Shown: piece after piece, positions 1 through 64,000 of the stretch
Position numbering within the stretch: position 1 is the stretch's first letter
How the letters are laid out: every line of letters starts with the position of its first letter
Virus record (IMG/VR): IMGVR_UViG_3300022744_000001
Location: 66,022 to 130,021 of that record
DNA: 64,000 nucleotides
Strand: one strand, 5' to 3'
DNA from: a virus
The notes under the pieces: model-generated
What the model saw: only the letters and a program-made list of their open reading frames with translations
Told to the model about the DNA's origin: nothing
Databases searched by the model: none
Made by a program: the position numbers and the translations under genes

Positions 1-249
1 CTTGCATTTGCCTCCGGCTTCCAAGAAGCCCTGGATCAGGTCAATCACGCAAGCGTGAAAGCCCAGCTTCTCGTATGCCTGAAGGGACGTTCCTTCTTTT
101 GACCCTGACCACACTCCGCTCTCAGCAACGTACATCGTGAAGCCCTGCTTGGCCAGCTCGCGACCCTTGGCCGCCTGCTCGGTCTTGTACGTCGTGTGCT
201 GGGCGTCGAACGCGGTACGGAAATCTTCGGGGTTGATCTTGGTGGCCAT
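1..249 (-). CDS. hypothetical protein, 5' part only (MATKINPEDFRTAFDAQ...), runs off window start
   Basis: frame open to window edge; ATG at 249 lies just downstream of an M1 copy. Confidence 0.45.
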   Translation of the reverse strand, partial: MATKINPEDFRTAFDAQHTTYKTEQAAKGRELAKQGFTMYVAESGVWSGSKEGTSLQAYEKLGFHACVIDLIQGFLEAGGKCK

Positions 250-262
250 GGGTTGCTCCTCG

Positions 263-298
263 CTCAGAAGAACGCGTGAGGCCGCCCAACCCTATACT
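263..298 (-). promoter_or_regulatory. M1 start-proximal motif (TATAGGG-N13-GCGTTCTT...ATG, minus orientation)
   Basis: matches the reiterated M1 consensus; positioned ~30 nt upstream of ATG 249. Confidence 0.5.
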
Positions 299-600
299 GG
301 ATTCGACCAGGTAGCGATCACGGAGTGGGCCAGCGCCACCGCGGCCAGAGCCTCTCGAGCGGGCTCGTAGAGCGCAACCACATCGTGAACGTCCAACGTG
401 TTCGGTCCGATCCGGTCGAAGTCCGCTGAGACCCTGGGCACCCCATCCTCAAGAATGACTTTCACGCGAAGGTAGAACTCCCCGTGGCGGCGAATGATCG
501 AAAAGCGATCCAGTTCGCACCGGTTGATGTTTGATCCGGGAAGCGCGTCGGCGAGCTGCATCGCCAGCTCCCGCATACGGTCTTTGAGTGCCTCTTCCAT
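292..600 (-). CDS. hypothetical protein (102 aa)
   Basis: ORF track; ACGGAG RBS-like upstream of ATG 600. Confidence 0.5.
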   Translation of the reverse strand: MEEALKDRMRELAMQLADALPGSNINRCELDRFSIIRRHGEFYLRVKVILEDGVPRVSADFDRIGPNTLDVHDVVALYEPAREALAAVALAHSVIATWSNPV

Positions 601-881
601 CAGGGCTCCGTTTTGTAGACAGGAAACCCATTCGCATACACCAAGCGCCCCCTCTCAGTGACTTCGACCGCAAGGACATTCTCGTACGAGGCCGCGGCGG
701 TACGCATGCACGAGATCGCTGCTTGCCAGGATCTGTGCGATCTGAAGCAAGGGCAATATCGCTCACGATCCCACTCGTCAATTGTGACCCCTCGGTACAG
801 TTTCGTAGCCATTTTCAAGGCTACACCGTTGACCGCCCCAGCTCCCGCAGTGTATCTCACGGGGAACCGGAGGAACGGATG

Positions 882-1808
882 GGGCGATTTCTGGGTTTCA
901 AGCGCTGCAACACCTGCAACACGACACATGGGGTTCGGGAGTCTTGCCCCACGTGCGTCGGGGCCGCGAGGGACGAGCTGGCCCGGGCTTTCACTGTTCA
1001 TCTCGCCGCGTTGCGTTCGGCCTTCGACCCCAGCCAGGACCTTGAGCCCCGTCGTGATCGAATGATCGCGGAGGGGCTTCCTGCAATCCGGTCCCTTCTC
1101 CGGTCCCCTCCCGACTGCCCTCCTGTTGAGGACCAGAACCTGATCGCCAAGGGGTTCAGCTTCCTGGTGGACCTCCACGTGGCAGGACCTACGAAGGGCT
1201 TCCAACCGCCCCCTTGGTTCCGGAGGGAGCTGGAGTACCTGTTCCCGCAGGTGCTCCGGTTGACGCCCTCCACAACCGAGAAGACGTCCTGGTTCAAGGG
1301 TGCCCTCGCCGAGAAGGTTCCAGAAACCAAACCCGAGGAACCTCCCAAGGAGGTCGAAGCCCCCAAGAAATCGACCGGCCGCCCTCCTTTCGTCTGGCAA
1401 CGCGAAGTGGTTCTTGGGGAGTCCCTGCTCCTCTATCGGCCCGGAAGGGAACCCGAGCGAGTTGCAGTGGCCTCCCCGTTGGGAGACAGCAGCTATGCTC
1501 GGGTGCTCCGACTTAATGCCATCACGTCTATGCCGGTTAGGTTGGAAATTCTCGACCCAAGTTCGACACAGACCCTTACCGAAGGTCCATTTTTCACGTG
1601 GCGCGAAGCTCCGCCCTTGGGCAAATGGGTCAACTACTGGAACAAAACCAAAGGGGTTTTCCGTAAAAGAATCATGAGCTTTGACGGCAACACTGGGGTC
1701 GTAGTCCTGCAAGACTCCTACGGCGCCGAAATGAATGGATACCTGGTTCGTTGTGATCCGCAGAGCCTGAGCGACTCCAACGTCGCCAACACGCGAGGGA
1801 TGGCATGA
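882..1808 (+). CDS. hypothetical protein with N-terminal CxxC...CxxC zinc-ribbon ([14 protein letters not shown]...)
   Basis: internal ATG of ORF 588-1808 preceded by GGAGGAACGG; earlier start at 588 not excluded. Confidence 0.5.
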
Positions 1809-1975
1809 CAAAGCGAGTGAAGCGCGAGACTGTTGCAGCTGGGGGAGTGGTCCTGGCGGGGGCTAAGTTCACCTGTACCAAATGCCACGAGACCAAACCC
1901 GCATCCGAGTTCGGTCTTCGCACCATGCAAGACGGGACGGTACGCAACCAGCCCCAGTGCAAGGTCTGTCGCTAG
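1805..1975 (+). CDS. small zinc-ribbon protein (56 aa, CTKCH...CKVC)
   Basis: ATGA overlap with stop of upstream gene; below ORF-track size cutoff, read manually. Confidence 0.3.
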
Positions 1976-2391
1976 AACCACAGCTGGGAGAACGGGACGC
2001 TCTTCTCGCTCTCCCTCCCGTAGCGGTACCGAAAAGCAACGGTGGCGCGGCGGGGGCCAACCTTCGTGACCTTACCGGTGCGGAACCCAGTCGGGTCTGA
2101 GCCCGAGGGGAACATCACGAAGTCGCCCACCTTCGGGACCACCTTCAAACCGTTCGCGACTACGTACCCTTCCCAATGGGCCAGGATACGAGCGTCGTCC
2201 GAGCAGGAGGCATCGATCGAAGCGTCTCCGAACCGACCCCCGGTGAACACGATGCGGGAGCTTCTCTCGAGCACCCAGGTGGGCTTACCGTTCACCAGCT
2301 GGGCCCGACGCTCGAGCTTCCCTTCAACAACCTTGGCTGAGAGCTTGAGCCCGTTGCGGCTCACGCGAACCAGTTTGGATAGGTCTTGCAT
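1972..2391 (-). CDS. hypothetical protein (139 aa)
   Basis: ATG 2391 preceded by GAGGGGGAG; 1-nt gap to upstream stop. Confidence 0.5.
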
Positions 2392-2392
2392 G

Positions 2393-2623
2393 TTACTCCC
2401 CCTCATGCATCTTCTGGGCGGCTTCGGTCACGCCGGTGATGTAAGCGCGGACGCGATCACCGGTGATCTCCTCGTCCTGAGCCATGAAGAGCGCCAAGAT
2501 CCTGGCGGAGATGAGGCCCCACTGAACGTCTTTCGAGACGTGACTCCAACCGGCACCGAGCGTCTTCTTGGCTCCTTCGATGCAGTCCTTGGCCATTTGC
2601 TCGTTCTTGCTCATCTTCGCCAT
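2393..2623 (-). CDS. hypothetical protein (76 aa)
   Basis: ORF track; GAGGGTGAAAC RBS; variant M1 (TATAAATGG...GCGTTCTC) upstream. Confidence 0.5.
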   Translation of the reverse strand: MAKMSKNEQMAKDCIEGAKKTLGAGWSHVSKDVQWGLISARILALFMAQDEEITGDRVRAYITGVTEAAQKMHEGE

Positions 2624-2653
2624 GGTTTCACCCTCTGAGAAGAGAACGCGCAG

Positions 2654-3346
2654 CTACAGCCATTTATATGTCACCCTGTTCACGATTCTGCCGATTGCAG
2701 GTTGTTTGACTTTGTACCTGTCTGCAAGAGCTTGTTGGGTGTAGCTCCCGGATGCCCACAAGCTTCTAATCTCAACTACCTGTGTTTCATCGAGAGACCT
2801 ATGAATGCAGGACAAGGCCATTTTGTGTTTGGTTTTGGTTGACGGGGGTTTACGCCCCTCCTCGAGACCTTTGAGTTGAGCCTCAGTAGCTTTACGCCTT
2901 TTCGCAGCCGCTGAAAGCCTTGTGCGGGTTTCAGCCCTAACCTCCTTGCCTCTGTGGGCGGCCCCAATTTTGGCTTTGGTTTCGGCAGACCTCTTTCGCC
3001 CCTTGAGGGCTGCTCCACGACGTTGGGCAGCCTCTTTGGTCACGTGATAGCGCTCACCCCCTGTTGTGGAGTTATATCCGTGAGGGGCTAGGCTATGGAG
3101 AGACCTAATCCAGAATTGTTCCGCGGCATTCAACGCAATTTCGTTTGGGCAGGTTTCAAGAATCTCTACCCGGAACCCCTCAATGCCGTATTTCCTCAAA
3201 GCACGTGCAAATGGGTGTTTCCCGCGCCCGCGAAACGCATCTCGAAAATGTGTGTAAACGCGCGCACTAAGGCGTTGCACTGTCCTGCCGACGTACACTT
3301 TCCCACTTACTTTGTGGGTAAACGCATAAATGACCACAGAGTCAAT
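2654..3346 (-). CDS. GIY-YIG homing endonuclease with NUMOD3-like repeats and C-terminal HTH; free-standing, lower GC than neighbours
   Basis: VIYAF...GKVYVGRT GIY-YIG block, two ETKAKIGAAHRGK / ETRTRLSAAAKRRK NUMOD3-like repeats, C-terminal HTH; start uncertain (GTG ~3337 or ATT ~3346). Confidence 0.7.
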   Translation of the reverse strand: MDSVVIYAFTHKVSGKVYVGRTVQRLSARVYTHFRDAFRGRGKHPFARALRKYGIEGFRVEILETCPNEIALNAAEQFWIRSLHSLAPHGYNSTTGGERYHVTKEAAQRRGAALKGRKRSAETKAKIGAAHRGKEVRAETRTRLSAAAKRRKATEAQLKGLEEGRKPPSTKTKHKMALSCIHRSLDETQVVEIRSLWASGSYTQQALADRYKVKQPAIGRIVNRVTYKWL

Positions 3347-3354
3347 ACCCCAGA

Positions 3355-3768
3355 TTAATCCTCGTCCATCATCATGATCGTGATGACCGGCTCTCCGTTG
3401 TCGCCGGGGCCGCACACGGCCTTGAGGGTCGTCAGGGTGGCACGGATGCGCTTGCGCACCACGTAGACCTGGAACTCGATGATGCTGCCACGACCACCGC
3501 GAGCGATCGCCATCCGGAGCATGTGCAGGATGTCCCAGAGACGGCCGTTGAGGTTGTTGCAGGCGCGCTCGGCGGCCGGGGTCAGCTGGATGCACTCGTT
3601 GAAGACCGTGGCCGTGCAGGCGACGTGGAACTTGAAGCCCGCCTCGCGGACCAGGTTCCCCATCTCACCCTGCATCAGGTCCACGAGAACCCCGTCCTCG
3701 ATAGCCTGAGCGCGAGTGTAAGTGTGGATGACTTCGGCGCCTTCGAAGATGTTGGTATTGTTTTCCAT
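3355..3768 (-). CDS. hypothetical protein (137 aa)
   Basis: ATG at 3768 directly preceded by M1. Confidence 0.6.
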   Translation of the reverse strand: MENNTNIFEGAEVIHTYTRAQAIEDGVLVDLMQGEMGNLVREAGFKFHVACTATVFNECIQLTPAAERACNNLNGRLWDILHMLRMAIARGGRGSIIEFQVYVVRKRIRATLTTLKAVCGPGDNGEPVITIMMMDED

Positions 3769-3804
3769 GTCCTGGTAACGCAGAGGGTCGAGGGTTTCTA
3801 TACC
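3769..3804 (-). promoter_or_regulatory. M1 motif (TATAGAAA-N13-GCGTTACCAGGAC-ATG)
   Basis: consensus copy abutting ATG 3768. Confidence 0.55.
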
Positions 3805-3817
3805 AAGCCAGAAGAAA

Positions 3818-4021
3818 TCAACACGGACCGCAGAGGGACCAGTCCCCAACGGGGAGAACCTTGACGGCCGGGCTCTCCTTCGTGAGGTTGAGCTTACCCG
3901 CCTCTTCTTGAGCCTCCTGTTCGGAGTCACAAGCGAAGACGATGTGCCAGGAGAACACGGTCTCCCACACATTGCCGTTCATCCGAATCCCTTTGGACGA
4001 TTTCACCCAGATATTGAACAT
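3818..4021 (-). CDS. hypothetical protein (67 aa)
   Basis: ATG 4021 followed upstream by M1 (4022-4072) with AGGAGCGAG RBS. Confidence 0.5.
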   Translation of the reverse strand: MFNIWVKSSKGIRMNGNVWETVFSWHIVFACDSEQEAQEEAGKLNLTKESPAVKVLPVGDWSLCGPC

Positions 4022-4072
4022 GGCTCGCTCCTGTCAAAAGAACGCGCGAGCCCGCCCCGGTCTATACTCGGG
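4022..4072 (-). promoter_or_regulatory. M1 motif (TATAGACC...GCGTTCTT...ATG)
   Basis: consensus copy. Confidence 0.5.
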
Positions 4073-4457
4073 GGAGGTTGCTCAGTCCCGGGTCAGCAAC
4101 CTCGAGCTGCTCTGAGACCGAGGCCACTGTGATCAGACAGTGAGCCAGGTTCTGGCGGTCCTCTTTCCCCAAAGGCATGTCCCCAAGGAGCCGGTTCGAG
4201 ATGACGTGGATCGCCTGGAGCTGGCAGCCCTTGATGAGGTAGACCCGACGAGCCCCCGAGTCGTTATGGGAGTCCACGAAATCCAAGGGTTGCACTACGG
4301 GGGTTACTCCCAGGAGTTCAGCGGGGCTCGGGGTTTCCGGAGTGGGACGACTCTCCACAGACTTGCGCCAGCTTTCGGCCGCGATGGGGTCAGCGAAAAC
4401 CATCACGGGAAGCTGGGAGCCGTCTTGGGACGCCAACTTTGCAAGGTAAATGGTCAT
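4062..4457 (-). CDS. hypothetical protein (131 aa)
   Basis: ORF track; no M1/M2; followed upstream by 120 bp lower-GC spacer with two AATCC/GGATT hairpins. Confidence 0.4.
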   Translation of the reverse strand: MTIYLAKLASQDGSQLPVMVFADPIAAESWRKSVESRPTPETPSPAELLGVTPVVQPLDFVDSHNDSGARRVYLIKGCQLQAIHVISNRLLGDMPLGKEDRQNLAHCLITVASVSEQLEVADPGLSNLPRV

Positions 4458-4576
4458 AGGTACTCGCGTTTTTGTGTTAGGCGTCGAGGGGTCACCGCCG
4501 TCACAAGCCGCAGCGTAACAGAATCCCTGAATGGGATTGTTTCAAGAAAGTAAAATGTGCACGAATCCTCGGGGAT

Positions 4577-4933
4577 TTAGCTCAAATGTAACACTCGAGC
4601 CCTGATTTCCCGTGCAAGTATCCGCCATTGATCATGCTCGTGGGACTCCCAGCGCTCGAGCATCGACGCGACAAGTTCTCGTGAAGTTCTGCGTAGATGT
4701 TCAAAGGTATGAGGGTCGCTAAAGCGACGAGGGGAGCACAAAACCAAGGGGTCTGTAACTACCCCGATCTCATGGACTGTCATCGAGTGCAGGGATGCAA
4801 GCACTCGTCCCGACGGGAAGAATGCTTTCAGCAGAGAGGCCACATCTTCCTGGGTGTGGTTGCCAAGCTCCACAATGACCCAGTTTCCGTAGCCGCCCTC
4901 CTTGTACTTGTAGAGCAGGTGGCTCACGCTCAA
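4577..4933 (-). CDS. hypothetical protein, TTG/GTG start, weak
   Basis: ORF track only; no ATG start, no motif. Confidence 0.25.
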   Translation of the reverse strand: MSVSHLLYKYKEGGYGNWVIVELGNHTQEDVASLLKAFFPSGRVLASLHSMTVHEIGVVTDPLVLCSPRRFSDPHTFEHLRRTSRELVASMLERWESHEHDQWRILAREIRARVLHLS

Positions 4934-5013
4934 GGCGGCGGATAAGACGATCCAAAATTCAAGTACAGGTTGTGAGGCCCTCGAACGTTAATTAGGAAAA
5001 CGTAGGAGGTTCT

Positions 5014-5205
5014 ATGGGAGTTGACCCTAGCTATCTGGCTCGAGCCGTGTTGCGCTGTGTCGCAGTTGCCGTGACGATGGGCCTTGTAGTGGGCTTCAGT
5101 GGGTATCTTCATTCAAAGAGTGCGAGCGTAGGCATTTTGCTTGGGTTGTGGAGTGCCGGTCTTTTCCTCATGAATGGAGATGTAGTTCCGCTCCCGAAGG
5201 ACTGA
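5014..5205 (+). CDS. small membrane protein (2 predicted TM helices)
   Basis: strong GTAGGAGGT RBS 6 nt before ATG; hydrophobic segments. Confidence 0.5.
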   Translation: MGVDPSYLARAVLRCVAVAVTMGLVVGFSGYLHSKSASVGILLGLWSAGLFLMNGDVVPLPKD

Positions 5206-5245
5206 GAAAACTTTTGTGGGGTTGCTCCCGTAGCAGGGAGCGAAC

Positions 5246-7034
5246 CATGAAAGTCAGGAATCTCACGCCAGGTGCCATCTACCTGAAGGATCTCAAGATC
5301 GACCAGGTTTCGATCGGGAGCCTTCGCGGCGAGGACCGATACATTGGTCCTGGGGCAACGATTTACCTGGAGGACACCGACGTAGTCCTCCGTAGCGCGT
5401 CCAAGGGCGACATCTTTGCGCTCGCCCAGGCAGGCATACTCGAGGTCGTCGAGGAGCCCCTCAAGGTAAACGAGAACGGCGAACTCGACGTCCCAACCCT
5501 CAACGTTGGGGCCGACGCTGTCATTCACGGAAACCTTACTGTTGACGGTACCATCAACGGCAGTAGTGGCTCTGTAGACCTTACCGGTCTGCCTCGAGAC
5601 GCCGTCATCAGTCAAATCCCTGACCAGTACACGTCCTTCAACGACCCTTCAACGGTGCTTACCATCCATGCGAGCGACAACGCTCCAGCGGATGATATCC
5701 CGTCCTCTCAGCGAGCGGGCAAAGTCGTTGTCCGTGGCGGCCACGGCGCTTCGGCCATCTCAGGCGACAACTACGGCATGAGCGGAGGTGCCGTCGAAAT
5801 CTACGGGGGTGACGGCGGAACCCCCTCGGGGTTTGCAGTTAATGGAGCAGGCGGGCCCATCACAATCAAGTCGGGCAACGCTCTTGGAGTAGGGAACAAC
5901 GGGGCAGGCAGCATCACCCTTGTGACCGGGCACCAAGGCTCTCAGATGGTGAACGGCGAAGAGGCGAAGGTTACTATCGCCCCCGCTAACGCAAACGCCT
6001 CCCGTAGCGGTTCGATCGCACTGATTAGCGGTGTGAAGGTCACCGACTACAACACCGGCGCGATTGTAGGAGGTTGCGTTTACAACCAGTTTTATGGCGC
6101 AAACGATTTTGGCTACAGGGCAGGGAACAGCTACCTTTCGGCTGGCCTCGCGGCTGGCCCCGGAGCCGACGGTTACGGAGGTAACAACATCGTCAGAGGG
6201 GGTACTGCTGTCTCAGTTGACCCCAACGTCCCTGCTGGCGGTGACGTAATCATTGCTGCTGGTCGAGCCATTGCAATCGCCAACGATCTTTCAAGCGGCG
6301 CGACAGACGGCACGAAGAGCGGTGATGTTATCCTCACCCTCAGCTCAGAGTTCTCGACGAATAGCCAGGAGCTTTGGGGCAACTGCGGTGGTCTCACCAT
6401 CAGCGGTGCGGATGGCATCGCCTACTGGCAGTTGCACTCGGCGGGGACGTACTCGAGCACAGACCACGCGACGCCTACCACGAATTTGCAAGGCTCTCAG
6501 CGCTTGCACGTTCTGACCCTGGCCCAAGAAACTGCCATGGCCCCGTCGTTCGAGGCCGCTGTGCCCGACACAGGGTTCCTGCATTATGTCGATGAGAACC
6601 CGATCTTCCAGGACCCAAGTATTGCCAGCGGCGGGTACCAAACAGGGTTCCGAGGTCGTCGATCTGGGGTTTATGGCGGCCTACCCTCGGAGATTGGTGG
6701 CAGCGGGACGCCCGGGTCGGTCACTCGCTCCATGGCTCGCGTCTTCTCAGGCGGCTTCAATGACGGGGACCTAACCGGAGGCGAGATCACCGTCACGCAC
6801 AACCTGTTTACCTTCGGACCTCAAGTCATGCTCTGGTTGCCAAAGTTCGACTTGAGTAACAACGTGGTTGGGCTCCGAGCTGGGGTACTCGGCACAGACT
6901 ACAACCTAGAGATCCCGCTCGGGGATAACAACGCAACCATTGACCCCTTCAACACTATCAAAGTGGTGTTGCTCGCACCCATCGACCCCACCAACTCCGG
7001 TTACTCGGCGCTCATCACCATCGTCGGCTTCTGA
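5246..7034 (+). CDS. glycine-rich beta-helix / tail-fibre-like protein (595 aa)
   Basis: GGAGCGAACC RBS, hairpin before start; long Gly/Asn/Thr-rich repetitive sequence typical of phage fibre/tailspike or secreted beta-helix proteins; function inferred from composition only. Confidence 0.6.
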
Positions 7035-7046
7035 AGGAGAGGCTCC

Positions 7047-7475
7047 ATGGACTTCCAAAACATCACCTCAGCTCCGACTTTCACTCAGCTTGTGGCGGCC
7101 TTTACCGCGGCCCTTCGTGAGCCGAAGCCAACGATCGTCATACCTGCCGGAACTCCATTTGCTGGGGCGTCGCATACAGCGCCTGGCCCTGACCTGTCGA
7201 AGACCACGATGAAGGCCCTACTGACTCGCTCAGTTCTCACCGGCGGGCTACAGAAAGCCGTGGCCATCTATGCAGGCATGTCTGAGGGCGACCGCAAGAA
7301 GCTCCAGGCTCTCGCAAAGACCGAAACCGGCAAACCAATCCTCACTGCTTTCGCTGAGGCTGATGCGGACGACCTGTCCATTTTCTCGGCGGACGCAGAC
7401 AAGATCGACAACAACCTGACGTTGGCAAGAGGTTGGCTTGTCGATGTCGATGCGACGCCTTGGGTCGCTAACTGA
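7047..7475 (+). CDS. hypothetical protein (142 aa)
   Basis: GGAGAGG RBS; ORF track. Confidence 0.55.
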   Translation: MDFQNITSAPTFTQLVAAFTAALREPKPTIVIPAGTPFAGASHTAPGPDLSKTTMKALLTRSVLTGGLQKAVAIYAGMSEGDRKKLQALAKTETGKPILTAFAEADADDLSIFSADADKIDNNLTLARGWLVDVDATPWVAN

Positions 7476-7830
7476 ACTCCAGCGGTGTACGCCCTTCATG
7501 GGCATGTACTCGAACTACACCGCGAAAAATCAATGCTGGAACTGCCGTGGCGAGAAGCAGGTTACCCGGGAAGACATGAACGGGGACTCGCACTCGCACA
7601 CGTGCGGCTTCTGCGGCGGCACCGGTCTCCCCAACGACGAGCAGCGCCACAAAGCGCAGCTCGAGGCCGAGGGCCTTTGCATCGACTGCGAGTTCCCCGA
7701 AGCCGACCACCCGAACGGGCAAGGGTTCCCTTATGGGTGTCTTCGGCTTCTCACGAAGCAAGTGCATCGACTCCAAGGGCAAGTCGAGGAGCAACAGTTT
7801 CAGCTCAGGTCTCGATTTGGCCGCTGCTGA
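7438..7830 (+). CDS. Cys-rich zinc-finger protein with DnaJ/anti-TRAP-type CxxCxGxG motif (HTCGFCGGTG)
   Basis: ORF track; AAGAGGTTGG before ATG 7438; start ambiguous (7438/7497). Confidence 0.4.
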   Translation: MSMSMRRLGSLTELQRCTPFMGMYSNYTAKNQCWNCRGEKQVTREDMNGDSHSHTCGFCGGTGLPNDEQRHKAQLEAEGLCIDCEFPEADHPNGQGFPYGCLRLLTKQVHRLQGQVEEQQFQLRSRFGRC

Positions 7831-8330
7831 TTGACTGGGGTGTCACGACCGCGCTTGTCGTTGTGGTAGCCCCATTTGATCGTCTCGAGGAGAGCCTCAA
7901 GCTTCTCTTGGACTCCACGTTCAACCTCGACGCCCGTCGCATAACGAAAAGCGCCATACCCCCGGTGCGTCCCGCGAACGACAAACACCTCGTTGGTTTT
8001 GTCGTCGATGACGGTGAGTTCCCAGTTCCAGTCGAACGAGCCATCGCGGTCCCATCGAACCAAGGTCAACCCAACATTCGGGAGCTTCTTGGGCTTCAAA
8101 ACGTGGGCTTCTACTTCAGGCGCAGGGTTGGAAACCGCTACTGGGGCTTGCGTAGGCACCCGCTGAGTGGGCTCGCTCAGAAGAAACGATGCCGGTCTCG
8201 TTTCTGGCTTTGCGTGTAACTCTCCATCGTCGTCCTGACGCCTTCGGAGTACGAGCACGAAACCGAACACCAGCACAACAGCGGTTAGGATGTACGGCAG
8301 ATGAGCTACAGCCATATCGAGGATACTCAT
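7800..8330 (-). CDS. membrane protein (N-terminal TM helix)
   Basis: internal ATG with GAGG RBS; hydrophobic N-terminus. Confidence 0.5.
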   Translation of the reverse strand: MSILDMAVAHLPYILTAVVLVFGFVLVLRRRQDDDGELHAKPETRPASFLLSEPTQRVPTQAPVAVSNPAPEVEAHVLKPKKLPNVGLTLVRWDRDGSFDWNWELTVIDDKTNEVFVVRGTHRGYGAFRYATGVEVERGVQEKLEALLETIKWGYHNDKRGRDTPVNQQRPNRDLS

Positions 8331-8339
8331 AGAAACCTC

Positions 8340-8454
8340 AGTCAATGATGCCGAAGTACATAGCTCGAACGACACGAAACACAACGTATGTCGCGGCGGC
8401 CCAAAGCATCACGCTGATCGGCGCGAGAATGTAGCTGTAGAGTTCTTGACACAC
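8340..8454 (-). CDS. possible 38-aa single-TM peptide
   Basis: GTG start, tight spacing between flanking genes; below ORF-track cutoff. Confidence 0.25.
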
Positions 8455-8457
8455 GAG

Positions 8458-8940
8458 TCAACCCCACGAGAAGAAGAGGCGGATCACGGGGGTCGTAGGG
8501 GAGAGCCCCAATCCCTTCAACTTCGCGCGAAGCTCCTCGAGCTGAGGTCGGAAGTCTTTGTCTATGGGGATCTCGGCAGGGTAGACGTTGAAAGAATACG
8601 TGCCCTCAGACTCCTTGGCGTAGGGGTCGTTGACACAGAACATCATGCCTCCGCCCGGCTCGTTGTACCCGCCGATCCTCGCCACCTTCGCTCCAACCCT
8701 TTTGGCGACCAGCTCAGCCAGCTCATGGGCTCCATCATCGAACCGTTTCCCGTCGATGACATGCCAGGTCCGACGGTGACGATCGACGACTTTCACTGAC
8801 CCTTTCTTCGCGCCAGTCCTTTCATCGAAGCGGTCCTCCATGTGGGACTCTTCGGGAATCTCGTGTTTGAACGGAGCTTCGAACTGCGCCTCGGTAAAAA
8901 CGAAGCCAATTCCCAGTCCAGCTGTGTATGAGGTGCCCAT
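8458..8940 (-). CDS. hypothetical protein (160 aa)
   Basis: ATG 8940 preceded by M2 variant GGTGTAAC-N6-ATG. Confidence 0.55.
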   Translation of the reverse strand: MGTSYTAGLGIGFVFTEAQFEAPFKHEIPEESHMEDRFDERTGAKKGSVKVVDRHRRTWHVIDGKRFDDGAHELAELVAKRVGAKVARIGGYNEPGGGMMFCVNDPYAKESEGTYSFNVYPAEIPIDKDFRPQLEELRAKLKGLGLSPTTPVIRLFFSWG

Positions 8941-9114
8941 GCCCTTGTTACACCGCAGGGGAGGGCAATCGAAATTGCACCCCTCAAGTAAGCCAGTGTC
9001 GCGATGCCTAAGCTAAAGCATAAGGGAGACGCGGATGGTTCATACTGAGCTGCAATAGTTTCCGTTCCCCGAATTTTCTTGTGCTCGGGGTAAGTATCCG
9101 TATCGAGGTGCTCT

Positions 9115-10155
9115 ATGCCACAAGCTCCAACCCCACCGTGGGAAGCTGAGAGGCTCGTCGCGCTCGAGAAACTACGTGTTTTCGGGACTCCCGCAGAAGA
9201 GCGGTTTGATCGGCTCACTAGGCTAGCCTGCAAGACCTTCGGGTTGCCTATCGCGGTCCTCGACCTTCTTGGGGCGGATACCGCTTGGCTCAAGAGCACC
9301 CAGGGGTATCACAAGGTTCGAGCGCCCAGGGCGACGTCGTATTGCGGCTACACGATCTTGCAGGAGAACTCTCTGGTGGTGCCGGACGCGCAGCAGGACC
9401 CGCGCCTCTTCGACAACCCGTACGCCCAGAATTTCCGCTTTTACGCAGGGGTTCCCCTTCGCAGTGCGGGGATGCCAATTGGGGCCTTCTCGGTTTCCGG
9501 CTACACCCCAAGGCTCTGGACAGAGAATGACACCCAGGCCCTCTACGAGTTCGCTCGAGTTGCTGAGTTCGAACTTCGGATCACGAAACTCAGCGAAACC
9601 CAACTCTGTCTCGCAGCAGAGAACGAGGTCAGATACCGTCCCCTCGTTGACGACTTGACGAAGACCTGGAACAAGACCGCGATCATCGAAATTCTGGGGA
9701 GGGAGCTTCGCAAAGCCGCGGAGGCGGACGTCTCCACTGGCATCCTGATGCTCGACATCGACCACTTCAAGAAGGTCAACGAGGAGCGGGGCTACTCCGC
9801 CGGAGACACCCTTTTGCAGGGCCTGGCCGAGCGTCTTCGCGCCGTTCTGCGGCACTCGGACAGCCTGGGGCGGTATGGGGGCGAGGAGTTCGTTGTTGTG
9901 CTTCCTCGATGCACCAGGGAGGACGCTCTCGAGATTGCGGAACGAGTCCGAACCGCGGTGGAGAGCAAACCCTTTGGGGCTATCTCGGCCACGGTATCTG
10001 TGGGGGTCACCGTGGCCGCGGCCCCCTCCCAGAACCACGCCGTTCTACTCCAAGCCGCTGACTTGGCCCTCTATCGAGCCAAGCAGAGGGGTAGAAACCG
10101 GGTCGAGTCTCGTTGGACAACCCCCTCGTTCGCCGCGCTCCGGGCTACGAAGTAG
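9115..10155 (+). CDS. GAF-GGDEF diguanylate cyclase (GGEEF active-site variant, RxxD I-site present)
   Basis: RYGGEEFVVVLP motif, RHSD five residues upstream, N-terminal GAF-like region; GAGGTG RBS. Confidence 0.8.
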   Translation: MPQAPTPPWEAERLVALEKLRVFGTPAEERFDRLTRLACKTFGLPIAVLDLLGADTAWLKSTQGYHKVRAPRATSYCGYTILQENSLVVPDAQQDPRLFDNPYAQNFRFYAGVPLRSAGMPIGAFSVSGYTPRLWTENDTQALYEFARVAEFELRITKLSETQLCLAAENEVRYRPLVDDLTKTWNKTAIIEILGRELRKAAEADVSTGILMLDIDHFKKVNEERGYSAGDTLLQGLAERLRAVLRHSDSLGRYGGEEFVVVLPRCTREDALEIAERVRTAVESKPFGAISATVSVGVTVAAAPSQNHAVLLQAADLALYRAKQRGRNRVESRWTTPSFAALRATK

Positions 10156-10156
10156 G

Positions 10157-10618
10157 TCAGACCGAAGGCACCAGGGACTCAATCGCCCCGGCGGCATGGG
10201 CGGGCCCCAGGATGCGGCGACGGTCCGAGCTGTCGATGAGCACCACCAGGAAGCGGCTGGAGAGGCTCTTGATGATCTGGGTGCCCTCCATCGTGTCTCG
10301 CGTGATCCGGGCCGCTATGGCCGTCAGGCCAGTCTTCTCCTCGAGCTTTCGGAGAGACTCGGTCCGGTCGAAGACGACCCCAACCCGGTCAGGCCGGTGG
10401 ACACTGTCGATGGCGCCGAGCAGCCACAAGCACTTGTACTCCTGGCAGGCTGTGGGCCGAGTCGCATAGCAGTCGCACTTGTGGTTCATCACGTGCGAGC
10501 ACATCTGAAAGGTGCTCTTCTGAATCTCGGGCACCCCCAAGGCGGTGCAGCACTCGTTGCACTGACCGCAGGATCGTCCTTGGGGTTTGGGGGCTTGGGG
10601 GAGACGTCGTTTGCTCAT
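10157..10618 (-). CDS. CxxCxxCC (YkgJ-type) putative zinc/iron-chelating domain protein
   Basis: SCGQCNECC motif plus downstream Cys cluster; AGAGGAGAGC RBS. Confidence 0.55.
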   Translation of the reverse strand: MSKRRLPQAPKPQGRSCGQCNECCTALGVPEIQKSTFQMCSHVMNHKCDCYATRPTACQEYKCLWLLGAIDSVHRPDRVGVVFDRTESLRKLEEKTGLTAIAARITRDTMEGTQIIKSLSSRFLVVLIDSSDRRRILGPAHAAGAIESLVPSV

Positions 10619-10650
10619 GCTCTCCTCTGTGCGCGAGACCAGGCGGAATT

Positions 10651-11061
10651 TCAGCCCTTCGTCGCTTTCTTCTCGGCCCGACGAAGTTCTTTGCGGACGC
10701 GCTTGAGGCGGTCAGAAGCTTCCGGGTAGCCCGGCATGCTCCAAGAGTCCTTGCGAGCCTTCATCGCCCGACCCTTCAACGCCATCACGTGCTTGCGGGC
10801 GGAGGCGTAACGGGCGCGAAGCTCGTCGAGGGTCAGCTCCTTCTTGGCGGCCTTCGGCTGGTTCTGGCCCATGTAGACGCGGAAGCCGCGGGCTTCCAGC
10901 TCAAGGCGAAGGGCCACCTTCGCGGCGTTGACGGCGACTTCGTCGCTCTCGCTCGTGGTGAGCGTCGGGACGTACCCGTTTTTGAGGGAAGCTTCGAGCT
11001 GGCTCCAGCTCGAGAAGGCAGTGACCGTGGTCGTCAGGGTGTTGAGTGCTTGGCTTTCCAT
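10651..11061 (-). CDS. hypothetical protein, Lys-rich C-terminus (136 aa)
   Basis: ATG 11061 abuts M1. Confidence 0.6.
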   Translation of the reverse strand: MESQALNTLTTTVTAFSSWSQLEASLKNGYVPTLTTSESDEVAVNAAKVALRLELEARGFRVYMGQNQPKAAKKELTLDELRARYASARKHVMALKGRAMKARKDSWSMPGYPEASDRLKRVRKELRRAEKKATKG

Positions 11062-11097
11062 GTCCTGGTAACGCGCAGGGGGAGGGGTTTCTATACT
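11062..11097 (-). promoter_or_regulatory. M1 motif (TATAGAAA-N13-GCGTTACCAGGAC-ATG)
   Basis: consensus copy. Confidence 0.55.
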
Positions 11098-11360
11098 GCC
11101 TCGGTCGGGCCCTCATGTTTTTCCGTGCAGGGGCAGCGGTAGGTTGCAAGGTCCTCCTTGGACCGCCACTCCCCTTTGCCCTTGCAGTAGGGGCAGTTGG
11201 GGTCCGGAAATTGAAGGACAGATGGGGTAGCCTGAAGCTCCCGGCGAGCGGCGTCGATGTGTCCCCGGCACTCCCGAAGCGTGAGGTAACACCGGCGCTC
11301 GCTGTGGCCGGTCTCCTTGGAGAGCATCTTCGCCGCGTCTGTGACCAACATGGAACTCAT
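11091..11360 (-). CDS. Cys-rich zinc-finger protein (89 aa)
   Basis: ORF track; ATGA overlap with upstream gene. Confidence 0.45.
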   Translation of the reverse strand: MSSMLVTDAAKMLSKETGHSERRCYLTLRECRGHIDAARRELQATPSVLQFPDPNCPYCKGKGEWRSKEDLATYRCPCTEKHEGPTEAV

Positions 11361-11575
11361 GCTTCGTCCTCGTCGTCAAGGAGTTCGATCTCTTCTTCCA
11401 TGAGGGCCTGTTCCGCCCCCATGACCTCGTCCGCCCCACACTCGGAGCAGGGGTAGCCTTCCGCGTCGGGCTCGACGTCCCCATAGTTCCAGGCGTAGCA
11501 AGCCAAGCAGATGCCGTCGTCTCCAGCAACGTGTTCCTCGTACGCTTCCTGGGTCAGCTTCGGTTTATCAAGCAT
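11357..11575 (-). CDS. acidic zinc-ribbon protein (72 aa)
   Basis: internal ATG with GGAAGGTGG RBS. Confidence 0.45.
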   Translation of the reverse strand: MLDKPKLTQEAYEEHVAGDDGICLACYAWNYGDVEPDAEGYPCSECGADEVMGAEQALMEEEIELLDDEDEA

Positions 11576-11774
11576 TGGCGGCCACCTTCCCGGCTTCCGT
11601 GATCTCGAACACCCGGTAGGAGGCGTAGGTCTGGTCGTTCCAAAAGCTGGTTGCCAAACCCTTTTCGACCAGGGCTTCGAACAGCTTGATTTCACTCTCT
11701 TTGCCTGGGGATTGGCGGCCCTTCTCGGCCAGGAGTGTGAGACGGCGGGATTGCGCTTTGGTCAGTTCAGGCAC
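11568..11774 (-). CDS. small winged-helix-like protein (GTG start)
   Basis: GAGGAGGAAG RBS then GTG overlapping upstream stop. Confidence 0.35.
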   Translation of the reverse strand: MPELTKAQSRRLTLLAEKGRQSPGKESEIKLFEALVEKGLATSFWNDQTYASYRVFEITEAGKVAANA

Positions 11775-12183
11775 TGGCTTCCTCCTCGGACTCTTCCTTG
11801 GAGTTCCCGTCGGCCGCCTCGAGTTCGACAGATTCAACTTCGTCGGCCGTCTCGGTCAGCTCGCGCTTGAGCGCCTTCAGGTTGTCAAGGGCCTCGTCAA
11901 GAGCCTCGACCGCCGCCGTGTCCTTCTCCTTCTTGGCCGCCTTCTTGGCCGCCTTCAAGGCTTCCACGAGAGTGGGGAACTTGGCGGAAGCGTTCAAGAT
12001 GTTCGCCTTGAAGTCTGCGTCGGTCTCGCAGGAGACAGCGCACTCGAGGTCAGACTTCATCTCGCGGGCAAGGTCGCGACAGGTGTCGTCCATGAGGTCG
12101 GCGGTTTCGACAGCAGCGACGACTTCCGCCATCGCACTCTCAAGGTCCATCGCGCTCGACTGAAGCTCTTCAAACTTCTCCAT
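11767..12183 (-). CDS. acidic coiled-coil protein (138 aa)
   Basis: ATG 12183 with AAGGAGAAC RBS and M1. Confidence 0.6.
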   Translation of the reverse strand: MEKFEELQSSAMDLESAMAEVVAAVETADLMDDTCRDLAREMKSDLECAVSCETDADFKANILNASAKFPTLVEALKAAKKAAKKEKDTAAVEALDEALDNLKALKRELTETADEVESVELEAADGNSKEESEEEASA

Positions 12184-12232
12184 GGCCCGTTCTCCTTGTC
12201 TTGAGAACGCGCAAGCCCTCGAGCTTCTATAC
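12184..12232 (-). promoter_or_regulatory. M1 motif
   Basis: TATAGAAG-N13-GCGTTCTC...ATG. Confidence 0.5.
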
Positions 12233-12568
12233 TGGCCTTGTCGCTTTTCTGCGCGCCTTCGTCGGGTAGCTCTGGCGAGGGGCCGCCTTCCGGATACCTG
12301 GCCGGGACTCCGGAACGTCACTCAGATTGGCGGTAGCCCAGATAAATGCGAGCGAATCCCGGCTCTTGTTCGTGTTGGGTACGTGCTGAACTACGTCAGC
12401 GTGGGGGATTTCTGCGTTCAACCGGGTCTCGATGTTCACGCAAAAATAGCGCTTCTCCCCGTTGCTCTCCCGAACCTCGAACACGAGATACTCGTGCTCC
12501 GCAGTGTGGATCACGTCTCCCGCTGCGATCTCCTTTTGGGAGCTAACAAGATACAGTTGAGGGGGCAT
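12227..12568 (-). CDS. hypothetical protein (113 aa)
   Basis: ORF track; GGGGAGAAC RBS. Confidence 0.45.
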   Translation of the reverse strand: MPPQLYLVSSQKEIAAGDVIHTAEHEYLVFEVRESNGEKRYFCVNIETRLNAEIPHADVVQHVPNTNKSRDSLAFIWATANLSDVPESRPGIRKAAPRQSYPTKARRKATRPV

Positions 12569-12802
12569 GGCGTTCTCCCCGGTGAGAGCTTAGCGAAACC
12601 CTTAGCGTTTCCCTGAGCCCCAGCACCGACCACAGTAAGATTGTTGGTGACCGCACAAGCATTTTGTGCAACGTAGCACCAAAACCTTGCAGATCCAGCG
12701 GTAAGTAAGAGCGTGTGGTTGTTTATGCGCTACGGCTCGTGCCGAACACAAAAGCACATCACCCTTATCCGAGAGAAGCTGAGGCGGCTGCAAGAGCTAA
12801 AG

Positions 12803-13162
12803 TCAGCGACCGATATTTTCGTCGCCCAGTTTCGTAGACTCTGCCACAAGAGCCCCAAATTCAACAACTGCGCTTTCGTCTAGTTCCAGTCGCTTCAAGG
12901 CGTTTTCTGCCCAAATGAAGCTCGGGTTGATGAAATATAAATCACAACCATACAGGCTGTCCACGAGTTCTAGTGCACGCGCGAACATGAGAACATGGCC
13001 AACCTCGAGCCCCTCATAGCTTCCGGGCAATCCGGACCGCCAGCGTTCGGCGAGGGCGGCTTTACGGGGGCCCCTCAAATCCAGGACACGAGTACCCGTT
13101 GTGAGGAGGAAGCAGGCAACCAGCGCTTCGGCGGCGGCAATCGCCTCTCTGGGCACAGCTTT
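12803..13162 (-). CDS. hypothetical protein
   Basis: GTG start placed by M2 (GGTGTACC-N7-GTG); ORF track start at 13198 is TTG. Confidence 0.4.
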   Translation of the reverse strand, partial: KAVPREAIAAAEALVACFLLTTGTRVLDLRGPRKAALAERWRSGLPGSYEGLEVGHVLMFARALELVDSLYGCDLYFINPSFIWAENALKRLELDESAVVEFGALVAESTKLGDENIGR

Positions 13163-13422
13163 CACTATTGGAGGTACACCAGGGCGTACGTGAGTCAATG
13201 GTTAGCCGTGCCACCAGACGCCCAGAGCGAAGCCCAGGCAGAAGCAAATGACCCCCAAGAGGACGATGGCGAGGTAGTCCCACCGTGGGGGCAGGACCTC
13301 CTCTTGGGCTTCGGCGTAGATGGGCTTGACCACGAGGGTGGGCGCGTCGCAGTTGCGCCATTCCTCCAACGTGATTTGCCCGTCCACATAGGCTCGGTAC
13401 TGGTCGTAGGCGGGGAAGGTGG

Positions 13423-14301
13423 TTACGGACCCGATGACGCGGCGTCGTCGCACTCTTCGTCTACACCATCCTCGTCCTCCCCCTCGTCTTCGTCAGCGGG
13501 CTCTTCGCCCTCCTCCCACTCCCGCATTTCTTCCTCCCACTCCTTCGCTTGTACCTCGACAACCTCGAGTAGGTTCCGGAAATGCTCCCGGAACCTCGGC
13601 CACTCGGTTTCCTGGCCCGCGTAGTAGCTCGGGCGCCAGAACTGGCGGAAGGTGAGCATCTTGGCCGAGATGAACGCGAACTCGGCTGCCACATCAATCA
13701 TGTGCTCGGGGATGGGTCCCATGTCCTCCAGGATGTCCCAATGCTCGCTGAACCCCATCGTGAATCGGGAGTCGTCTCTCCCGAAGAACCAGGCCCCGGG
13801 GAACTGCTCGGGCGGGTGGCGGCGCTCTTGAGCAAGCTCAGACAGGAGAAGCCTGGTCGGGCTCGGGTCGTTTTCGATCGCGGCAACCAGTTTGTCCTGC
13901 TCTGCCTTCCGCCAAGCCAGATAGCCACGGATGCCCTTCCGGTAGTCTTCGATGGTGTCGCCCGTCGAGCGCCAACCCCTATCTACGGTGCCTTTGAGTA
14001 ACGCTTGCCAGACGTCCTCTCGAACCAACGCTTGCTCAACGAGCGCTCCCCGAGGCGGCGGGTCGGAGTAGCTGAGGCGGGCATTCTCTGTCCCTGGCTT
14101 GGGGGCGACAAGGATCTCCATCGGGTCTCGATAGCTGCCCGACCCGACCGTGATCATCGTGGCGTAATCGGAGAGAGCCTCCTGCGCCGCAGTGAGCTTC
14201 TCGAGACGGTTGACCCCCTCGAACTCGTTCCATCGCACTCGGAAAAGGTTGTGGCGAACCTCATCCACGACATACCCAGGCAGGGAGCCCCCAGGGGACA
14301 T
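13423..14301 (-). CDS. hypothetical protein with acidic (E/D-rich) C-terminal tail
   Basis: internal ATG with AAGGGG RBS after upstream stop. Confidence 0.5.
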   Translation of the reverse strand: MSPGGSLPGYVVDEVRHNLFRVRWNEFEGVNRLEKLTAAQEALSDYATMITVGSGSYRDPMEILVAPKPGTENARLSYSDPPPRGALVEQALVREDVWQALLKGTVDRGWRSTGDTIEDYRKGIRGYLAWRKAEQDKLVAAIENDPSPTRLLLSELAQERRHPPEQFPGAWFFGRDDSRFTMGFSEHWDILEDMGPIPEHMIDVAAEFAFISAKMLTFRQFWRPSYYAGQETEWPRFREHFRNLLEVVEVQAKEWEEEMREWEEGEEPADEDEGEDEDGVDEECDDAASSGP

Positions 14302-14383
14302 TTCGAACCCCTTGGCCACGAGCGCTTCCTGAAGGCGCCCCAATGTGGGGAGCCCTTTGGCGGGCTCCGGTGGAACCCAGACC

Positions 14384-14827
14384 TCAGCAGTGAGGGCTTT
14401 GCTCTCCCCTTTTTGCTCCACCCGCAATCTGGTCGATGCGTTCGAAGAGCCGTTCCATGTAGATGGAGCGGTAGTTCCGCTGCACCATCACTCGACGTTC
14501 ACGGATGGCGTGCAGAAGGTGGTCAAAGGTCATGTCCTTCGACGTCGGCAAATCGTGGTAGGAGTTGTCCCCTTGCCCGACTTCAACCAGGTCGCGCTTG
14601 AACGCGAGCATCCACGCATCTCGAGCTGGCCCCTCTTCCACTTTCTCAACCGTGCCGTAGTCGTTGTACGTGGCCTTCAATGGGAAGTTGCGCGGCCCCC
14701 AGACCTCATGGATGTAAACGGGTGCGCTTTTCTTGTCGGGCGCCTCAGTGAGCAGGAAATACCGGACTTTGGTTCCACCAGGAATCGGAAGACCGGAGAT
14801 TGCACAGGTTAGGTTGAATGATCCCAT
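14384..14827 (-). CDS. hypothetical protein (147 aa)
   Basis: ATG 14827 preceded by M2. Confidence 0.55.
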   Translation of the reverse strand: MGSFNLTCAISGLPIPGGTKVRYFLLTEAPDKKSAPVYIHEVWGPRNFPLKATYNDYGTVEKVEEGPARDAWMLAFKRDLVEVGQGDNSYHDLPTSKDMTFDHLLHAIRERRVMVQRNYRSIYMERLFERIDQIAGGAKRGEQSPHC

Positions 14828-14921
14828 GCTCGGGGTACACCGGTGGTGGTGATTTACTTGTCCTCGGACTTTTGTCGTGGAAGACCTCATTCTCCGAGTA
14901 GCCGCCCGGTACACGTATGCG
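14828..14921. promoter_or_regulatory. divergent intergenic region with M2 copies in both orientations
   Basis: GGTGTACC (minus) and GGTACAC-N7-ATG (plus). Confidence 0.45.
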
Positions 14922-16097
14922 ATGGCCATGGCAGACATTCCCGCTGTAGTGCAGAAGTGGGAATCGTTGATTCAAGCCTATCGAGACGAGGCGCCGAACA
15001 TCGAGAAAGTCGGGGAGTTGTACGAACTCCGCAACAAAGATTACGAGGCATGGCGTGCTCTTGGTCCCGACACGTGGGCCTTCTACGGGCGATGGGAAGG
15101 GAAAACCGTCATCTTCCCCAAAGTCTCGTACGAACTCCTTCGTCGCCTTGGGATCTCCAACGTCTTCCTCTCGCTGCTCCAGCACTACGAGTTGCCACCG
15201 GCCATCCACAAGAAAGTCGAAGCCGCGGCCCGCTTCTACGGTAAAAACGCGCAGAGAATGTCGCGGAAGATCGACGAGGCCGTTGCCCTGTACCGCAAGT
15301 TGTTGACCACGTACGACCAGCACCTTGAACTCGCGAAAGCTGCTCTTACCCAAGGTAAGCCCCGAGGCACGGAGGAGAACAGTACCCAGATCCTCAATGC
15401 GGGACCGTTCAAGGTCGTCAACACGGGGCAGTTCTCTGAGCAGATCATGCAGACTTGCGCAGACGTAGTGCGCAAGGCAGCAAGCAAGCTCCAGAGTAAA
15501 GGGCTCGGCCAGGTTTGCTATGGCCAAGTGCTAGTCTCCAAGCGCGTGGCCGCCAGCACAAGGAACCTCGCATTCTACCGTGTCGCGGACGACGAGCTAT
15601 TCGTCCGAGCTGACCTGAAGGGGGCGGCGTTCAACGAGATTCTCCTCACCGTGCTCCATGAGCTTGGTCACCGCTACTACTTCCGGTTCACCCTGAAGCA
15701 GGCTGAAATCAAGAAGCTCTACTACACACTCAAAGGTCGCAAGGAAGAGTCCGAGGCCCTGCTGGTCAAAGAGGTCCTTGAGGACCCGAACCGGCGGCCT
15801 CAACCTGGAGAAATCGTCGTCCTGAAGAGGGAGACGTACGTGGTGGATGACGTGAAATACGAGCGTGGGGGCTGGCAGGTCAGGATGCATGACCAAACGG
15901 ACCCTAAACTCAAAGCCCACGTCGGACTTGAGCATTGGATTCGCCACAAGGGGTACAAACTCAAAGAGACCCCCAGCGATTTCGTCACGTCATATGCGAA
16001 GACAGACCCCGCCGAGAACTTTGCCGAGATGTTCGCGTACTACTGCGACGACAAGCTCCCCGAGGACCAGGTGGAGATGCTTAAGGCCGTGCTCTGA
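14922..16097 (+). CDS. HExxH zinc-metallopeptidase-like protein (391 aa)
   Basis: LHELGHRYYF motif; start placed by M2-like box. Confidence 0.55.
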   Translation: MAMADIPAVVQKWESLIQAYRDEAPNIEKVGELYELRNKDYEAWRALGPDTWAFYGRWEGKTVIFPKVSYELLRRLGISNVFLSLLQHYELPPAIHKKVEAAARFYGKNAQRMSRKIDEAVALYRKLLTTYDQHLELAKAALTQGKPRGTEENSTQILNAGPFKVVNTGQFSEQIMQTCADVVRKAASKLQSKGLGQVCYGQVLVSKRVAASTRNLAFYRVADDELFVRADLKGAAFNEILLTVLHELGHRYYFRFTLKQAEIKKLYYTLKGRKEESEALLVKEVLEDPNRRPQPGEIVVLKRETYVVDDVKYERGGWQVRMHDQTDPKLKAHVGLEHWIRHKGYKLKETPSDFVTSYAKTDPAENFAEMFAYYCDDKLPEDQVEMLKAVL

Positions 16098-16124
16098 AGG
16101 TATCCCCGACGGTGTAGAGACGGT

Positions 16125-16496
16125 ATGGTTTGCAGACATTCTGACGGCGATCGAAGCTGTACCACGCGATACCCGCGCTACGACCCGCCCGACCCGCCGA
16201 AGACGCCTGACGCGAGCAACTACAGCATCGAGGATGTGATGCGGGTAGGGCGTCACCTTGTGATGAAGGTGAAATACCCCAACTGCTCGAGTTGCGCGTT
16301 CGAGGGCACCAAGATCCTAGTGTTCCTCAACATCTCGGAGCTTGAAGCGCTGAAATGGCGGAAGATCGACCCGCACTTCCGTGACCCCCGAAGGAAGTCC
16401 ACCACGGAGGCTCCGAGCCCTGCGGCCCGCTTCCCAGGGACTCCAGAGGGCTGGGCGGATGCGGTTGCTTACGCAAACTCCAAGGAGAGCAAGTGA
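16125..16496 (+). CDS. hypothetical protein (123 aa)
   Basis: M2 (GGTGTAGA-N6-ATG). Confidence 0.5.
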   Translation: MVCRHSDGDRSCTTRYPRYDPPDPPKTPDASNYSIEDVMRVGRHLVMKVKYPNCSSCAFEGTKILVFLNISELEALKWRKIDPHFRDPRRKSTTEAPSPAARFPGTPEGWADAVAYANSKESK

Positions 16497-16499
16497 CGG

Positions 16500-16787
16500 T
16501 TACGTCTTGGTCGTGAGCTTCGCTTCGACCTTGTCAGCGACCCCGTCTAGCTCCTTGACGAGTCTCTCTATCGTGTCCTTGTCCACTCCAATCCAATCGT
16601 GGTGGAGCTGGAAAAACGTGGTGAGGGCATCGCAGTGCGACAGCATCTCAAAGGCTTGGCCTCGAGTCACTGGGAGAACCAAAGGTGCGGCCGAGCCGCT
16701 CCCCGCCAACGCATTGCAGTCTTCACACCCACGGCTGAGGGCGTATCCCGCCCCGTGCCTTTCGCAAACACCCATTGCTTCACTCAT
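16500..16787 (-). CDS. Cys-containing hypothetical protein
   Basis: ATGA overlap with upstream gene. Confidence 0.45.
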   Translation of the reverse strand: MSEAMGVCERHGAGYALSRGCEDCNALAGSGSAAPLVLPVTRGQAFEMLSHCDALTTFFQLHHDWIGVDKDTIERLVKELDGVADKVEAKLTTKT

Positions 16788-17017
16788 GGTCCAAACCCGC
16801 CCGGCAAAACCCACCATCGAACCCAGAGGCTCTCCACGCGTGAAGGTTTCCGTGTCAGCACAAACCCCGTTGGCCCTTTGGCGAGGACAGAGACTCGCCG
16901 TTTAGACTTTCGGGGCTCGACCCACAGTAGGTAATCCGACGAGGGCAAGGGCTGGGCAAATCGCACTACGACTTGCAGCTGCTTGCGCCGGAACTTCACC
17001 CGCTGCCTCTTTTTCAT
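16784..17017 (-). CDS. basic hypothetical protein (77 aa)
   Basis: M2 (GGTGTAGT-N9-ATG). Confidence 0.5.
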   Translation of the reverse strand: MKKRQRVKFRRKQLQVVVRFAQPLPSSDYLLWVEPRKSKRRVSVLAKGPTGFVLTRKPSRVESLWVRWWVLPGGFGP

Positions 17018-17027
17018 GTAACCGTAA

Positions 17028-17642
17028 CTACACCTTCACGCCGACCTCGAAACGGTGCTTTATGTAGCGGTCGCGCGATTCCCCCTCGAGCGTACTGGGG
17101 AGGGCCCCCCAAGCCCCCTCAGCCTCATGCCCATAGTCATGGTCGAGGAAGACGGTACCGAGCATGTAGTGGTTGAGTTCGTGGATGACGGGGCCGCCGT
17201 TCACCACGGACTGCCGGAATATCGAAGCCCGACAACACAGGAGCGGGATGCGGGGGCCGCCGAAGTTCCGGCCCGTGGACAGGAGCAGCTCGTTGATGCG
17301 GTCCTCGAGCTTCAAGTCGCTCTGCGGGACGTCGTACATTCGGTCGTAGTTCGCATCCTCAGTCACGTGCACCACGATCCACTTCGGCCCTTCTGTCTTG
17401 GCGTACCCCTTCCAGGTTTGGGACAGTGACCAGGACGCCAGGGCCACCGCGTTGGCGATGACTCCCGGGTGGAAAGGGAACATCCCGTCACGATCGTAGA
17501 TCAGCGTGACCCGGTGGCCGAGGTAGTTGCCCTCCATGCGTTGGCCCTCGGGGAGGTTCCACCGGCGCCCCCAGGAAACAACGAAAGCGCCGAGGCCCAC
17601 AACCACAGCCGATGTAACCGCTAGGATGATCGCGCCTGTCAT
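17028..17642 (-). CDS. membrane-anchored HExxH metallopeptidase-like protein
   Basis: N-terminal TM helix; HELNH motif. Confidence 0.55.
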   Translation of the reverse strand: MTGAIILAVTSAVVVGLGAFVVSWGRRWNLPEGQRMEGNYLGHRVTLIYDRDGMFPFHPGVIANAVALASWSLSQTWKGYAKTEGPKWIVVHVTEDANYDRMYDVPQSDLKLEDRINELLLSTGRNFGGPRIPLLCCRASIFRQSVVNGGPVIHELNHYMLGTVFLDHDYGHEAEGAWGALPSTLEGESRDRYIKHRFEVGVKV

Positions 17643-17755
17643 GTCTGGGGCAGATCCACAAACAAATCAAACACCTACCCAATATAGCACTTTGCGACGG
17701 AAAAGACGGGCGGATTACAGATTCTCAAGTAAGTTCCGGACACGGAAAGGGCGCA

Positions 17756-17983
17756 GTGGTGGCACATCTCACCGTGATTCTTCGCTGGTACGACGAGGGC
17801 AAAATGTCGCCCCGGGACGCAGCCGTCATGATCCTCGCGACCCTCAAACCCGGGATCGCGGACGTGGTCCTCCGCGAGGTCGGCAACCGGGTCGAGGTCC
17901 TTCAGGAGCTTCTGCGCTGCCTACGGAGCTGGAAGCGGGCTCCGGACGGGTCCAGCGCTCGCATCATCTCAACCTGGAACTAG
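17756..17983 (+). CDS. hypothetical protein (GTG start)
   Basis: ORF track; follows 110 bp lower-GC spacer. Confidence 0.3.
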   Translation: MVAHLTVILRWYDEGKMSPRDAAVMILATLKPGIADVVLREVGNRVEVLQELLRCLRSWKRAPDGSSARIISTWN

Positions 17984-18772
17984 GCCCTCTTTCTCGGCCA
18001 GCCGGAGGGCTTGGCGCTGCTCTTTGGCAGAGAGGGAGCGGTTGAAAATCTCCTGAGCTTTCTTGCGGGCCGCAGGCGTCTTGGCCTTGCGGAGGGTGAT
18101 GAGGTAGCTCTCCACTCTGGGGGAGACGTCGTCGTCCGGCAACTCCCCGATCAGACCCTCACGTTCAGCTCGCTTGCGACCTTCCTCGATGACCTGGTCG
18201 AGTTCCTTCGCAAAAAGCTTCTCGAGGATGTTTTGGGTCGGCAGGTGCAGAGTGACCCGGCACTTGTAAACGAAGGAGAGCCCCGAGAAGTAGGCTTTCT
18301 TCGTGTCCGGAGTCAAGTCGAAATCCTGGTCTTTGACGCCCAACCTCCACTGAACGTTCGGGCCCACATGCCGGTCGTAGTTGGCCATCTCATCGGGGTT
18401 GTCTGGGTCGGCAGAGTCCCCCCACAACATGAACCGAATCCAGATTTCCTTCCCGTGCTCAGAGAAATCGACTGAGTCCTCATCGAACTGCGCGCTGACG
18501 TGCCCGCCTCCAAGGAGTGGCTCGAGCACCTCAACGATGAGCTTATCGGTCAGAATTGGGTACCACTCGAAATTCGCACTCGCGACGTCAAGGAGTTTGG
18601 CTTTGACCTTTTCGGCCGTCTGCTCGGTCTCCCAGAGCCCCTCGACATCGTAGCCCTCCAACGCCTTCAAAACCTCGTTTCGACGGGTTTTGAAGATCGC
18701 CTTCAGGACGCTCCGTTCAAAAGTGGAGAGGGTTTCAGCTACCTTGGAACGGAAGTCGTAGTCGTACGCCAT
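17969..18772 (-). CDS. hypothetical protein (267 aa), N-terminus MAYDYDFR
   Basis: AGAGGTAGG RBS; shares 5' coding sequence with gene 19664-19981. Confidence 0.55.
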   Translation of the reverse strand: MAYDYDFRSKVAETLSTFERSVLKAIFKTRRNEVLKALEGYDVEGLWETEQTAEKVKAKLLDVASANFEWYPILTDKLIVEVLEPLLGGGHVSAQFDEDSVDFSEHGKEIWIRFMLWGDSADPDNPDEMANYDRHVGPNVQWRLGVKDQDFDLTPDTKKAYFSGLSFVYKCRVTLHLPTQNILEKLFAKELDQVIEEGRKRAEREGLIGELPDDDVSPRVESYLITLRKAKTPAARKKAQEIFNRSLSAKEQRQALRLAEKEGLVPG

Positions 18773-18799
18773 GTCCTACCTCTGTGATAAAACCTTCAT

Positions 18800-19111
18800 T
18801 CACCGAGAAGCCTTGGACAGGTCCAGGTGGTAGGTGGCGTCCTTGTGCTTGGGCTGGTTGAGCTGCCAGAGGAAAAACAGGATGAAGGCTACCGCCGCCT
18901 TCTCGCTCAAGCCCGCCGCCTTGAGGCCCGCTTCCGTGGACCGGAGAGCGCCGCCCACGACTTCCATGTACCCCCGACGCACCAGCGGGCCGTACGTGCG
19001 CTTGTCGTCCGAGTAGATGCTCGGGACGTTGAACTGCGGGCTCCCGGTCGTGAAGCTCGGGATCGCGCCGCGGTGGATGAGCTTGGTCTGCTTGTCGGTG
19101 AGCTTTTCCAT
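18800..19111 (-). CDS. hypothetical protein (103 aa)
   Basis: M1 upstream. Confidence 0.6.
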   Translation of the reverse strand: MEKLTDKQTKLIHRGAIPSFTTGSPQFNVPSIYSDDKRTYGPLVRRGYMEVVGGALRSTEAGLKAAGLSEKAAVAFILFFLWQLNQPKHKDATYHLDLSKASR

Positions 19112-19146
19112 GACCTGGTAACGCGTAGGCGGTCGAGTCCCTATAC
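19112..19146 (-). promoter_or_regulatory. M1 motif
   Basis: TATAGGGA-N13-GCGTTACCAGGTC-ATG. Confidence 0.55.
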
Positions 19147-19162
19147 TGGGGCGAGTCGAAAT

Positions 19163-19441
19163 TCAGACGGTCGGGTACTCGATGCCCGCGACCTTGCGCC
19201 AAGAGTAGGAGTTCGCTTCGTAATCCGTTCCGAAGCACACCTTGTGCACCGTCGTGATCATCTCGTCCTGGCCCGAGATGATGATCCGCTTCTTCCCGAA
19301 CAGGTTGGCGCCGAAGAGGGCTCGCTGCTGGTCGGCGGTCATCCGGCCATCCCAGGTGCCGAAGCACGAGCCCGTCTTCTCCGTGAGGAAGACGGCAAGG
19401 TTAGCGATCGTGTCCCAGTTCTGGCTCTTCTGCTTTTCCAT
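19163..19441 (-). CDS. hypothetical protein (92 aa)
   Basis: M1 upstream (19442-19476). Confidence 0.6.
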   Translation of the reverse strand: MEKQKSQNWDTIANLAVFLTEKTGSCFGTWDGRMTADQQRALFGANLFGKKRIIISGQDEMITTVHKVCFGTDYEANSYSWRKVAGIEYPTV

Positions 19442-19497
19442 GCCCTACGAACGCGTGAGGGATCGACTTTCTATACCGCCCGGTGTAGAAAACGCCA
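19442..19497. promoter_or_regulatory. back-to-back M1 (minus) and M2 (plus) copies
   Basis: CTATACC-GCC-CGGTGTAGAA. Confidence 0.5.
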
Positions 19498-19689
19498 ATG
19501 TCTGACGTTGAGCTAGAAGAAGTCGTCAAGCTCCTGGGGGAGGATGAAGCTTGGAGACTCCTACTCTGGTGGGTCATGTCCGCCGCGCTACTGATCGGCT
19601 CGTCGCTCTACGTTGAGGTCCACAAAGACCCGAATTCCCTCGAGAACTCGAGAGACGTTCAGATCAGTCCTCTTTCCGCTTCACCGTGA
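19498..19689 (+). CDS. small membrane protein (63 aa)
   Basis: M2 (GGTGTAGA-N8-ATG). Confidence 0.45.
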   Translation: MSDVELEEVVKLLGEDEAWRLLLWWVMSAALLIGSSLYVEVHKDPNSLENSRDVQISPLSASP

Positions 19690-19981
19690 GGGCTCGGCGG
19701 AAGGGGTCGTTCAGCAGGACCAGCTTGAACATCCCGCCCTTGGCTCGCTCGACCTTGGCTTCCATGCCCTTGTCGCTGCGCATGATGTCGTACTTCTCTT
19801 TGAATCGGACCTTGCCCCCGACCTTTCCGGCCTCAGTGACCGTGAGGGGGACGCCGCGCTTGATCTCGCTCCACCAGTCGCCGTGCTTCATGTGGATGAG
19901 GAGTTCGTCACCCTCGTTGAGCACGTCGGGGTCAGCCTCTTTGGCGTTGGCGGTCCTGGCCCGGAAGTCGTAGTCGTACAT
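19664..19981 (-). CDS. hypothetical protein (105 aa), N-terminus MYDYDFR
   Basis: ORF track. Confidence 0.5.
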   Translation of the reverse strand: MYDYDFRARTANAKEADPDVLNEGDELLIHMKHGDWWSEIKRGVPLTVTEAGKVGGKVRFKEKYDIMRSDKGMEAKVERAKGGMFKLVLLNDPFRRALTVKRKED

Positions 19982-20004
19982 GACCTACGAATCCCACAAA
20001 GGGA

Positions 20005-20370
20005 TTACAGGCGGCCCTGTTCAATAGCGTCCGCAACCCGCGCCAGAACGTCCCGAGTCACCCGCCATTCGCTTGGGGGTGTAGTCTTCAAGATGAAGTT
20101 GCCGTCCCGGAGCTTTCGAATCAAGTCTCTGGCCGTGGAGTCGAGAGGCGGGAGGCTCTGTGCCTCGGTGACCGCAATTCGTCGCAAGGTCTCATAGCTC
20201 CTGCTGGTGCGCATCCTCCCCGATGGGGACACCAGCTCCTTCCCGGACACGGTCGCCTTGTAGAGCCCCTGCCGGATCGGCTCGACACGGAGGGTCCGCC
20301 CCTGGAACTGGGCTACGTGCCGTCCCTGGGCGTCAAGGTGCCAGCCGGTGAAGTCTTTGGGGGTCACCAC
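20005..20370 (-). CDS. hypothetical protein (GTG start overlapping upstream stop)
   Basis: GTGGTGA overlap. Confidence 0.4.
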   Translation of the reverse strand: MVTPKDFTGWHLDAQGRHVAQFQGRTLRVEPIRQGLYKATVSGKELVSPSGRMRTSRSYETLRRIAVTEAQSLPPLDSTARDLIRKLRDGNFILKTTPPSEWRVTRDVLARVADAIEQGRL

Positions 20371-20705
20371 TGCTTCGGGTCTCCAAAGCGCTCCTGGAGC
20401 GCTGCAAAGACCTCCGGGGTCTCTTCCTTCGTGAACGGGAACAGGTCCTGGTGCTTGGTCAGGAACTCCGCCGCTTCCATCACCTGGTGTGGTTGCGCTG
20501 CGTCCGTGTAGAACTTCAGCGACAACTCGAGCCGATACGCCCCGGTGAAAATGTCCCGATGGAAGACTGCCACGAGCCGAACCGGCTCTTCTGTGTATGT
20601 GGTGATGGTGCGCCCTCGGGCCCCGCACATACCGCCGTCCATGAGCTTGCCTCCAAGGGCCTCCATCGCTTTCACGACCGCCGCTACTTTCTCACTCACG
20701 CTCAC
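20364..20705 (-). CDS. hypothetical protein
   Basis: AAGGGGG RBS; GTG/TTG start ambiguous. Confidence 0.4.
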   Translation of the reverse strand: MSVSEKVAAVVKAMEALGGKLMDGGMCGARGRTITTYTEEPVRLVAVFHRDIFTGAYRLELSLKFYTDAAQPHQVMEAAEFLTKHQDLFPFTKEETPEVFAALQERFGDPKQW

Positions 20706-21165
20706 AGTCAACCCCCTTGGTAATCGCGTCCTCGAGCACCATCTTAGCTTCCTTCAGGAGGCAGCCCGTACGCATCCGGTAAGCCTTGATCGCGTTGATC
20801 CTGGAGAAGGGCTCGCTCCCCATCATGAGCGCAAGCTCGGAGTCGAGCGGAGGCGGGAGGGTTACCCGGTTGTCCGGTGACACTGAGACGTCGGACGCCT
20901 CAAACGCCTCGATGCCCACCACCTCGACCAGCCGGACAGGAAGCAGCTCCATGAGCGACTCGGTCACGAACTCCCACCCGGTCAGGAGCACGAGCGAGTT
21001 GGTAGGGTTCGAGAGCTGGTAGGTGTCCTGGACAACTCTCACCCAGGCGGGAACACCGTTCTCCCACATACCTTCATCTTCTAGGTGCCGCAAATCCTTG
21101 CGAATTTTAAGGAACCCGAAGGTCTTCAGTTTCTCGAACAGCTCTTTTTTGATGGGGTTGTCCAT
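20692..21165 (-). CDS. hypothetical protein with ribosomal L7/L12 C-terminal-domain-like segment
   Basis: RINAIKAYRMRTGCLLKEAKMVLEDA resembles L7/L12 CTD [24 protein letters not shown]. Confidence 0.45.
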   Translation of the reverse strand: MDNPIKKELFEKLKTFGFLKIRKDLRHLEDEGMWENGVPAWVRVVQDTYQLSNPTNSLVLLTGWEFVTESLMELLPVRLVEVVGIEAFEASDVSVSPDNRVTLPPPLDSELALMMGSEPFSRINAIKAYRMRTGCLLKEAKMVLEDAITKGVDCERE

Positions 21166-21169
21166 GGGT

Positions 21170-21655
21170 TCACTCGCTGGGGCGGGATTGATTTTGAAGC
21201 CAAGCCGCGACGCGGCGGAAGCTTTCTTTCTGATCGGGCGTGAGGCCCGACATGAGATTGGCTGCACGGGTCAGAAGCTCTGCGGACATGAGGAGGTCGG
21301 TGCTGGGCGGGGTGGGGCTGGACAGGCTCTTCAAGGAATCCGGGCCCGGGACGGGCTCATCCCGGCGCCACCACTGGCCATCGGGCAAGAGGCGCAACCC
21401 GGCCACAGCGACCTTCTCCGCCGCTTCCTGGGCCTGCCGGAAGGTGCCCGCGTTCGAGTCCCAGCGGGTGAACACGATGACCTTGAAGAGCTTGCCCTCA
21501 GCCCCCACGACCTCGAACGACCAACGGTCCGGGGTGCCCGCGAGAGAGACCAGGTGGATCACTACGAGGCCCATCGTGACCACGCCATCCGCCTCAAAGG
21601 GGATGCGGGTCGAGATGCTGTGCTGGCTCGAGCTACGGCGTGCGAACTTCATCAT
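21170..21655 (-). CDS. hypothetical protein (161 aa)
   Basis: degenerate M1 upstream. Confidence 0.5.
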   Translation of the reverse strand: MMKFARRSSSQHSISTRIPFEADGVVTMGLVVIHLVSLAGTPDRWSFEVVGAEGKLFKVIVFTRWDSNAGTFRQAQEAAEKVAVAGLRLLPDGQWWRRDEPVPGPDSLKSLSSPTPPSTDLLMSAELLTRAANLMSGLTPDQKESFRRVAAWLQNQSRPSE

Positions 21656-21978
21656 GTCTGGGTAACGCGCAAGCGGTTGGTTTTCTGAACCGACTTCCGA
21701 ACTTTTTTCGTGGGCTCGACCTGAATCGTCGCGTACTCATCGGGCGTCGGCGGCCGTGTCCCTTGCCTGTCCGGGGTGGCGATTCGTTCACGACGGCACC
21801 AGACCGCCTTGGTGGGCACGTCCTGCGGGTGGGCACGCTTCGCGCACCGGTCGCAACACGCAACCTGCTCCCCCGGCGTTCGGTTCGGGAGATCCGTCCA
21901 AATCGGGGTCGGGGTGCGACAGAAGCAGCACCGTTCGTACGGGGGTTCCGCGTGGGGCTCGAGCTGAACGGGAATCAT
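21652..21978 (-). CDS. Cys-rich zinc-ribbon protein
   Basis: GAGGTG RBS. Confidence 0.45.
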   Translation of the reverse strand: MIPVQLEPHAEPPYERCCFCRTPTPIWTDLPNRTPGEQVACCDRCAKRAHPQDVPTKAVWCRRERIATPDRQGTRPPTPDEYATIQVEPTKKVRKSVQKTNRLRVTQT

Positions 21979-21986
21979 AAGGCACC

Positions 21987-22373
21987 TCAGTAGTCGGAAG
22001 ACACACCCAGGATCTGGGCTGCAAACCTGGCCGCGTACCCGGCCTCGTTGGTCGAGAGGTTCGTGCGAGCGATGGCGAGCAGCATGGCCCCCTCCAGAGT
22101 CTTGGAGAACACGTGCTTGTCCTCGCCGTCCACGAACACGGAGTAACGCACACAGTCCCGGATCTTGAGGTAATGTTCGTGGCGCGGCTCCATGAAAAGC
22201 CGGACTTCCTTGACAGTCAACGCCTGACCAAAAGCCTCCTTGACGGCGAAGCGGTCCAGGACCTCCACCAGGGTGTACCGGCCGACATGGTGGTAGTCGA
22301 GTACCTGACCCACTCCAGTGAGCTGCACCTTCTTACGGTTTTCTTCGATGGTTTCAGGGGTGTGCATGTTCAT
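21987..22373 (-). CDS. hypothetical protein (128 aa)
   Basis: ATGA overlap. Confidence 0.5.
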   Translation of the reverse strand: MNMHTPETIEENRKKVQLTGVGQVLDYHHVGRYTLVEVLDRFAVKEAFGQALTVKEVRLFMEPRHEHYLKIRDCVRYSVFVDGEDKHVFSKTLEGAMLLAIARTNLSTNEAGYAARFAAQILGVSSDY

Positions 22374-22753
22374 TTCCTTTTGGTTCTGCGCTTCTGCGCG
22401 TTCTGGACCTTCTTGGTTTCCTTCTCATCGAGGATGACGCAAGGGATTGTCTCACGGCCTTCGTTCAAAGCTTTGGTAATTCGATGCCAGCCGTCGATGG
22501 GTAGGTGCGAGCCCTTGACAGTTACCAGGATGACCGGCACGTCGAGGTTGATGGTTGACCAGTCCTCGACGGGGTCGATTCCAATGAACCCGAGGAAAGT
22601 CGCAGCACTCTGTACGGGGAGGGGAAGCACCAGGGCGCTTTCACCCTTCTCGCGGAGGATGCGCTTGGCCGCGCCAACATCGAAGGAATGGGCCATGAAA
22701 GTGAAGGTTTCCTCTGAGTCATGCCACTCGGTTTTGCAGGGAACGCCGCTCAT
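22370..22753 (-). CDS. ParB-like nuclease domain protein
   Basis: LPIDGWHRITKAL matches ParB/Srx DGxHR motif. Confidence 0.55.
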   Translation of the reverse strand: MSGVPCKTEWHDSEETFTFMAHSFDVGAAKRILREKGESALVLPLPVQSAATFLGFIGIDPVEDWSTINLDVPVILVTVKGSHLPIDGWHRITKALNEGRETIPCVILDEKETKKVQNAQKRRTKRK

Positions 22754-22768
22754 GGGTCTCTCCAGCCC

Positions 22769-23146
22769 TCAGAAAGGGGCCACGTTGGTGTGCGCCTTGA
22801 CCTCAGCCCGGAGCGCCTCGACCATTTCGAGGTGGGCCTTGCCGCGCTTGGTGAGCGCGTCCAGCTTCTTGGAGAGCCCGATCCGCTTGCCGCCGCGGGC
22901 GGCCGTCACGAGCTTGTTGTAGTGCTGCCACTCGAGGCGGAGGTCCACGAGGTCGGCCTCCCAGCGGGCCAAGGTGCCCTTGAGATCCTCACCCGTGCCG
23001 AAGCACTGGGTGCAGGGGAGGGTACGACCCTTGACCGGGTTGGTCTCGCCACGACCCTCACAACGGGGGCACGCATGATGCTCAGCGCGAAGGTGGTTCT
23101 CGTAGTGGTTCGAGTTTTCAGCGGCGGCGGGCTTCTGGTTTTCCAT
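22769..23146 (-). CDS. DnaJ/anti-TRAP-type zinc-finger protein (2x CxxCxGxG)
   Basis: CPRCEGRG and CTQCFGTG; M1 upstream. Confidence 0.55.
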   Translation of the reverse strand: MENQKPAAAENSNHYENHLRAEHHACPRCEGRGETNPVKGRTLPCTQCFGTGEDLKGTLARWEADLVDLRLEWQHYNKLVTAARGGKRIGLSKKLDALTKRGKAHLEMVEALRAEVKAHTNVAPF

Positions 23147-23198
23147 CTTGTCTAGGAAACGCGCCAGCTACCGAGTTTCTATACTGGGAAAAGCTGAA

Positions 23199-23393
23199 TT
23201 ACGCGCGCTCCGGACGGCGAGTGTGCACAGAGTACGCCCACGAAGCCAGGGCAACGAACAAATAGACTGCCAGCCCCGTGAGGATTATCGCCAGGAGGAC
23301 GAGTCCCAGGACGACCCAAAGGGCAATCAGAACGAGGGTGGCGATTGCCCGTGTAAGGAATCCCACCTTGAACGGTACGGCTTGGTTCGGCAT
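23199..23393 (-). CDS. small two-TM membrane protein (holin-like topology)
   Basis: hydrophobicity only. Confidence 0.45.
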   Translation of the reverse strand: MPNQAVPFKVGFLTRAIATLVLIALWVVLGLVLLAIILTGLAVYLFVALASWAYSVHTRRPERA

Positions 23394-23432
23394 GGTGACC
23401 CCACACTGAAAGCGGGGGATAAGAGGAACTCC

Positions 23433-23807
23433 TCAGAAGGGGAGGTCGTCGGCGGTTCCCACGGCGGCGATGCGTTCCGCCTCGAGTTCCGCACACAGCT
23501 CGACGTTGTAGTCGTTGCGAAACTCGTCCACCAGATCCGGCTGGAAAGCAGGGGTGGATTTTTCCGCTTTGGGGGCCTTCTTGGCGGCCTTGGGGGCGTT
23601 GCCCATACGGCAGACGTAGATGCCGTTGCCCGACCACAGGATCTCGGTCACCTGCTTGCGGGTACCGAACTTGTCGCCCAGGCGCTTGGCCAGGACAATC
23701 TCACCGACCTGGACGGCGCCCTGACCTTCGATGCGGAGGCCCCACTTGTCTTCGGCCTTGAGGGTGGAGTTGGACTTCGTGAAGCTGGCGGTCTTGAGGT
23801 TTTCCAT
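23433..23807 (-). CDS. hypothetical protein (124 aa)
   Basis: M1 with AAGGAGAC RBS. Confidence 0.6.
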   Translation of the reverse strand: MENLKTASFTKSNSTLKAEDKWGLRIEGQGAVQVGEIVLAKRLGDKFGTRKQVTEILWSGNGIYVCRMGNAPKAAKKAPKAEKSTPAFQPDLVDEFRNDYNVELCAELEAERIAAVGTADDLPF

Positions 23808-23849
23808 GGCGCGTCTCCTTGCTTAGAGAACGCGCAAGGGGTCAACGTC

Positions 23850-24131
23850 CTATACCGGACTCGCCAAAATCCGAGCTATCCGAGACCCGACCTGAAACAC
23901 CTCTTCGGCGAGGTCGGGTTGTAAACGGAAGTCGCACCCGAGCACGGAACCTACAACACCAGAGGTGCAGCGGCTCCGGTCTACCCAGAGGCTGTGTTGC
24001 GCCAGGTCCCAGAATTCTGGGCTCACATACACGGTGGGTTTATCCCCGGGGTGGGTGAGGCCCAGAGATTCCACACGCATGGTCGTGAAGAGGCGCTGGA
24101 GGAGCAGGTCGCCATCTTTACTTTTCAGCAT
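23850..24131 (-). CDS. hypothetical protein, weak
   Basis: internal ATG only. Confidence 0.25.
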   Translation of the reverse strand: MLKSKDGDLLLQRLFTTMRVESLGLTHPGDKPTVYVSPEFWDLAQHSLWVDRSRCTSGVVGSVLGCDFRLQPDLAEEVFQVGSRIARILASPV

Positions 24132-24249
24132 GATGCTCACGCCAATCTGACACCGATTAGCTAGAGCGCACGTAAAAAACTGTACGTCAGGGCGGGTTTT
24201 GTGAGAAATCTCTCCGTATCCCTCCCTAGTTTGGGGGTGTAAGCAAACG

Positions 24250-24435
24250 TCAACCCGCGAAGAACTCTTTGAACGTGGCCAGGTCCACCCGAGACACCTG
24301 GCCATCTCGCTCGAGCAGAATGCGAGTCTCTCCGAGAACCCGCTCCGTGCCTTTGTAGGTGAAGTGTTCGCCGGTCAGAGCGTTTTGGACTTCGTCCCCG
24401 GGGTAAACAGTGGTTCGTTGAATGGCGTGGGCCAT
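24250..24435 (-). CDS. hypothetical protein (61 aa)
   Basis: M1 upstream. Confidence 0.45.
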   Translation of the reverse strand: MAHAIQRTTVYPGDEVQNALTGEHFTYKGTERVLGETRILLERDGQVSRVDLATFKEFFAG

Positions 24436-24508
24436 GCAAGAAGAACGCACGAGAACCCGGCGGCCTATACTGGGCCTCTGGTGAAAGTATCTATCCCTGG
24501 GGGTGAGT

Positions 24509-24697
24509 ATGAAGACGCTATCTCTTGCCGGAGTTAAGGGCCTCGACAGCGACACCTACCAGGCGTTCAAGAGCTTGGGCAAAGAGGTTGATCCGACCGC
24601 TGAGCTTTTCACCTACGACGACGGCGTGTTGGCCTTCAACGACCCAGAAGGGCCCAAGCTGGTTTACGGGGAGAGCGGCTGGATCACGGCTACTTGA
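24509..24697 (+). CDS. hypothetical protein (62 aa)
   Basis: GGGGGTGAGT RBS. Confidence 0.45.
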   Translation: MKTLSLAGVKGLDSDTYQAFKSLGKEVDPTAELFTYDDGVLAFNDPEGPKLVYGESGWITAT

Positions 24698-24962
24698 GCA
24701 GGGACAGGTTTTTCCTGGTCAAGGCGTAGGACGTCCAATCGTTTTTCAAGGGGCGACGACCTGACCCGCTCTCCGTGACCACCCCGACCTCGAAACGGTG
24801 CTTGGAAGCCAGGATCACGAAAATCCAACCCGTCTGAGTGGCCTTCTCATACTCAACCGGCCCGGTTTGGATGTACCCCAGATCCTTCAAACGGTCGTGG
24901 AGCGCCTTCGGGAGGGGGACAGCGGGGGCCTTTTTGGTCGGCTGCTCGGACACAGTGATCAT
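24690..24962 (-). CDS. hypothetical protein (90 aa)
   Basis: ATGA overlap, GGAGGAGG RBS. Confidence 0.5.
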   Translation of the reverse strand: MITVSEQPTKKAPAVPLPKALHDRLKDLGYIQTGPVEYEKATQTGWIFVILASKHRFEVGVVTESGSGRRPLKNDWTSYALTRKNLSLLK

Positions 24963-25420
24963 CGCCTCCTCCGGAAAGACCGAGCTACGACCTGCCAGTC
25001 GTCCGCCTGAAGGTCTTCATCGCTCGGGTCGTAGTTCCCCATCTGTTCGTCTGCGGCCAGGAATAACACCGCCGAGACCGAGCCGCCAACCACCTCGAAC
25101 TTGCGCACCAGGATGACCTGCTCGTCACCCCAGGCACGGCGTGCGATCACGCCATTGAACCCGGCCTCGGTCGCCGCCTTCTGGAAATTCAAGAGTTGCA
25201 TAGCATCCACCGCCTCATCTACTGCCTGGGTGCTGATTTTCACCCAAACCTTCCGCCGTTTCACTCGGAAAAGCACAACGCAGTAAGGCGTTGGCTGCAC
25301 CCCGACCGTCCCCCGCACCTCTCCCACAGTCCCCGCAGGGATCTCAATAGGGTCCCCGGCTTTTTGGTTGACATCTCGAAAGCCGTAGACGGGGAAAGGG
25401 AATCGAACGGTTCGTTTCAC
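24959..25420 (-). CDS. hypothetical protein; C-terminal half paralogous to gene 33579-33863
   Basis: shared GVIARxAW...YxPxDEDLxAxDWxVV blocks. Confidence 0.5.
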   Translation of the reverse strand: MKRTVRFPFPVYGFRDVNQKAGDPIEIPAGTVGEVRGTVGVQPTPYCVVLFRVKRRKVWVKISTQAVDEAVDAMQLLNFQKAATEAGFNGVIARRAWGDEQVILVRKFEVVGGSVSAVLFLAADEQMGNYDPSDEDLQADDWQVVARSFRRRR

Positions 25421-25426
25421 GTTGGT

Positions 25427-25852
25427 TTAGAACACCTTTTCGCCGATCCGGCGGATTGCCGACGCGCGGTAGCTCTCGATGACCTCTTCGCTCCACGGCA
25501 CCCGGCCGTCCACGACGATGTCGGCCACTCGAACGATGCACCCGCAAACCCCAGCCCCGCCGACGTGGGTGGCGTCCTCGCGCGAACAGTGGATGATCTT
25601 CGTCCCCTCGAGTCGAAACCATCCATCCACGCGGAAGCCATGGTGGCCAAAGGTATCGTCTTTGCGGATGAAATGGAAAAGGTCTCCGATATCCGGGGCG
25701 AGCTGACGTGGCTGCTCGCGCACCCAGTGGTCACGGCCTTCCTCGTCGAGGATTTCGTCGATGATCCGCTGGGCCAACTCCTCGGAGGTTTCCTCGGGGT
25801 GTTCATCGCGAAGCCGGGTCGCGATCTCGAGCATCCGCTTTTTGTCTTCCAT
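25427..25852 (-). CDS. hypothetical protein (141 aa)
   Basis: M1 upstream. Confidence 0.6.
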   Translation of the reverse strand: MEDKKRMLEIATRLRDEHPEETSEELAQRIIDEILDEEGRDHWVREQPRQLAPDIGDLFHFIRKDDTFGHHGFRVDGWFRLEGTKIIHCSREDATHVGGAGVCGCIVRVADIVVDGRVPWSEEVIESYRASAIRRIGEKVF

Positions 25853-25903
25853 GTCCTGGTAACGCGCAAGCCCCGGGGTTTCTATACTTGGTGTATGGCT
25901 TAC
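25853..25903. promoter_or_regulatory. divergent M1 (minus) + M2 (plus)
   Basis: TTCTATAC-TTGGTGTATG. Confidence 0.5.
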
Positions 25904-26263
25904 ATGATCAATGGTTACGACACTTCCTTGCCCGGCATCCCCTCGCAGGTGGACTTTGAAACCATAGTGAAAGTCACCCGGGGAGCTTGGCCCTACGGCG
26001 TCATTGAGTGGGATGATGGGAAGGTCGAAACGCTCAAAACCACCGTCTATCGCCAGTGGTATGAAACCATCTTCCTGTACGACACTTGGGATGCCTACCG
26101 TTCATGGACCGACCACGGGCTCACGGTCGCTAATCAAGACAGCATGATCATGGTCATTCCTGACTGTGACGCCCTGCACTTCACCTCGAGCGCCGTGGAC
26201 TCGCGCACGGGCAAGCTCGTCGAGAAGATCAAGAACGCCATCTTCAAAGCGCGCTACGACTAG
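25904..26263 (+). CDS. hypothetical protein (119 aa)
   Basis: M2-placed start. Confidence 0.5.
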   Translation: MINGYDTSLPGIPSQVDFETIVKVTRGAWPYGVIEWDDGKVETLKTTVYRQWYETIFLYDTWDAYRSWTDHGLTVANQDSMIMVIPDCDALHFTSSAVDSRTGKLVEKIKNAIFKARYD

Positions 26264-26265
26264 GT

Positions 26266-26308
26266 ATAGGCCCGGGGCAGCTCGCGCGTTCTTAGGGGGA
26301 GGTCGAAC
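26266..26308 (+). promoter_or_regulatory. M1 motif (plus orientation)
   Basis: TATAGGCC-N13-GCGTTCTT...ATG. Confidence 0.5.
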
Positions 26309-26566
26309 ATGGAAGAGTTCAAGGTCACGAGCAACGGCGAAGTTTTCATGGTTGACGTGAACGGCGCCCAAGTGGACGTCTACCGCACCATCCTTGGCGG
26401 CCTTCTGAGCAGCTCGTACACGGGCGAGGCCAAGATCAAGCGAGGCAAGCTCGTTGACCGCGACTCGAGCACCATGACCGAGCAGAACTGGGCGGACGTC
26501 GAAGCCGTCGTGTGCCCCAAGCGCGAGAAGGCGCCGAAGAGCAAGCAGGAAGAGTTGAAGTTCTAA
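26309..26566 (+). CDS. hypothetical protein (85 aa)
   Basis: M1 upstream. Confidence 0.55.
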   Translation: MEEFKVTSNGEVFMVDVNGAQVDVYRTILGGLLSSSYTGEAKIKRGKLVDRDSSTMTEQNWADVEAVVCPKREKAPKSKQEELKF

Positions 26567-26581
26567 TGGGGTAGTCCAAGC

Positions 26582-26875
26582 ATGGAGGAGGCTCGCGCGT
26601 TTTTGGCCCACCTTCTGATCTTGGAACAACAGGGCCTGGAACTCATGGCAACCATCGTGGATGCGAACCACGGTTGCCTGAGCTATGTCGATTTCTTCCA
26701 CCTGCTCCCGCTGAAGCTCCGCCAACAGTGCTCGGTTCGAGCAGGCGTGGCCGCCCTTGAAGCCCTGGACCGTCACAGCCCGGCCGGGCTCGCCCGCCTC
26801 GTGCTCTCCGCCCGCTGGGGCCAAACCAGAGCCTTCAACGCCACCGTGCGAGCCGCGGTCGAGTCACTCGCGTAG
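26582..26875 (+). CDS. hypothetical protein (97 aa)
   Basis: ORF track. Confidence 0.4.
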   Translation: MEEARAFLAHLLILEQQGLELMATIVDANHGCLSYVDFFHLLPLKLRQQCSVRAGVAALEALDRHSPAGLARLVLSARWGQTRAFNATVRAAVESLA

Positions 26876-27148
26876 GAACCGCTTGAACAGCTTCTTCAAG
26901 CTCTCAAAGCCGTCCCTGACCGTCTTGATCTCGGAGAGGTCCTTTTCAGCTCGAACAAAGAAGTCGTCCATGCGCTTGAAAGCGCGGTCGAATTCCTCGT
27001 CCAACCCCAAGCTCCTCCCCACGATGCCGTAGAGCACCGAGCATTGCGCGCATTGAATTCCGCTGAAAGTCGAGGTAGATCCTTCCGGTGTAACCTGGGC
27101 CATCTCGAATTTGCGGGACCCGCAAGCCATGCATTTCGGTTGTTTCAT
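26864..27148 (-). CDS. zinc-ribbon protein (CMACGS...CAQCS)
   Basis: GAGGGA RBS. Confidence 0.5.
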   Translation of the reverse strand: MKQPKCMACGSRKFEMAQVTPEGSTSTFSGIQCAQCSVLYGIVGRSLGLDEEFDRAFKRMDDFFVRAEKDLSEIKTVRDGFESLKKLFKRFLRE

Positions 27149-27170
27149 TCATCCCTCATGAGGTTAGCTA

Positions 27171-27677
27171 ATGCTTAGCCAGTTGCAGCGAGCCCTTGTC
27201 GCGCTGCCTTCATTGATCGACAACCCAAGTACACCGTGGCAGTCGCTGGCGGTCCGCTACGAGACGCCGCACGTGGACCGGGTATGGTTGCAGTGGGAGC
27301 CTGATACCCGGCTTTTCATCCACCAGATCTTCCCTTGCGACAAGCCCTTGTTTCATCCGCACCCGTGGCCGAGCGCTGTGGCCATCCTGGACAACTTCTA
27401 CACGATGGAACTGGGGCACGGCGACCCGGGCGGCCCGCCGCCGGAAGTGACTTCCACGGTTGTCCTGGGGCCAGGGTCGATCTACGAGATGGCTCACCCG
27501 TGGGGCTGGCACTCAGTGGGGCCAACGTTCACCTCGGTGTTCAGCGTGATGGTCACAGGGCGACCCTGGCCGAGCACCGGCGTGAAACACCCGGGTGCTG
27601 GCATGAAACACGACCCTTTGTCGCCAGAAGACGTGACCCGCATTCTGGAGCGGGCCCGCAAACTGCTCAGGAAATAG
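27171..27677 (+). CDS. hypothetical protein (168 aa), His-rich (possible cupin-like)
   Basis: GAGGTTAG RBS. Confidence 0.5.
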   Translation: MLSQLQRALVALPSLIDNPSTPWQSLAVRYETPHVDRVWLQWEPDTRLFIHQIFPCDKPLFHPHPWPSAVAILDNFYTMELGHGDPGGPPPEVTSTVVLGPGSIYEMAHPWGWHSVGPTFTSVFSVMVTGRPWPSTGVKHPGAGMKHDPLSPEDVTRILERARKLLRK

Positions 27678-27679
27678 GG

Positions 27680-28162
27680 TCACCGGATCGCGACCGGGCG
27701 GCCGTTCTGGATCAACCCCGCTTTGACCGCGAAGTCCACGCGCTCCCGAAGCACTTTCCTCAAGACCCTTGGAGGTAGGAGCCCGAGTTCTGTGTATTCA
27801 ATTTCGTTGTCGGCAATCCCGTAGTGCCGGTTGGAGTACACCCACGCTTTCAACGAAATCCCCACCCGACGAGCCACCTCCCGCTCCCACCCAAAGAAGT
27901 CGTATTCCTCGCTCGAGTCTGGCGGCTCCTTGCTGGCGAAGACATGACCCATCTCGTGAATGATGTCCGAAGGGGATATGGGGTAGATAAAGGTGGAGTA
28001 CAGGATGACCTTCTCTTCCCAAATGATCCCCAGGTCTCCCGCACTAAACGGGGCCCCCGCGATGTCGTCGCGCTGATCAAACTCCTCCTCGGTCAGCTCG
28101 ATAAGCTTCCCGCCCCAACCCGTACAGAGTCGAGCCAAACGTCGGATAATGATTTGGCTCAT
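27680..28162 (-). CDS. ImmA/IrrE-like (M78-type) HExxH metallopeptidase
   Basis: IIHEMGHVF plus N-terminal region typical of ImmA/IrrE family. Confidence 0.55.
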   Translation of the reverse strand: MSQIIIRRLARLCTGWGGKLIELTEEEFDQRDDIAGAPFSAGDLGIIWEEKVILYSTFIYPISPSDIIHEMGHVFASKEPPDSSEEYDFFGWEREVARRVGISLKAWVYSNRHYGIADNEIEYTELGLLPPRVLRKVLRERVDFAVKAGLIQNGRPVAIR

Positions 28163-28623
28163 TCCTCCCCCGTCCAGCCGCTCTCAAGAAGCCCTTTCGG
28201 GTCCTGCGTCCACTTGAGCTGGCGCGCAATGTGCTCGAGTCCGGGCCCATCCTTGAGTTCGCTCTCCCTGTAGATCATCGACTCCCACATGCGAGTGATG
28301 AGCAGCCCGTGACCCTCAACCTCGACCAGAGCGAACCGTACGACCTGCCAGCCCCCGTCCTCGTCCCGGCAAACGTGGCGGTAGCCGTAATCGTCCCGAC
28401 GCGCATGGAAGCTCATGGCCGCGTCCTCGGGGCTCGAGCCGACCATCTCATACCACTCGTGGGCAGGTTTGGGGTTCGGCTTGGGCTTCGCGAACCGCAC
28501 GCGGAAGAACGTCTCCGTACCCCGGCCGCCGCAAGCGATGCACGTTTGCTGGGACTTGGGTTGACTGTACTCCCCGTGGAAGCCGTGTCCCCCGCACTTC
28601 TGGCACGCTCGTGTGGCCATCAT
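28159..28623 (-). CDS. DnaJ/anti-TRAP-type zinc-finger protein (CQKCGGHG, CIACGGRG)
   Basis: M1 upstream. Confidence 0.55.
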   Translation of the reverse strand: MMATRACQKCGGHGFHGEYSQPKSQQTCIACGGRGTETFFRVRFAKPKPNPKPAHEWYEMVGSSPEDAAMSFHARRDDYGYRHVCRDEDGGWQVVRFALVEVEGHGLLITRMWESMIYRESELKDGPGLEHIARQLKWTQDPKGLLESGWTGEE

Positions 28624-28735
28624 GAACCTCTACCCAGGTAACGCGGAGAGGGCCGAAACTCTATACCGGAAATTCATTGAATCTCGAGCAAGCGCCCCTC
28701 TAAAATCAGTGTACCAAACAAGGGGGACGAGAACG

Positions 28736-29074
28736 ATGAGTGGTAACCCACCGATTTTTGACGTGTCGCGCGAGTCGATTCAGAAGATGCTCAATGAAAT
28801 CGAGGCTTATGTCGCCAAGGATGATCGGCTTACGGCTGACGTGCTCGAGCGCATCCTGTTCGTCCAGGTGCTCGATGCGGTCCGAACGGGGCACCCGGAA
28901 GCCAAGGAGCTGGCCAACCTCGCGCTCGACAGTATCGGGTCTCGCCTCCCGCACATTTTCGAGCTGTTGGCCAACCTGACCGACGCACAGCGGGAAGCCA
29001 TTGAGCGCACCCTGATGGCCCCCAAGCCTGAACGGGACGCCGCTCTCGAGCGTCTGGCCCCTACATCGGCTTGA
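28736..29074 (+). CDS. hypothetical protein (112 aa)
   Basis: AAGGGGGA RBS. Confidence 0.5.
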   Translation: MSGNPPIFDVSRESIQKMLNEIEAYVAKDDRLTADVLERILFVQVLDAVRTGHPEAKELANLALDSIGSRLPHIFELLANLTDAQREAIERTLMAPKPERDAALERLAPTSA

Positions 29075-37598: not shown

Positions 37599-38201
37599 AT
37601 GGACAGAAAATCGAAACGGAACCTGACCCTGTTCTTCACGTTCACCGCGGTGGTCGTCGGGCTCATCGCCTACGGCGTCATCACCCATACCGAGCCGGGT
37701 TTGCAGCAGGCTTGCGCTACGGGCCCGTCCAAGATCGCCAACTACGAGGGCACGTGCTTCGACGTGAAGTGGCCCAAGCTGCCCTTGACCGTGAACTCGT
37801 CCTACGGCTCCAAGACCGACGTCGAGGTTCTGGAGGGCACGGTCAAGCTCGTGAACCAGCGCCTGGGCATGAAGGCCCTCGAGATGACCACGGATGCGAC
37901 TCCCGACGTCCTCGTGATGTTCGGCCAGGCCCCGGACCCCAACGGCGTCATCAAGCACGAGGGCGGCACCACGACGCACTACTTCGGAGCCCTCAACCAA
38001 GCCAGGCACGCGGACGTTCGGGTCTACAACATGACGCTCGTCCAAGAGCTTGCCCCGGCGCTTTACCACGAGCTGGGTCACGTCCTGGGCCTTGCCCACG
38101 ACGACTACGGGGACAGCATCATGATGATCGGCTCAGGGGAGGGCGCGACCATCAGCGACTCGGACCGCAAGCTCCTGCGAAGCATTTACGCCGGGGACTG
38201 A
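37599..38201 (+). CDS. membrane-anchored metzincin-type zinc metallopeptidase (HExxHxxGxxH plus Met-turn)
   Basis: YHELGHVLGLAHDDYGDSIMM; N-terminal signal-anchor; alternative start 37554. Confidence 0.65.
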   Translation: MDRKSKRNLTLFFTFTAVVVGLIAYGVITHTEPGLQQACATGPSKIANYEGTCFDVKWPKLPLTVNSSYGSKTDVEVLEGTVKLVNQRLGMKALEMTTDATPDVLVMFGQAPDPNGVIKHEGGTTTHYFGALNQARHADVRVYNMTLVQELAPALYHELGHVLGLAHDDYGDSIMMIGSGEGATISDSDRKLLRSIYAGD

Positions 38202-38218
38202 CGGTGTATGCTCGGGGC

Positions 38219-38494
38219 ATGTACGACGTCTGCGCCCCGTTCGACATGGACTACGAAGTCAAAGACCTGACCGACAAGAAGCTCGAGGTGCAGCTTGCCC
38301 GGGTTCTCCTGGACAACAACCTGTTCGAGCGTGAGGGGCTCGAGCCCGTCAAAGATGGCCACCCCCAGGCCACCTTCGTCTGGTGCTTCGGCGCCGGGCC
38401 CTTCCTCCGTGCGAAGGTGTTTGCCTACGGGCACACCGTACGGGAAGCCCACGACAACTGGCGCCGCAAGGTGAGGGCCCAGGGAGGAGGGTGA
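38219..38494 (+). CDS. hypothetical protein (91 aa)
   Basis: M2 (GGTGTATG-N8-ATG). Confidence 0.5.
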   Translation: MYDVCAPFDMDYEVKDLTDKKLEVQLARVLLDNNLFEREGLEPVKDGHPQATFVWCFGAGPFLRAKVFAYGHTVREAHDNWRRKVRAQGGG

Positions 38495-38498
38495 CCCC

Positions 38499-38834
38499 TC
38501 ACTCCTCGTCCTTCCAAAGGACGGTACGCCGGATCAGCTCGACGATCTGCGAGGGGCGGATTTTGTCGAACCCCTCCGCCATGAAGTTCCGACGGTAGCC
38601 GTTGGGGCCATCGATCTCGATGATGAACTTGACCGCGAACTGGTTCATCAGCTCGACCTTGACCGACCCGTAGAGGTCATCGCACCCGCCCCGGCCCGTG
38701 AAGTCGAGGTAGAAGAACGAGATCGCCTTGACGACACGAACCTTGAAGGGGTCGGACTCCTTGACCAGGCCGACGACTTCCTTGAAGAATTCCTCGTACA
38801 GTGACTGCAACCGCTCCTCGAATGACCGTTCCAT
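38499..38834 (-). CDS. hypothetical protein (111 aa)
   Basis: M1 + AGGAGA RBS. Confidence 0.55.
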   Translation of the reverse strand: MERSFEERLQSLYEEFFKEVVGLVKESDPFKVRVVKAISFFYLDFTGRGGCDDLYGSVKVELMNQFAVKFIIEIDGPNGYRRNFMAEGFDKIRPSQIVELIRRTVLWKDEE

Positions 38835-38876
38835 GGCACGTTCTCCTAGCCCATGAACGCGCCAGGGGCCCGGAGT

Positions 38877-39092
38877 CTATACCGCCCCCTTCTTAACCAG
38901 GTCGTCGGTGACCTCATCGAGCATGGAAGCCAGGTCGCCGCGCCCCAGCCGTTCCAGCGTCGTGGCCAGGTCGTCCAGGACGCCCACGGCGCCCTTGTCC
39001 TGGAGGTCCCGGGCCCGCCGCTCCGGGGCCCGCTTCCGAGCTTTCTCGGCCGCGTGGCGGGCCCGCTTGGTATTCCTGGGGCTCTTGGGCAC
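38877..39092 (-). CDS. basic hypothetical protein (GTG start, TAGGAGGAAC RBS)
   Basis: strong RBS. Confidence 0.45.
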   Translation of the reverse strand: MPKSPRNTKRARHAAEKARKRAPERRARDLQDKGAVGVLDDLATTLERLGRGDLASMLDEVTDDLVKKGAV

Positions 39093-39099
39093 GTTCCTC

Positions 39100-39315
39100 C
39101 TAAAGCTTCACGAGGGAGCCGTCGCAAAGCTGGTGCATGTACGGCGTCCCGTCAATCCCGCTGAGGAAGTCCATGTTGAACGGGTGGCGGTAGTAGGATT
39201 TCCCGCACCGGTCGCAGAGGCAATCCCCGCTCGCGCGTCTCCATCGGTTTTGGACGTGCCCGTCATAGAACGGGTGCGGGGAGCCCTCAGCCAGGAAGTC
39301 GGGATCAGGCTCCAC
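39100..39315 (-). CDS. Cys/His-rich hypothetical protein
   Basis: GTG overlapping upstream stop. Confidence 0.35.
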   Translation of the reverse strand: MEPDPDFLAEGSPHPFYDGHVQNRWRRASGDCLCDRCGKSYYRHPFNMDFLSGIDGTPYMHQLCDGSLVKL

Positions 39316-39592
39316 GGTGGATACGAAGGACCATGAAGTCCCCCACCAGGGTGAAAGGCTCTTCGTCCTTGTCCTGGTAGGAGTAGACGACCCTGACCGA
39401 ACCCTCCTCACCCTTTTCGATGACGCGGCCGATGGACATGCACGCCTCCTCGGCTTCGGTGATCTCGACGAACTCGTCCCCGATGTTGAGGTTGCGGCTC
39501 AGCGCCCATTGGGCGGTCGTCTTGAACTCGCGGTCGCGGATTTGCCGGTTGTGCTTATCACAGAGGCTCTGCTGGATTTCTGTCTCGCTCAT
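39305..39592 (-). CDS. hypothetical protein (95 aa)
   Basis: M2. Confidence 0.5.
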   Translation of the reverse strand: MSETEIQQSLCDKHNRQIRDREFKTTAQWALSRNLNIGDEFVEITEAEEACMSIGRVIEKGEEGSVRVVYSYQDKDEEPFTLVGDFMVLRIHRGA

Positions 39593-39611
39593 GGGGAGAG
39601 CTACACCGGAA

Positions 39612-40127
39612 TCAGAGCTTGATCAGCTTGGCCGGGTCGGGCTGCCAATCCTCTGCCAAATCCGCATTCCCTTCGTCGGAGGCGGTGAGGTAGAGGTGCC
39701 CCTTCGGGATTTTCCTGGACGTGCGGATCTGGGCGTTCCAAATGGATCCTTGAATGCCCTGTTTCCACAGAGTGGCTTGAGACTCGACATCGAGCACGTC
39801 GCGGCCGAACTTGCGAACGTCCGCGTACTCGTAGGCGTTCATCCAGATGCGGATCACGCTGACATCACGCGCCTCAACGTCTGCGAAGAGGTCAGCCACG
39901 ATATCGGGGGTCAGGATGGTGCGGCCAATCTTGATCGCTGCTTCGCCGTGGGTTTGTGCTTCGCGGATGCACTCGAGAAACCGAGATAGGGCAGGGCCGC
40001 GGGGGAGTAGCTCCCGAATCCTGGAAGCGTATTCGTGGGTCAAGTCCTGGAAGGTGTGGAGTACCTTCTGCTGCTCCTCGGTGAGGGGTTCGGTTCGTCC
40101 GATGCCTTTGAGATCTGGTGCTGCCAT
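39612..40127 (-). CDS. hypothetical protein (171 aa)
   Basis: M2. Confidence 0.55.
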   Translation of the reverse strand: MAAPDLKGIGRTEPLTEEQQKVLHTFQDLTHEYASRIRELLPRGPALSRFLECIREAQTHGEAAIKIGRTILTPDIVADLFADVEARDVSVIRIWMNAYEYADVRKFGRDVLDVESQATLWKQGIQGSIWNAQIRTSRKIPKGHLYLTASDEGNADLAEDWQPDPAKLIKL

Positions 40128-40135
40128 TCCTGGCA

Positions 40136-40486
40136 CTACACCGGGACAACCGCAGGGGGCAGGTCGAAGACCACGCCGGGGCGCCGGTCTGCCTGGTTCG
40201 GCCACGCCTTGGGCTCGAGCATCTGGAACGTCCCTCGAGCAACGAGCGGGGAGACCTTCACGGAGCGGGTGCGTTTCCCAGTCTTGTCTGTGAAGAGCGA
40301 CGGCAAGGCGTAGGAAGGGACGACCCGGTTGCCTTTGGCGTCCTTCGTTTCGCCGTCGAACTCCTCGATGTAGTTCCGCATGAACTGCCGGAAATACGCC
40401 ATCTGCTCGGGGCGAATCCATAGAACCCGATCGGCAGAGACGTCGGGCGGAAAGAGCATGGAGAAAAGGCCCTCGATGATGTCCAT
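40136..40486 (-). CDS. hypothetical protein (116 aa)
   Basis: M2. Confidence 0.55.
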   Translation of the reverse strand: MDIIEGLFSMLFPPDVSADRVLWIRPEQMAYFRQFMRNYIEEFDGETKDAKGNRVVPSYALPSLFTDKTGKRTRSVKVSPLVARGTFQMLEPKAWPNQADRRPGVVFDLPPAVVPV

Positions 40487-40504
40487 GCCTTGGGGCTACA
40501 CCAG

Positions 40505-40867
40505 CTAGACCTTCTTGATTGCCGCCACCATGTCCGCCGTATCGATCTCGCCCTTCCAGTAGGCGAGGAGCGTGTCGTAATTCTTGGTCACGAACTTGAC
40601 CACCTCACGCTGGACGTTGGCTGGGAGCTTTCCCAGAACAACCGGGGGCTTTGCGATCCGCACCGTGACCGCGTCACCCAGCCCGTCGAGGTTGACCTTC
40701 TCCCCCAGGACGACTTTGACTCGAGGGCCGTGGGCCATTTCTGCCCCCGCGAACTCCCCCGCGGAAACCCAAATGACCGCCCCCTCCACACCGGTGGACT
40801 TGGTGCGAAGGTTCGACATGGCTTCCAGGGAAAAGCCCCGGGCCACACGTTCGATCATCGAGGCCAT
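40505..40867 (-). CDS. hypothetical protein (120 aa)
   Basis: ORF track; 5-bp inverted repeat upstream. Confidence 0.5.
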   Translation of the reverse strand: MASMIERVARGFSLEAMSNLRTKSTGVEGAVIWVSAGEFAGAEMAHGPRVKVVLGEKVNLDGLGDAVTVRIAKPPVVLGKLPANVQREVVKFVTKNYDTLLAYWKGEIDTADMVAAIKKV

Positions 40868-40889
40868 GACCCAAGCCTAGCACAGAAGG

Positions 40890-41108
40890 CTAGATGACTT
40901 CCACAGCACGTGTTTCGCGGTAGACCGGGATGAAGTAGGCCACGTGCTGCTCCGGCGTGCTCACCGTATGCGTCATCCGGGACCCGGCCTCCAGGTAGGT
41001 CTTGCCCTGGCACGTGATGACCTTGGGCATCGTGAGCCGTGGCCGGAGCACGACCCGGAAACGCTTGCCCTTGCGAGGCTGCAACTCGACCTCAATGCCC
41101 TTCGACAT
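40890..41108 (-). CDS. hypothetical protein (72 aa)
   Basis: internal ATG. Confidence 0.4.
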   Translation of the reverse strand: MSKGIEVELQPRKGKRFRVVLRPRLTMPKVITCQGKTYLEAGSRMTHTVSTPEQHVAYFIPVYRETRAVEVI

Positions 41109-41407
41109 CACTTCACCGTGGAGATCAGGTGGCGCCACTCCGCAACTACGCTGGTGAGGTCCAGCGGTGGGAGCGGCTCGTTTGCGATCGCCTTGTCCTG
41201 ATACACGAAGTGCTGCCCACAAGAGATGCAGCGATCCAGCCGTTGCAGCTCGAGCGTGTCCCGATGGCGCGTGACCCCCAGTGTCCCGGGGCGGCAACAC
41301 GGGCAGTCGGACCGGAACGGGCTGTCGCTCGAGCGCACCAGGTTCTCATGCCAGACCGGAATGGGCTCTTTACGGAAATTCGGGAGCAATTCGTCGAGGG
41401 TTGGCAT
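41108..41407 (-). CDS. Cys-rich hypothetical protein
   Basis: M2 within 11-bp perfect palindrome CATTTACACCG...CGGTGTAAATG. Confidence 0.5.
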   Translation of the reverse strand: MPTLDELLPNFRKEPIPVWHENLVRSSDSPFRSDCPCCRPGTLGVTRHRDTLELQRLDRCISCGQHFVYQDKAIANEPLPPLDLTSVVAEWRHLISTVK

Positions 41408-41439
41408 CCACGGCCATTTACACCGAACCCTCCCCGGTG

Positions 41440-41768
41440 TAAATGCCTCCTGTCGCAAGGTCCCGCCCCAAAGCCCTCCGAAGGCCCAAGGCCATGCCAA
41501 GCGGCTGCCAAACGGCCCTAACCCCTCGCCCGGGGTGGGGCCGTTTCTTTTCGTGCCCAATTAGAAACGAGGGCCCCGCAGTGGACCCTCGTTGTCCTGG
41601 TCATTCGGGGGGCGATACACCAAGGACGGGAGCAGTCCTAACCCGGAGTCGTTACAAAATCAATGGGAACGGCGCGAAGCGCCGGTTAACGCGACCCAAA
41701 AATCGTATTTTTCAGCTAGGCTGTATGCCTACATTTTCTCACGGACTCACACGGAATCGTAGAGAAAC
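41440..41768 (+). other. 330-bp non-coding region with plus-oriented M2 copy, GC hairpin + T-run terminator (~41500-41560) and lower-GC tail; candidate small RNA or origin-like region
   Basis: no credible ORF; structure seen in sequence. Confidence 0.35.
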
Positions 41769-42314
41769 TCAGAGTCCCGCCAACCTGCGCATCTGGTTGA
41801 GCTTGTCTTTCGTCATGCCCCGAGGAAGGAGATGCGTGAGACTGCGGTAGAATCGTTCCCATTCGTCGGCCAAACCCACTCGAGCCTCGGCCTCTTCTTT
41901 GGACGCCCAGAACTCGCCCGGGCTGCTGTACTCGCCGCCGTCCGCATGGAACGAGTCCACGGCGACCCGCTTCGCACGGTTGCCCATGTCCACCAGCTCG
42001 GCCCACTTGCGGCCGACCTTGCCGATAATCACGTAGCGGCCCTTGCGCTCCGTTCCGATATCGCTCGGGATAAACCAGAGCTTCATCCCCGACTCGTACT
42101 TGATGGGCATGCGGCCCTCGATGAGATACCAACCCTTGTCCCGGTAGGAGATGGCTCGCTCAACCGCCTCAGCATGTGTCATGCGGCACTCGCCCTTGCC
42201 GTCCTCCGACCAGTGCTCCATCACGATGCAGTCGTGACCCTGATAGAACCGAACCCCAGAGGCACCCTCCGTGGTGGTGTGATGAGTGCTGAGAATCACT
42301 GGCTCTTGAAACAT
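41769..42314 (-). CDS. hypothetical protein (181 aa)
   Basis: M1 + AGGGAG RBS. Confidence 0.55.
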   Translation of the reverse strand: MFQEPVILSTHHTTTEGASGVRFYQGHDCIVMEHWSEDGKGECRMTHAEAVERAISYRDKGWYLIEGRMPIKYESGMKLWFIPSDIGTERKGRYVIIGKVGRKWAELVDMGNRAKRVAVDSFHADGGEYSSPGEFWASKEEAEARVGLADEWERFYRSLTHLLPRGMTKDKLNQMRRLAGL

Positions 42315-42380
42315 GGCTTGCTCCCTTTGGAAAGAGTAACGCGCGAGGGACCGAGAATCTATACCGGTGTAGCTAGGGGC

Positions 42381-42683
42381 ATGAGCAATTACCATAGACT
42401 TCGCTGCTTTACCTGCGGCACAGAACACGACCAGTCGGGCAACTGGGCCATCAAACCGCTGCGAGCGGTCGTCGCCGCCGCACCGGTCATCCTCGATGCC
42501 CATGACAAACTGCTGAGAGTCAGTGAGGAAACGGGAGCTGACCTCGAGCTATCGGTTCGAACTTCTTGGAGTATTGAAGTCGTCCCCTTCCTGGTCAAAC
42601 ACCGAGACCATGACATTGGGGTTACGTGCGAACACGCCTGGTTCGACAATGCTGAAAATCCCCGGTGCAAATGCGAGCGATGA
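42381..42683 (+). CDS. hypothetical Cys-containing protein (100 aa)
   Basis: M2 (GGTGTAGC-N7-ATG). Confidence 0.5.
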   Translation: MSNYHRLRCFTCGTEHDQSGNWAIKPLRAVVAAAPVILDAHDKLLRVSEETGADLELSVRTSWSIEVVPFLVKHRDHDIGVTCEHAWFDNAENPRCKCER

Positions 42684-42701
42684 TGAGGTACGCTTTCGGG
42701 C

Positions 42702-42980
42702 ATGGCACAAGTGGTTGGATTTTTCGATAACAACGTGGAATACAAAGAGGGCCCCTTCGTGGTTTGCCTCAGCGCGATGGGGTCTTACCCTCGGGTCGAG
42801 GCGGAGAAGAAGGGGAGCCACTGCCCGGTCATCCCGGACCTGTCCGTGCTCGAGTACGCGGATGGGTTGCGGAAGCAGCCGGAGTTCAAGTCCTGCGAGG
42901 CTCGAGTGGACCACCTGAACCAGCTCGTGCGCGAGGGCAAGATTGTGCTTCGGGGCGACGTCTGGGTGCTGGCTCCATGA
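42702..42980 (+). CDS. hypothetical protein
   Basis: ORF track. Confidence 0.45.
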   Translation: MAQVVGFFDNNVEYKEGPFVVCLSAMGSYPRVEAEKKGSHCPVIPDLSVLEYADGLRKQPEFKSCEARVDHLNQLVREGKIVLRGDVWVLAP

Positions 42981-43252
42981 AGCTCATCAGCCTGCACAAG
43001 ATTGTCGGCTACGACTGGACCCTCGTGGTTGAAAACGCTGGAGCCCACTACGTGCTCACGTACCTCTTCGGGCAGGGCTGGACGGTACAAGCCTTCTCCA
43101 TCCCCGGCGCCACCTTGTGGCTGAGCCCCTCTCACCTCACGGCCTATTTTCGCCTGTGCTTGGCGATGGAGGTTGCCCGAGAGAAAGGGGTCAACGACTT
43201 CATCGCCCAGAACCAGGAGAGCGCCCACCTGACCATCCCATTTTGGACATGA
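42977..43252 (+). CDS. hypothetical protein
   Basis: ATGA overlap. Confidence 0.45.
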   Translation: MKLISLHKIVGYDWTLVVENAGAHYVLTYLFGQGWTVQAFSIPGATLWLSPSHLTAYFRLCLAMEVAREKGVNDFIAQNQESAHLTIPFWT

Positions 43253-43560
43253 CCATGAGCGAAGAACCCGACGTCAAGTTGATCAAGCACACGGGGGAGT
43301 GCGACCGCCCCGACGACCCGAGCTACCCTTGGAAGCTCGAGGCCAGCATGAGCCCGCCCCAGTTCATGACCGTGGCCTTCATTGGCATCCACGGGGGCTC
43401 CGAAGACATCGTAGCCCGAGGCAAGACCAAGGAAGCGCTCGAGGCGTGGTACAAGGAAAAGCTGGGCGACCACCCAAGGATGCGACGTGCGACCCTGACC
43501 GGCCCCGACGGGGTGACCATCGACCTCCGCGCCAAACCTACGAGTTCACCAGGTCAGTGA
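43249..43560 (+). CDS. hypothetical protein
   Basis: ATGA overlap. Confidence 0.45.
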   Translation: MTMSEEPDVKLIKHTGECDRPDDPSYPWKLEASMSPPQFMTVAFIGIHGGSEDIVARGKTKEALEAWYKEKLGDHPRMRRATLTGPDGVTIDLRAKPTSSPGQ

Positions 43561-43879
43561 GACTGGGACGCTCGAACGCCCGGTCCAAATCGTCCAGCCA
43601 CTTCATGAGCCAGCCCGCCGCACAGTGGAGAGGGCTCGTCCCCTGATAGAGCGTCCTGGGAGCCACCCAGCGCCCATCCTCGCCCCGAACCGGTGCTTCC
43701 CCCAGGAGAAGGCTGATCGCGTTCACCGCGTCCGCCTCGCTGAACGCAGGGCCCGGGGGAAGGGTCTTGAGCATCCCCACCGTCGTGTTGCAACGAGGGC
43801 AGATGACAGCTGTCCCGCGAAGCTGGAGGTCTTCATCGCACTGGGGGCACTGCCCCGCATCAATGAACGTTTGGTGCAT
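43538..43879 (-). CDS. zinc-ribbon protein (CPQCDEDL...CPRCNT)
   Basis: M2. Confidence 0.55.
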   Translation of the reverse strand: MHQTFIDAGQCPQCDEDLQLRGTAVICPRCNTTVGMLKTLPPGPAFSEADAVNAISLLLGEAPVRGEDGRWVAPRTLYQGTSPLHCAAGWLMKWLDDLDRAFERPSLTDLVNS

Positions 43880-43888
43880 GGCGGGAAG

Positions 43889-44236
43889 CTACACCGGGAA
43901 GGGCTTCGGGACCACCGGCTCGATGTGAACGCCGTCATACTCACGAACGTAACGGAACCGGTGCTTGTGCTCGTGGATGAACCTCCGCATGTAGACCCAG
44001 CAATCGTGCCACTCGTACTCCGCCGTCTTGGGGTTGTCGCGGTCGCGGTATTCGCGGAAGAGAAACGATAGGGTTTGGAATGCCCCGAGCGCTTCCCTCT
44101 GCTTCTCGAACTCGAAACACAGGGCGTCTTTCCAAAGGTCCCCTGGAGTGACGATAGGGCTACCCACGAAGATGCCGAGGCGAAACCGGGTCGCGTAGTT
44201 CGTTGGGACCATGTAGAGCGTCGCAGGGGTAGCCAT
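43889..44236 (-). CDS. hypothetical protein (115 aa)
   Basis: M2. Confidence 0.55.
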   Translation of the reverse strand: MATPATLYMVPTNYATRFRLGIFVGSPIVTPGDLWKDALCFEFEKQREALGAFQTLSFLFREYRDRDNPKTAEYEWHDCWVYMRRFIHEHKHRFRYVREYDGVHIEPVVPKPFPV

Positions 44237-44475
44237 GCCCCGAGTACACCGGTGCTATTCGGACACCGGGAGGGTTCGCCGACTCGCTCGAGCCCGGAGC
44301 CGCTTCCACTTCCTGCGGCCACGAGCCACATGCGTTGCGTTGCACCCAGCACCTGGGTTTGCACTCTCGTACCGAGGCCCATGCTCGGTACGCTTGGTGC
44401 CAGACCGTCGTGGGTTCGTCTTGTTACTCAAGGGCAGCTCCCTCCCAGCTCTGACACCACCGGTGTAGTCCCCAG

Positions 44476-44953
44476 CATGATTCGTAGAGTCACGGTTCGC
44501 AAAAAGCCCCACGAGGCATCCTCGCTCGCCAAGCTCCTTCTGCTCGACGTGACCGATGCCGCGCCCCTCTACGACATCACGCCGTTCGGAGCCTTCCGCA
44601 CCGACGACAAGGGCCGCCCCGAGTTCATGAAGGGCCGCCGATGCTACGTGGGCCTGAGCCCGATTCGAAGCGCCAAAGCCCTCGACACCATGCTGTCCCA
44701 GCTGATCTACCAAGCCGCAAGGTGGGTCCGCCGCTACACCAAAGCGAGTGACCCGGACGCGAACTTCAACACCTTTGCCGAGGTGAGCGCCAAATCGGGC
44801 CGGTACGAGGAGTACGAAATCTTCACGGAAGCCTTCCCCGAAGAGATCGGCAGGCTTGTGCACAGACCAGGATCGTGGCTCTATGGCGCGGTCATCTACG
44901 ACCCGTGGAGACTTTCCGTGGTGGAACACGGGAAGAGGGGAAAGAAATCATGA
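44476..44953 (+). CDS. hypothetical protein (159 aa)
   Basis: M2. Confidence 0.5.
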
Positions 44954-45513
44954 CCACACGAAGAGAGTTCCTCACCGCCCTGGCCGCTACGGCCGCCCTC
45001 CCGCTCCTGCCCGCCGCCGGAGAAGCCCAGCCTGCTACCCGTGTCCTCACACGGGTGGTTGCGTTCGGGGAAATCACGACGTGGGAACAGGGAACGCCTT
45101 GGCTTTTCATTGGCTCCGAGGGGGAGAACATCTGCGCGGCCACGGGGCCAACGCCCCTGTTCATCCCCGTGTTCAACATCGTGAGCGTGTCGAACAACAT
45201 CCCTCTCTCGCAAGAGAAGGTCTTGGCCGCCGCGGCTGACCGAGCCAGGGTCCTGGTCGAGCGCGGAAAAGAAGCCTTCCCCGGGAAAGACCTCACGCTC
45301 CGGGCCGTGGTCACCGACGTGCTTCGGCTCCAGAAAACCGCCATCTTGTTCTGGCCGGATCGCGAAGAGCGCATCGAGTCCCCACTCGACACAGTCGCGG
45401 TCAAGCTCGGCCTCGCCGTCGCCCCCTCAGCGAACAACGACTGGACGCAGAACGAGCCCGTCCGCTTCGCAGAGAACCCGGTGGTTCAGGCGATTCGAGC
45501 GGCCCTGGCCTGA
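44950..45513 (+). CDS. secreted protein with twin-arginine (Tat) signal peptide (TRREFLTALAATAALPLLPAAGEA)
   Basis: RREFL motif + hydrophobic core + AxA-like site; ATGA overlap. Confidence 0.55.
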   Translation: MTTRREFLTALAATAALPLLPAAGEAQPATRVLTRVVAFGEITTWEQGTPWLFIGSEGENICAATGPTPLFIPVFNIVSVSNNIPLSQEKVLAAAADRARVLVERGKEAFPGKDLTLRAVVTDVLRLQKTAILFWPDREERIESPLDTVAVKLGLAVAPSANNDWTQNEPVRFAENPVVQAIRAALA

Positions 45514-45538
45514 AACCACTTATGGTGTCAGAGGTGGC

Positions 45539-45829
45539 ATGGAAACGAAGATCGCTGACTGTACCGTGGTCGGATTCCGTGAAAGCCGAGACCTGCACTG
45601 GGAGTACGACGAGACACGTACCTACGTGAAACGTATTACGCCCGTCCCAGGGAGCGACAAAGCGTTCCTCTCCCTCATGCTCGGAGACCGTGTCGTCGAA
45701 GTCCAACTCAAGACCGAAGACATCGACCCCGTCCTCGACTGGCTCAACCAACAGCGGATGGCGAAGATGCCCCAAACACCGTCGCTCGGAAGCGAAGAGG
45801 CCGACCTCCTCGCCGCCCTCAAGGCGTGA
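45539..45829 (+). CDS. hypothetical protein (96 aa)
   Basis: AGAGGTGGC RBS. Confidence 0.5.
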   Translation: METKIADCTVVGFRESRDLHWEYDETRTYVKRITPVPGSDKAFLSLMLGDRVVEVQLKTEDIDPVLDWLNQQRMAKMPQTPSLGSEEADLLAALKA

Positions 45830-46334
45830 CCCCAAACCCCTGCTCGTAGACGAGCTGAAACCCGGTTGGGAACGCCGCCACCGAGACGGGACTCCAAAGG
45901 TAATGACGGCCGTCCACGTAGAGAAGCCGGTCCGCCTGGGGCATCTTCTCAAACCCCGCCTCGAGCATCGCCGCGTACTCGGGCGCATGCTGGACCTCGA
46001 TGATGTTCCCCTCCTTGACCAGGAAGGTCCCAAAAGGCTTCCCGTGGACACGGACAGGGTAACGACGCGTCCCCAGGTCCACCGCCCCTTCCAGAGTCGG
46101 CTGAGCCCGTTCGCCAGGGATAGAGACGCCACGGAACTCGTCGAGGCTGACCGCCACGGTGGGGTCCTGGGGCTCTCGGAAGACCAGCTCGATGTACGTC
46201 CCCGGCGAGACAAGCCCGCCCAGCTCGAATAGCTCCTGAGCCGCTACGGCTCGAGACGCCTCAGCGACTCGGAGCTGGTGCTTGACCCGAGCCACGAACT
46301 GGGCATTGCTCTCCATCATCCACGGCATGAACAT
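45819..46334 (-). CDS. hypothetical protein (171 aa)
   Basis: M2. Confidence 0.55.
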   Translation of the reverse strand: MFMPWMMESNAQFVARVKHQLRVAEASRAVAAQELFELGGLVSPGTYIELVFREPQDPTVAVSLDEFRGVSIPGERAQPTLEGAVDLGTRRYPVRVHGKPFGTFLVKEGNIIEVQHAPEYAAMLEAGFEKMPQADRLLYVDGRHYLWSPVSVAAFPTGFQLVYEQGFGVTP

Positions 46335-46342
46335 GAGCAGAG

Positions 46343-46696
46343 CTACACCGGGGAGACGCCGTCGAAGATCACCACGAGCTTGTAGTCCTGGTTCGAAGCA
46401 CGCCGTTCCACTTCGATGCTGGCCGCTCCAATCACCATCTTCCGCCGTCGCACCTCAGCGAGGAGCCGGTCCACGAGGAGCTTGACCTTGGACTCGACCT
46501 GCGCCTTGAACGCATCCCCGTAAGCCGCGGGCATCCGACCCGTCTCCATCTGCCGAACCTCCCGCCCGTTGAACCACGCCCAGTCGAGCACGGTGGCATT
46601 CCAAGGCCCAAGGACATGAGCGATACGGAACTCGGGGACGTCGAGCATAAGCCGAGCCAGGACCGTCCAAGCTTCAGTCTTGAGGTCGAACATCAT
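46343..46696 (-). CDS. hypothetical protein (117 aa)
   Basis: M2 located inside 3' end of upstream CDS. Confidence 0.55.
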   Translation of the reverse strand: MMFDLKTEAWTVLARLMLDVPEFRIAHVLGPWNATVLDWAWFNGREVRQMETGRMPAAYGDAFKAQVESKVKLLVDRLLAEVRRRKMVIGAASIEVERRASNQDYKLVVIFDGVSPV

Positions 46697-46890
46697 GCCC
46701 CCGAGCTACACCGGCGTACGAGGACAGCCCCACCACCGATGCCCAGGTGCACAGCCTGACCCTCCTCGAGCCCCTGTAGCTCGAGAACCTCACCCGGGTC
46801 GAGGTCCGGATTCTCCGCCAAGAAGTCCTCGAGCAGGACAGGGGTAGGGGAGCCGGTGAGGTCGGAGAGGTCGAGAAGGACCTGTGTCAC
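46693..46890 (-). CDS. small acidic protein (GTG start)
   Basis: GTGA stop-start overlap. Confidence 0.3.
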   Translation of the reverse strand: MTQVLLDLSDLTGSPTPVLLEDFLAENPDLDPGEVLELQGLEEGQAVHLGIGGGAVLVRRCSSGA

Positions 46891-47243
46891 GGCTTCCACC
46901 CCTTGGGAGCCTTCCACCCCGCGGCCAGGGCCGTCTTGGCCCACTCGGGCATCGGCCGGTCATGCTTCAACGCCGCACGGGCAAGGGTGAGAGCGGCTCG
47001 AACCTCCTTGTTCGTCTCCCAGTAGAAGCCGAACGAGTCCCGCTGGACACCGGGGAAATCCTTCACGGCTCGAGACGCCGCCCAGTGCTCCCACTCGTCA
47101 CGGTCCCACTTGGGGTTCGCTTCCCCCACGCCGTCGGTCACGTCCTGGCCCAAGTACCCGCCCAGGTCGTCATCCATCTGCCACTGGATGCGAAACTTGT
47201 ACCCGTCATCGTCAATGACCAATGTCGCTTTTTCCGTACTCAC
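46887..47243 (-). CDS. hypothetical protein (GTG start, GAGTGAGGAGAAG RBS)
   Basis: RBS + overlap. Confidence 0.5.
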   Translation of the reverse strand: MSTEKATLVIDDDGYKFRIQWQMDDDLGGYLGQDVTDGVGEANPKWDRDEWEHWAASRAVKDFPGVQRDSFGFYWETNKEVRAALTLARAALKHDRPMPEWAKTALAAGWKAPKGWKP

Positions 47244-47482
47244 GACTTCTCCTCACTCTCCGCGCCCAGAATCTCGTTCATCTCCCGGAGCAAGTTCACC
47301 TCCGCCGAGAGCACATCGATGTGGGCCGCGTTCGCCAACATCCGCGTGTCCAGGCTCCCACCCTCCTTCAGGTTCTCCTGAGCCCGTCGGACATTGGTCG
47401 CCAATGTCTCGAGCGCATCCGCCAGGGCCGTCGTCTTGCTCGTGAGCCGAGTCTTTGTCATCCGCCTCGCAAACGCCGTCAT
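47240..47482 (-). CDS. hypothetical protein, first gene of a five-gene minus-strand operon
   Basis: M1 + GAGGAGAAG RBS. Confidence 0.55.
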   Translation of the reverse strand: MTAFARRMTKTRLTSKTTALADALETLATNVRRAQENLKEGGSLDTRMLANAAHIDVLSAEVNLLREMNEILGAESEEKS

Positions 47483-47570
47483 GACATCTTCTCCTCATCC
47501 CCGTAACGCGCCAGAGCCCAAGACCCTATACAATCTTGATTTTCTCCGCACCTCGCCTACGCTGGCAAGC

Positions 47571-47837
47571 ATGAGTGCTGAGAAAACCCTAATCATGTTC
47601 GAGTTCATCCCGGAAGAGGTCTTTTTCTTCGAGCTTCCCGGCGACCTGTCGCGGTTCCACGACGTGTACGTCAACAAGGTCATCCCCAAAGGCAGCGGGC
47701 CAGAGGTCAAGAAGCTCCAGAACGAGCTGAACGATTTCATGTTCGACGACTCGGGCATCTTCCGCTTCGAAGAGAAGAAGATCCAGGTGCCGACCAAAGA
47801 CTGGACCCACTTCGTCCGGTGCGGGTTCCTTCTCTAG
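47571..47837 (+). CDS. hypothetical protein, possibly leaderless
   Basis: TTGATT-N16-TACGCT sigma70-like pair ending 7 nt before ATG. Confidence 0.4.
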   Translation: MSAEKTLIMFEFIPEEVFFFELPGDLSRFHDVYVNKVIPKGSGPEVKKLQNELNDFMFDDSGIFRFEEKKIQVPTKDWTHFVRCGFLL

Positions 47838-47950
47838 GAGTACGTTTTACGTACTCTACCTGACATTTTGCTCACTCCCCCTTCGCCTCTGGCCAGAAAG
47901 TCTGGTATTTACGCTGCACTCTGTTGTAGTGCAGCGTACGGAGGTGGGAA
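47838..47950. promoter_or_regulatory. two palindromes (7-bp GAGTACG stem; 12-bp perfect TACGCTGCACT/AGTGCAGCGTA) before lower-GC two-gene cassette
   Basis: seen directly. Confidence 0.45.
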
Positions 47951-48742
47951 ATGAAGGCGGTTGAGGTTGGAGACTATGGGTATGTTGTTGGTCTAAAAGG
48001 GAAATTCAAGGACAAGGTCGTTTATTACGACGATGACGATGATAACGAGACGAAGATCATCGTGTACCCCGGCTCGATAGTGGAAGGGTACTCCATCGTG
48101 CCTCGAGCGTCCTTCAGGCCCGCCTCGATTGGCGAGGTCCTGCTTCATGAGCAGGAGGCGGGGCTTTACACGGGGTCCCCTTTGTTTCCTCGTCGCCCTC
48201 AAGCGGACGCTTCGACCGTCGCCACACATCTGACCCTTCGTCTGCTCCTCAAAGCCAGCGGACGTGACAGCTACGAGAACAACGACCCCCTGGAAACGTT
48301 TCCCCCGGACAGTGCCGAGGGTTTGCTTGTCGAGGGAATCTCCAAGCTCTTTCTCACCGTCCTACGGCCTACCATCAAAACCATCTGTTCCGGGTGCCTC
48401 TCCAGCATCCATACCGAAATCCTTTCCTCCCTCAAGACCGTAGGGCTCGCCAACACCTCATCGGAGGAAGCCCTCAGTCAGCCCGAGGTCTTTACCCAGC
48501 TCTGGCAAACCGCTTGGGACGACGCCATTCGTGAGTGGGCGAGCAACATCCACCCGTTGTTCGAGCCCGGGGAAAAAGCCGTGAAGGACGGGCTCAATAC
48601 CTCCTGGCTCAAAATCACGGACGTCGATACAACCAGGGCTCTTTACACCTTCGAAGATGGTGCAATCGTTTCCTGGGACCTAGTCGAGGTTGCCACCATC
48701 CACCAACGCAAGCTGGATAAACAACTCGAGGCAATGTCATGA
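47951..48742 (+). CDS. hypothetical protein (263 aa), lower GC
   Basis: GGAGGTG RBS. Confidence 0.55.
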   Translation: MKAVEVGDYGYVVGLKGKFKDKVVYYDDDDDNETKIIVYPGSIVEGYSIVPRASFRPASIGEVLLHEQEAGLYTGSPLFPRRPQADASTVATHLTLRLLLKASGRDSYENNDPLETFPPDSAEGLLVEGISKLFLTVLRPTIKTICSGCLSSIHTEILSSLKTVGLANTSSEEALSQPEVFTQLWQTAWDDAIREWASNIHPLFEPGEKAVKDGLNTSWLKITDVDTTRALYTFEDGAIVSWDLVEVATIHQRKLDKQLEAMS

Positions 48743-48993
48743 GCTGGGCGATTTCCGAGACCCCACCACCCACCGAGTCGAACTCTTCATTCACGAACCA
48801 TCACGGGGAGCAGTGGTGGTGTCGTGTCCACGAGGGCAGCTTTTATGTGTGGGGTACGGACGTCAGGCCGCAGGTGGCAAGCACGAAAACGGCGAGGCCA
48901 GAAAAGCTTCCCTGGGTGATGACCGAAAGCGAGTCTCTCTGGGTTCAAGCCAATCTGCTTGTCTTCGAGCAACACCTGAAAGCGCTGGTCTAG
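48739..48993 (+). CDS. hypothetical protein
   Basis: ATGA overlap. Confidence 0.45.
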   Translation: MSWAISETPPPTESNSSFTNHHGEQWWCRVHEGSFYVWGTDVRPQVASTKTARPEKLPWVMTESESLWVQANLLVFEQHLKALV

Positions 48994-49244
48994 TCCACGA
49001 ACTCCACGTCACCCAAGTACGGCGCCCCCGCGACCTTCGCCAGCTTCAAGCGGGGACCCCAAGAGTCGTCGAAGGTCACCGACGCCACCGTGTAGACCTG
49101 CCCCGCCTCGAGCCCGATCTCCACGTACTCCCTCGACCTGAGCCGGACCCGCTTCCCGGTCACCGCTCGGGTCGTCTCCGCTCGCAAGTCCTCGAGCTTC
49201 TTCTGGGTCGCAAGGATGAGGTCCACCAGCGGGTGCTCAGACAT
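48990..49244 (-). CDS. hypothetical protein
   Basis: internal ATG. Confidence 0.4.
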   Translation of the reverse strand: MSEHPLVDLILATQKKLEDLRAETTRAVTGKRVRLRSREYVEIGLEAGQVYTVASVTFDDSWGPRLKLAKVAGAPYLGDVEFVD

Positions 49245-49602
49245 GGCCAGTGACCCGGGTAGGGAACGATAGGCCAAGGGTGCGAAGTGCCCACGACAAG
49301 GGACGACGAGAGTCGTGAGCCAACCCCACCGTGACGTACTCCGCACCAGGGTCCCGGACCGGCACGAAGAGAAATCCGCCCGTCAGCCCCAGCTTCCCCA
49401 ACCGCACCCCCAGCCACTGCTCCAGCCGGTCCGCCTTCACCCGCTGCAACGGCACCAGGGCGTTCTCCCCGTACCGCCCCCGCCCACCCGTCTGCCGAAC
49501 CCACCGACCCCGCTTCGGCACCCAGATGTGCACGTACGGGCTCTTCAGCATGTGGTAGGCCGGGACAATCCCTCCCGTGATGTCGTCGTAATCGACCCTC
49601 AT
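49237..49602 (-). CDS. hypothetical protein
   Basis: internal ATG. Confidence 0.4.
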   Translation of the reverse strand: MRVDYDDITGGIVPAYHMLKSPYVHIWVPKRGRWVRQTGGRGRYGENALVPLQRVKADRLEQWLGVRLGKLGLTGGFLFVPVRDPGAEYVTVGLAHDSRRPLSWALRTLGLSFPTRVTGHV

Positions 49603-49607
49603 GGGAG

Positions 49608-49949
49608 CTAGATCCGCTCCAGGGTGCAGAACTTGAACTCGCGCCGCTGAATCTCCGGAGCCGCGTTGAACCAAACGCAGCTGGCCTCAGTCCCTTCCAC
49701 ACGCTCCACGACCATCTCGACACTCGACGCCTTCAGCTTGACCCGGTTCCCCGGCTCGAACACCCCCAGGTGCCCCGCCTTCTGCACCAGATTCACAGCC
49801 ACCGGAGCCACCACACTCCACGTGTGCTCCCCGTGCTTCTCCCACACCACGAACAAGTCCCCCGTCTCCGCACTGTTGATGCTCTCCACCACCATGCTGG
49901 GACTGCCCGACTTCAACTGCACCACGTCCCCAGGCCCGATTTCGCTCAT
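49608..49949 (-). CDS. tandem DUF2158/YodC-like small domains
   Basis: GDVVQLKSGSPSMVV and GNRVKLKASSVEMVV repeats. Confidence 0.55.
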   Translation of the reverse strand: MSEIGPGDVVQLKSGSPSMVVESINSAETGDLFVVWEKHGEHTWSVVAPVAVNLVQKAGHLGVFEPGNRVKLKASSVEMVVERVEGTEASCVWFNAAPEIQRREFKFCTLERI

Positions 49950-49994
49950 GCAAAGTCCTCCAGGGCGGGAAGTACACCGGGCCGGAAGTGAAAT

Positions 49995-50205
49995 CGGGAC
50001 TGCTACCTGACGGGACTGCTACCCGACCCACTCCCCGGCCCCGCAGGGGCCCCCGGAAAAGGTGCGGTGGGGTTTGCAGGGACCAACGGGCCAGAATTTT
50101 CGAACCGGGGGCCCCTCGGAAAAGCCGGGTCCCGTTTTGGGGGACCACCGGGCCAGAATTAAAAAGACCCCCACCCCCTCCGGCCTGAAAAAGGCGTGAG
50201 GGGGT
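49995..50205. repeat. non-coding repeat cluster: 13-bp direct repeat CGGGACTGCTACC x2; ~60-bp imperfect tandem repeat x2 (core GGGACCAMCGGGCCAGAATT); 7-bp GC hairpin; followed by AT-richer 100 bp
   Basis: seen directly. Confidence 0.6.
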
Positions 50206-50329
50206 AACGCCACCGCAACATATTCGTACGCCAACTGAATGAGGGGTTTTTCGAGTCAAGACCCGTGCCAACACAATAATCAAGCGGTTTTTCTTGCGCC
50301 CTTTTAATTTCGTCGGAGGTACCCACACT

Positions 50330-50560
50330 CTACCTACCCACGACAACCTCACGCTCACCCACGACACAGACCCGGTGTTTGACTACACGCTCGCCACCGT
50401 TGGCATAGTGGGTACCGAGCGCTTCCCACAGTGCGACCTCGGGGGAGATGGCACGGACCTTGTGGCCGGTACCTGTGAGGGTATGGTCTCGCCCGCTCAA
50501 GAGGGTGACATGGTAGGTGAGGGTCATGGGGGAGTAGGGTTGAGTGACTGGCACTGGGGT
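50330..50560 (-). CDS. hypothetical protein (76 aa)
   Basis: GC3-rich frame. Confidence 0.35.
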   Translation of the reverse strand, partial: TPVPVTQPYSPMTLTYHVTLLSGRDHTLTGTGHKVRAISPEVALWEALGTHYANGGERVVKHRVCVVGEREVVVGR

Positions 50561-50576
50561 AGTAGACATACACCCA

Positions 50577-50795
50577 CTAGCCCTTGAAGTTCTGGAGTCG
50601 GCGGATGAGCATGTCCGCGATCGCTTGGGCGGGGGTAGGGCCGTACCCGTGGTGAGGGATGCCCGCCCAGTCTGTGGCCTCAGCGCGAAAGGCCCCCTCG
50701 GACGGGGCGACCGTGGGCGTCCCCCGGAAGAGCTGACAGGCAAGGCCGTTCATCAGGGCCATGTCCTCGCGGGTGCTGCGTTTGGGCGTGCTCAC
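50577..50795 (-). CDS. hypothetical protein (GTG start overlapping upstream stop)
   Basis: GTGA overlap. Confidence 0.4.
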   Translation of the reverse strand: MSTPKRSTREDMALMNGLACQLFRGTPTVAPSEGAFRAEATDWAGIPHHGYGPTPAQAIADMLIRRLQNFKG

Positions 50796-51073
50796 CGGGT
50801 CAGCCTCTCGTACGCGCCACCGGGGGCGAAGAACTCCCCATCATCGAAGTGCTCGCCGCACTTGGCACAACAGTAGGCGAGGTGGATGCCCACACCCCCG
50901 TTGTCCTCGTGGGGTCCCTCGTGCCCGCACTCGGGGCAGGGGAAGCGATTGTGGGCGATGTCCGAGGCTTCCTTGGCCGCGGCGGTGAGGCGGGCTTGCT
51001 TGACGTCCTCGGGGGCGTCCGAGAGCAGGATCTCGACAGCAAGCTCGTCAGCGGTTGGGCGTTTGGCGGTCAT
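50792..51073 (-). CDS. zinc-ribbon protein (CPECG...CAKCG)
   Basis: M1 upstream. Confidence 0.55.
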   Translation of the reverse strand: MTAKRPTADELAVEILLSDAPEDVKQARLTAAAKEASDIAHNRFPCPECGHEGPHEDNGGVGIHLAYCCAKCGEHFDDGEFFAPGGAYERLTR

Positions 51074-51117
51074 GGGTCCTTGTCCTGGTAACGCGCCAGG
51101 GGGCGGGGTTCTATACC

Positions 51118-51954
51118 TCAGAGGCCCGCGGGCCAGGGGTACTTGGTCATGTTGTGGAACTCGGGGTAGTGCATCTTGCCGCGGATGCTCTGGGCCTCGG
51201 GGGTCACTTCGCCGTCCACGATGAGGCCGAAGGCCGCCCACACGTGGTCACGCTCGAGGAGGGCGAGGGCCTGGGCCGTGTTCAGCTCAGAGCGGCTCTT
51301 GCCGGTCAGCTCGCGGAGCTTGCTGGGGGCGTCCTCGAAGATGGTCGCGAGCGTAGACGTGGTGTGGTTCTTGAGGGCCGAGTCAATCCGCTTCTGGTAG
51401 GAGGCGATCTTCTCCGCGAGCTTCTGGGCTCGCTTGTCCTGGACGCGCTTCTGAGCCGTGGCTTTGGTCTCCTCGACCTTGCGGGCAGCTTCCTCGACCG
51501 TCTGGAGGGGCTCGAGCTTCCAAGCCGCGATGCGAGCCTCGCAACGAGCGATGTCTTCCTGGAACCAGCGGATGCTCTGCTTGGTCGCGTGGGTCGTGTT
51601 GCTCAGGAGCAACTCCCAGCCTTCCTCACCCTTGGAGACTTCCACGAACTCGACCGTGCGAGTGACGCGGACCTTGACCTCTTTGAGGAGCTTCGTGACC
51701 TCACCGGCGACCAGCTTGGCCAGGTAGGTCTCAGCGTTCGCGAGCTTGGCCTTGAGGCCGCCCGTGTACTGCTTGAGGACCTCACAGCTCTGCTCGTACG
51801 CGGGCTCGCCCACCGCCATGCAGTCACCGACGATGAAGCCGTGGCCCGGGCGCTTGAACCCGTGGTGCACCATCGTGTGGCCAGCCTTGGGGTTCAGCTT
51901 GAACTGGGCTTCGCAGATTTGGCAGTGTCCGATGTAGCGGGTCTTCGTTTCCAT
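51118..51954 (-). CDS. hypothetical protein with N-terminal Cys/His cluster and coiled coil (278 aa)
   Basis: M1. Confidence 0.6.
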   Translation of the reverse strand: METKTRYIGHCQICEAQFKLNPKAGHTMVHHGFKRPGHGFIVGDCMAVGEPAYEQSCEVLKQYTGGLKAKLANAETYLAKLVAGEVTKLLKEVKVRVTRTVEFVEVSKGEEGWELLLSNTTHATKQSIRWFQEDIARCEARIAAWKLEPLQTVEEAARKVEETKATAQKRVQDKRAQKLAEKIASYQKRIDSALKNHTTSTLATIFEDAPSKLRELTGKSRSELNTAQALALLERDHVWAAFGLIVDGEVTPEAQSIRGKMHYPEFHNMTKYPWPAGL

Positions 51955-51994
51955 GTCCTATGAACGCGCAGGGGGTTGCGGTTCTATACCGAAA

Positions 51995-52258
51995 TCAGAG
52001 CGAGCCTTGACGTGAGCCCAAGAAAATAGCGGCCGTCTGACGAAGGGTAGACGGGGAGATACCTGTGTGCTCCGCGTAGGTGAGGATGGACTCGGCCAGG
52101 GCGAGCCCGTCCACCTTCGCTTGGGTGGGGTTGGTGTCAGCGGCCCGGGTCAGGAAGCGGTAGGCGTTGGCTCGACGGTCACCCTCCCAGCCCGGGTGTT
52201 CCCCGCGGAGGATCTGGGCAAGCTCGTTCAGGACGGTCATGAAGCTGCTCGAGGGCAT
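51995..52258 (-). CDS. hypothetical protein (87 aa)
   Basis: M1 + AAGGAGAC. Confidence 0.55.
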   Translation of the reverse strand: MPSSSFMTVLNELAQILRGEHPGWEGDRRANAYRFLTRAADTNPTQAKVDGLALAESILTYAEHTGISPSTLRQTAAIFLGSRQGSL

Positions 52259-52339
52259 GAGGGTCTCCTTGGCCTATGAACGCACGAGGGTAGGGCCAGG
52301 CTATACCGCGTCGAGTCGAATTTTCCCTGTGAGCGAGCG

Positions 52340-52520
52340 TACGTCCCCGTATAGGGGCGTGACCGCCGAAACGTTACCAAGGGTGTGGTGGGTGGGCGCG
52401 CGTGGGCTAGGCGGGGCCGAAACCTGTCCAGTGGAGGCAGAATCCGCGGGGGACGGGCTCAGCGGGTAAAGGAAAATGCTTGACAAATGAAAACGGCCAA
52501 AACCTCGCCTTTCCGCGGGG
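52340..52520 (+). ncRNA. candidate non-coding transcript: orphan plus-oriented M1 copy followed by CAAGGGTGTGGTGGGTGGG, element X (AACCTGTCCAGTGGAGGCAGAATCCGC) and a 10-bp hairpin
   Basis: no ATG after the M1 downstream half; conserved elements repeated at 53685 and 56440/56900. Confidence 0.3.
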
Positions 52521-52556
52521 TTTTGGCCTAGCCCGTTTAGGGTGACCGCGAGGGGG

Positions 52557-52858
52557 TCAGTATCCGCCGTGCTTGAAGAGGATTTCCCCGGCCGCGGAGG
52601 CAGGCTCTTCGGGGAGGAACTTGAACCGGAGCTTCTTGCCCTCGTGGTCGAGCATCTCGACGGTCATGAAGCGGAAGCCGCGACCGGAGGCGTCCCAGCC
52701 GATGGAGACCCGGGGGTCGGCGTTGAGGGTCGTACGCAGGTCCGGCAAGAGTTTCCGGATCTCCGCGTAGGTGTCGATGGCGAACTGGGTGTAGACCGCT
52801 TCGATGCGCTTGGAGAGAGTGCCGCCACTGGCGGTCCTGTAGTCGTAGTTGTGCATGT
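52557..52858 (-). CDS. hypothetical protein (100 aa)
   Basis: ATG preceded by palindrome TTGTGCGTTGCACAA. Confidence 0.45.
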
Positions 52859-52896
52859 ATGGGCTCCCTATCTTCCTTGTGCGTTGCACAAAGGCT

Positions 52897-53076
52897 TTAC
52901 CACTGGACGGTGAGTTCGATTCGCTTGGTCTCGAGGGCCTCGAGCAGGGCGTCCACCTCGTCGTGGGTTAGGCCAGTGCCTTCCCGCAGGACCTCGTCGA
53001 TGGCCTGGGGCCGGGCCAGCCCTTGGGCTTCCTTGGCTTGTACGCGCTCGAGAACCGCTTGGGTCTTGGTGTTCAT
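52897..53076 (-). CDS. hypothetical protein (59 aa)
   Basis: GAGAGG RBS. Confidence 0.4.
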   Translation of the reverse strand: MNTKTQAVLERVQAKEAQGLARPQAIDEVLREGTGLTHDEVDALLEALETKRIELTVQW

Positions 53077-53090
53077 GTCCTTGCCTCTCA

Positions 53091-53288
53091 TCAGTCCGGG
53101 GTGTGCCGTTGGTACTCCGACGTCATGGCTTCCAGGACCTCTTGCAGGTCCTCGCCGGTGAAGAAGCGTTCTGCCTTGCGGTATGCCTTCTCCAGCTCCT
53201 GGTCGGTCTTGCACGTACGCGCCAGGGCGATCAGCTGGTCGTAGGTCTCGCTGACATCGTAGCCAGTAGGCTTCTTCTTGCGTGCCAT
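53091..53288 (-). CDS. hypothetical basic protein (65 aa)
   Basis: M1. Confidence 0.5.
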   Translation of the reverse strand: MARKKKPTGYDVSETYDQLIALARTCKTDQELEKAYRKAERFFTGEDLQEVLEAMTSEYQRHTPD

Positions 53289-53327
53289 GTCCTATGAACG
53301 CGCGAGGGGGCTCGAGCCTATACCGGC

Positions 53328-53603
53328 TCAGCGGCCCTGGTCGATGCGGTAGGCCAGCTCGGATTTGGCGCGCACCAGGGCGTCGGCCAGGTAGAGGGTC
53401 TTCTCGGATACGTCCCCGACAGGGCGATGGGTGATGCGGCGGGTCAGGTAGAGCGTCACCTGCTCCCAGGCTCGAGCCATCGCGGAGGCACGCTTCCGGG
53501 CCTCCTCCGTGGTCGCGTGGTTCCAAGCCAGGTCCTGCCACATCCCGATCAGGGCGGCGGACTGGGTACGGGCAGAGTGAAGGGCGATGATTCGTGCGTA
53601 CAT
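53328..53603 (-). CDS. hypothetical protein (91 aa)
   Basis: M1. Confidence 0.55.
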   Translation of the reverse strand: MYARIIALHSARTQSAALIGMWQDLAWNHATTEEARKRASAMARAWEQVTLYLTRRITHRPVGDVSEKTLYLADALVRAKSELAYRIDQGR

Positions 53604-53684
53604 GCCCTAGAAACGCGCGAGCCAGCTCGAGCCTATACCGAAAACGACCACGAACTTTCCTTGTGGGCGAGCACACGTCCAGGT

Positions 53685-53860
53685 TTAGACCGAGCCGTCC
53701 CGGTGCGTTACCAAGGGTGTGGTGGGTGGGAGCCCCCCGGGCGGGCGTCCGGGACCTCGAGCCAAGAAAAACGACATGGCACGAAGATTGTCCGGGGGAT
53801 CTTTCGAACTCGAGCATATAGAAGGCCCCCAGAGGGCCGGGCACATAGAACCCGCAACCC
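53685..53860 (+). ncRNA. second candidate non-coding transcript: orphan plus M1-like copy + CAAGGGTGTGGTGGGTGGG
   Basis: homologous to 52300-52390 element; only ORF after it is A/R/P/G-rich and antisense to a supported gene. Confidence 0.25.
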
Positions 53861-53866
53861 GGGCGG

Positions 53867-54085
53867 CTAGGGCTCGTCCACCTGGGCCACCTTGTGCACC
53901 CGGGGCTCGAGCGAGCTGAGCCGCACCCGCTTCTCCACCAGCTCCCAAACCCCCCGCCGACAAACCGCCACCCGGATCGTCGCCCTCACCCGCGACACCC
54001 GAACCACCACGGCCGCCACCGAGAACGTGAAGCCGTACCCGCCCCGGGACTCATGCCGCCACGTAACACGGTCACCAGCCTTCAC
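53867..54085 (-). CDS. hypothetical protein (GTG start, AAGAGGTAG RBS)
   Basis: RBS. Confidence 0.45.
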   Translation of the reverse strand: MKAGDRVTWRHESRGGYGFTFSVAAVVVRVSRVRATIRVAVCRRGVWELVEKRVRLSSLEPRVHKVAQVDEP

Positions 54086-54189
54086 GGGCTACCTCTTACG
54101 CTGGAGCTGGAAAAGTTCACAAGTGGGCCTCGAGCGGAGAGCGGAATTTGCTTGCTCAAGAAAAGTGCCCTCAACTACCCCTTTTGTCG

Positions 54190-54223
54190 GCCGGTATAGA
54201 ACTGGCCTACCTGGGGCGTTATC
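54190..54223 (+). promoter_or_regulatory. M1 motif (plus)
   Basis: TATAGAAC-N13-GCGTTATC-ATG. Confidence 0.5.
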
Positions 54224-54457
54224 ATGGTCATGAGGATGGCGGTTCAATCTGAGCGTGCGCAACGAGTCGTGAGGCTGGCAGCTGAGGAGGCTGCGAAGCC
54301 CACGACGTCCTTCCTGTTCGCCACGGATGGTCTCGGGGCGTTTGCGGCCCGGGCCGAGGCGATCCTGGCCGACACGGCGGATGCGGCCAAGTCGGTTGGG
54401 ATGAGCGAAGCCGAGCACGAGGCGTATGTAGCCCGCTTCCTCTGCTACGAGGTGTGA
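54224..54457 (+). CDS. hypothetical protein (77 aa)
   Basis: M1. Confidence 0.5.
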   Translation: MVMRMAVQSERAQRVVRLAAEEAAKPTTSFLFATDGLGAFAARAEAILADTADAAKSVGMSEAEHEAYVARFLCYEV

Positions 54458-54460
54458 GCC

Positions 54461-54808
54461 ATGGAGACGATCGTCGAGCTGTGTCCGAAGTGCCAGGGGA
54501 CGGGAAACCTCCCCCAGTACGCCCACGTGCAGAACGGCGTGTGCTTCCGCTGCTCCGGCACGGGTCGCGACCTCCGAGCCGAGCTTGCCACGGCCGTCCA
54601 GAAGCTCGCTCGAGCACGTCGGGAGTGGCAGAGCCTCAACCGGACCAGCAAGCGCGCCAGGGGCGTCCACAAACGCCACATGAAGGAAGAACTCGACCTC
54701 CTCACCCGCGAGGGTAAACAGCTCCGGAAGCACGTGGACACCCTCCAAGCCGCTATCGCCGGTCGTATCCAACTACCCTCTCCCCGTACAAACTCAAATC
54801 ACGTGTAG
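54461..54808 (+). CDS. DnaJ/anti-TRAP-type zinc-finger protein (CPKCQGTG, CFRCSGTG) with helical C-terminus
   Basis: GAGGTGTGAG RBS. Confidence 0.55.
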   Translation: METIVELCPKCQGTGNLPQYAHVQNGVCFRCSGTGRDLRAELATAVQKLARARREWQSLNRTSKRARGVHKRHMKEELDLLTREGKQLRKHVDTLQAAIAGRIQLPSPRTNSNHV

Positions 54809-54928
54809 TTACGGGGTTCTACCCACCCCGTCCAAACGGGCACCTTGCCCATGTGAGCTACCCTGCTATCCCACGCCTGCCTGTTAAAGGGCATCGCCCA
54901 CCGGGGTTGGGGTGGGCGAAGTGGGGTG

Positions 54929-54977
54929 CCGAGGGGAGCTGTTGGTTCAGGGGGAAGGGGACACCAGCTCCCCTCGG
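54929..54977. terminator. 13-bp perfect inverted repeat hairpin between convergent genes (bidirectional terminator candidate)
   Basis: CCGAGGGGAGCTG...CAGCTCCCCTCGG. Confidence 0.55.
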
Positions 54978-54993
54978 CGCGGCCCGGGGTTGA

Positions 54994-55653
54994 TCAAGCG
55001 ACGCGGATGGCGTTCTCGACCTTGGTGCAGATGGCTTCCACGGCCGAGCGAGCACGGTCGGTGCCCACCTTCGCGACGATGGCCGAGAGCTTGGAGAGGA
55101 CCAGGGGGTCCATGGTCTCGAGGACCTTCTCGCCACCCTCGAACTCCGCATCGGCCGCCACAGGGGCCTTGCGGACCTTGCGCTGAGGAGCCACGGCAAC
55201 CGGGGCAGCCTTGCGGCGGCTGGGGATGCCCAGCTCCTTCCGATGGTTGTTCACGACCTTGTAGCAGTAGCCGTACGTGACCGTCTGGTTGTGCTTGTCC
55301 GCCAAGAACTTGATGATGTTCTTGGGCTCCTTGATGCCAGCGTCGTACGCCTGGATGATCAGGGCCGTCTTGTTCACGTGGTCCACTTCCATGCCCTCGC
55401 TCTTCTTCACGGGCTTGGTCGCCACCACAGGGGCAGCCTTGCGGGTCACGACACGCTTCTGGCCCTTGGCCGTCTTCGCGCGCTTGGCCATGTACTTCTG
55501 CTTCACCGTGTAGATGAGCGATGCGTCCAGGTCCATCTGGTGCTTCTCACGCACGTAGACCTTGATGTCCGCAGGCTTGTCGTGGCCCGCATCCATCGCT
55601 TCACGAATCGCAGCCGACTTCGAAAGGGTCGTACCAGCTTCGGGCGTCTCCAT
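54994..55653 (-). CDS. DNA-binding-like protein with two tandem helix-turn-helix-like repeats separated by Lys/Ala/Pro-rich basic linkers
   Basis: internal repeat; GAGGAGAGAAG RBS. Confidence 0.5.
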   Translation of the reverse strand: METPEAGTTLSKSAAIREAMDAGHDKPADIKVYVREKHQMDLDASLIYTVKQKYMAKRAKTAKGQKRVVTRKAAPVVATKPVKKSEGMEVDHVNKTALIIQAYDAGIKEPKNIIKFLADKHNQTVTYGYCYKVVNNHRKELGIPSRRKAAPVAVAPQRKVRKAPVAADAEFEGGEKVLETMDPLVLSKLSAIVAKVGTDRARSAVEAICTKVENAIRVA

Positions 55654-55699
55654 AGCTTCTCTCCTCATCGGGGGCGACCCCACGACTGGCCAAGCCATG

Positions 55700-55896
55700 G
55701 GACCTCCTCTCTCGTTAGTTCCGAGCCTCCAGACTGCCTGGAAGGTCGATATGCAGGAGTGTGCAAGGAAAACAGTGCTGGTACAACAACAAAAACCACA
55801 GGAAAACCACAGCTTCCCGCAAACCCGCGTGGGTATTCGCGAAAAACCGTGGTTAGATTGTGGGTAGAGAGTGGGTTTTACCCTCCCAGGGAGGGG
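55700..55896. promoter_or_regulatory. lower-GC intergenic region with AACCACAG / CTGTGGTT boxes and a 7-bp hairpin
   Basis: seen directly. Confidence 0.4.
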
Positions 55897-56223
55897 TCAG
55901 ACCACTGGGGCAGCCGTGGGAGCGGCTTTCTTGGATGCCTTCTTGGCCTTGGGGGCAGGGGTTTCACCACTGCTCGCCGCTGCGGGCTTCTCAGCGGCCT
56001 TCTTGACCCTCGGGCCACGCTCGGGGAAGAGGCAAAGGGTGCCCTTGCGGTCGATGATGCGGGCCATCTTGCCCCCGAAGCTGTGCGGGCCCTTCCCCTC
56101 CTTCTCGAGGATCTGGCGCAGGATGTCTCGACCCTCCGCTTGAAGGGTCTTCACCTGGGCCTGAGTGGTCTCGGTCTCGGCCTTGTTGGCCACGTACTTG
56201 TCAAAGAGTGATGTCTTGCTCAT
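55897..56223 (-). CDS. small protein with histone H1-like Lys/Ala/Pro-rich C-terminal tail
   Basis: M2; tail AKKASKKAAPTAAPVV. Confidence 0.5.
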   Translation of the reverse strand: MSKTSLFDKYVANKAETETTQAQVKTLQAEGRDILRQILEKEGKGPHSFGGKMARIIDRKGTLCLFPERGPRVKKAAEKPAAASSGETPAPKAKKASKKAAPTAAPVV

Positions 56224-56564
56224 GGTCCAGCTCACTACACCGGCCGTAGGCAAGCCCTGGAAAGAAAACCGGCCCCACCGCAGGACGCTCCAGCAAGGCT
56301 GTGTGGGTTCACAGGGACGCCTATCCCTCCCCCACGCGCTTCTTGGTAGCCCGCCATCGTCCCAGCGCGGTAGAACCGGTAGCCGCACCCTCTACCCTCC
56401 CCCTCGAACCACGTCAAGCCACCCCACGTAGGTCAGAGGTACTCGAAACTTGTCCAGTGGGAGACGAATCCGCCCAAACACCCTCTCAGCTCGAGCGGCA
56501 AAACCCTACGTGGCAAAACTTGACCAAACTACCCCCTTTCCCAGGGTAGCTCAGAAGTGGTTTG

Positions 56565-56810
56565 TTAGACCCCGACCTTGTCCAGGATGTCGCGCGCCCT
56601 CTTGGGAGGAAGGGTTGGTTCGGGTAAGGGTGGCCGCCCTTTCTTGGTAGGTTCGCTCGAGAGGGTCTGCCCAGCCTCAGCAGCCAGGATACCCAGGGTA
56701 ATGACTCGCACCAGGGTCGCGTGGAAAGACACCCCCTCCGGGGTGAGGGCCTTGATGCGCTCCTTGAACTCGGTCGGGAGACGAACCGGAATTGGGTTTT
56801 CTCTTGCCAT
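56565..56810 (-). CDS. ribbon-helix-helix (Arc/MetJ/CopG-type) DNA-binding protein
   Basis: PIPVRLPTEFKERIKALT beta-strand/helix signature at N-terminus. Confidence 0.55.
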   Translation of the reverse strand: MARENPIPVRLPTEFKERIKALTPEGVSFHATLVRVITLGILAAEAGQTLSSEPTKKGRPPLPEPTLPPKRARDILDKVGV

Positions 56811-56814
56811 TTTG

Positions 56815-56990
56815 GGTGACTACCTTTCCTGTATACCGTGGTGCACCATTTCCGTATACCGGTTTATACCATTCCTGTATACCGCGCGCAACCCCTCCCC
56901 GGCTGGCGCGTTCACGTGCCCACCCACCACACCCTTGTGAACGCGCCAGCCCCCTCGTTCCTATACCTGGACGTGGCCCAGCCCACGAAC
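56815..56990. promoter_or_regulatory. operator/promoter hub: four GTATACC boxes, perfect 15-bp inverted repeat GGCTGGCGCGTTCAC/GTGAACGCGCCAGCC around GGGTGTGGTGGGTGGG, and minus-oriented M1
   Basis: seen directly. Confidence 0.55.
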
Positions 56991-57035
56991 AATCGCACCC
57001 GTATAGAACCAGCCATCCTCGTGCGTTAGAGGGAC
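56990..57035 (+). promoter_or_regulatory. M1 motif (plus)
   Basis: TATAGAAC-N13-GCGTTAGAGGGAC-ATG. Confidence 0.55.
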
Positions 57036-57383
57036 ATGGCACGCTACCAACACATCGCAATCGGGGCCCTCGAGAGGGGCGTTCGCACCCTTGCCAAGAG
57101 CCTCGAGAAGCTCGGGCTCACCACCCAGGTCCACGTGTTCAAGAGCGGCCCCGGCGGCGCCACGTACTTCGGAGCGTCCTACGTCGAACTCGAGGTGAGC
57201 GTCACCTTCAATACCCCCGAGGGCGAGCAGGATGCCTCCCACACGGTCAAGTTCCTGGCCAACGGGTACACGAGCAACGACGCCGACGAAATCGGCGGTA
57301 CCCAGGGCTGGCGCCCCATGGGCGAGGAAGCTCGTACCCGCATCCTCACCAAGCTCCAGGAGCAGGGCTGGAAGCTCCCCTGA
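57036..57383 (+). CDS. hypothetical protein (115 aa)
   Basis: M1. Confidence 0.55.
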   Translation: MARYQHIAIGALERGVRTLAKSLEKLGLTTQVHVFKSGPGGATYFGASYVELEVSVTFNTPEGEQDASHTVKFLANGYTSNDADEIGGTQGWRPMGEEARTRILTKLQEQGWKLP

Positions 57384-57437
57384 GCCAGTATAGAACCACC
57401 CACCCTCGCGCGTTCATAGAGCACAAGGAGCAAGTCA

Positions 57438-57524
57438 TGGCCAAGCGCAAGACCCCCACGTTCATCATCGAGGAGAATGTCGGCAACGGCCACCACGACC
57501 CCTCGCGCGTTCATAGGGCATGAG
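57438..57524 (+). CDS. 28-aa ORF between a full M1 copy (with added AAGGAG RBS) and a second GCGCGTTCAT half-motif
   Basis: seen directly; coding status uncertain. Confidence 0.3.
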
Positions 57525-57804
57525 CAAGAAAGCCCCAGTCCAGTTCGGCCGCGGTACCAACAAGGTGATTGGCAAGACCCGCACCATCATCTCGGACGAC
57601 AAGGAGTACATCTCCAAGTGCGGCGAGTACAAGATTGAGGGTCGCCACTTCGTCCTCCCCTACTCCTCCTACGCCTACACCCTCTACAAGATGGTGGGCG
57701 GGCAATGGGTCCGCCTCGGCTCCGGAGGCGAACACGACAAGCTCGCGGACGCCAAGTTCGCCGCTTGTGCCGACCGTGACCCCAACTACGAACCCACCGT
57801 CTGA
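57520..57804 (+). CDS. hypothetical protein (94 aa)
   Basis: half-M1 (GCGCGTTCATAGGGC-ATG). Confidence 0.55.
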   Translation: MSKKAPVQFGRGTNKVIGKTRTIISDDKEYISKCGEYKIEGRHFVLPYSSYAYTLYKMVGGQWVRLGSGGEHDKLADAKFAACADRDPNYEPTV

Positions 57805-58335
57805 AGGGCCAACACTTCGACTCTGACCAAAAGGTTCGACCAACCCCTACCCGAATACCGCACAACCTCAAAAGTCAAACGAAAAGCGTGGGTACCTGAC
57901 CAGCACCAACCATGTCCGCAGGTAAATCCCGCACGCGGTAGTCAAGCACAATCCACAACCATTACGCTTTGTGGTCTCGGTACCTGACCATAGCTCGGTA
58001 CCTTGTCATCCGTGTGTTGTGGCCGGTGTACATACCTCCAAAGCTATACAAACCTCTAGGCACGGAAGTTGCAGAGAGGTTTTGGAACGGGTGGGGGTTT
58101 GGCAACGACCACAACGACACGACTTTAAAAGGACTTTGGCCCTTCGGGCCGGGTCGGTTTCGAGTCTTGTCCAGGTTGTGCAAACGGCCCTCCCCTGGGA
58201 CCTCTTTTGTCTGGAGTTGGTCCCCCGTCTCCACGGCACCACCTGGGCCTCTGGCGGGCCTTGGTTGTGCTCTTGGGGGTTTCTCCCCTGGGGGTTTCTC
58301 CCTTTGCTCCTATGGGGCTCTTCTGGGCGTGTCCT
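57805..58335. other. 530-bp apparently non-coding boundary region with GGTACCTGACCA x2 and TGGGGGTTTCTCCC x2 direct repeats and a GGCCC-TTC-GGGCC hairpin
   Basis: no convincing ORF; composition switches here. Confidence 0.4.
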
Positions 58336-59193
58336 TTACTTGGCTCGCTCCTGTTCTTCCTGGTCTCTCCGCAGGGCTTCTTGGACGTCTTCCCACCACT
58401 GTGTGGCTTGGTTGATGAAGGCGTCTTCGGCACCTTCTACCTGGTCGAATCCCGGGTACGTATTGACCTCTAGGAGTGTGGGGGGACCTTCCTTTGGGAC
58501 TTGGTAGTCGATGCCCACGACATCTAGGTTGAGCTTGTGGGCTGTGAGGGAGGCGTGGCTGAGGAGGGTGTGTCCTTTGGGGGTGGTGGGTTCGAGGGGG
58601 AGGGTTTCGATCGCGGCTTCGACATTCTTGCGCCAGTCGTGGCTGTGGTAGCGGAGGTGCCACGTGTGGGGGCCGATGATGAGGATGCGGTCGGAGGTTC
58701 CTGGGATGTAGGGTTCGACGAGGGTGTCGTCTGGGGCGGTGAAGGGGCCTTGGGAGAGGGCTTTATCTTCGCCGCAGTGGGAGTTGCTCCATTTGAAGAC
58801 GTGGGGGGCGGGGGTGGGCAGTTCGAGTCTGTGTCCTTGGGGGAGGAAGCCTCTGGGGACATGGGAGTTGGGGTTGGCCAGGAGGAGGGAGAGGACCCTA
58901 TCGTCGTGGGGCAGTGTGGGGCGGATGTTTGGGAACGTGGGGGTGTTGGCGAGGGCGAGTGCTCTTCTTGTCTGTTGGGCGTGGGGGAAGTAGCCGTAGT
59001 AGATGACCCCGTTTGGTTCGAGCCATCTTCCTGGGACGCGTTGGGACTCGATACGGACTTGGCCATCGAGGCTGTAGGCGGGGGGTGGGGCTGCGTAGTG
59101 GACGACTCGGGTGTTTTTGAGGCGGGTGCGGAGTTGGGCGTCGGTGGTGGGGTCGATGCCTATGCTGATGAGGAGGGGGTCGTTCGGGGTCAT
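58336..59193 (-). CDS. ATP-grasp family ligase-like protein
   Basis: C-terminal LLEVNTYPGF block typical of ATP-grasp; C-rich codons on strongly strand-skewed segment. Confidence 0.55.
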   Translation of the reverse strand: MTPNDPLLISIGIDPTTDAQLRTRLKNTRVVHYAAPPPAYSLDGQVRIESQRVPGRWLEPNGVIYYGYFPHAQQTRRALALANTPTFPNIRPTLPHDDRVLSLLLANPNSHVPRGFLPQGHRLELPTPAPHVFKWSNSHCGEDKALSQGPFTAPDDTLVEPYIPGTSDRILIIGPHTWHLRYHSHDWRKNVEAAIETLPLEPTTPKGHTLLSHASLTAHKLNLDVVGIDYQVPKEGPPTLLEVNTYPGFDQVEGAEDAFINQATQWWEDVQEALRRDQEEQERAK

Positions 59194-59229
59194 GGGGGAC
59201 GGTTTAGCACGGGCGGTGTAGCTAGGAGG

Positions 59230-59805
59230 ATGCGGATTTTCCTCAACGACGTGCGAATCGATGCCACAGGGGCCTACTATGAGAGTGGTTTTGTGTACTT
59301 CCGCGTCCCTGAAGGGCTTTATGAGCCTATGGTTTCGGTCCTTGTCGAGTTGGGCATGTGGCGACAGGGGCCGAAGTTCTGGGGGAGGCTAGCGGGGCCG
59401 CGGCTTGTGGTGGGCGGGATGGCTCGATGGGTTCTTCCGTATGCGTCGATGGGTTATCGGGACGACTGTCAGGTGGCGGATGGGGAGCGGGTGTGGCGGT
59501 TGCGGATGAACCGTGCTGGGAGTCTGGAGTGGGGCTGCACTTCGGACGACGTGGTTGTGCGTGAGGCGACTTGTGACGAGTGGGCGGTATTGCACCGGGG
59601 GAAGGTGGTGGGGATTGTGGACGACATGGGCAAGACGTTGGGGGATGTTTTGCGTGAGGCTCGGGGGCTGGTTCCTTGTCTGCCGGTGAAGCTCGAGTTC
59701 GTCTCTCCCCCCGTGGTCACGGCGGCGGATGGTCAGGTGTTTGTGATGGAGCGGGTGGGTGAGCCGGAGCCCCGGGTTTTGTCTCGGTTCGACTTGATCG
59801 GGTGA
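59230..59805 (+). CDS. hypothetical protein ending SRFDLIG
   Basis: M2 (GGTGTAGC-N7-ATG). Confidence 0.5.
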   Translation: MRIFLNDVRIDATGAYYESGFVYFRVPEGLYEPMVSVLVELGMWRQGPKFWGRLAGPRLVVGGMARWVLPYASMGYRDDCQVADGERVWRLRMNRAGSLEWGCTSDDVVVREATCDEWAVLHRGKVVGIVDDMGKTLGDVLREARGLVPCLPVKLEFVSPPVVTAADGQVFVMERVGEPEPRVLSRFDLIG

Positions 59806-59808
59806 GCG

Positions 59809-60354
59809 ATGCTGTACCAGGTCTACGACTTGAGGATGGGTCCGGTGGCGGGGTTTTACCTGCCTCCGGTGATGGGGCCGACGGGTCATGTTCGGGTGGT
59901 GAACAGTGCGGGGCTCTTTGAGCGGGGGTCGGCCTCTTACATCTTCGTCCGGGTGGACGGGGTGCAGTTCCGTGTGGACGGGACGTGGGGCATCTATCCT
60001 GGTGGGATGGGGGCGCCTGAGTTGGCCTTCACGGGGACGTACTCGGTTCCGGATCGTGTGGAGGCGGGGCTCACGTGGACGTTCACGGACTTCGGGTGGG
60101 AGACCACGTTCATGGGGCATGAGCTTGTGGTGGCGTTGAGCCCGGACTTGGAGGACTCCTACATCTGGGTTGTCTGGTTTGCGGACACTCAGGTCGGTGG
60201 GCCGTATGGGTTGGGGCGGTCGGGGCTTTTCGAGCAAGCGAAGAAGGACGCCTATGCGTGGGCACGGCGTCTTGTTCTTGCGTTTGTGGAGGAGGCGGAC
60301 CCGTTTGAGGAGGTGCGGTCGGGTCTCGTCTCGAGGTTCGATTTGATCGGGTAG
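59809..60354 (+). CDS. hypothetical protein ending SRFDLIG
   Basis: GGGTGAGCG RBS; shares C-terminal SRFDLIG with preceding gene. Confidence 0.5.
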   Translation: MLYQVYDLRMGPVAGFYLPPVMGPTGHVRVVNSAGLFERGSASYIFVRVDGVQFRVDGTWGIYPGGMGAPELAFTGTYSVPDRVEAGLTWTFTDFGWETTFMGHELVVALSPDLEDSYIWVVWFADTQVGGPYGLGRSGLFEQAKKDAYAWARRLVLAFVEEADPFEEVRSGLVSRFDLIG

Positions 60355-60356
60355 GT

Positions 60357-60830
60357 TCAGCCTTGGCTGAGCGCGTGTTTGGCCCAGAAGTCTCTCGAGG
60401 CGACGAGTTCTTCCCAGGTTGCGATGGAGGGGTCACCGGGCTCCCTCGGTGCTGCGGGGCCGGGGTACACCGTATAGAGGACATGGGGTTGGCCATCGTG
60501 TGGGCCGATGACCATGGTCACCAGGTGTGTGGTCGTCGGTCCCAGCGTGGTCATGCGTGAGGCGTAGGGGCGACCTCCGCGGACGAAGTAGAAGGCGTTC
60601 TCGTTGGGGACCGCTTGGTCTCCCACGGTGGGGCCGCGGAGCTGGCAGGCGTACGCTTTGGGGCTCGTGAAGGTGAGGATGAGGGGCGGGAACGGTGTGA
60701 ACGTTCTTGGGGTCCTCTGCCAAGCCTCGAAATGCTCTTGGGCGAGTTCGAGGATGCGTGGGCGCTCCTCCGCGGCAAAGTGGTCGAGGTGCGTGTCCGT
60801 GTGGATGGTCAGCGTCTTGTTCATGCTCAT
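60357..60830 (-). CDS. hypothetical protein
   Basis: ORF track; start ambiguous (60830/60893). Confidence 0.35.
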   Translation of the reverse strand: MSMNKTLTIHTDTHLDHFAAEERPRILELAQEHFEAWQRTPRTFTPFPPLILTFTSPKAYACQLRGPTVGDQAVPNENAFYFVRGGRPYASRMTTLGPTTTHLVTMVIGPHDGQPHVLYTVYPGPAAPREPGDPSIATWEELVASRDFWAKHALSQG

Positions 60831-60915
60831 GTGACGTGCGGGGGCGGTGGCTTCTGACAGCTCTCGGTGTATTTGATCCGGCAATCTCTTCATGGGATAG
60901 TGGGGCCCTGGTATT

Positions 60916-61395
60916 ATGCAGGCAATTATACAGGCAGTTTTCGCACGTGCGGCGGATTTGGTTCAGGAGCGATGGGTTCCGGTTCGTGACCGGAAGGACC
61001 AGTTTGTGGGCGAGGTTGGCCAATGCCCGCTCGTGACGGTGCTCGGTGAGGTTGGTTGTCGGCCCCCTCGTGTGCCTGGTCTTGAGTCTCGAGGGCCTTA
61101 CGCGGCGTTCCAGCTGTGGGCGCAGCTGGCTCGCGGGTATCTCATGGGTGACGACGAGTTTCGGGCCGCGCTCTATCGATCCGCGTTGGCCTATGCTCCG
61201 GTGGCTATTGACCATGCGGTCTCGGTGGGCCACGTCGGTGCGGTTCGTGCGCTTCGGGCCCGGTTTGAGGCGTTGGATTCTCCTTTTCAGATCAAGCAGC
61301 AAGTACGAGCGGTTATGGCCTTCCCGCTCTACTGCGACCTTCACGTTTTCCGGTCCCCCGGTGAGGCGGCTGCTTACTTGCGGAGGGCGTTCTAG
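60916..61395 (+). CDS. hypothetical protein; 5' end lies in a 12-nt tandem repeat ATTATGCAGGCA/ATTATACAGGCA
   Basis: ORF track. Confidence 0.4.
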   Translation: MQAIIQAVFARAADLVQERWVPVRDRKDQFVGEVGQCPLVTVLGEVGCRPPRVPGLESRGPYAAFQLWAQLARGYLMGDDEFRAALYRSALAYAPVAIDHAVSVGHVGAVRALRARFEALDSPFQIKQQVRAVMAFPLYCDLHVFRSPGEAAAYLRRAF

Positions 61396-61802
61396 TGGCG
61401 GCTCGAAAGAAGGCGCCGGGTCCGGCTCTGGACGATGCTGCGGCGTGGCGGAAAGAGGCGTTGAAGCAGAAGAAGGGGCTTCGGAAGCTCACGGACACGG
61501 TTCAGGGGTTTCTTGCCCGGTTCGATCTGCTCATGAAGGAGCCGTCCACGGTGGAGCGGGGCAAGAAGCTGGCTTTGCTCGCCAATCAGCTCGAGCTGGC
61601 GAACGATTCGGCTCGGCACTTCACCTTGGATCTTCCGTTGAAGCCGAAGGCTCCCAGGGAGTCGCGCATTGTGGAGGGGCCGCCCATGGACGACGACCCT
61701 CTTTGCCAGCACTGTGGGCATGGGCAGTCGAATCACGCCTATGGTCACGACGACTGCTTCCGCTGCGACCGTGAGTGCCAGGAGTTCAAGGGGACCGGTT
61801 GA
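61395..61802 (+). CDS. hypothetical protein with C-terminal Cys/His zinc-binding cluster
   Basis: TAGTG stop-start overlap. Confidence 0.45.
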   Translation: MAARKKAPGPALDDAAAWRKEALKQKKGLRKLTDTVQGFLARFDLLMKEPSTVERGKKLALLANQLELANDSARHFTLDLPLKPKAPRESRIVEGPPMDDDPLCQHCGHGQSNHAYGHDDCFRCDRECQEFKGTG

Positions 61803-61861
61803 GTTCTACGACCTTGTGGGCCTCATAGGTCGCGTGGTCTCGAGAACGGGCCGGACAAAGA

Positions 61862-62014
61862 TCATGCCGGGTCGTTTTTGTCCTTCTCGGGGCCGAGGAG
61901 TTCGCGGCGGCGTTCCACGGCTCGCTTGAGGGCGTCGTTCGGGGCGGGTGGGTTCAGGAGGGCCTCGGCAAGCCGTGCTTGGTCCTCGGGGCTGAGCTTG
62001 ATTTCGTCTTCCAT
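61862..62014 (-). CDS. possible 50-aa DUF1778/TacA-like antitoxin-type ORF, no adjacent toxin
   Basis: MEDEIKLSPEDQARLAEALLNPPAPNDALKRAVERRREL; below ORF-track cutoff. Confidence 0.25.
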   Translation of the reverse strand: MEDEIKLSPEDQARLAEALLNPPAPNDALKRAVERRRELLGPEKDKNDPA

Positions 62015-62035
62015 GGCGCAATCCTAGCAGAAAGG

Positions 62036-62065
62036 CCAGGGTCCCGGGGCTCATCGGGACCCTGG
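62036..62065. terminator. 10-bp GC hairpin CCAGGGTCCC/GGGACCCTGG
   Basis: seen directly. Confidence 0.45.
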
Positions 62066-62089
62066 CGTGCACATTCCCATCTACTAGCA

Positions 62090-62172
62090 CTACGGCCCCA
62101 GGGTTCCAAATTGTGACAGGGGCGGTTTAGAATTGTTGAAGCTCGTGCGTTCTTGGGGCAAAGGGGGCGTTC
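62090..62172 (+). promoter_or_regulatory. M1 variant (TTAGAATT...GCGTTCTT...ATG)
   Basis: consensus-like. Confidence 0.45.
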
Positions 62173-62448
62173 ATGTCCAAGGAAAGCATCGTGATTGAGG
62201 CTCGGGACCCGCAGGGCGAGCGTGTTGCCCGTGCGGTGGCCGAGATGTGTTGGCAGCTCGGCCTTGGGGTCCTTCGTGTCCATGGGGACAAGGTGGGGAT
62301 GGCCACGGCCTACTTCGAGACTGCGGACGAGTGCGGCTTTGCCAAGGAGAGCGTGGAAGCGCTCTTTGGCGATATGTTTCAGGTACTTGAGCACCCGCAC
62401 GTCTCCAAGTGCGGGCTCACGGTGCGAATTCGTCCCGAGTCGGTTTAG
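62173..62448 (+). CDS. hypothetical protein (91 aa)
   Basis: M1. Confidence 0.55.
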   Translation: MSKESIVIEARDPQGERVARAVAEMCWQLGLGVLRVHGDKVGMATAYFETADECGFAKESVEALFGDMFQVLEHPHVSKCGLTVRIRPESV

Positions 62449-62493
62449 AAACTCGAGGGGTTGCGCGTTCTCAGGACAACAGGGAGAACGGCC

Positions 62494-62778
62494 ATGAAGA
62501 TGTTTGGCGGCAACGGCGGTCACGCGAACTACAAGAAGAACCTTGAGCGTACGATGTACGCGGACCCCACCCAGTGCTGTGTCTACTGCGGCAAGAGTGT
62601 GGGCAAGGGTCGCTTGAGCGTCTTCCTCAACTGCCACAATCAGGCGGTGGCTGCGGACGAGACCTTGCCGGACTTCCTCGGCTACTACCCGATCGGTTCC
62701 GATTGCGCGAAGAAGGCCAAGAAGGAAGGCATCCCGGTCTACTTGGCCGATGACGCGGGCAAGTTCACGGCCGCGTGA
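62494..62778 (+). CDS. hypothetical protein with CCVYCG...C zinc-binding motif
   Basis: M1 + AGGGAGAACGG RBS. Confidence 0.5.
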   Translation: MKMFGGNGGHANYKKNLERTMYADPTQCCVYCGKSVGKGRLSVFLNCHNQAVAADETLPDFLGYYPIGSDCAKKAKKEGIPVYLADDAGKFTAA

Positions 62779-62828
62779 TTTCGTCTCGAGTCAGTATAGA
62801 TTCGCAGACCCTGACACGTTCATAGGAC

Positions 62829-63062
62829 ATGAAGCTCAGCGATGCACAAGTGAATGGGCTCCGGAAGTTCTCTCAGGCGGGTGGGCATGGGTACGGGGAG
62901 TACGCCTACCTGTCTCGGGCCACGGCGAAGAGTCTGGCCAAGAAGGGGCTCGTGACGCTCTCCTACCGTGGGAAGTACCCTTGGGGCGAGGCTACGGAGC
63001 TGGGCCGCAAGGTTTTGAAGGACCGGGACGATAGTTTCCTCTCCTGCTTGAAAGAGGTTTGA
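62829..63062 (+). CDS. hypothetical protein (77 aa)
   Basis: M1. Confidence 0.55.
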   Translation: MKLSDAQVNGLRKFSQAGGHGYGEYAYLSRATAKSLAKKGLVTLSYRGKYPWGEATELGRKVLKDRDDSFLSCLKEV

Positions 63063-63064
63063 TC

Positions 63065-63313
63065 ATGGAACGCCGCTACGAAGTTGTGGAATCGAAGACC
63101 TGGAAGGCCACGGATGGCCGGACCGCGAGCATCTTCGGGTCTCTCCCTTGGACCACGGAGGCTGACCGCGCCAACTGGTCCATCGTGGTGGACGGGTACA
63201 CGGTGCGTGACCACCTTCGCAACACGGTGGGGCTCGGCCGTCGTCCCTTCGAGACCCAGGCGGAGGCTCAGGTGGTGGCGGACAAGCTGGAGTCGCTCCG
63301 GGTGCGTTCGTGA
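63065..63313 (+). CDS. hypothetical protein
   Basis: stop-start proximity. Confidence 0.45.
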   Translation: MERRYEVVESKTWKATDGRTASIFGSLPWTTEADRANWSIVVDGYTVRDHLRNTVGLGRRPFETQAEAQVVADKLESLRVRS

Positions 63314-63528
63314 CCCCTCAAGTCAAGTTCCTCGACGCGGAGAAGCCGGAGGGTCAAGCCTTCAAGGCACGGCTCGAGAGTGGGGACATCCCGCTCGTGG
63401 TCAACTTCAACCCTCTCCACGTGGTCTACGGGCTCGACACGGAGGGGAACCTTTGCGCGTGGGACGACTCGGAAGCCTACGCGATTTGGGTCGAGCAGGA
63501 GCGGTTTTGGGACTACGGGGAGCTTTGA
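63310..63528 (+). CDS. hypothetical protein (GTG start)
   Basis: GTGA overlap. Confidence 0.45.
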   Translation: MTPQVKFLDAEKPEGQAFKARLESGDIPLVVNFNPLHVVYGLDTEGNLCAWDDSEAYAIWVEQERFWDYGEL

Positions 63529-63628
63529 CCCGTTGATTCCTTTGTAGGTTTTGGTGAGAAGAGATCCTGGACGGGCCTCTGAGTATAGGCGGCGGCCCCC
63601 TCGCGCGTTACTGGAGCAGGAGCAAGAA

Positions 63629-64000
63629 ATGTCGAAAGAGCTGCAAGCCAAGACCACTGACCTCGTCGCCAAGACCGCGGGCGGGAAGACCTTTCACGAC
63701 TTCTTGAAGAAGGCCCAGGCCGACTTCATGGGCGAGGTGGCGAAGATCGTCAACGCCAAGCAGAAGTACGTCAAGGCCAAGCTTGCTGGCGGCGTGAGCA
63801 CTTCGTTCGTGTCCTTCGAGGGTGTGGACACGAGCGACATCGAGCTGGAGGGGTTCCTCTGGCTCATCATGCTCGACGAGCACACGGTCAAGTACGGTGT
63901 GCAGATCGACAAGAGCCAGCGTGGTCGTCACGAGGAGGAGCGCACCCTCAAAACGGGCGAGGTGGACGCGGAGATGATTGCGCGCCTCCTCTATCCCTTC
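63629..64000 (+). CDS. hypothetical protein, 5' part only (MSKELQAKTTDLVAKTAGGK...), runs off window end
   Basis: M1 upstream; open to window edge. Confidence 0.5.
   Translation, partial: MSKELQAKTTDLVAKTAGGKTFHDFLKKAQADFMGEVAKIVNAKQKYVKAKLAGGVSTSFVSFEGVDTSDIELEGFLWLIMLDEHTVKYGVQIDKSQRGRHEEERTLKTGEVDAEMIARLLYPF

What the first reader, a model, noticed from the sequence alone, without database searches (positions are those of the whole stretch)
3769..63628. Reiterated ~40-nt bipartite start-proximal motif M1 (TATAGAA-N13-GCGCGTTACCAGGAC-ATG), about 34 copies
Copies on both strands sit at a fixed distance from start codons; representative minus-strand copies lie at 3769, 11062, 19112, 25853 and 51074, and plus-strand copies at 35343, 56990 and 62790. 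The conservation runs right up to the ATG, which suggests leaderless or near-leaderless transcription from a dedicated promoter class. The layout (AAC...CGTT) is reminiscent of ECF-type -35/-10 elements but with a shorter spacer. A minority of copies add an SD-like AAGGAG between motif and ATG; examples are 12184 and 57385. The motif partitions the window into many single-gene or short transcription units.
Basis: seen in the sequence. Interest (0 to 1): 0.8.

Follow-up and report, generated by a model that had tools for sequence, protein, structure and literature searches.

The report
Private leaderless promoter class, huge phage
A roughly 448-kb uncultivated giant phage carries about 35 near-identical two-box promoter sequences, many placed so that transcription should start exactly on the ATG of the gene. 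The boxes do not match the ordinary bacterial promoter, so a dedicated, still unidentified sigma-type factor probably reads them.

Summary
The window holds 32 rigid copies of GTATAG-N16-GCGTT (one has N17) plus 3 degenerate ones. The motif carries about 32 bits. All copies are intergenic and point at the downstream gene.

If +1 is the A that lies 9 nt after GCGTT:
- the boxes sit at -35..-30 and -13..-9;
- 13 copies have ATG exactly at +1;
- 14 copies have an 8-16 nt leader that starts with a Shine-Dalgarno sequence;
- no leader is 4-7 nt or longer than 16 nt.

A distant relative (L111) has a reiterated housekeeping-like promoter, TTGCAC-N16/17-TAGAGT-N6-ATG, in the same register and upstream of an orthologous gene. 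So M1 occupies a promoter slot but uses private boxes. A second leaderless class in the same genome (M2, CCGGTGTAG-N7-9-ATG) has a box like the -10 regions of relatives.

Best reading: M1 is a dedicated promoter class read by RNA polymerase carrying an alternative sigma70-family factor, probably phage-encoded. No sigma or polymerase gene was found in the 83 kb I could read, about 19% of the genome. No transcription start site data exist.

Measured from GTATAG, the spacing is canonical. I rate this a new member of a known kind, of moderate interest.

The parts
262..298 (-). M1 promoter copy (positions -36..+1); 13-nt leader with GAGGAG; gene 1-249
   Evidence: matrix score 30.7; leader
3768..3804 (-). 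M1 copy; ATG at +1; DUF6573 gene 3355-3768
   Evidence: score 37.0; independent gene call starts at +1 (L009 6833); Pfam
4032..4068 (-). M1 copy; 11-nt leader with AGGAG; gene 3818-4021
   Evidence: score 37.4
11061..11097 (-). M1 copy; ATG at +1; gene 10651-11061
   Evidence: score 43.1
12197..12233 (-). M1 copy; 14-nt leader with AAGGAG; gene 11767-12183
   Evidence: score 44.2
19111..19147 (-). M1 copy; ATG at +1; gene 18800-19111
   Evidence: score 38.2
19441..19477 (-). M1 copy; ATG at +1; gene 19163-19441; back-to-back with an M2 box on the + strand
   Evidence: score 42.7
21655..21691 (-). M1 copy (GTTCAG variant); ATG at +1; gene 21170-21655
   Evidence: score 27.2; independent gene call
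23149..23185 (-). M1 copy; 3-nt leader; gene 22769-23146
   Evidence: score 41.7
23820..23856 (-). M1 copy; 13-nt leader with AAGGAG; gene 23433-23807
   Evidence: score 38.4
24435..24471 (-). M1 copy; ATG at +1; gene 24250-24435
   Evidence: score 31.7
25852..25888 (-). M1 copy; ATG at +1; ORF 25427-25852, followed by a Tad2-like gene; back-to-back with an M2-like box for 25904+
   Evidence: score 44.8. The source's gene caller called an overlapping + strand ORF here instead.
26263..26299 (+). M1 copy; 10-nt leader with GAGG; gene 26309-26566
   Evidence: score 35.5
28631..28667 (-). M1 copy; 8-nt leader with AGAGG; gene 28159-28623
   Evidence: score 32.9
35355..35391 (+). M1 copy; ATG at +1; gene 35391-35693
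   Evidence: score 44.3; independent gene call
38847..38883 (-). M1 copy; 13-nt leader with AGGAG; gene 38499-38834
   Evidence: score 37.5
42329..42365 (-). M1 copy; 15-nt leader with GGGAG; ProQ_C-like gene 41769-42314; -35 box overlaps an M2 box on the + strand (CTATACCGGTGTAG)
   Evidence: score 34.1
47496..47532 (-). M1 copy; 14-nt leader with GAGGAG
   Evidence: score 25.3
51081..51117 (-). M1 copy; 8-nt leader with AAGGA; gene 50792-51073
   Evidence: score 46.7
51954..51990 (-). M1 copy; ATG at +1; 278-aa gene 51118-51954, whose orthologues in relatives carry housekeeping-like leaderless promoters
   Evidence: score 43.1
52270..52307 (-). M1 copy with a 17-nt spacer; 12-nt leader with AAGGAG; gene 51995-52258
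   Evidence: read directly from the sequence
53288..53324 (-). M1 copy; ATG at +1; gene 53091-53288
   Evidence: score 44.1
53603..53639 (-). M1 copy; ATG at +1; gene 53328-53603
   Evidence: score 40.0
53682..53718 (+). M1 variant (GTTTAG) followed by GTGGTGGGTGGG; no credible ORF; candidate non-coding transcript
   Evidence: score 25.1
54193..54229 (+). M1 copy; ATG at +2
   Evidence: score 32.6
56931..56967 (-). M1 variant followed by GTGGTGGGTGGG and a 120-nt leader that holds a GGTATAC box array; 81-aa ORF 56565-56810
   Evidence: score 34.1
57000..57036 (+). M1 copy; ATG at +1; gene 57036-57383
   Evidence: score 30.9
57387..57423 (+). M1 copy; 14-nt leader with AAGGAG
   Evidence: score 41.8
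62124..62160 (+). M1 copy (GTTTAG); 13-nt leader with GGGGG; gene 62173-62448
   Evidence: score 34.5
62442..62478 (+). M1 copy (GTTTAG); 16-nt leader with GGGAG; gene 62494-62778
   Evidence: score 40.9
62793..62829 (+). M1 copy; ATG at +1; gene 62829-63062
   Evidence: score 32.9; independent gene call
63582..63618 (+). M1 copy; 11-nt leader with AGGAG; gene 63629 onward
   Evidence: score 33.4
2636..2672 (-). Degenerate M1 (ACATAT-N16-GCGTT); 13-nt leader with GAGGG; gene 2393-2623
   Evidence: the -10 box is intact, the -35 box matches 3 of 6
4962..4998 (+). Degenerate M1 (GTACAG-N16-AACGTT); leader with GGAGG; 63-aa gene
   Evidence: score 12.6, which is within the range reached by shuffles; placement fits the gene call
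52348..52384 (+). Degenerate M1 variant followed by GTGGTGGGTGGG; no credible ORF
   Evidence: score 14.0

Best explanation
M1 is a class of near-consensus, two-box promoters in a circularly assembled genome of about 448 kb that is probably a huge phage.

Anatomy: the -35 box is GTATAG (-35..-30). A rigid 16-bp spacer follows, with C-18 and T-17 conserved. The -10 box is GCGCGTT (-15..-9). An 8-nt discriminator ending in GGAC follows, and transcription should start at the next A.

In 13 copies that A is the A of ATG, which gives leaderless mRNAs. In 14 copies the transcript begins with a Shine-Dalgarno sequence and reaches ATG after 8-16 nt.

Both boxes differ from the housekeeping-type boxes that relatives use, and that this genome's second class (M2) uses. 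The geometry is that of sigma region 4 plus sigma region 2 on a multisubunit RNA polymerase. The most likely reader is therefore the host core polymerase carrying an alternative sigma70-family factor (group 3 or 4-like), probably encoded by the phage.

Shown: the motif, its rigidity, its placement, and the equivalent register in a relative. Inferred: that it is a promoter, the exact start site, and the identity and origin of the factor.
For: 1. Number and rigidity: 31 copies score above 25 against a shuffle maximum of 17.6. All have a 16-nt spacer, and one extra copy has 17. The alignment is gap-free. Information content is 32 bits, about 12 in each box.

2. Placement: every copy is intergenic and oriented toward the next gene. 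Overlap with upstream coding sequence is 0-8 nt, apart from start-calling artefacts.

3. Start site:
- ATG lies at +1 in 13 copies; P(14 or more of 31) is about 2e-19.
- Leader lengths are bimodal: 0, 1 or 3 nt, or 8-16 nt. Every long leader begins with a Shine-Dalgarno sequence within 0-5 nt of +1.
- C at -1 (21/29) and A at +1 (22/29) fit the usual pyrimidine/purine start preference.
- Independent gene calls begin at the predicted +1, or at the predicted ATG after the leader, in 10 of 11 copies within L001, and also in the flanking loci L009 and L012.

4. GCGTT keeps its distance to GTATAG, not to ATG. The distance from GCGTT to ATG is 8 nt in leaderless copies and 16-24 nt in copies with a leader. 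That argues for recognition of both boxes on DNA.

5. Relatives: L111 (the query protein's homologue is 50% identical) has 14 copies in 14.7 kb of TGATTTA-GTTGCAC-N16/17-TAGAGT-N6-ATG. These are in the same register and include one upstream of the orthologue of the gene 51118-51954. L116 has TTGAAT/TTGACT-type leaderless promoters.

6. M2 (CCGGTGTAG-N7-9-ATG, 19 strict copies against 0.2 expected) resembles the -10-only boxes of relative L117 (GTAGTA-N5-ATG) and the TAG-initial -10 of L111. M1 is therefore the class that departs from the lineage's housekeeping type.

7. Canonical TTGACA/TATAAT matches are at or below chance in the window.

8. AT-rich tracts lie upstream of the -35 box in 13 of 31 copies against 11% background. 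This resembles the TGATTTA tract of L111 and is compatible with a contact by the polymerase alpha subunit.

9. ECF-type sigmas use about 7-bp and 5-bp boxes with 15-18 bp spacers and need near-consensus promoters (PMC7776599). This matches the format and the invariance of M1.
Against: - There are no transcription start site or expression data.
- No sigma70 region 2/4, gp55-like or RNA polymerase subunit gene was detected in the window or its flanks. This covers 83 kb, about 19% of the genome (Pfam; PHROGs, the latter covering the first half of the window only; precomputed Pfam).
- The orthologous slot in L111 is a housekeeping-like promoter, and some M1-driven units carry anti-defence-type genes (a Tad2-like gene downstream of 25852). 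If M1 genes are early, the reading factor must already be present at infection. That fits a host sigma or a virion-delivered enzyme as well as a newly made phage sigma.
- The -35 box GGTATAG differs by one base from the M2 box GGTGTAG, which is unexplained.
- No other genome with M1 was found, so conservation of the motif across related genomes could not be tested.
Confidence: 0.6

Rival explanations
1. M1 is a promoter, but it is read by a phage-encoded RNA polymerase that needs no host core. This could be a virion-packaged or non-virion multisubunit enzyme of the phiKZ/AR9 type, or a single-subunit enzyme.
For: - The genome is about 448 kb and encodes proteins shared with huge and jumbo phages.
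- Jumbo phages that encode polymerases have a highly conserved motif, findable by bioinformatics, upstream of early operons (PMC7598289).
- M1 units are rich in small ORFan and anti-defence-type genes, which is typical early-gene content.
- A packaged enzyme would explain how a non-host promoter could be read at the start of infection.
Against: - Known jumbo-phage early motifs are a single AT-rich block of about 10 nt centred at -10. Late motifs are even shorter.
- M1 is bipartite with a rigid 16-bp spacer and a GC-rich -10 box, which is the geometry of sigma regions 4 and 2.
- T7-type promoters span only about -17 to +6 (own knowledge).
- N4-type promoters need a hairpin, and none is enriched.
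- No leaderless transcript was detected for phiKZ.
- No polymerase subunit gene lies in the 83 kb read.
Confidence: 0.15
2. M1 is read by a host sigma factor. This would be either an alternative host sigma (ECF, FliA or stress type) or the housekeeping sigma of a host with unusual promoter specificity.
For: - The orthologous slot in relative L111 carries a housekeeping-like promoter, so these genes may be transcribed by unmodified host enzyme on entry.
- The CGT(T) -10 core and the 16-17 bp spacing resemble ECF promoters. From own knowledge, the offset from TATAG to GC is the same as in FliA-type promoters (TAAAGTTT-N11-GCCGATAA).
- No phage sigma gene was found.
Against: - M2 in the same genome looks like the lineage's housekeeping -10, so M1 cannot also be the housekeeping type.
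- Relying on a normally sequestered or low-abundance host sigma for dozens to hundreds of phage promoters is unusual.
- The core pattern gives only single, chance-level hits in GTDB species genomes, IMG/VR and JGI metagenomes. No host regulon with this motif surfaced, although the stringent pattern would miss degenerate host sites.
Confidence: 0.1
3. Only the upstream box is a promoter element. GGTATAG would act as a -10-like box in the way the M2 box GGTGTAG does, with a start about 8 nt downstream. GCGCGTT...GGAC would then be a conserved 5'-UTR element acting on translation or as a binding site for a protein or RNA, like the start-associated sequences of Cluster K mycobacteriophages.
For: - The M1 upstream box and the M2 box differ by one base and share the CCGG prefix.
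- Conservation runs up to the ATG.
- Cluster K start-associated sequences are 13-bp repeats 3-7 bp from start codons with a proposed role in translation (PMC3203893).
Against: - GCGTT is locked to GTATAG (16 nt in 31 of 32 copies) but floats relative to ATG (8 nt or 16-24 nt). A translation element should do the opposite.
- In M2 the distance from box to ATG varies (7-10 nt), so a start set by that kind of box would not impose a rigid spacing.
- No pyrimidine/purine start signature or other conservation is seen at -23..-20.
- AGGAC abuts the ATG, which is too close for Shine-Dalgarno function.
- Copies with a leader carry their own Shine-Dalgarno sequence.
- The A versus G difference separates the classes perfectly: no M1 copy has GTGTAG.
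- No consensus RNA structure is predicted.
Confidence: 0.07
4. M1 copies are primarily recombination or shuffling cassettes, or RNA-level elements such as processing sites or terminator hairpins, and not transcription signals.
For: - Reiterated promoter/terminator cassettes (PeSLs) flank ORFans in the hyperplastic regions of T4-like phages and mediate indels (PMC2839356, PMC4122927).
- The window is an ORFan-rich region.
- A 466-nt indel between assemblies ends inside an M1 copy.
Against: - The indel junction is a 3-nt microhomology (CCA) at non-equivalent positions, not an exchange between two M1 copies.
- Spacers are unrelated between copies, so conservation is by selection on the boxes and not by recent duplication.
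- There is no enriched hairpin around the -35 box (mean -9.7 against -8.9 kcal/mol, p = 0.18).
- RNAalifold predicts zero pairs.
- Terminator-like sites are not enriched.
- A shuffling role would in any case add to promoter function, not replace it.
Confidence: 0.03

Closest known systems
ECF (group 4) sigma-dependent promoters, including phage-encoded ECF-like sigmas such as phiEco32 gp36 (the latter from own knowledge)
   Same: - Two short boxes (about 7 and 5 bp) with a fixed 15-18 bp spacer.
- CGT core in the -10 box.
- Near-consensus copies are required (PMC7776599).
- A phage can use such a sigma to redirect host core polymerase.
   Different: - The -35 box is GTATAG, not the usual (G)GAAC. 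AAC is only weakly present at -29..-27, and at a spacing that would be too short.
- No cognate sigma or anti-sigma gene was seen.
- No autoregulated sigma operon was identified.
- Direct fusion of the start site to ATG is not a feature of ECF regulons.
Housekeeping-type leaderless promoters: the reiterated promoter of relative L111, and the leaderless transcriptomes of Deinococcus and mycobacteria (PMC4007540, PMC4633059)
   Same: - Same register: -35 hexamer, 16-17 bp spacer, -10 hexamer, then 6 nt to the A of ATG.
- Same mix of leaderless and short Shine-Dalgarno-led variants.
- Similar GAC|ATGGA context around +1.
   Different: Both boxes are replaced: GTATAG for TTGCAC, and (GCG)CGTTnn for TAGAGT. 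There is no TAnnnT hexamer, so the housekeeping sigma is unlikely to read M1.
Early promoters of polymerase-encoding jumbo phages (phiKZ, AR9)
   Same: A phage-specific, highly conserved motif that can be found by bioinformatics upstream of many small early operons in a very large phage genome (PMC7598289).
   Different: - Those motifs are a single AT-rich block of about 10 nt centred at -10. M1 is bipartite with a GC-rich -10 box.
- phiKZ showed no leaderless transcripts (PMC8244752).
PeSL promoter/stem-loop cassettes of T4-like phages
   Same: Reiterated regulatory cassettes that flank ORFans in plastic genome regions (PMC2839356, PMC4122927).
   Different: - PeSLs are sigma70 early promoters combined with a terminator stem-loop.
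- M1 has no enriched stem-loop and no sigma70 boxes.
- No indel mediated by M1 copies was observed.
Start-associated sequences (SAS/ESAS) of Cluster K mycobacteriophages
   Same: An asymmetric repeat found in one phage group only, immediately upstream of start codons of non-structural genes, with a strong preference for ATG (PMC3203893).
   Different: - SAS is 13 bp, contains the Shine-Dalgarno core and sits 3-7 bp from the start codon, where the ribosome-binding site would be.
- M1 is 37 bp and bipartite. Its boxes are locked to each other and not to the ATG.
- In 13 M1 copies there is no room for any leader.

Membership tests
Bacterial sigma70-family two-box promoter (generic) | Two conserved boxes centred near -35 and -10, separated by a fixed spacer of about 16-18 bp | tested here: met
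   GTATAG-N16-GCGTT in 31 of 32 copies, although spacers of 14-16 nt were allowed. The alignment is gap-free. The boxes fall at -35..-30 and -13..-9 relative to the inferred +1.
Bacterial sigma70-family two-box promoter (generic) | Located upstream of genes and oriented with them, with a purine start 6-9 nt after the -10 box | tested here: met
   - All copies are intergenic and co-oriented with the next gene.
- A at +1 in 22/29 and C at -1 in 21/29.
- ATG or a Shine-Dalgarno sequence begins at +1.

The start site itself is inferred, not measured.
Bacterial sigma70-family two-box promoter (generic) | Transcription initiates there in vivo or in vitro | not testable with these tools
   No transcriptome or biochemical data are available.
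Housekeeping (sigma70/sigmaA) promoter | -35 TTGnnn and -10 TAnnnT hexamers | tested here: not met
   M1 has GTATAG and CGTTnn at those positions. The sigma70 consensus scan finds 1 site against 3.4 expected, and 1 against 2.6.
ECF (group 4) sigma promoter | -10 box with a CGT core | tested here: met
   C-12, G-11 and T-10 are invariant in 29/29 seed copies.
ECF (group 4) sigma promoter | -35 box with an AAC core, 16-18 bp from the -10 box | tested here: not met
   A-29 is 19/29, A-28 is 16/29 and C-27 is 10/29. AAC would lie only about 14 nt from CGT. The invariant -35 box is GTATAG.
ECF (group 4) sigma promoter | A cognate sigma with only regions 2 and 4, often autoregulated and paired with an anti-sigma | tested here: inconclusive
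   No Sigma70_r2 or Sigma70_r4 hit in the window or in precomputed Pfam annotation of the flanks. Only about 19% of the genome could be read.
Sigma54 promoter | GG at -24 and GC at -12 | tested here: not met
   GC occupies -13/-12, but -25/-24 are not GG (the most frequent base at -24 is C, 15/29). The invariant -35 box would also be unexplained.
Jumbo-phage virion-polymerase early promoter | A single AT-rich conserved block of about 10 nt centred at -10 | tested here: not met
   M1 is bipartite. AT content at -15..-11 is 6%. The description of the family is taken from PMC7598289.
N4-type hairpin promoter | A conserved inverted repeat forming a short hairpin upstream of the start site | tested here: not met
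   Folding energy of -55..-14 does not differ from arm-shuffled controls (p = 0.18). No covarying column pairs were found.
Cluster K start-associated sequence (translation element) | A fixed short distance to the start codon and overlap with the Shine-Dalgarno position | tested here: not met
   The distance from GCGTT to ATG is 8 nt or 16-24 nt. Copies with a leader carry a separate Shine-Dalgarno sequence downstream of the motif.
Structured RNA element | A conserved secondary structure with covariation | tested here: not met
   RNAalifold predicts 0 pairs over 31 copies. There are no Rfam hits in the window.

The most novel reading that the evidence does not exclude
This huge phage may have replaced its lineage's housekeeping-type early promoters with a private, orthogonal promoter code. 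That code would be read by a sigma-like factor of new specificity that is delivered with the virion or made immediately on entry.

The shared GGT(A/G)TA(G/C) core is found in three places: the M1 -35 box, the M2 box, and the five-box array in the leader of the 81-aa ORF at 56565-56810. It could mean that one family of phage DNA-binding modules coordinates both promoter classes, for example through a global switch or shut-off protein.
Probability: 0.2. Interest if true: 0.7.

Novelty: new member of a known kind. Interest (0 to 1): 0.45.

Why it matters
If M1 is read by a phage sigma factor of new specificity, three things follow:

- It gives a compact, high-information (about 32 bits) promoter and sigma pair that is probably orthogonal to housekeeping transcription, which is useful for synthetic biology.
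- It gives a directly testable map of transcription units for a 448-kb uncultivated phage. About 60 predicted start sites (M1 plus M2) already correct several gene starts in this window.
- It provides a natural example of a change of promoter code between related phages while the leaderless design is kept.

It also indicates that the unknown host translates leaderless mRNAs efficiently, which narrows the candidate hosts.

Tried and rejected
- **Hairpin around the -35 box (N4-like promoter or terminator).** By eye, many copies seem to have inverted repeats flanking GTATAG. Folding against arm-shuffled controls is not significant, and no column covariation was found.
- **Conserved RNA structure.** RNAalifold predicts none, and Rfam finds nothing in the window.
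- **Sigma54 reading.** Rejected because there is no GG at -24.
- **Finding the same motif elsewhere.** Exact-pattern scans of IMG/VR, GTDB species genomes and JGI metagenomes returned only single hits on unrelated contigs of different GC content. None of these contigs has a second copy.
- **Nucleotide search of 20 kb of the window against GenBank phages.** No match.
- **The large relative LR756500 (24% GC) and IMG/VR contig L016.** Both share the vault-like protein with the window, but neither has M1.
- **A sigma or polymerase gene in the window.** Pfam on all of about 130 ORFs and PHROGs on a subset found none.
- **A homology search with 16 concatenated proteins.** It saturated the candidate list and returned nothing, so one search was wasted.
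- **Walking along the 448-kb contig.** Impossible beyond about 10 kb on each side because of the limits on look-ups.
- **Ribbon-helix-helix guess for the 81-aa ORF.** There is no Pfam or PDB sequence hit and no homologues. The single-sequence AlphaFold model (pLDDT 77: coil, then helix 13-22 and helix 29-45) has no significant Foldseek match. The guess is not established.
- **Recombination between M1 copies as the cause of the 466-nt indel.** Rejected because the junction is a 3-nt microhomology at non-equivalent positions.

Full report
**Observation**

The downstream half of the motif, GCGCGTTACCAGGAC with up to 3 mismatches, occurs 18 times against 2.3 expected. I then searched for GTATAG (one mismatch allowed), 14-16 arbitrary bases and GCGTT. 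This returned 30 hits, all with exactly 16 bases between the boxes; 29 are real sites and one is a chance hit inside a gene. A position weight matrix built from the 29 sites finds 31 copies scoring above 25, whereas 20 shuffled windows never exceed 17.6. One further copy has a 17-nt spacer (predicted +1 at 52270, minus strand). Three copies are degenerate (2636-, 4998+ and 52384+). MAFFT aligns the 31 copies over 57 columns without a gap. The motif carries about 32 bits: roughly 12 in each box and 5 between the -10 box and the start.

**Anatomy**

I number from the A that lies 9 nt after GCGTT.
- GTATAG occupies -35..-30. G, T, T, A and G are invariant in the seeds, and A-33 is 26/29.
- C-18 (27/29) and T-17 (22/29) are conserved.
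- GCGCGTT occupies -15..-9, with -13..-9 invariant.
- The segment -4..+1 is (G)GAC|A, with C-1 in 21/29 and A+1 in 22/29.

The distribution of leader lengths is the most informative feature.
- 13 copies have ATG exactly at +1.
- One copy has ATG at +2 and one at +4.
- 14 copies have leaders of 8-16 nt, each beginning with AGGAG, GAGG or GGGAG within 0-5 nt of +1.
- No leader is 4-7 nt long and none exceeds 16 nt.
- Two copies have no ORF downstream.

The chance of 14 or more of 31 ATGs at a fixed position is about 2e-19.

GCGTT therefore keeps a fixed distance to GTATAG, while its distance to ATG is either 8 nt or 16-24 nt. The two boxes belong together on DNA. The point 9 nt after GCGTT is where either the coding sequence or the minimal ribosome-binding leader begins.

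All copies are intergenic and co-oriented with the next gene. Gene calls made independently by the source records start at the predicted position in 10 of 11 copies in L001, and also in the flanks. At the exception, 25852, the promoters suggest that the source call is wrong. They predict two divergent genes, 25427-25852(-) and 25904-26263(+), each with its own promoter.

**Source**

The window is identical to parts of a 448,224-bp MEGAHIT contig, ENA ERZ27252002 k141_47206. The two ends of that contig overlap by 141 nt inside the window, so the assembly is circular.

The region is almost entirely small ORFans. Recognisable genes include:
- a GGDEF-GAF protein and a GIY-YIG endonuclease;
- two Tad2-like anti-Thoeris domains;
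- DUF6573, a ProQ_C-like protein and an M10-like peptidase;
- an 878-aa major-vault-protein-like gene.

The vault-like protein is 37% identical to proteins of the 462-735 kb phages LR756500, LR756501 and LR756503. The 278-aa product of an M1-driven gene has distant homologues in jumbo phages of Ralstonia, Myxococcus and Tunturiibacter. I infer a huge phage, but no capsid or terminase gene lies in the 83 kb I could read.

M1 continues into the flanks, with 5 more copies.

**Comparative evidence**

The 278-aa protein (51118-51954, M1, leaderless) has homologues of 50-54% identity on other metagenomic contigs. None of those contigs has M1.

Contig L111 (JGI Ga0495500_0000108, 61% GC) has its own reiterated start-proximal motif. 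There are 14 copies in 14.7 kb of TGATTTA-nn-GTTGCAC-N16/17-TAGAGT-N6-ATG. In 10 of them ATG lies exactly 6 nt after the -10 hexamer, and two have a 34-nt Shine-Dalgarno leader. That is a housekeeping-like TTG.../TAnnnT promoter with a leaderless start. It sits in the same register as M1, including upstream of the orthologue, and it shares the GAC|ATGGA context around +1. L116 has TTGAAT/TTGACT-type leaderless promoters. L117 has -10-only GTAGTA-N5-ATG boxes.

So this lineage routinely fuses promoters to start codons, and M1 occupies that slot with different boxes. Canonical TTGACA/TATAAT matches are at or below chance in the window.

**A second class in the same genome**

CCGGTGTA(G/C)-N7-10-ATG occurs about 23-28 times. 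There are 19 strict copies against 0.2 in shuffles, and no -35 box is conserved. Its TAG-containing box resembles the -10 regions of the relatives. M2 is therefore the better candidate for housekeeping-type, -10-only recognition, comparable to the extended -10 promoters used by Thermus phage P23-45 (PMC4124052). M1 is the class that departs from the lineage's type.

GTATAG occurs 31 times in the window, almost all of them inside M1 copies. No M1 copy has GTGTAG, and M2 was defined by its GTGTA core, so the two classes do not mix.

**Mechanism**

The following features fit simultaneous recognition by sigma regions 4 and 2 on a multisubunit polymerase:
- two short boxes at -35 and -10;
- a spacer that tolerates essentially no variation;
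- near-invariant box sequences;
- an AT-rich tract upstream of the -35 box in 13 of 31 copies, against 11% background;
- a pyrimidine/purine start.

ECF-type sigmas use about 7-bp and 5-bp boxes with 15-18 bp spacers, often have a CGT core in the -10 box, and require near-consensus promoters because they melt DNA poorly (PMC7776599). From my own knowledge, the -35 GTATA and the G(C/G) at -15/-14 are also reminiscent of group 3 promoters of the FliA and sigmaF/G types. I therefore do not assign a sigma group.

I consider a phage-encoded alternative sigma the most likely reader (overall confidence 0.6). No such gene was found in the 19% of the genome I could access. If M1 genes are early genes, a host sigma or a virion-delivered enzyme would fit equally well.

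**Rivals**

- **Phage polymerase.** Known jumbo-phage early motifs are single AT-rich blocks at -10. phiKZ showed no leaderless transcripts. T7-type promoters do not reach -35 (own knowledge). An N4-type hairpin is not enriched. I give this 0.15, because huge phages are diverse.
- **Host sigma (0.10).** See the early-gene argument above.
- **Upstream box as the promoter, with GCGCGTT as a 5'-UTR element (0.07).** This is suggested by the one-base difference between GGTATAG and the M2 box. It is contradicted by the box-to-box locking, the floating distance to ATG, the lack of any start signature near -21, and the separate Shine-Dalgarno sequence in copies with a leader.
- **Shuffling cassette or RNA element (0.03).** There is no stem-loop, no predicted structure, and the one indel seen is not an exchange between M1 copies.

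**Comparison with known systems**

M1 works like an alternative-sigma promoter regulon. It is not a housekeeping promoter, a sigma54 promoter, a jumbo-phage virion-polymerase promoter, an N4 hairpin promoter or a Cluster K start-associated sequence. A defining feature of each was tested and not met. ECF membership is half met: the CGT core and the spacing fit, but there is no AAC core at -35 and the sigma is unknown.

I found no report of a GTATAG/GCGTT consensus in the searchable literature. The search returned only noise, which is weak evidence of absence.

**Verdict**

M1 is real, strongly non-random, and most likely a dedicated promoter class with leaderless or minimal-leader starts in a 448-kb phage. 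It is a new member of a known kind (phage-specific promoter classes). Two features add interest: the change of promoter code relative to a relative, and the pairing with a second leaderless class. I rate interest at 0.45. The decisive missing items are the reading factor and transcription start site data.

Noticed in passing
window, about 23-28 sites. Start codons at 812-, 7498+, 7505-, 14827-, 16125+, 17017-, 19498+, 30468-, 34540-, 34980-, 36894+, 37555-, 39592-, 40127-, 40486-, 42381+, 43879-, 44236-, 44477+, 46334-, 46696-, 56223-, 59230+. GTGTAA/GTGTAT variants at 8940-, 35011+, 38219+ and 25904+.: A second start-proximal class, M2: CCGGTGTA(G/C) followed after 7-10 nt by ATG. It is leaderless and has no conserved -35 box. 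There are 19 strict copies against 0.2 in shuffles. It resembles the -10-only boxes of relative L117 (GTAGTA-N5-ATG). The vault-like gene has the box 43 nt upstream of its ATG, followed by a leader with a Shine-Dalgarno sequence.
   Followed up: partly
window 34980-35011, 36877-36894, 42329-42381, 19441-19498 and 25852-25904: Divergent promoters are packed back to back and overlap at CCGG. M2/M2 pairs form the palindrome CTACACCGGTGTAG. M1/M2 pairs form CTATACCGGTGTAG. The M1 -35 box (CCGGTATAG) and the M2 box (CCGGTGTAG) differ by one base. This is unexplained.
   Followed up: partly
window 56831-56890 (- strand), in the leader of the ORF 56565-56810: Five boxes (GGTATAC, GGTATAA, GGTATAC, GGTGCAC, GGTATAC) lie at a period of about 11.5 nt between an M1-variant start (56931) and the ATG of an 81-aa ORFan. 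GGTATAC occurs only three times in the window, all here and 23 nt apart. This may be an operator array resembling the M1 and M2 boxes. The ORF has no homologues and no Pfam or PDB hit. Its AlphaFold model (pLDDT 77: coil plus two helices) has no Foldseek match.
   Followed up: partly
window 52340-52400 (+), 53674-53735 (+) and 56915-56975 (-): Three M1-variant copies share extra flanks, ACGTCCAGGTATAG...GCGTTACCAAGGGT|GTGGTGGGTGGG, and then diverge. The G-rich start has four G-runs. Two of the three have no credible ORF for about 150 nt and may be non-coding transcripts. There is no Rfam hit.
   Followed up: partly
window 57492 compared with L012 142-607: The window lacks 466 nt that are present in the ENA contig. 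The junction is a 3-nt CCA microhomology. The deletion removes a 106-aa RecA_N-like ORF and the -35 box of an M1 copy (L012 599-636), leaving its -10 box in front of the gene 57520-57804. Contig breaks in two assemblies coincide with the breakpoints, which suggests that both variants coexist in the sample.
   Followed up: yes
whole window: CTCGAG(C) is strongly over-represented: CTCGAGC is counted 109 times over both strands and GGCTCGAGC 20 times. This may reflect Leu-Glu codon pairs or a methylation or restriction-related bias. It was not examined further.
   Followed up: no
window 30822-33458 (+): An 878-aa protein has major-vault-protein shoulder and repeat domains (Pfam 2e-20). It is 37% identical to proteins of the 462-735 kb phages LR756500, LR756501 and LR756503 and of an IMG/VR contig. 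This appears to be a vault-like protein family shared among huge phages.
   Followed up: partly
window 24959-25420 (-) and 33579-33863 (+): There are two Tad2-like (Thoeris anti-defence) domains. The first lies downstream of the strongest-type M1 promoter at 25852. Other notable genes are a GGDEF-GAF diguanylate cyclase at 9115-10155 (+) and a GIY-YIG endonuclease at 2654-3595 (-).
   Followed up: no
first codons of the M1 leaderless genes: Nine of the 13 leaderless M1 genes begin ATGGA(A/G/C), encoding Met-Glu/Asp. Copies with a leader have AGGAG at the same offset, so GGA at +3..+5 is conserved in both types. Relative L111 likewise prefers ATGGAC or ATGAAC. This could be a preference in the initially transcribed sequence or in leaderless translation.
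   Followed up: no
window 34565-34655 (+): ARAGORN calls a 91-nt tRNA-Ala(CGC) with the anticodon at position 30. The length is unusual and the call was not verified.
   Followed up: no

Follow-up and report, generated by a model that had tools for sequence, protein, structure and literature searches.

A start-associated motif of a phage-like genome, C-GGTGTA-(G), is most likely a compact promoter

About 30 small genes in a phage-like genome of ~448 kb, and in its relatives, carry the sequence CGGTGTA(G) 8-11 bases before ATG. Is this motif, M2, read by the ribosome, by a DNA-binding regulator, or by RNA polymerase? A first-pass annotation, which counted about 30 start-associated copies 6-9 nt before ATG, favoured a translation-initiation or regulator-binding element over a promoter alone. 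Analysis of a 64,000-nt stretch of this genome (the window) confirms the observation and partly supports the interpretation. M2 is most likely a compact, phage-specific promoter that places the mRNA start at, or adjacent to, the start codon, and not a ribosome-binding signal.

Position and conservation

The conserved core, C-GGTGTA-(G), is shorter than the 10-mer first described. In 40 aligned sites GGTGTA is preceded by C in 31 and followed by G in 21; upstream of CGGTGTA(G) the alignment shows no further information content and no second element. Sequences within one mismatch of CCGGTGTAGC occur 20 times in the window (4.2 expected), a number attained in none of 100 shuffles. In an unbiased count of 6-mers upstream of ORF-opening ATGs, GGTGTA ranks top (36 versus 3.3 expected). 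The window contains 54 copies of GGTGTA, 31 of them with an ATG 8-11 nt downstream, counted from the A (8 nt, n=8; 9 nt, n=10; 10 nt, n=10; 11 nt, n=3), which corresponds to 6-9 nt after the original 10-mer; at 27-28 of the 31, the ATG begins an ORF no shorter than 60 codons. Independently called starts in 82.5 kb (the window plus both flanks) bear out the positional enrichment on which the first-pass annotation staked its claim: 29 of 75 GGTGTA copies lie 8-11 nt before a start, with 0.31 expected (P about 1e-46). The 13-22 nt interval before called starts is empty, and seven of the 75 copies make up a second distance class, 20-45 nt away (1.25 expected, P=3e-4). ATG opens 28 of 29 M2-adjacent genes, not significantly different from the rest of the genome, and is the first start codon of its frame at 20 of 40 sites. 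A C at -1 occurs genome-wide, and so is no evidence for a start site.

Within the range first annotated, the copies run from GCGGTGTAAC at 8947..8956 (minus strand; ATG 8940, gene 8458-8940) to GCGGTGTAGC at 59213..59222 (plus), the last, where ATG 59230 opens an uncalled 191-codon ORF (59230-59805), closing a gap in the annotation. Between them lie CCGGTGTACC at 14834..14843 (minus; ATG 14827, gene 14384-14827); ACGGTGTAGA at 16109..16118 (plus; ATG 16125, gene 16125-16496); ACGGTGTATG at 38201..38210 (plus; ATG 38219, gene 38219-38494); and GCGGTGTACG at 37564..37573 (minus), whose ATG 37555 opens a 146-codon ORF (37115-37555) that the gene call began at 37369. The sole spacing outlier is CCGGTGTAGT at 56234..56243 (minus), with GGTGTA 12 nt before ATG 56223 of gene 55897-56223. 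Copies also occur outside that range, at 820, 7482 and 7514. The first of these, ACGGTGTAGC at 820..829 (minus), precedes ATG 812 of an uncalled 70-codon ORF that fills the gap 600-879. The other two face each other (7482-7491, plus; 7514-7523, minus), with ATG 7498 (plus) opening gene 7498-7830 and ATG 7505 (minus) opening an 85-codon ORF antisense to 7047-7475.

Conservation of M2 extends to at least three related contigs: the motif-plus-ATG arrangement accounts for 5 of 9 GGTGTA copies in L018, 11 of 22 in L019, and 3 of 7 (4.6 kb) in a 435-kb IMG/VR viral contig. It is absent from the more distant phages examined that carry a major-vault-protein (MVP) gene.

Relation to ribosome binding

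A strong Shine-Dalgarno (SD) sequence precedes none of the 29 M2-adjacent genes versus 59 of 134 other genes (Fisher 6e-7). M2 itself is not an ordinary ribosome-binding site, because its anti-SD pairing runs through GGUG only: 4 bp with the CACC of the 16S 3' end (-5.6 kcal/mol), in a duplex that ends 10-12 nt before AUG. The conserved C before GGUG and TA(G) after it are incapable of such pairing. Median anti-SD scores are -6.0 for M2 genes, -5.95 for SD-less genes, and -9.3 for SD genes, so the simple anti-SD fit that the first-pass annotation had set against its own reading does not account for the motif.

The mutual exclusion of M2 and SD is equally expected of a translational element that replaces SD. 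M2 could be an RNA-level sequence like the start-associated sequence (SAS) of Cluster K mycobacteriophages, and would then recruit or position ribosomes 8-11 nt upstream of AUG within polycistronic mRNAs, directly or via a phage factor. The short fixed distance to ATG, the completeness of SD exclusion, and the ability of GGUG to pair with 16S rRNA are all in keeping with such an element, whereas the shortness of that pairing, which leaves the most conserved flanking bases unpaired, and the absence of RNA structure at M2 sites (mean z -0.33) are not.

Copies at same-strand junctions, some over the upstream stop codon, are likewise equally expected of an SD-replacing element. As the first-pass annotation had reported, M2 can lie inside the 3' end of an upstream gene. 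At 46342..46351 (minus), CCGGTGTAGC precedes ATG 46334 of gene 45819-46334, and its TAG is the stop of the upstream gene 46343-46696; the latter has its own CCGGTGTAGC at 46705..46714 (minus; ATG 46696), which falls within the 3' end of gene 46693-46899; that gene and the start overlap by ATGA. Similarly, CCGGTGTAGT at 40135..40144 (minus; ATG 40127, gene 39612-40127) provides the TAG stop of gene 40136-40486, itself preceded by CTGGTGTAGC at 40495..40504 (minus; ATG 40486), and CCGGTGTAGC at 43888..43897 (minus; ATG 43879, gene 43538-43879) provides that of gene 43889-44236. Elsewhere the upstream stop merely adjoins the motif: TGA lies 2 nt before CCGGTGTAGC at 39600..39609 (minus), which stands 7 nt before ATG 39592 of the SD-less gene 39305-39592, and TAG abuts CCGGTGTAGT at 30477..30486 (minus), before ATG 30468 of the Multi_ubiq-like gene 30229-30468. 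In L122, 3 of 3 same-strand junction copies overlap the upstream stop. That the motif's TAG/TAA is several times an upstream stop codon fits an SAS-like element too.

The distant copies argue against a translational role. Five of the seven genes with M2 at 20-45 nt have their own SD, usually within about 20 nt of M2 and 4-10 nt before ATG. At 36846, at 49949, and at flank gene -3113 the SD begins 11-13 nt after GGTGTA; at the MVP gene it begins about 20 nt after it, and at gene 292-600, 31 nt after it. At the DUF2158 gene 49608-49949, for example, GGTGTA of CCGGTGTACT (49971..49980, minus) lies 23 nt before ATG 49949, and the SD, GGAGG, starts 11 nt after it. The MVP gene (30822-33458), whose leader carries the SD GAGGAGAGAGG, has CCGGTGTACG at 30782..30791 (plus), with GGTGTA 32 nt before ATG. 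CGGTGTA is kept 32, 41 and 35 nt upstream of MVP orthologues in three genomes (proteins 59-63% identical), and in the alignment of this gene with the two orthologous loci it is the sole invariant block upstream. Finally, no ORF follows CCGGTGTACC at 34567..34576 (plus); instead, a tRNA-like RNA (34586-34652; acceptor stem plus T arm) begins 12 nt after its GGTGTA; this single example of M2 before an RNA scores 19 bits, below Rfam thresholds.

Divergent genes and other promoters

M2 copies head divergent gene pairs at 11 of 29 M2-adjacent genes. Some of these starts are only 30-57 bp apart, and the only conserved sequence in those spacers is the two M2 copies. The first-pass annotation called the motif often palindromic. 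One pair is indeed a perfect palindrome: TACACCGGTGTA at 34987..35002, two back-to-back copies with CCGG common to both, between ATG 34980 (minus) and ATG 35011 (plus), 30 bp apart. A near or perfect palindrome also occurs in L019 at 20892. "Often" overstates the case, since the gaps of the roughly nine inverted pairs vary (0, 0, 0, 2, 3, 4, 5, 11 and 11 nt) and most copies are single and asymmetric. In TACACCgGCGGTGTA (36868..36886) the TACACC and GGTGTA cores are 3 bases apart; the plus-strand copy lies 9 nt before ATG 36894, and the minus-strand copy 23 nt before ATG 36846, with SD GGAG from 12 nt after GGTGTA. TCGGTGTAAA at 41417..41426 (minus; GGTGTA 11 nt before ATG 41407, gene 41108-41407) has its inverted partner CCGGTGTAAA 11 nt away at 41434-41443 (plus), and TTGGTGTAGG at 34550..34559 (minus; GGTGTA 11 nt before ATG 34540, gene 34286-34540) is 11 nt from the copy at 34567. 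Farther apart, CCGGTGTACT at 44243..44252 (minus; ATG 44236, gene 43889-44236) and CCGGTGTAGT at 44460..44469 (plus; ATG 44477, gene 44477-44953) head another divergent pair.

These palindromes are pairs of independent divergent copies with variable spacing, and gaps of 0-11 nt argue against one dimeric regulator site. M2 as an operator for a DNA-binding regulator encoded by the phage, a "stoperator"-type repressor or an activator bound at promoters and gene starts or close to them, with palindromic copies as dimer sites, therefore strikes us as quite improbable. The perfect and near palindromes, and the likeness to a second motif described below, suit such an operator; the scarcity of inverted pairs does not, and it leaves the 8-11 nt spacing, the absence of SD, and the location of promoters unexplained. 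Operator and promoter readings are compatible, and a factor-dependent promoter would combine both.

Where, then, are the promoters? Sigma-70-type promoters do not exceed chance (3 versus 2.8 expected; 0 versus 1.3 expected). TTGACN-N17-TANNNT has two matches only in 82 kb, each 6 nt before another tRNA-like RNA. M2 does not fit TANNNT, having no T at the sixth position, and has no -35 element. The sister motif M1, TATAG-N15-CGCGTT, has sigma-type geometry and shows the same logic as M2. In one M1 class ATG comes after exactly 8 nt beyond CGCGTT and SD is absent; in the other CGCGTT is followed by SD, in most cases from about 8 nt onward. The M1 upstream block (GGTATAG/GGTTTAG) resembles M2 at an offset of about 21 bp, two helical turns, so that one protein could read both. 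M1 and M2 also meet back to back. At 42358..42373, CCGGTGTAGC (plus; ATG 42381, uncalled 100-codon ORF) shares CCGG with the upstream block of the M1 promoter (CCGGTATAGA...CGCGTT, minus) of gene 41769-42314. CCGGTGTAGA at 19480..19489 (plus; ATG 19498, uncalled 63-codon ORF) adjoins the M1 promoter of gene 19163-19441 (minus), and TTGGTGTATG at 25888..25897 (plus; ATG 25904, which lies within called gene 25640-26263 in the same frame and opens 119 codons) that of the minus-strand ORF 25427-25852.

Were M2 an RNA element, the promoters of closely spaced divergent genes would be forced inside the neighbouring gene, and no other candidates were found. Together with the variable palindrome spacing, the distant copies (those at MVP genes included), and the copy before an RNA, this turns the argument away from the translation or regulator reading of the first-pass annotation, and we regard an SAS-like element as unlikely. 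The same bare spacers weigh on another alternative, that M2 is a processing site at which an endoribonuclease cuts long primary transcripts a few nucleotides downstream, yielding monocistronic leaderless mRNAs and the tRNA-like RNA. Such cleavage accounts for the fixed distance, the absence of SD, the array-junction copies, and the copy before an RNA gene. It is nonetheless highly improbable: divergent heads would still need promoters, M2 lacks the conserved structure or second element that most RNase sites need, and cutting would be of no benefit 20-45 nt before SD-led genes.

Proposed mechanism

M2 is thus probably the recognition element of a compact promoter class, consisting of the -10 region only, in this genome and its relatives. 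Its position, spacing, SD exclusion, conservation and context are direct observations; from position we infer its promoter action on DNA, the start of transcription, and the identity of the polymerase. C-GGTGTA-(G) would be bound by a form of RNA polymerase other than the host primary sigma-70 holoenzyme, perhaps a phage RNA polymerase, perhaps host core directed by an alternative sigma or by one that the phage encodes; no sigma or RNA polymerase gene was seen in ~82 kb of this genome. With TA at about -12/-10, transcription would start 9-11 nt downstream of the A, which in about four out of five copies is the A of ATG. The predicted transcript has no leader, or one of a few nucleotides at most, and would be translated without SD. 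The remaining copies would start transcription before an SD-bearing leader or at the 5' end of the tRNA-like RNA. Because a leaderless cistron needs AUG at its 5' end, each such gene would require its own M2 copy; hence copies at every same-strand array junction, overlaps with upstream stop codons, and back-to-back "palindromes" between divergent genes.

Comparison with known systems

The first-pass annotation likened M2 to actinophage start-associated sequences, a likeness that is one of position only. The Cluster K SAS, GGGATAGGAGCCC, includes the SD core AGGAG, is found in a single orientation 3-7 bp from the start, and likewise sometimes contains the upstream stop codon (PMC3203893). Both are asymmetric repeats that stand a few bp ahead of start codons, favour ATG, occur among small non-structural genes, and are kept across related phages before unrelated genes. 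Unlike SAS, M2 has no SD core, occurs on both strands, and is also found 20-45 nt before SD-led genes and before an RNA; unlike ESAS, it has no inverted repeat of that kind.

SigB/SigF-type (group 3) sigma factors read -10 GGGTAT/GGGTAG/GGGTAC and -35 GTTTAA (PMC8346170). GTGTAG/GTGTAC in M2 is one position off GGGTAG/GGGTAC; the published promoter table has 9-10 nt between hexamer and TSS column, and M2 has 7-10 nt; and the M1 block GGTTTAG resembles GTTTAA. In contrast, M2 has no -35 partner, and the partner of the GTTTAG-like block in M1 is CGCGTT, not GGGTAN. The likeness goes no further than resemblance, and the sequence read revealed no SigB/SigF-type sigma gene.

The T4 late promoter, TATAAATA, is a short phage-specific promoter. 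Phage AR9 has short promoters at a fixed TSS distance, late AACA-N6-TA/G and early AAATATATATTAT-N6-G, with transcript leaders of 26-491 nt (PMC5312081). Like these, M2 has only a handful of conserved bases, lacks a -35 element, and stands at a constant distance from the (predicted) start point; is present in dozens of copies, some of them internal or antisense; is lineage-specific; and shares its genome with a second motif class, here M1. Unlike in AR9, most M2 units are predicted to be leaderless, and the sequences are unrelated.

Also comparable are -10 elements of Deinococcus-Thermus, TANNNT (e.g., TACACT), which lie 6-7 bp before ORFs, use the host primary sigma, and give leaderless mRNAs (PMC12340547), such mRNAs also being common in mycobacteria (PMC4633059). 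M2 differs in sequence, with no sixth-position T and with TA 8-11 nt before ATG, and belongs to a phage clade instead of a host genome. Like those elements, M2 is short and promoter-like, lies a fixed few nucleotides before the start codon, and takes the place of a ribosome-binding site in genes that lack SD while other genes have it; in both systems, the motif can guide the re-annotation of start codons.

A Motif Placed before Start Codons

The motif M2 has the core GGTGTA, preceded by C in 31 of 40 sites and followed by G, C, A, or T in 21, 9, 6, and 4, respectively. In its 10-mer form, CCGGTGTAGC, it has 20 matches with at most one mismatch (4.2 expected). The first-pass annotation had counted about 30 copies, each with 6–9 nt between the 10-mer and an ATG, and this holds: 31 of the 54 GGTGTA copies in the window are followed by ATG at 8–11 nt (eight at 8 nt, ten at 9, ten at 10, and three at 11). 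ORFs of at least 60 codons are opened by 27–28 of those 31 ATGs, and at 20 of 40 M2 sites no earlier start codon is available in the frame of the ATG.

Independent gene calls accompanying the contigs, once converted to window coordinates, amount to about 175 genes across 82.5 kb, both flanks included. Scanning M2 against these starts revealed a strong positional enrichment: a called start lies 8–11 nt after GGTGTA (that is, 6–9 nt after the 10-mer) at 29 of 75 copies, against 0.31 expected (P ~1e-46). Moreover, a blind count of 6-mers upstream of ORF-opening ATGs ranks GGTGTA first (36 against 3.3 expected), followed by pieces of a sister motif, M1 (see below). A second distance class comprises seven copies, against 1.25 expected (P=3e-4), that precede a start by 20–45 nt; no copy lies 13–22 nt before a called start. 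The interval from −45 to −3 relative to M2 carries no information content, and hence no −35-like partner. (Paralogy was rejected as the origin of the repeats: just three paralogue pairs occur in 82 kb.)

Back-to-back copies of M2 had been described as palindromes. Such copies exist, at gaps of 0, 0, 0, 2, 3, 4, 5, 11, and 11 nt, and do not make up one symmetric site; they are two independent divergent copies, sometimes sharing a self-complementary CCGG. The arrangement bears on a reading of M2 as the operator of a regulator, which would be compatible with a factor-dependent promoter. A dimeric operator is disfavored by the variable spacing of the inverted copies and by the predominance of single copies, and the operator reading as a whole is improbable.

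Other copies point into or against annotated genes: a facing pair at 7482/7514 (7482–7523), and one at 22270–22279 (+), antisense to minus-strand genes. These may drive antisense transcripts or may be chance copies.

M2 and the Shine-Dalgarno Sequence

Other genes in this genome have clear GGAG-type Shine-Dalgarno (SD) sequences at normal spacing. A strong SD precedes none of the 29 M2-adjacent genes, against 59 of 134 others (Fisher test, 6e-7). With a generic 16S rRNA 3′ end, M2 can form only a GGUG:CACC duplex (−5.6 kcal/mol, against −7.8 for AAGGAGAA), which ends 10–12 nt before the AUG. The median pairing score of M2 genes (−6.0) matches that of SD-less genes (−5.95) and not that of SD genes (−9.3), and the best-conserved flanks of M2, the C before and the TA after, allow no 16S pairing at all. 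The earlier view that M2 is something other than an ordinary ribosome binding site is therefore borne out. RNA structure shows no association with M2 sites (mean z −0.33); a function in RNA processing is very unlikely indeed.

Two candidate lines of evidence were set aside. Preference for ATG (28 of 29 M2 genes, against 118 of 134) is not significant, and C at −1 with A at +1 does not mark start sites specifically, since the C is a genome-wide feature. Over the 82.5 kb, C at −1 (often CC before the ATG, with G at +4) is found in 65 of 111 motif-less genes, 23 of 29 M2 genes, and 10 of 10 M1 genes; this C at −1/G at +4 context is Kozak-like, in a bacterial-type genome.

The seven genes of the second distance class differ from the 29: five have a strong SD. 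It begins 11–13 nt after GGTGTA in gene 36846 (GGTGTAaaagccctcaacGGAG), gene 49949 (GGTGTActtcccgccctGGAGG), and flank gene −3113; about 20 nt after it in the major vault protein (MVP) gene; and 31 nt after it in gene 292–600. In all five, the SD lies 3′ of a transcription start point predicted 9–11 nt past M2. These genes weigh against the notion that M2 is an RNA-level, SD-independent signal for start selection and not a promoter, in effect an analogue of the start-associated sequences (SAS) of Cluster K mycobacteriophages without their SD core. In a clade of ~0.45-Mb phages, the reader of such a signal would be a modified ribosome or a factor that the phage encodes, and the distant copies would call for a second explanation; we consider this reading unlikely.

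M2 as a Probable Promoter

The MVP gene (30822–33458, +) encodes a full-length, 878-aa homologue with MVP shoulder and vault repeat domains. When its upstream region is aligned with those of two related contigs, L018 and L019, the only invariant run is CGGTGTA, situated 32 nt (window), 41 nt (L018), and 35 nt (L019) ahead of the ATG, and every leader carries a separate SD. Conservation at such a distance argues against a translational element that acts close to the start codon. (A strong terminator-like hairpin follows the window gene at 33481–33516, and a Multi_ubiq-like gene adjoins the MVP gene in three related genomes.)

Divergent genes provide a further argument. M2-adjacent genes head divergent pairs in 11 of 29 cases, and in four spacers of 30–57 bp nothing is conserved besides the two M2 copies: 30 bp (ATGs 34980/35011), 32 bp (left flank), 47 bp (36846/36894), and 57 bp (right flank). 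These spacers leave no room for another promoter. The same 11 genes dispose of termination-reinitiation, another candidate function.

Canonical promoters are scarce. Sigma-70-type matches occur at chance frequency (three against 2.8 expected at 30–50 kb; none against 1.3 in the left flank). The pattern TTGACN-N17-TANNNT has only two matches in 82 kb, each exactly 6 nt before a tRNA-like RNA; both failed a stricter scan consensus, and they are kept solely as matches to this pattern. They indicate that host-type promoters exist, are rare, and set the RNA 5′ end directly at functional sequence. Sigma-54 (−24/−12) and archaeal TATA readings of M2 were rejected, since nothing is conserved upstream of it. 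Weaker versions with TA at −12 to −10 in SD-less genes were likewise discarded (18% against 7%; P=0.1).

Taken together, the two distance classes, the MVP leader, the divergent heads, the scarcity of canonical promoters, and the like behavior of the sister motif M1 (see below) favor a promoter, which the first-pass annotation had ranked below a translational or regulator-binding element. M2 is probably a −10-only promoter for mostly leaderless mRNAs, judged by its sequence contexts. Transcription would start 9–11 nt after GGTGTA, mostly at the A of the ATG and otherwise ahead of an SD leader, placing the M2 TA at about −12/−10. Like the elements of leaderless promoters, M2 sits at a fixed distance (here 8–11 nt) directly before the start codon, in place of a ribosome binding site. 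Leaderless genes would need a 5′-terminal AUG, and so one M2 copy each. This would explain the runs of copies, such as those before ATGs 39592, 40127, 40486, and 41407, and those that overlap the end or stop codon of the upstream gene (46342, 46705, 40135, and 43888).

One copy (34567–34576) has no ORF behind it; instead, a tRNA-like RNA begins 12 nt after GGTGTA. As support for a promoter it is one example only, and a weak one: the RNA scores 19 bits in Rfam and has a folding z of −2. The RNA (34586–34652, +) has the acceptor stem GGCUGGU/GCCAGCC and the T arm CGGGGUUCGAUUCCCCG, and overlaps ORF 34615–34980 on the opposite strand, at that ORF's 3′ end. ARAGORN calls it a 91-nt tRNA-Ala, and its loop, CACUUCAA, could present UCA. 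Two more such RNAs lie in the left flank, ~986–902 and 816–745 nt before window position 1 (~11336–11587 of sequence piece L003, minus strand). All three lack a D arm and combine a perfect T arm (GGTTCGAWTCC) with an acceptor stem of 7 bp and a long "anticodon" stem of 9–13 bp. Rfam matches to them are tRNA-Sec-like and sub-threshold only (19 and 34.5 bits); at gathering thresholds, Rfam has no match within the window.

The Sister Motif M1

M1 consists of (G/A)GTATAG, exactly 15 nt, and CGCGTT. The window contains about 25–28 copies, for example at 3768–3807, 11061–11100, 19111–19150, 51954–51993, and 53288–53327 on the minus strand and at 35352–35390 on the plus strand. Downstream of CGCGTT, M1 genes take one of two forms. 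In 10 genes, of leaderless type, an ATG (often ATGGAAA) comes after exactly 8 nt and no SD is present; in 15, a leader intervenes, and its SD mostly begins about 8 nt after CGCGTT. Counted from the ATG, GTATAG occupies −35 to −30 and CGTTAC −12 to −7, with a 17-bp spacer. This −35/−10 geometry, with a CGT-containing −10, is like that of ECF-type promoters. From this layout, M1 is read as a two-block promoter that would fire at the ATG or just before the SD, with M2 as its putative one-block counterpart.

M2 is dense at 34–47 kb, and M1 at 3–29 and 51–64 kb; this separate clustering suggests two regulons or temporal classes. One protein might read GGTRTAG at −12 in M2 and at −33 in M1, two helical turns apart, in a modular promoter code. 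No sigma factor or RNA polymerase gene was found among the ~175 genes read (~82 kb of the 448-kb genome).

Conservation in Relatives

The MVP proteins of L018 and L019 are 63% and 59% identical to that of the window, and both contigs retain M2: GGTGTA is followed by ATG at 8–11 nt in five of nine copies in L018 and 11 of 22 in L019. In L019, M2 precedes Acb5-like and HTH_8 genes, as well as a Cpn10 gene with a leader and SD. M1 takes the form GGTTTAG, ~15 nt, CGTT, 8–9 nt, ATG in both. An IMG/VR scan with CCGGTGTAGCT-N6-7-ATG added a 435-kb viral contig (65% G+C), the only one that looked related among the matches listed, which were single and mostly due to chance; in its first 4.6 kb, three of seven M2 copies precede ORFs, and in all three the TAG/TAA is the upstream stop. 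A corresponding scan with the M1 pattern gave three matches, attributable to chance.

More distant relatives lack both motifs. L020, whose MVP is 54% identical, has neither M1 nor M2; every gene is SD-led, and it encodes a small sigma factor of its own, with no detectable orthologue in the sequence read from the present genome. Neither motif is found in the A+T-rich huge phages LR756500 and LR756501. Searches of GTDB genomes and IMG/VR for MVP loci returned only relatives at 37–40% identity, without M2.

The conservation of M2 before non-homologous genes in relatives, with its loss in distant ones, fits a phage-specific promoter class (one read by a phage sigma factor or phage RNA polymerase). 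So does the presence of many short motif copies ahead of genes in a region where host-type promoters are at chance: of 173 called genes, about 62 have M1 or M2 in front. Orthologous genes alternate among M2, M1, and SD-led states, as expected under promoter turnover.

Genome and Gene Content

The window (61% G+C, with small ORFs densely packed on both strands) is also represented on a 448,224-bp contig (ENA ERZ27252002 k141_47206), in Logan SRR7614061, and in JGI 3300021440. It crosses the ends of the ENA contig, which implies a map that is either circular or terminally redundant. By coordinate arithmetic, window 56885–57492 corresponds to the contig ends (positions 1–608 of sequence piece L006): the first ~608 bases of the contig equal its last, giving a genome of ~447.6 kb.

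Almost all products are ORFans, including a 291-aa M2-driven protein for which no homologues were found, and the few family matches are phage-flavored. Those in the window include two Tad2-like anti-Thoeris proteins, a phage ProQ-C-like protein (41769–42314, −), DUF6573, and a weak TacA1 match; the flanks add T4_Y16D and NUDIX matches. Pfam reports two Tad2-like members: the gene at 24959–25327 (−) carries the Pfam match, and its paralogue at 33579–33863 (+) is assigned by paralogy only. A GAF-GGDEF diguanylate cyclase (9115–10155, +) matches phrog_14602 over its full length. Relative L019 encodes Acb5 (anti-CBASS), Cpn10, and endonuclease V. Together, the cyclase, Tad2-like, and ProQ-C-like genes and the L019 content point to an accessory or anti-defense region.

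By Megablast, a 10-kb stretch had no nucleotide match among phage records, and the element is treated here as an uncultivated huge phage. Its MVP is 37% identical to those of published huge phages (LR756500/1/3); copies at 45–48% identity are mainly from Myxococcota, which is only a hint of the host.

Implications

M2 and M1 would correct the annotation by recovering ORFs that begin directly behind a motif copy and that the gene caller missed, shortened, or merged, probably because they lack a ribosome binding site. These ORFs lie at 42381–42683, 59230–59805, and 19498–19689 on the plus strand and at 600–812 and 37115–37555 on the minus strand. The motifs also suggest a divergent pair, 25427–25852 (−) and 25904–26263 (+), in place of one called gene (25640–26263, +).

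If M1 and M2 constitute the promoter code of this clade of uncultivated ~0.45-Mb phages, then about one-quarter of the genes in the region covered would be expressed as leaderless mRNAs from one-gene transcription units. For a huge phage, such a way of expressing genes would be unusually extreme and compact. Regulons or temporal classes could be told apart by whether a gene has M1 or M2; a sigma factor or polymerase with GGTGTA specificity would be predicted; and M2 would serve as a sequence tag for recognizing clade members in metagenomes. A caution would also follow, that "start-associated sequences" can be the promoters of leaderless genes.

Likeness to Known Systems

The SAS of Cluster K phages have the SD core AGGAG and lie 3–7 bp from starts, almost without exception directly ahead of a start codon and in one orientation; about half are accompanied upstream by extended SAS (ESAS), 17-bp imperfect inverted repeats (PMC3203893). 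The resemblance to actinophage SAS drawn in the first-pass annotation survives in one respect: M2 is a conserved, asymmetric repeat a few base pairs before many starts (29 called starts). M2 is nevertheless not a Cluster K SAS: it differs in its distance to the start and in having neither the SD core nor extended 16S pairing beyond GGUG:CACC. Moreover, it is found on both strands, at 20–45 nt in seven copies (five SD-led), and once before an RNA, with no ESAS-type inverted repeat.

SigB/SigF-type promoters have a −10 of GGGTAG/GGGTAC and a −35 of GTTTAA (PMC8346170). The M2 forms GTGTAG/GTGTAC are one mismatch from this −10, at a similar distance to the start, and the M1 block GGTTTAG of the relatives resembles the −35; this likeness between sequences is only a lead. 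In architecture, M2 is like the short promoters of phages whose distance to the transcription start is fixed, such as the AR9 late promoter, AACA-N6-TA/G (PMC5312081).

Closest by function is the leaderless expression of Deinococcus-Thermus from a "−10 region adjacent to ORFs," where TANNNT lies 6–7 bp before about one-third of ORFs (PMC12340547). M2 falls outside this class because it does not conform to the sigma-70 −10 consensus: its TA begins hexamers such as TAGCTC, TAGTGC, and TAACCC; the bases at −7/−8 are C>T>G, so that the T which TANNNT has at −7 is lacking; and the M2 TG is displaced by one position from that of an extended −10. The best-supported reading is that M2 would be a lineage-specific, non-TANNNT variant, within a huge-phage clade, of a known promoter mode, and not something categorically new.

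Follow-up and report, generated by a model that had tools for sequence, protein, structure and literature searches.

A putative Dcsbis-like GAF-GGDEF diguanylate cyclase gene on a 448-kb element that is likely a huge phage

Cyclic di-GMP (c-di-GMP) sets the choice between swimming and settling in many bacteria and governs surface structures that serve phages as receptors. Virus-encoded cyclases are almost unstudied, unlike those of other mobile elements. A stretch of 64,000 nucleotides from the IMG/VR record IMGVR_UViG_3300022744_000001 (positions 66,022 to 130,021; here, the window) contains a gene that raises the question of whether such an element carries a working diguanylate cyclase, what kind of element it is, and what the enzyme would do to the host. 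The reading that we favor, with moderate confidence in the chain as a whole, is that a soluble GAF-GGDEF cyclase of the Dcsbis type is encoded by a likely huge phage of about 448 kb, as stand-alone cargo oriented opposite to its neighbors, and raises c-di-GMP in the host. Within this chain, we infer that the enzyme is active, that its I-site is blocked, that the carrier is a phage, which host it has, and how the element benefits.

The open reading frame starts with an ATG and encodes a product of 346 amino acids (Table 1). The N-terminal MPQAP is common to the homologs in the alignment, which supports the choice of this start codon, and an identical protein is called on contig k141_47206 of ENA ERZ27252002. 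Both domains match their Pfam models far above the curated cutoffs, GAF (PF01590) with an E value of 1.9e-13 and 51.5 bits against a cutoff of 22.4 and GGDEF (PF00990) with an E value of 1.9e-39 and 135.4 bits against 23.8. The NCBIfam model TIGR00254 also matches (E value of 6.6e-44; 149.6 bits against a cutoff of 37.4). A prior sequence-only reading had called the gene a GAF-GGDEF diguanylate cyclase, and the domain matches bear out this call. Loss of the GG(D/E)EF residues on alignment, which that reading had named as its refutation, was not seen; GGEEF is present.

Positions 9850 to 9891 translate to RHSDSLGRYGGEEF, in which the RxxD motif is followed by five residues (SLGRY) and then by GGEEF, the canonical spacing from I-site to A-site. 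Alignments with 11 and 89 homologs reveal a complete catalytic set, consisting of D214, K219, N222, D231, R253, E257/E258, K323, and R327, which we take to be the equivalents of D327, K332, N335, D344, R366, E370/E371, K442, and R446 of PleD, respectively. Presumably, R277 likewise corresponds to PleD R390, the secondary I-site arginine. The description of the I-site as intact in the sequence-only reading is therefore correct at the sequence level, with RHSD five residues before GGEEF plus R277. Column counts place the arginine of RHSD in 87 and its aspartate in 82 of the 90 homologs. The base-specificity position, D231, is an aspartate as in 89 of the 90 homologs, and the one departure from the family is Y227, a position occupied by histidine in 85 of the 90 (H227Y). 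Judged from its sequence, the open reading frame is a real, apparently intact diguanylate cyclase gene, and its product is likely an active cyclase.

Table 1. Features of the cyclase gene and its immediate neighbors, in window coordinates
Feature	Position	Strand	Basis
Entire coding sequence of the GAF-GGDEF protein (346 aa), with stop codon	9115..10155	+	ORF list; Pfam and NCBIfam matches
GAGG, Shine-Dalgarno-like motif, 6 nt before the ATG	9105..9108	+	Read from the sequence
GAF domain, residues 28-153, putative sensor and dimerization module	9196..9573	+	Pfam PF01590; alignment to the Dcsbis GAF domain (4ZMU)
Residues 113-117 (VPLRS), aligned with the "protecting loop" of Dcsbis	9451..9465	+	Alignment; P114 and L115 at least 90% conserved
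GGDEF catalytic domain, residues 178-329	9646..10101	+	Pfam PF00990, TIGR00254, Foldseek
Codon for Y227, unusual Tyr	9793..9795	+	Column counts; translation DIDHFKKVNEERGYSAGDT
I-site motif RHSD, R246-D249	9850..9861	+	Translation
A-site motif GGEEF, residues 255-259	9877..9891	+	Translation
Upstream neighbor, divergent 160-aa ORFan	8458..8940	-	Homologs adjoin the cyclase in L005, L006, and L007 (40-51% identity)
Downstream neighbor, convergent Cys-rich ORFan (125-153 aa, according to the start codon chosen)	10157..10618	-	Homologs in L006 and L007

The best relative with a solved structure is Dcsbis (PA2771) of Pseudomonas aeruginosa (PDB 4ZMU and 4ZMM), with a phmmer E value of 3.9e-61 between query residues 4 to 332 and residues 8 to 344 of the 4ZMU chain. 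An AF2 model of the cyclase, built on 90 homologs, has a mean pLDDT of 95.6 and a pTM of 0.91. Its top Foldseek matches in the PDB are two 4ZMU chains (TM of 0.87 to 0.89, rmsd of 2.4 to 2.6 Å, 340 columns, 38 to 39% identity), a fit that may partly stem from the presence of 4ZMU in the training data and is thus support, not proof. The remaining matches cover the GGDEF half only, with GGDEF domain structures at an rmsd of 1.3 to 1.7 Å. The two proteins share the same GAF-GGDEF architecture and are of similar length (346 residues in the cyclase and 341 in Dcsbis), and Dcsbis has a GGEEF A-site and an RxxD I-site at a spacing equal to that of the cyclase. They differ in setting and at position 227, among others: Dcsbis is encoded on the chromosome as a housekeeping regulator of motility, whereas the window cyclase lies among ORFans on a huge, phage-like element and has Y227 in place of histidine.

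Dcsbis is more active than WspR or SadC, requires its GAF domain for full activity, and dimerizes via GAF helices (PMC4937426). The RxxD I-site of one subunit is filled by a GAF loop of the other (residues 120 to 125), and the full-length protein shows no measurable c-di-GMP binding at the I-site, inhibition being weak and competitive; its GAF pocket binds neither cAMP nor cGMP (PMC4937426). Because the RxxD motif of Dcsbis is blocked by its own GAF loop, the presence of RxxD in the window cyclase does not prove product inhibition, and this nearest precedent would argue against strong feedback at the I-site. Counted on the alignment, I-site residues R251, D254, and R282 of Dcsbis are R246, D249, and R277 of the cyclase, and R271 aligns with C266, to which R265 is adjacent. 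In the loop, VPLR-S of the cyclase pairs with EPLHAS of Dcsbis (chain residues 120 to 125), one residue shorter in the cyclase and within a conserved xPLxxS stretch. On this alignment, the protecting loop may be conserved in the window cyclase, in a register that is uncertain because the I-site numbers published for Dcsbis and those of the chain differ by 4.

Of 5,859 homologs of the cyclase, the five nearest, at 49 to 59% identity over the full length, all come from unbinned metagenome contigs, and the next tier, at about 44 to 47%, includes Acidobacteria (AB60 and Silvibacterium), Planctomycetota, and Mycobacterium. Scans of IMG/VR and GTDB with the cyclase returned generic GGDEF proteins only, whose identity did not exceed 41% across the domain for IMG/VR and 37% across the full length for genomes. 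A neighbor-joining tree unites P0001 (the window cyclase) to P0005, P0007, and P0033 in one clade, sister to a clade with Acidobacteria sequences. Contexts were looked up for six clade members, all but P0003, which is known from a 3-kb contig only, and each lies in an array of ORFans or phage-like genes: the window itself (P0001), L005, L006 and L007, L008 (with Metallophos, MazG-like, DnaB, and IstB), L125, and L126 (with PG_binding and MqsA). In contrast, P0013 from the sister clade is surrounded by genes for phosphoglucomutase, XseA, FtsY, and RibD and is thus chromosomal.

Synteny with the first 20 kb of the window (1 to 20 kb) extends to L006, L007, and partly L005, which share 20, 11, and 6 proteins with it, respectively. 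These include the 160-aa upstream gene and, in L006 and L007, the Cys-rich downstream gene, whose homologs are 63% identical and are separated from the cyclase only by a 65-aa gene. Neither of the two neighboring ORFans has a Pfam or PADLOC match. L008, L125, and L126 have just the cyclase in common with the window. The GC content of the cyclase (0.614) matches the element mean (0.613), so nothing suggests recent import, and its GC3 is 0.73 against 0.78 ± 0.07. Relative to the syntenic orthologs, dN/dS is about 0.15 to 0.2, a value that is indicative only, as dS is saturated at about 2. As far as these sequence comparisons reach, the cyclase is an old, maintained part of this element group, neither a recent pickup nor an assembly chimera.

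The catalytic and I-site residues of the cyclase are conserved across the clade with the exception of P0004; GGEEF is kept in every other member, and R277 is invariant throughout. P0004, the closest syntenic ortholog, has KGDQF in place of GGEEF and carries K219T, with RPED at the I-site and R277 kept, and its sequence is identical in two independent samples. This branch evidently gave up catalysis while the predicted c-di-GMP-binding motif stayed. Since P0004 lacks GGEEF, catalysis is not indispensable in this lineage.

A known counterpart of such a state is PelD, a c-di-GMP receptor with a GAF domain and a degenerate GGDEF domain. [quoted passage not shown] The window protein itself could accordingly be catalytically weak or dead and serve mainly as a PelD-like receptor or sponge for c-di-GMP via its RxxD I-site. 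H227Y, at a nearly invariant position, fits this possibility, as does P0004, which shows that the lineage tolerates loss of catalysis with the binding site retained (KGDQF and K219T, but RPED and R277). We nevertheless consider it improbable, given that the window protein has GGEEF and every mapped metal-, base-, and phosphate-binding residue, and that full-length Dcsbis shows no measurable binding of c-di-GMP at the very site in question (PMC4937426). Far less probable still is that the product is another cyclic dinucleotide, such as 3'3'-cGAMP as made by Hypr GGDEF enzymes, which could feed or jam a CBASS-like defense. Hallberg et al. reportedly described GGDEF enzymes with altered product specificity in 2016, and two Tad2-like anti-defense genes in the window suggest that the element engages nucleotide-signaling immunity. 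However, the cGAMP-making Hypr enzymes have a serine, not an aspartate, at the base-specificity position equivalent to PleD D344. The window cyclase has the aspartate found in 89 of the 90 homologs, and we rejected a Hypr-GGDEF identity on that basis; moreover, the closest characterized relative makes c-di-GMP, and the cyclase has no PADLOC match. A c-di-GMP-producing cyclase thus remains the preferred reading of the protein.

We evaluated the nature of the carrier from the content of the window. A gene call by codon usage, which agrees with the stored gene calls of the source contigs, gives 132 genes in 64 kb, mostly of 60 to 200 amino acids and with frequent strand switches. The 131 predicted proteins other than the cyclase match just 13 Pfam families, none of them housekeeping: two Tad2-like, DUF6573, Vault/MVP_shoulder, DUF2158, TacA1, Phage_ProQ_C_like, Multi_ubiq, Peptidase_M10, and several that match weakly. 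A PHROGs scan of the same 131 proteins found 15 families, nearly all of unknown function, and a scan of 20 of the larger window proteins gave almost no matches. No replication, partition, or conjugation family was found among the window proteins with Pfam. The flanks beyond the window (about 20 kb) again consist of ORFans, together with NUDIX, DUF4419, and a T4_Y16D family gene. A 91-nt tRNA-Ala called by ARAGORN in the window is doubtful, having no Rfam match even at an E value of ≤1. The cyclase had been described as lying within a mobile-element-like array, and the 131 neighbors with their 13 Pfam families and no housekeeping gene agree with that description, a huge phage being the most likely such element.

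Contig k141_47206 is 448,224 bp long, which exceeds the 200-kb size criterion for jumbo phages, and the 141 bp at its start recur exactly as the 141 bp at its end (window positions 57,352 to 57,492). An end overlap at k = 141 is the mark of a circular MEGAHIT assembly, so the element probably closes as a circle of about 448 kb. Several window proteins have homologs in large phages. An 878-aa MVP-like protein is 37% identical over 91 to 98% of its length to proteins of the uncultured huge phages LR756500, LR756501, and LR756503 (462-kb and 735-kb genomes) and has no plasmid match. The other four are a 406-aa protein (14877..16097) that matches Virus Rctr197k and the 485-kb phage LR745208; a 278-aa protein (51118..51954) that matches RsoM2USA, Myxococcus phage Mx1, and Tunturiibacter phage Tunturi_5; a 168-aa protein (27171..27677) that matches the 595-kb and 635-kb phages LR756511 and LR745206; and a 171-aa protein (39612..40127) that matches LR745208, Tunturi_5, and Bacillus phage G and resembles part of the proteins that carry the annotation "major head protein" in the latter two. 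The sole phage-database homologs of these four proteins are in records of at least 170 kb, mostly jumbo or huge phages. A nucleotide search of window positions 5 to 25 kb against reference phages gave no match, nor did an IMG/VR scan with the 406-aa neighbor. Close kinship to Mahaphage (LR7565xx) was considered and rejected, as none of the other genes around the MVP homologs recurs in the window and the GC content of those regions is 24 to 32% against 61%.

These homologs suggest that the carrier is likely a huge phage. No capsid, portal, or terminase gene was found in the roughly 84 kb inspected (the window plus flanks of about 20 kb) of the 448,224-bp contig, so the designation as a phage rests on scattered homologs and on genome style. 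The main alternative is a giant plasmid or another extrachromosomal element; with chromosomal islands included, a carrier of this kind, in which the cyclase would be regulatory cargo for the host cell, seems unlikely to us. The absence of virion and packaging genes from the window and its flanks would suit it, a circular assembly fits a plasmid equally well, and a TacA1-like antitoxin match is present. However, the database homologs of the window proteins occur only in phage records of at least 170 kb, the MVP-like protein lacks any plasmid match, and Tad2-like, Phage_ProQ_C_like, and T4_Y16D families are present. Tiny genes on both strands, about 90% of them ORFans, are typical of a huge-phage accessory region, and the lack of replication, partition, and conjugation families in the window also argues against a plasmid. 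For the huge phage that we prefer, the names in the sister clade, two matches to Tunturi_5, and a similar GC content weakly point to a host among the Acidobacteriota.

On such a phage, the cyclase could act as follows. Its GAF domains would dimerize the protein and juxtapose two GGDEF domains, each of which would bind GTP-Mg via D214, E257/E258, K219, N222, D231, K323, and R327, and the pair would convert 2 GTP to c-di-GMP and 2 PPi. [quoted passage not shown] In the infected cell, the rise in c-di-GMP would render the host nonmotile, matrix producing, or altered at its surface, to the advantage of the element. Possible benefits are fewer receptors on motility organelles, hence less superinfection, or a host that stays sessile through a long infection cycle.

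The proposed effect on motility and surface draws on analogy with characterized cyclases. Dcsbis makes c-di-GMP and lowers swimming (PMC4937426). [quoted passage not shown] These cyclases follow the same functional logic that we propose for the window cyclase, namely a cyclase as the cargo of a mobile element. They differ in that their carriers are conjugative elements and islands of Gammaproteobacteria, while the window carrier is apparently a virus and the relatives of its cyclase form a clade of their own. With the ICE and island cyclases as precedent, it is reasonable to suppose that the window cyclase manipulates host c-di-GMP.

The same does not extend to an action on c-di-GMP-dependent defense, which the sequence-only reading had also proposed and which finds no support in the window. 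PADLOC gave no match for the cyclase or four neighbors (E value of ≤0.01), Pfam found no PilZ, EAL, HD-GYP, or second GGDEF protein among the 131 window proteins, and an Rfam search of the window found no c-di-GMP riboswitch at the gathering threshold or at an E value of ≤1. The known defense triggered by c-di-GMP, the bacterial TIR-STING CBASS, would be set off and not countered by a phage cyclase.

The gene is a lone plus-strand unit flanked by minus-strand genes, with 174 bp of intergenic sequence upstream. This intergenic sequence is patchily conserved in an alignment with relatives, only adjoining the start codons. No sigma-70-like promoter was found in positions 8300 to 10900, and a promoter and terminator scan around the cyclase gave nothing exceeding the expectation from shuffled sequence.

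Cyclases on mobile elements and GGDEF genes in a few jumbo phages are known already, and nothing sets this enzyme apart; of mild interest are its carrier and the phage-associated clade, one member of which is degenerate. Bacillus phage SP-15, with an annotated "diguanylate cyclase," and Microcystis phage MaAM05 likewise have a GGDEF domain in a phage genome of more than 200 kb, but there the GGDEF domain alone matches, with 31 to 33% identity across roughly half of the cyclase. None of the records in the reference phage collection covers at least 80% of the cyclase, and the Dcsbis-like GAF-GGDEF architecture is thus absent from reference phages. Our literature search found no functional study of a phage cyclase, and a 2026 review of jumbo-phage biology does not mention c-di-GMP. 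At present, the finding stands at the level of annotation, with a role that is plausible and no new mechanism. If a giant phage does deliver a strong, poorly inhibitable cyclase, c-di-GMP signaling would join the processes that viruses reprogram.

A bolder reading, which we regard as possible but doubtful, is that the clade is a virus-specific, Dcsbis-like group in huge phages of soil or freshwater bacteria, possibly Acidobacteriota, and serves as a device for host takeover. Its members would combine high output with a self-blocked feedback site that the host could not dampen and a GAF pocket gated by a phage or host signal, and at least one sister phage would carry a catalytically dead c-di-GMP binder. 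If so, phages would both write and read or sequester the main lifestyle signal of their hosts. The clade, with its intact and degenerate versions, would be a natural set of constructs for testing.

The window departs from the assembled contig at one point. Window positions 1 to 57,492 equal record positions 390,733 to 448,224 of k141_47206, and position 57,492 is a junction, rightward of which the window equals record positions 608 to 7,116 and a separate Logan contig. The junction skips 466 bp of the ENA record (142 to 607), which hold a RecA_N-like ORF of 106 amino acids, and two Logan contigs also end exactly at window position 57,492. The junction reflects either variation in the population or an artifact of stitching, and the cyclase, 47 kb away, is unaffected.

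P0004, the orthologue of the cyclase in syntenic related elements (loci L006 and L007), has lost canonical residues of the active site: KGDQF replaces GGEEF in the A-site and Thr replaces the catalytic Lys, with RPED and the secondary Arg retained. Two independent samples yielded exactly the same P0004 sequence, and the protein may serve as a c-di-GMP receptor or sponge. For two proteins encoded in the window there are hits to PF11195, the Tad2-like (anti-Thoeris) family (best E-value 1.4e-07), which suggests anti-defence cargo that would be directed against nucleotide-signalling immunity.

The DUF6573 protein is one of only a handful of window proteins that could be placed in a family with confidence. 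A Gly/Ala/Ser-rich protein of 595 amino acids, whose look recalls a fibre or beta-helix protein, is without a match in Pfam or PHROG. This protein is missing at the corresponding position in the syntenic relatives L005 to L007 and may thus be a variable protein with a role in host recognition or at the surface.

Features of the window and of loci L006 and L007 from related elements (window coordinates unless a locus is named)
Feature	Position	Strand	Remarks
DUF6573 protein	3355..3768	-	strong family match, 3.1e-32
Gly/Ala/Ser-rich protein, 595 aa	5247..7034	+	repetitive GG-containing stretches
406-aa protein	14877..16097	+	weak zinc-metallopeptidase (HExxH-type) motif match
Tad2-like protein, one of two	about 24959..25201	-	PF11195 match
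168-aa protein	27171..27677	+	homologues in two huge phages
MVP-like protein, 878 aa	30822..33458	+	Vault repeat and MVP_shoulder domains (PF11978, 2.3e-20)
Doubtful tRNA-Ala(CGC), 91 nt	34565..34655	+	ARAGORN
171-aa protein	39612..40127	-	resembles parts of phage proteins annotated 'major head protein'
Assembly junction	57352..57493		window 1..57,492 corresponds to the terminal part of ENA contig k141_47206
P0004	L006 10001..11014; L007 9003..10016		syntenic cyclase orthologue

Contig k141_47206 begins and ends with the same 141 bp, which implies that the element is a circle some 448 kb in size. Past the junction, the window picks up at record base 608 and leaves out 466 bp, which code for a RecA_N-like ORF of 106 amino acids. 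Two Logan contigs break at this same base, so the junction at 57,492 reflects either variation between strains or an artefact of stitching. The single tRNA called by ARAGORN is probably a false positive: Rfam detects none even at E <= 1, and the call overlaps a well-scoring ORF on the minus strand (34615..34980). If the call is false, the 64-kb window is without any tRNA.

Several window proteins have homologues in large phages. The 171-aa protein matches, at 33-55% over about 80-100 aa, parts of proteins that carry the annotation 'major head protein' in Bacillus phage G (gp27) and Tunturiibacter phage Tunturi_5, and huge phage LR745208 (485 kb) also encodes a similar sequence; at this length the protein cannot itself be a capsid protein. 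Homologues of the 406-aa protein occur in LR745208 and Virus Rctr197k, and huge phages LR756511 and LR745206 (595 kb, 635 kb) encode proteins 42-44% identical to the 168-aa protein.

Residues 515-801 of the MVP-like protein match eukaryotic major vault protein structures (E-value about 1e-14). Huge phages LR756500/01/03 (462 kb, 735 kb) encode proteins that share 37% identity with the MVP-like protein across more than 90% of its sequence, and plasmids gave no match to it. Since viral MVPs have been reported previously (bioRxiv 10.1101/2023.11.10.566534), the protein described here is a high-GC environmental example.
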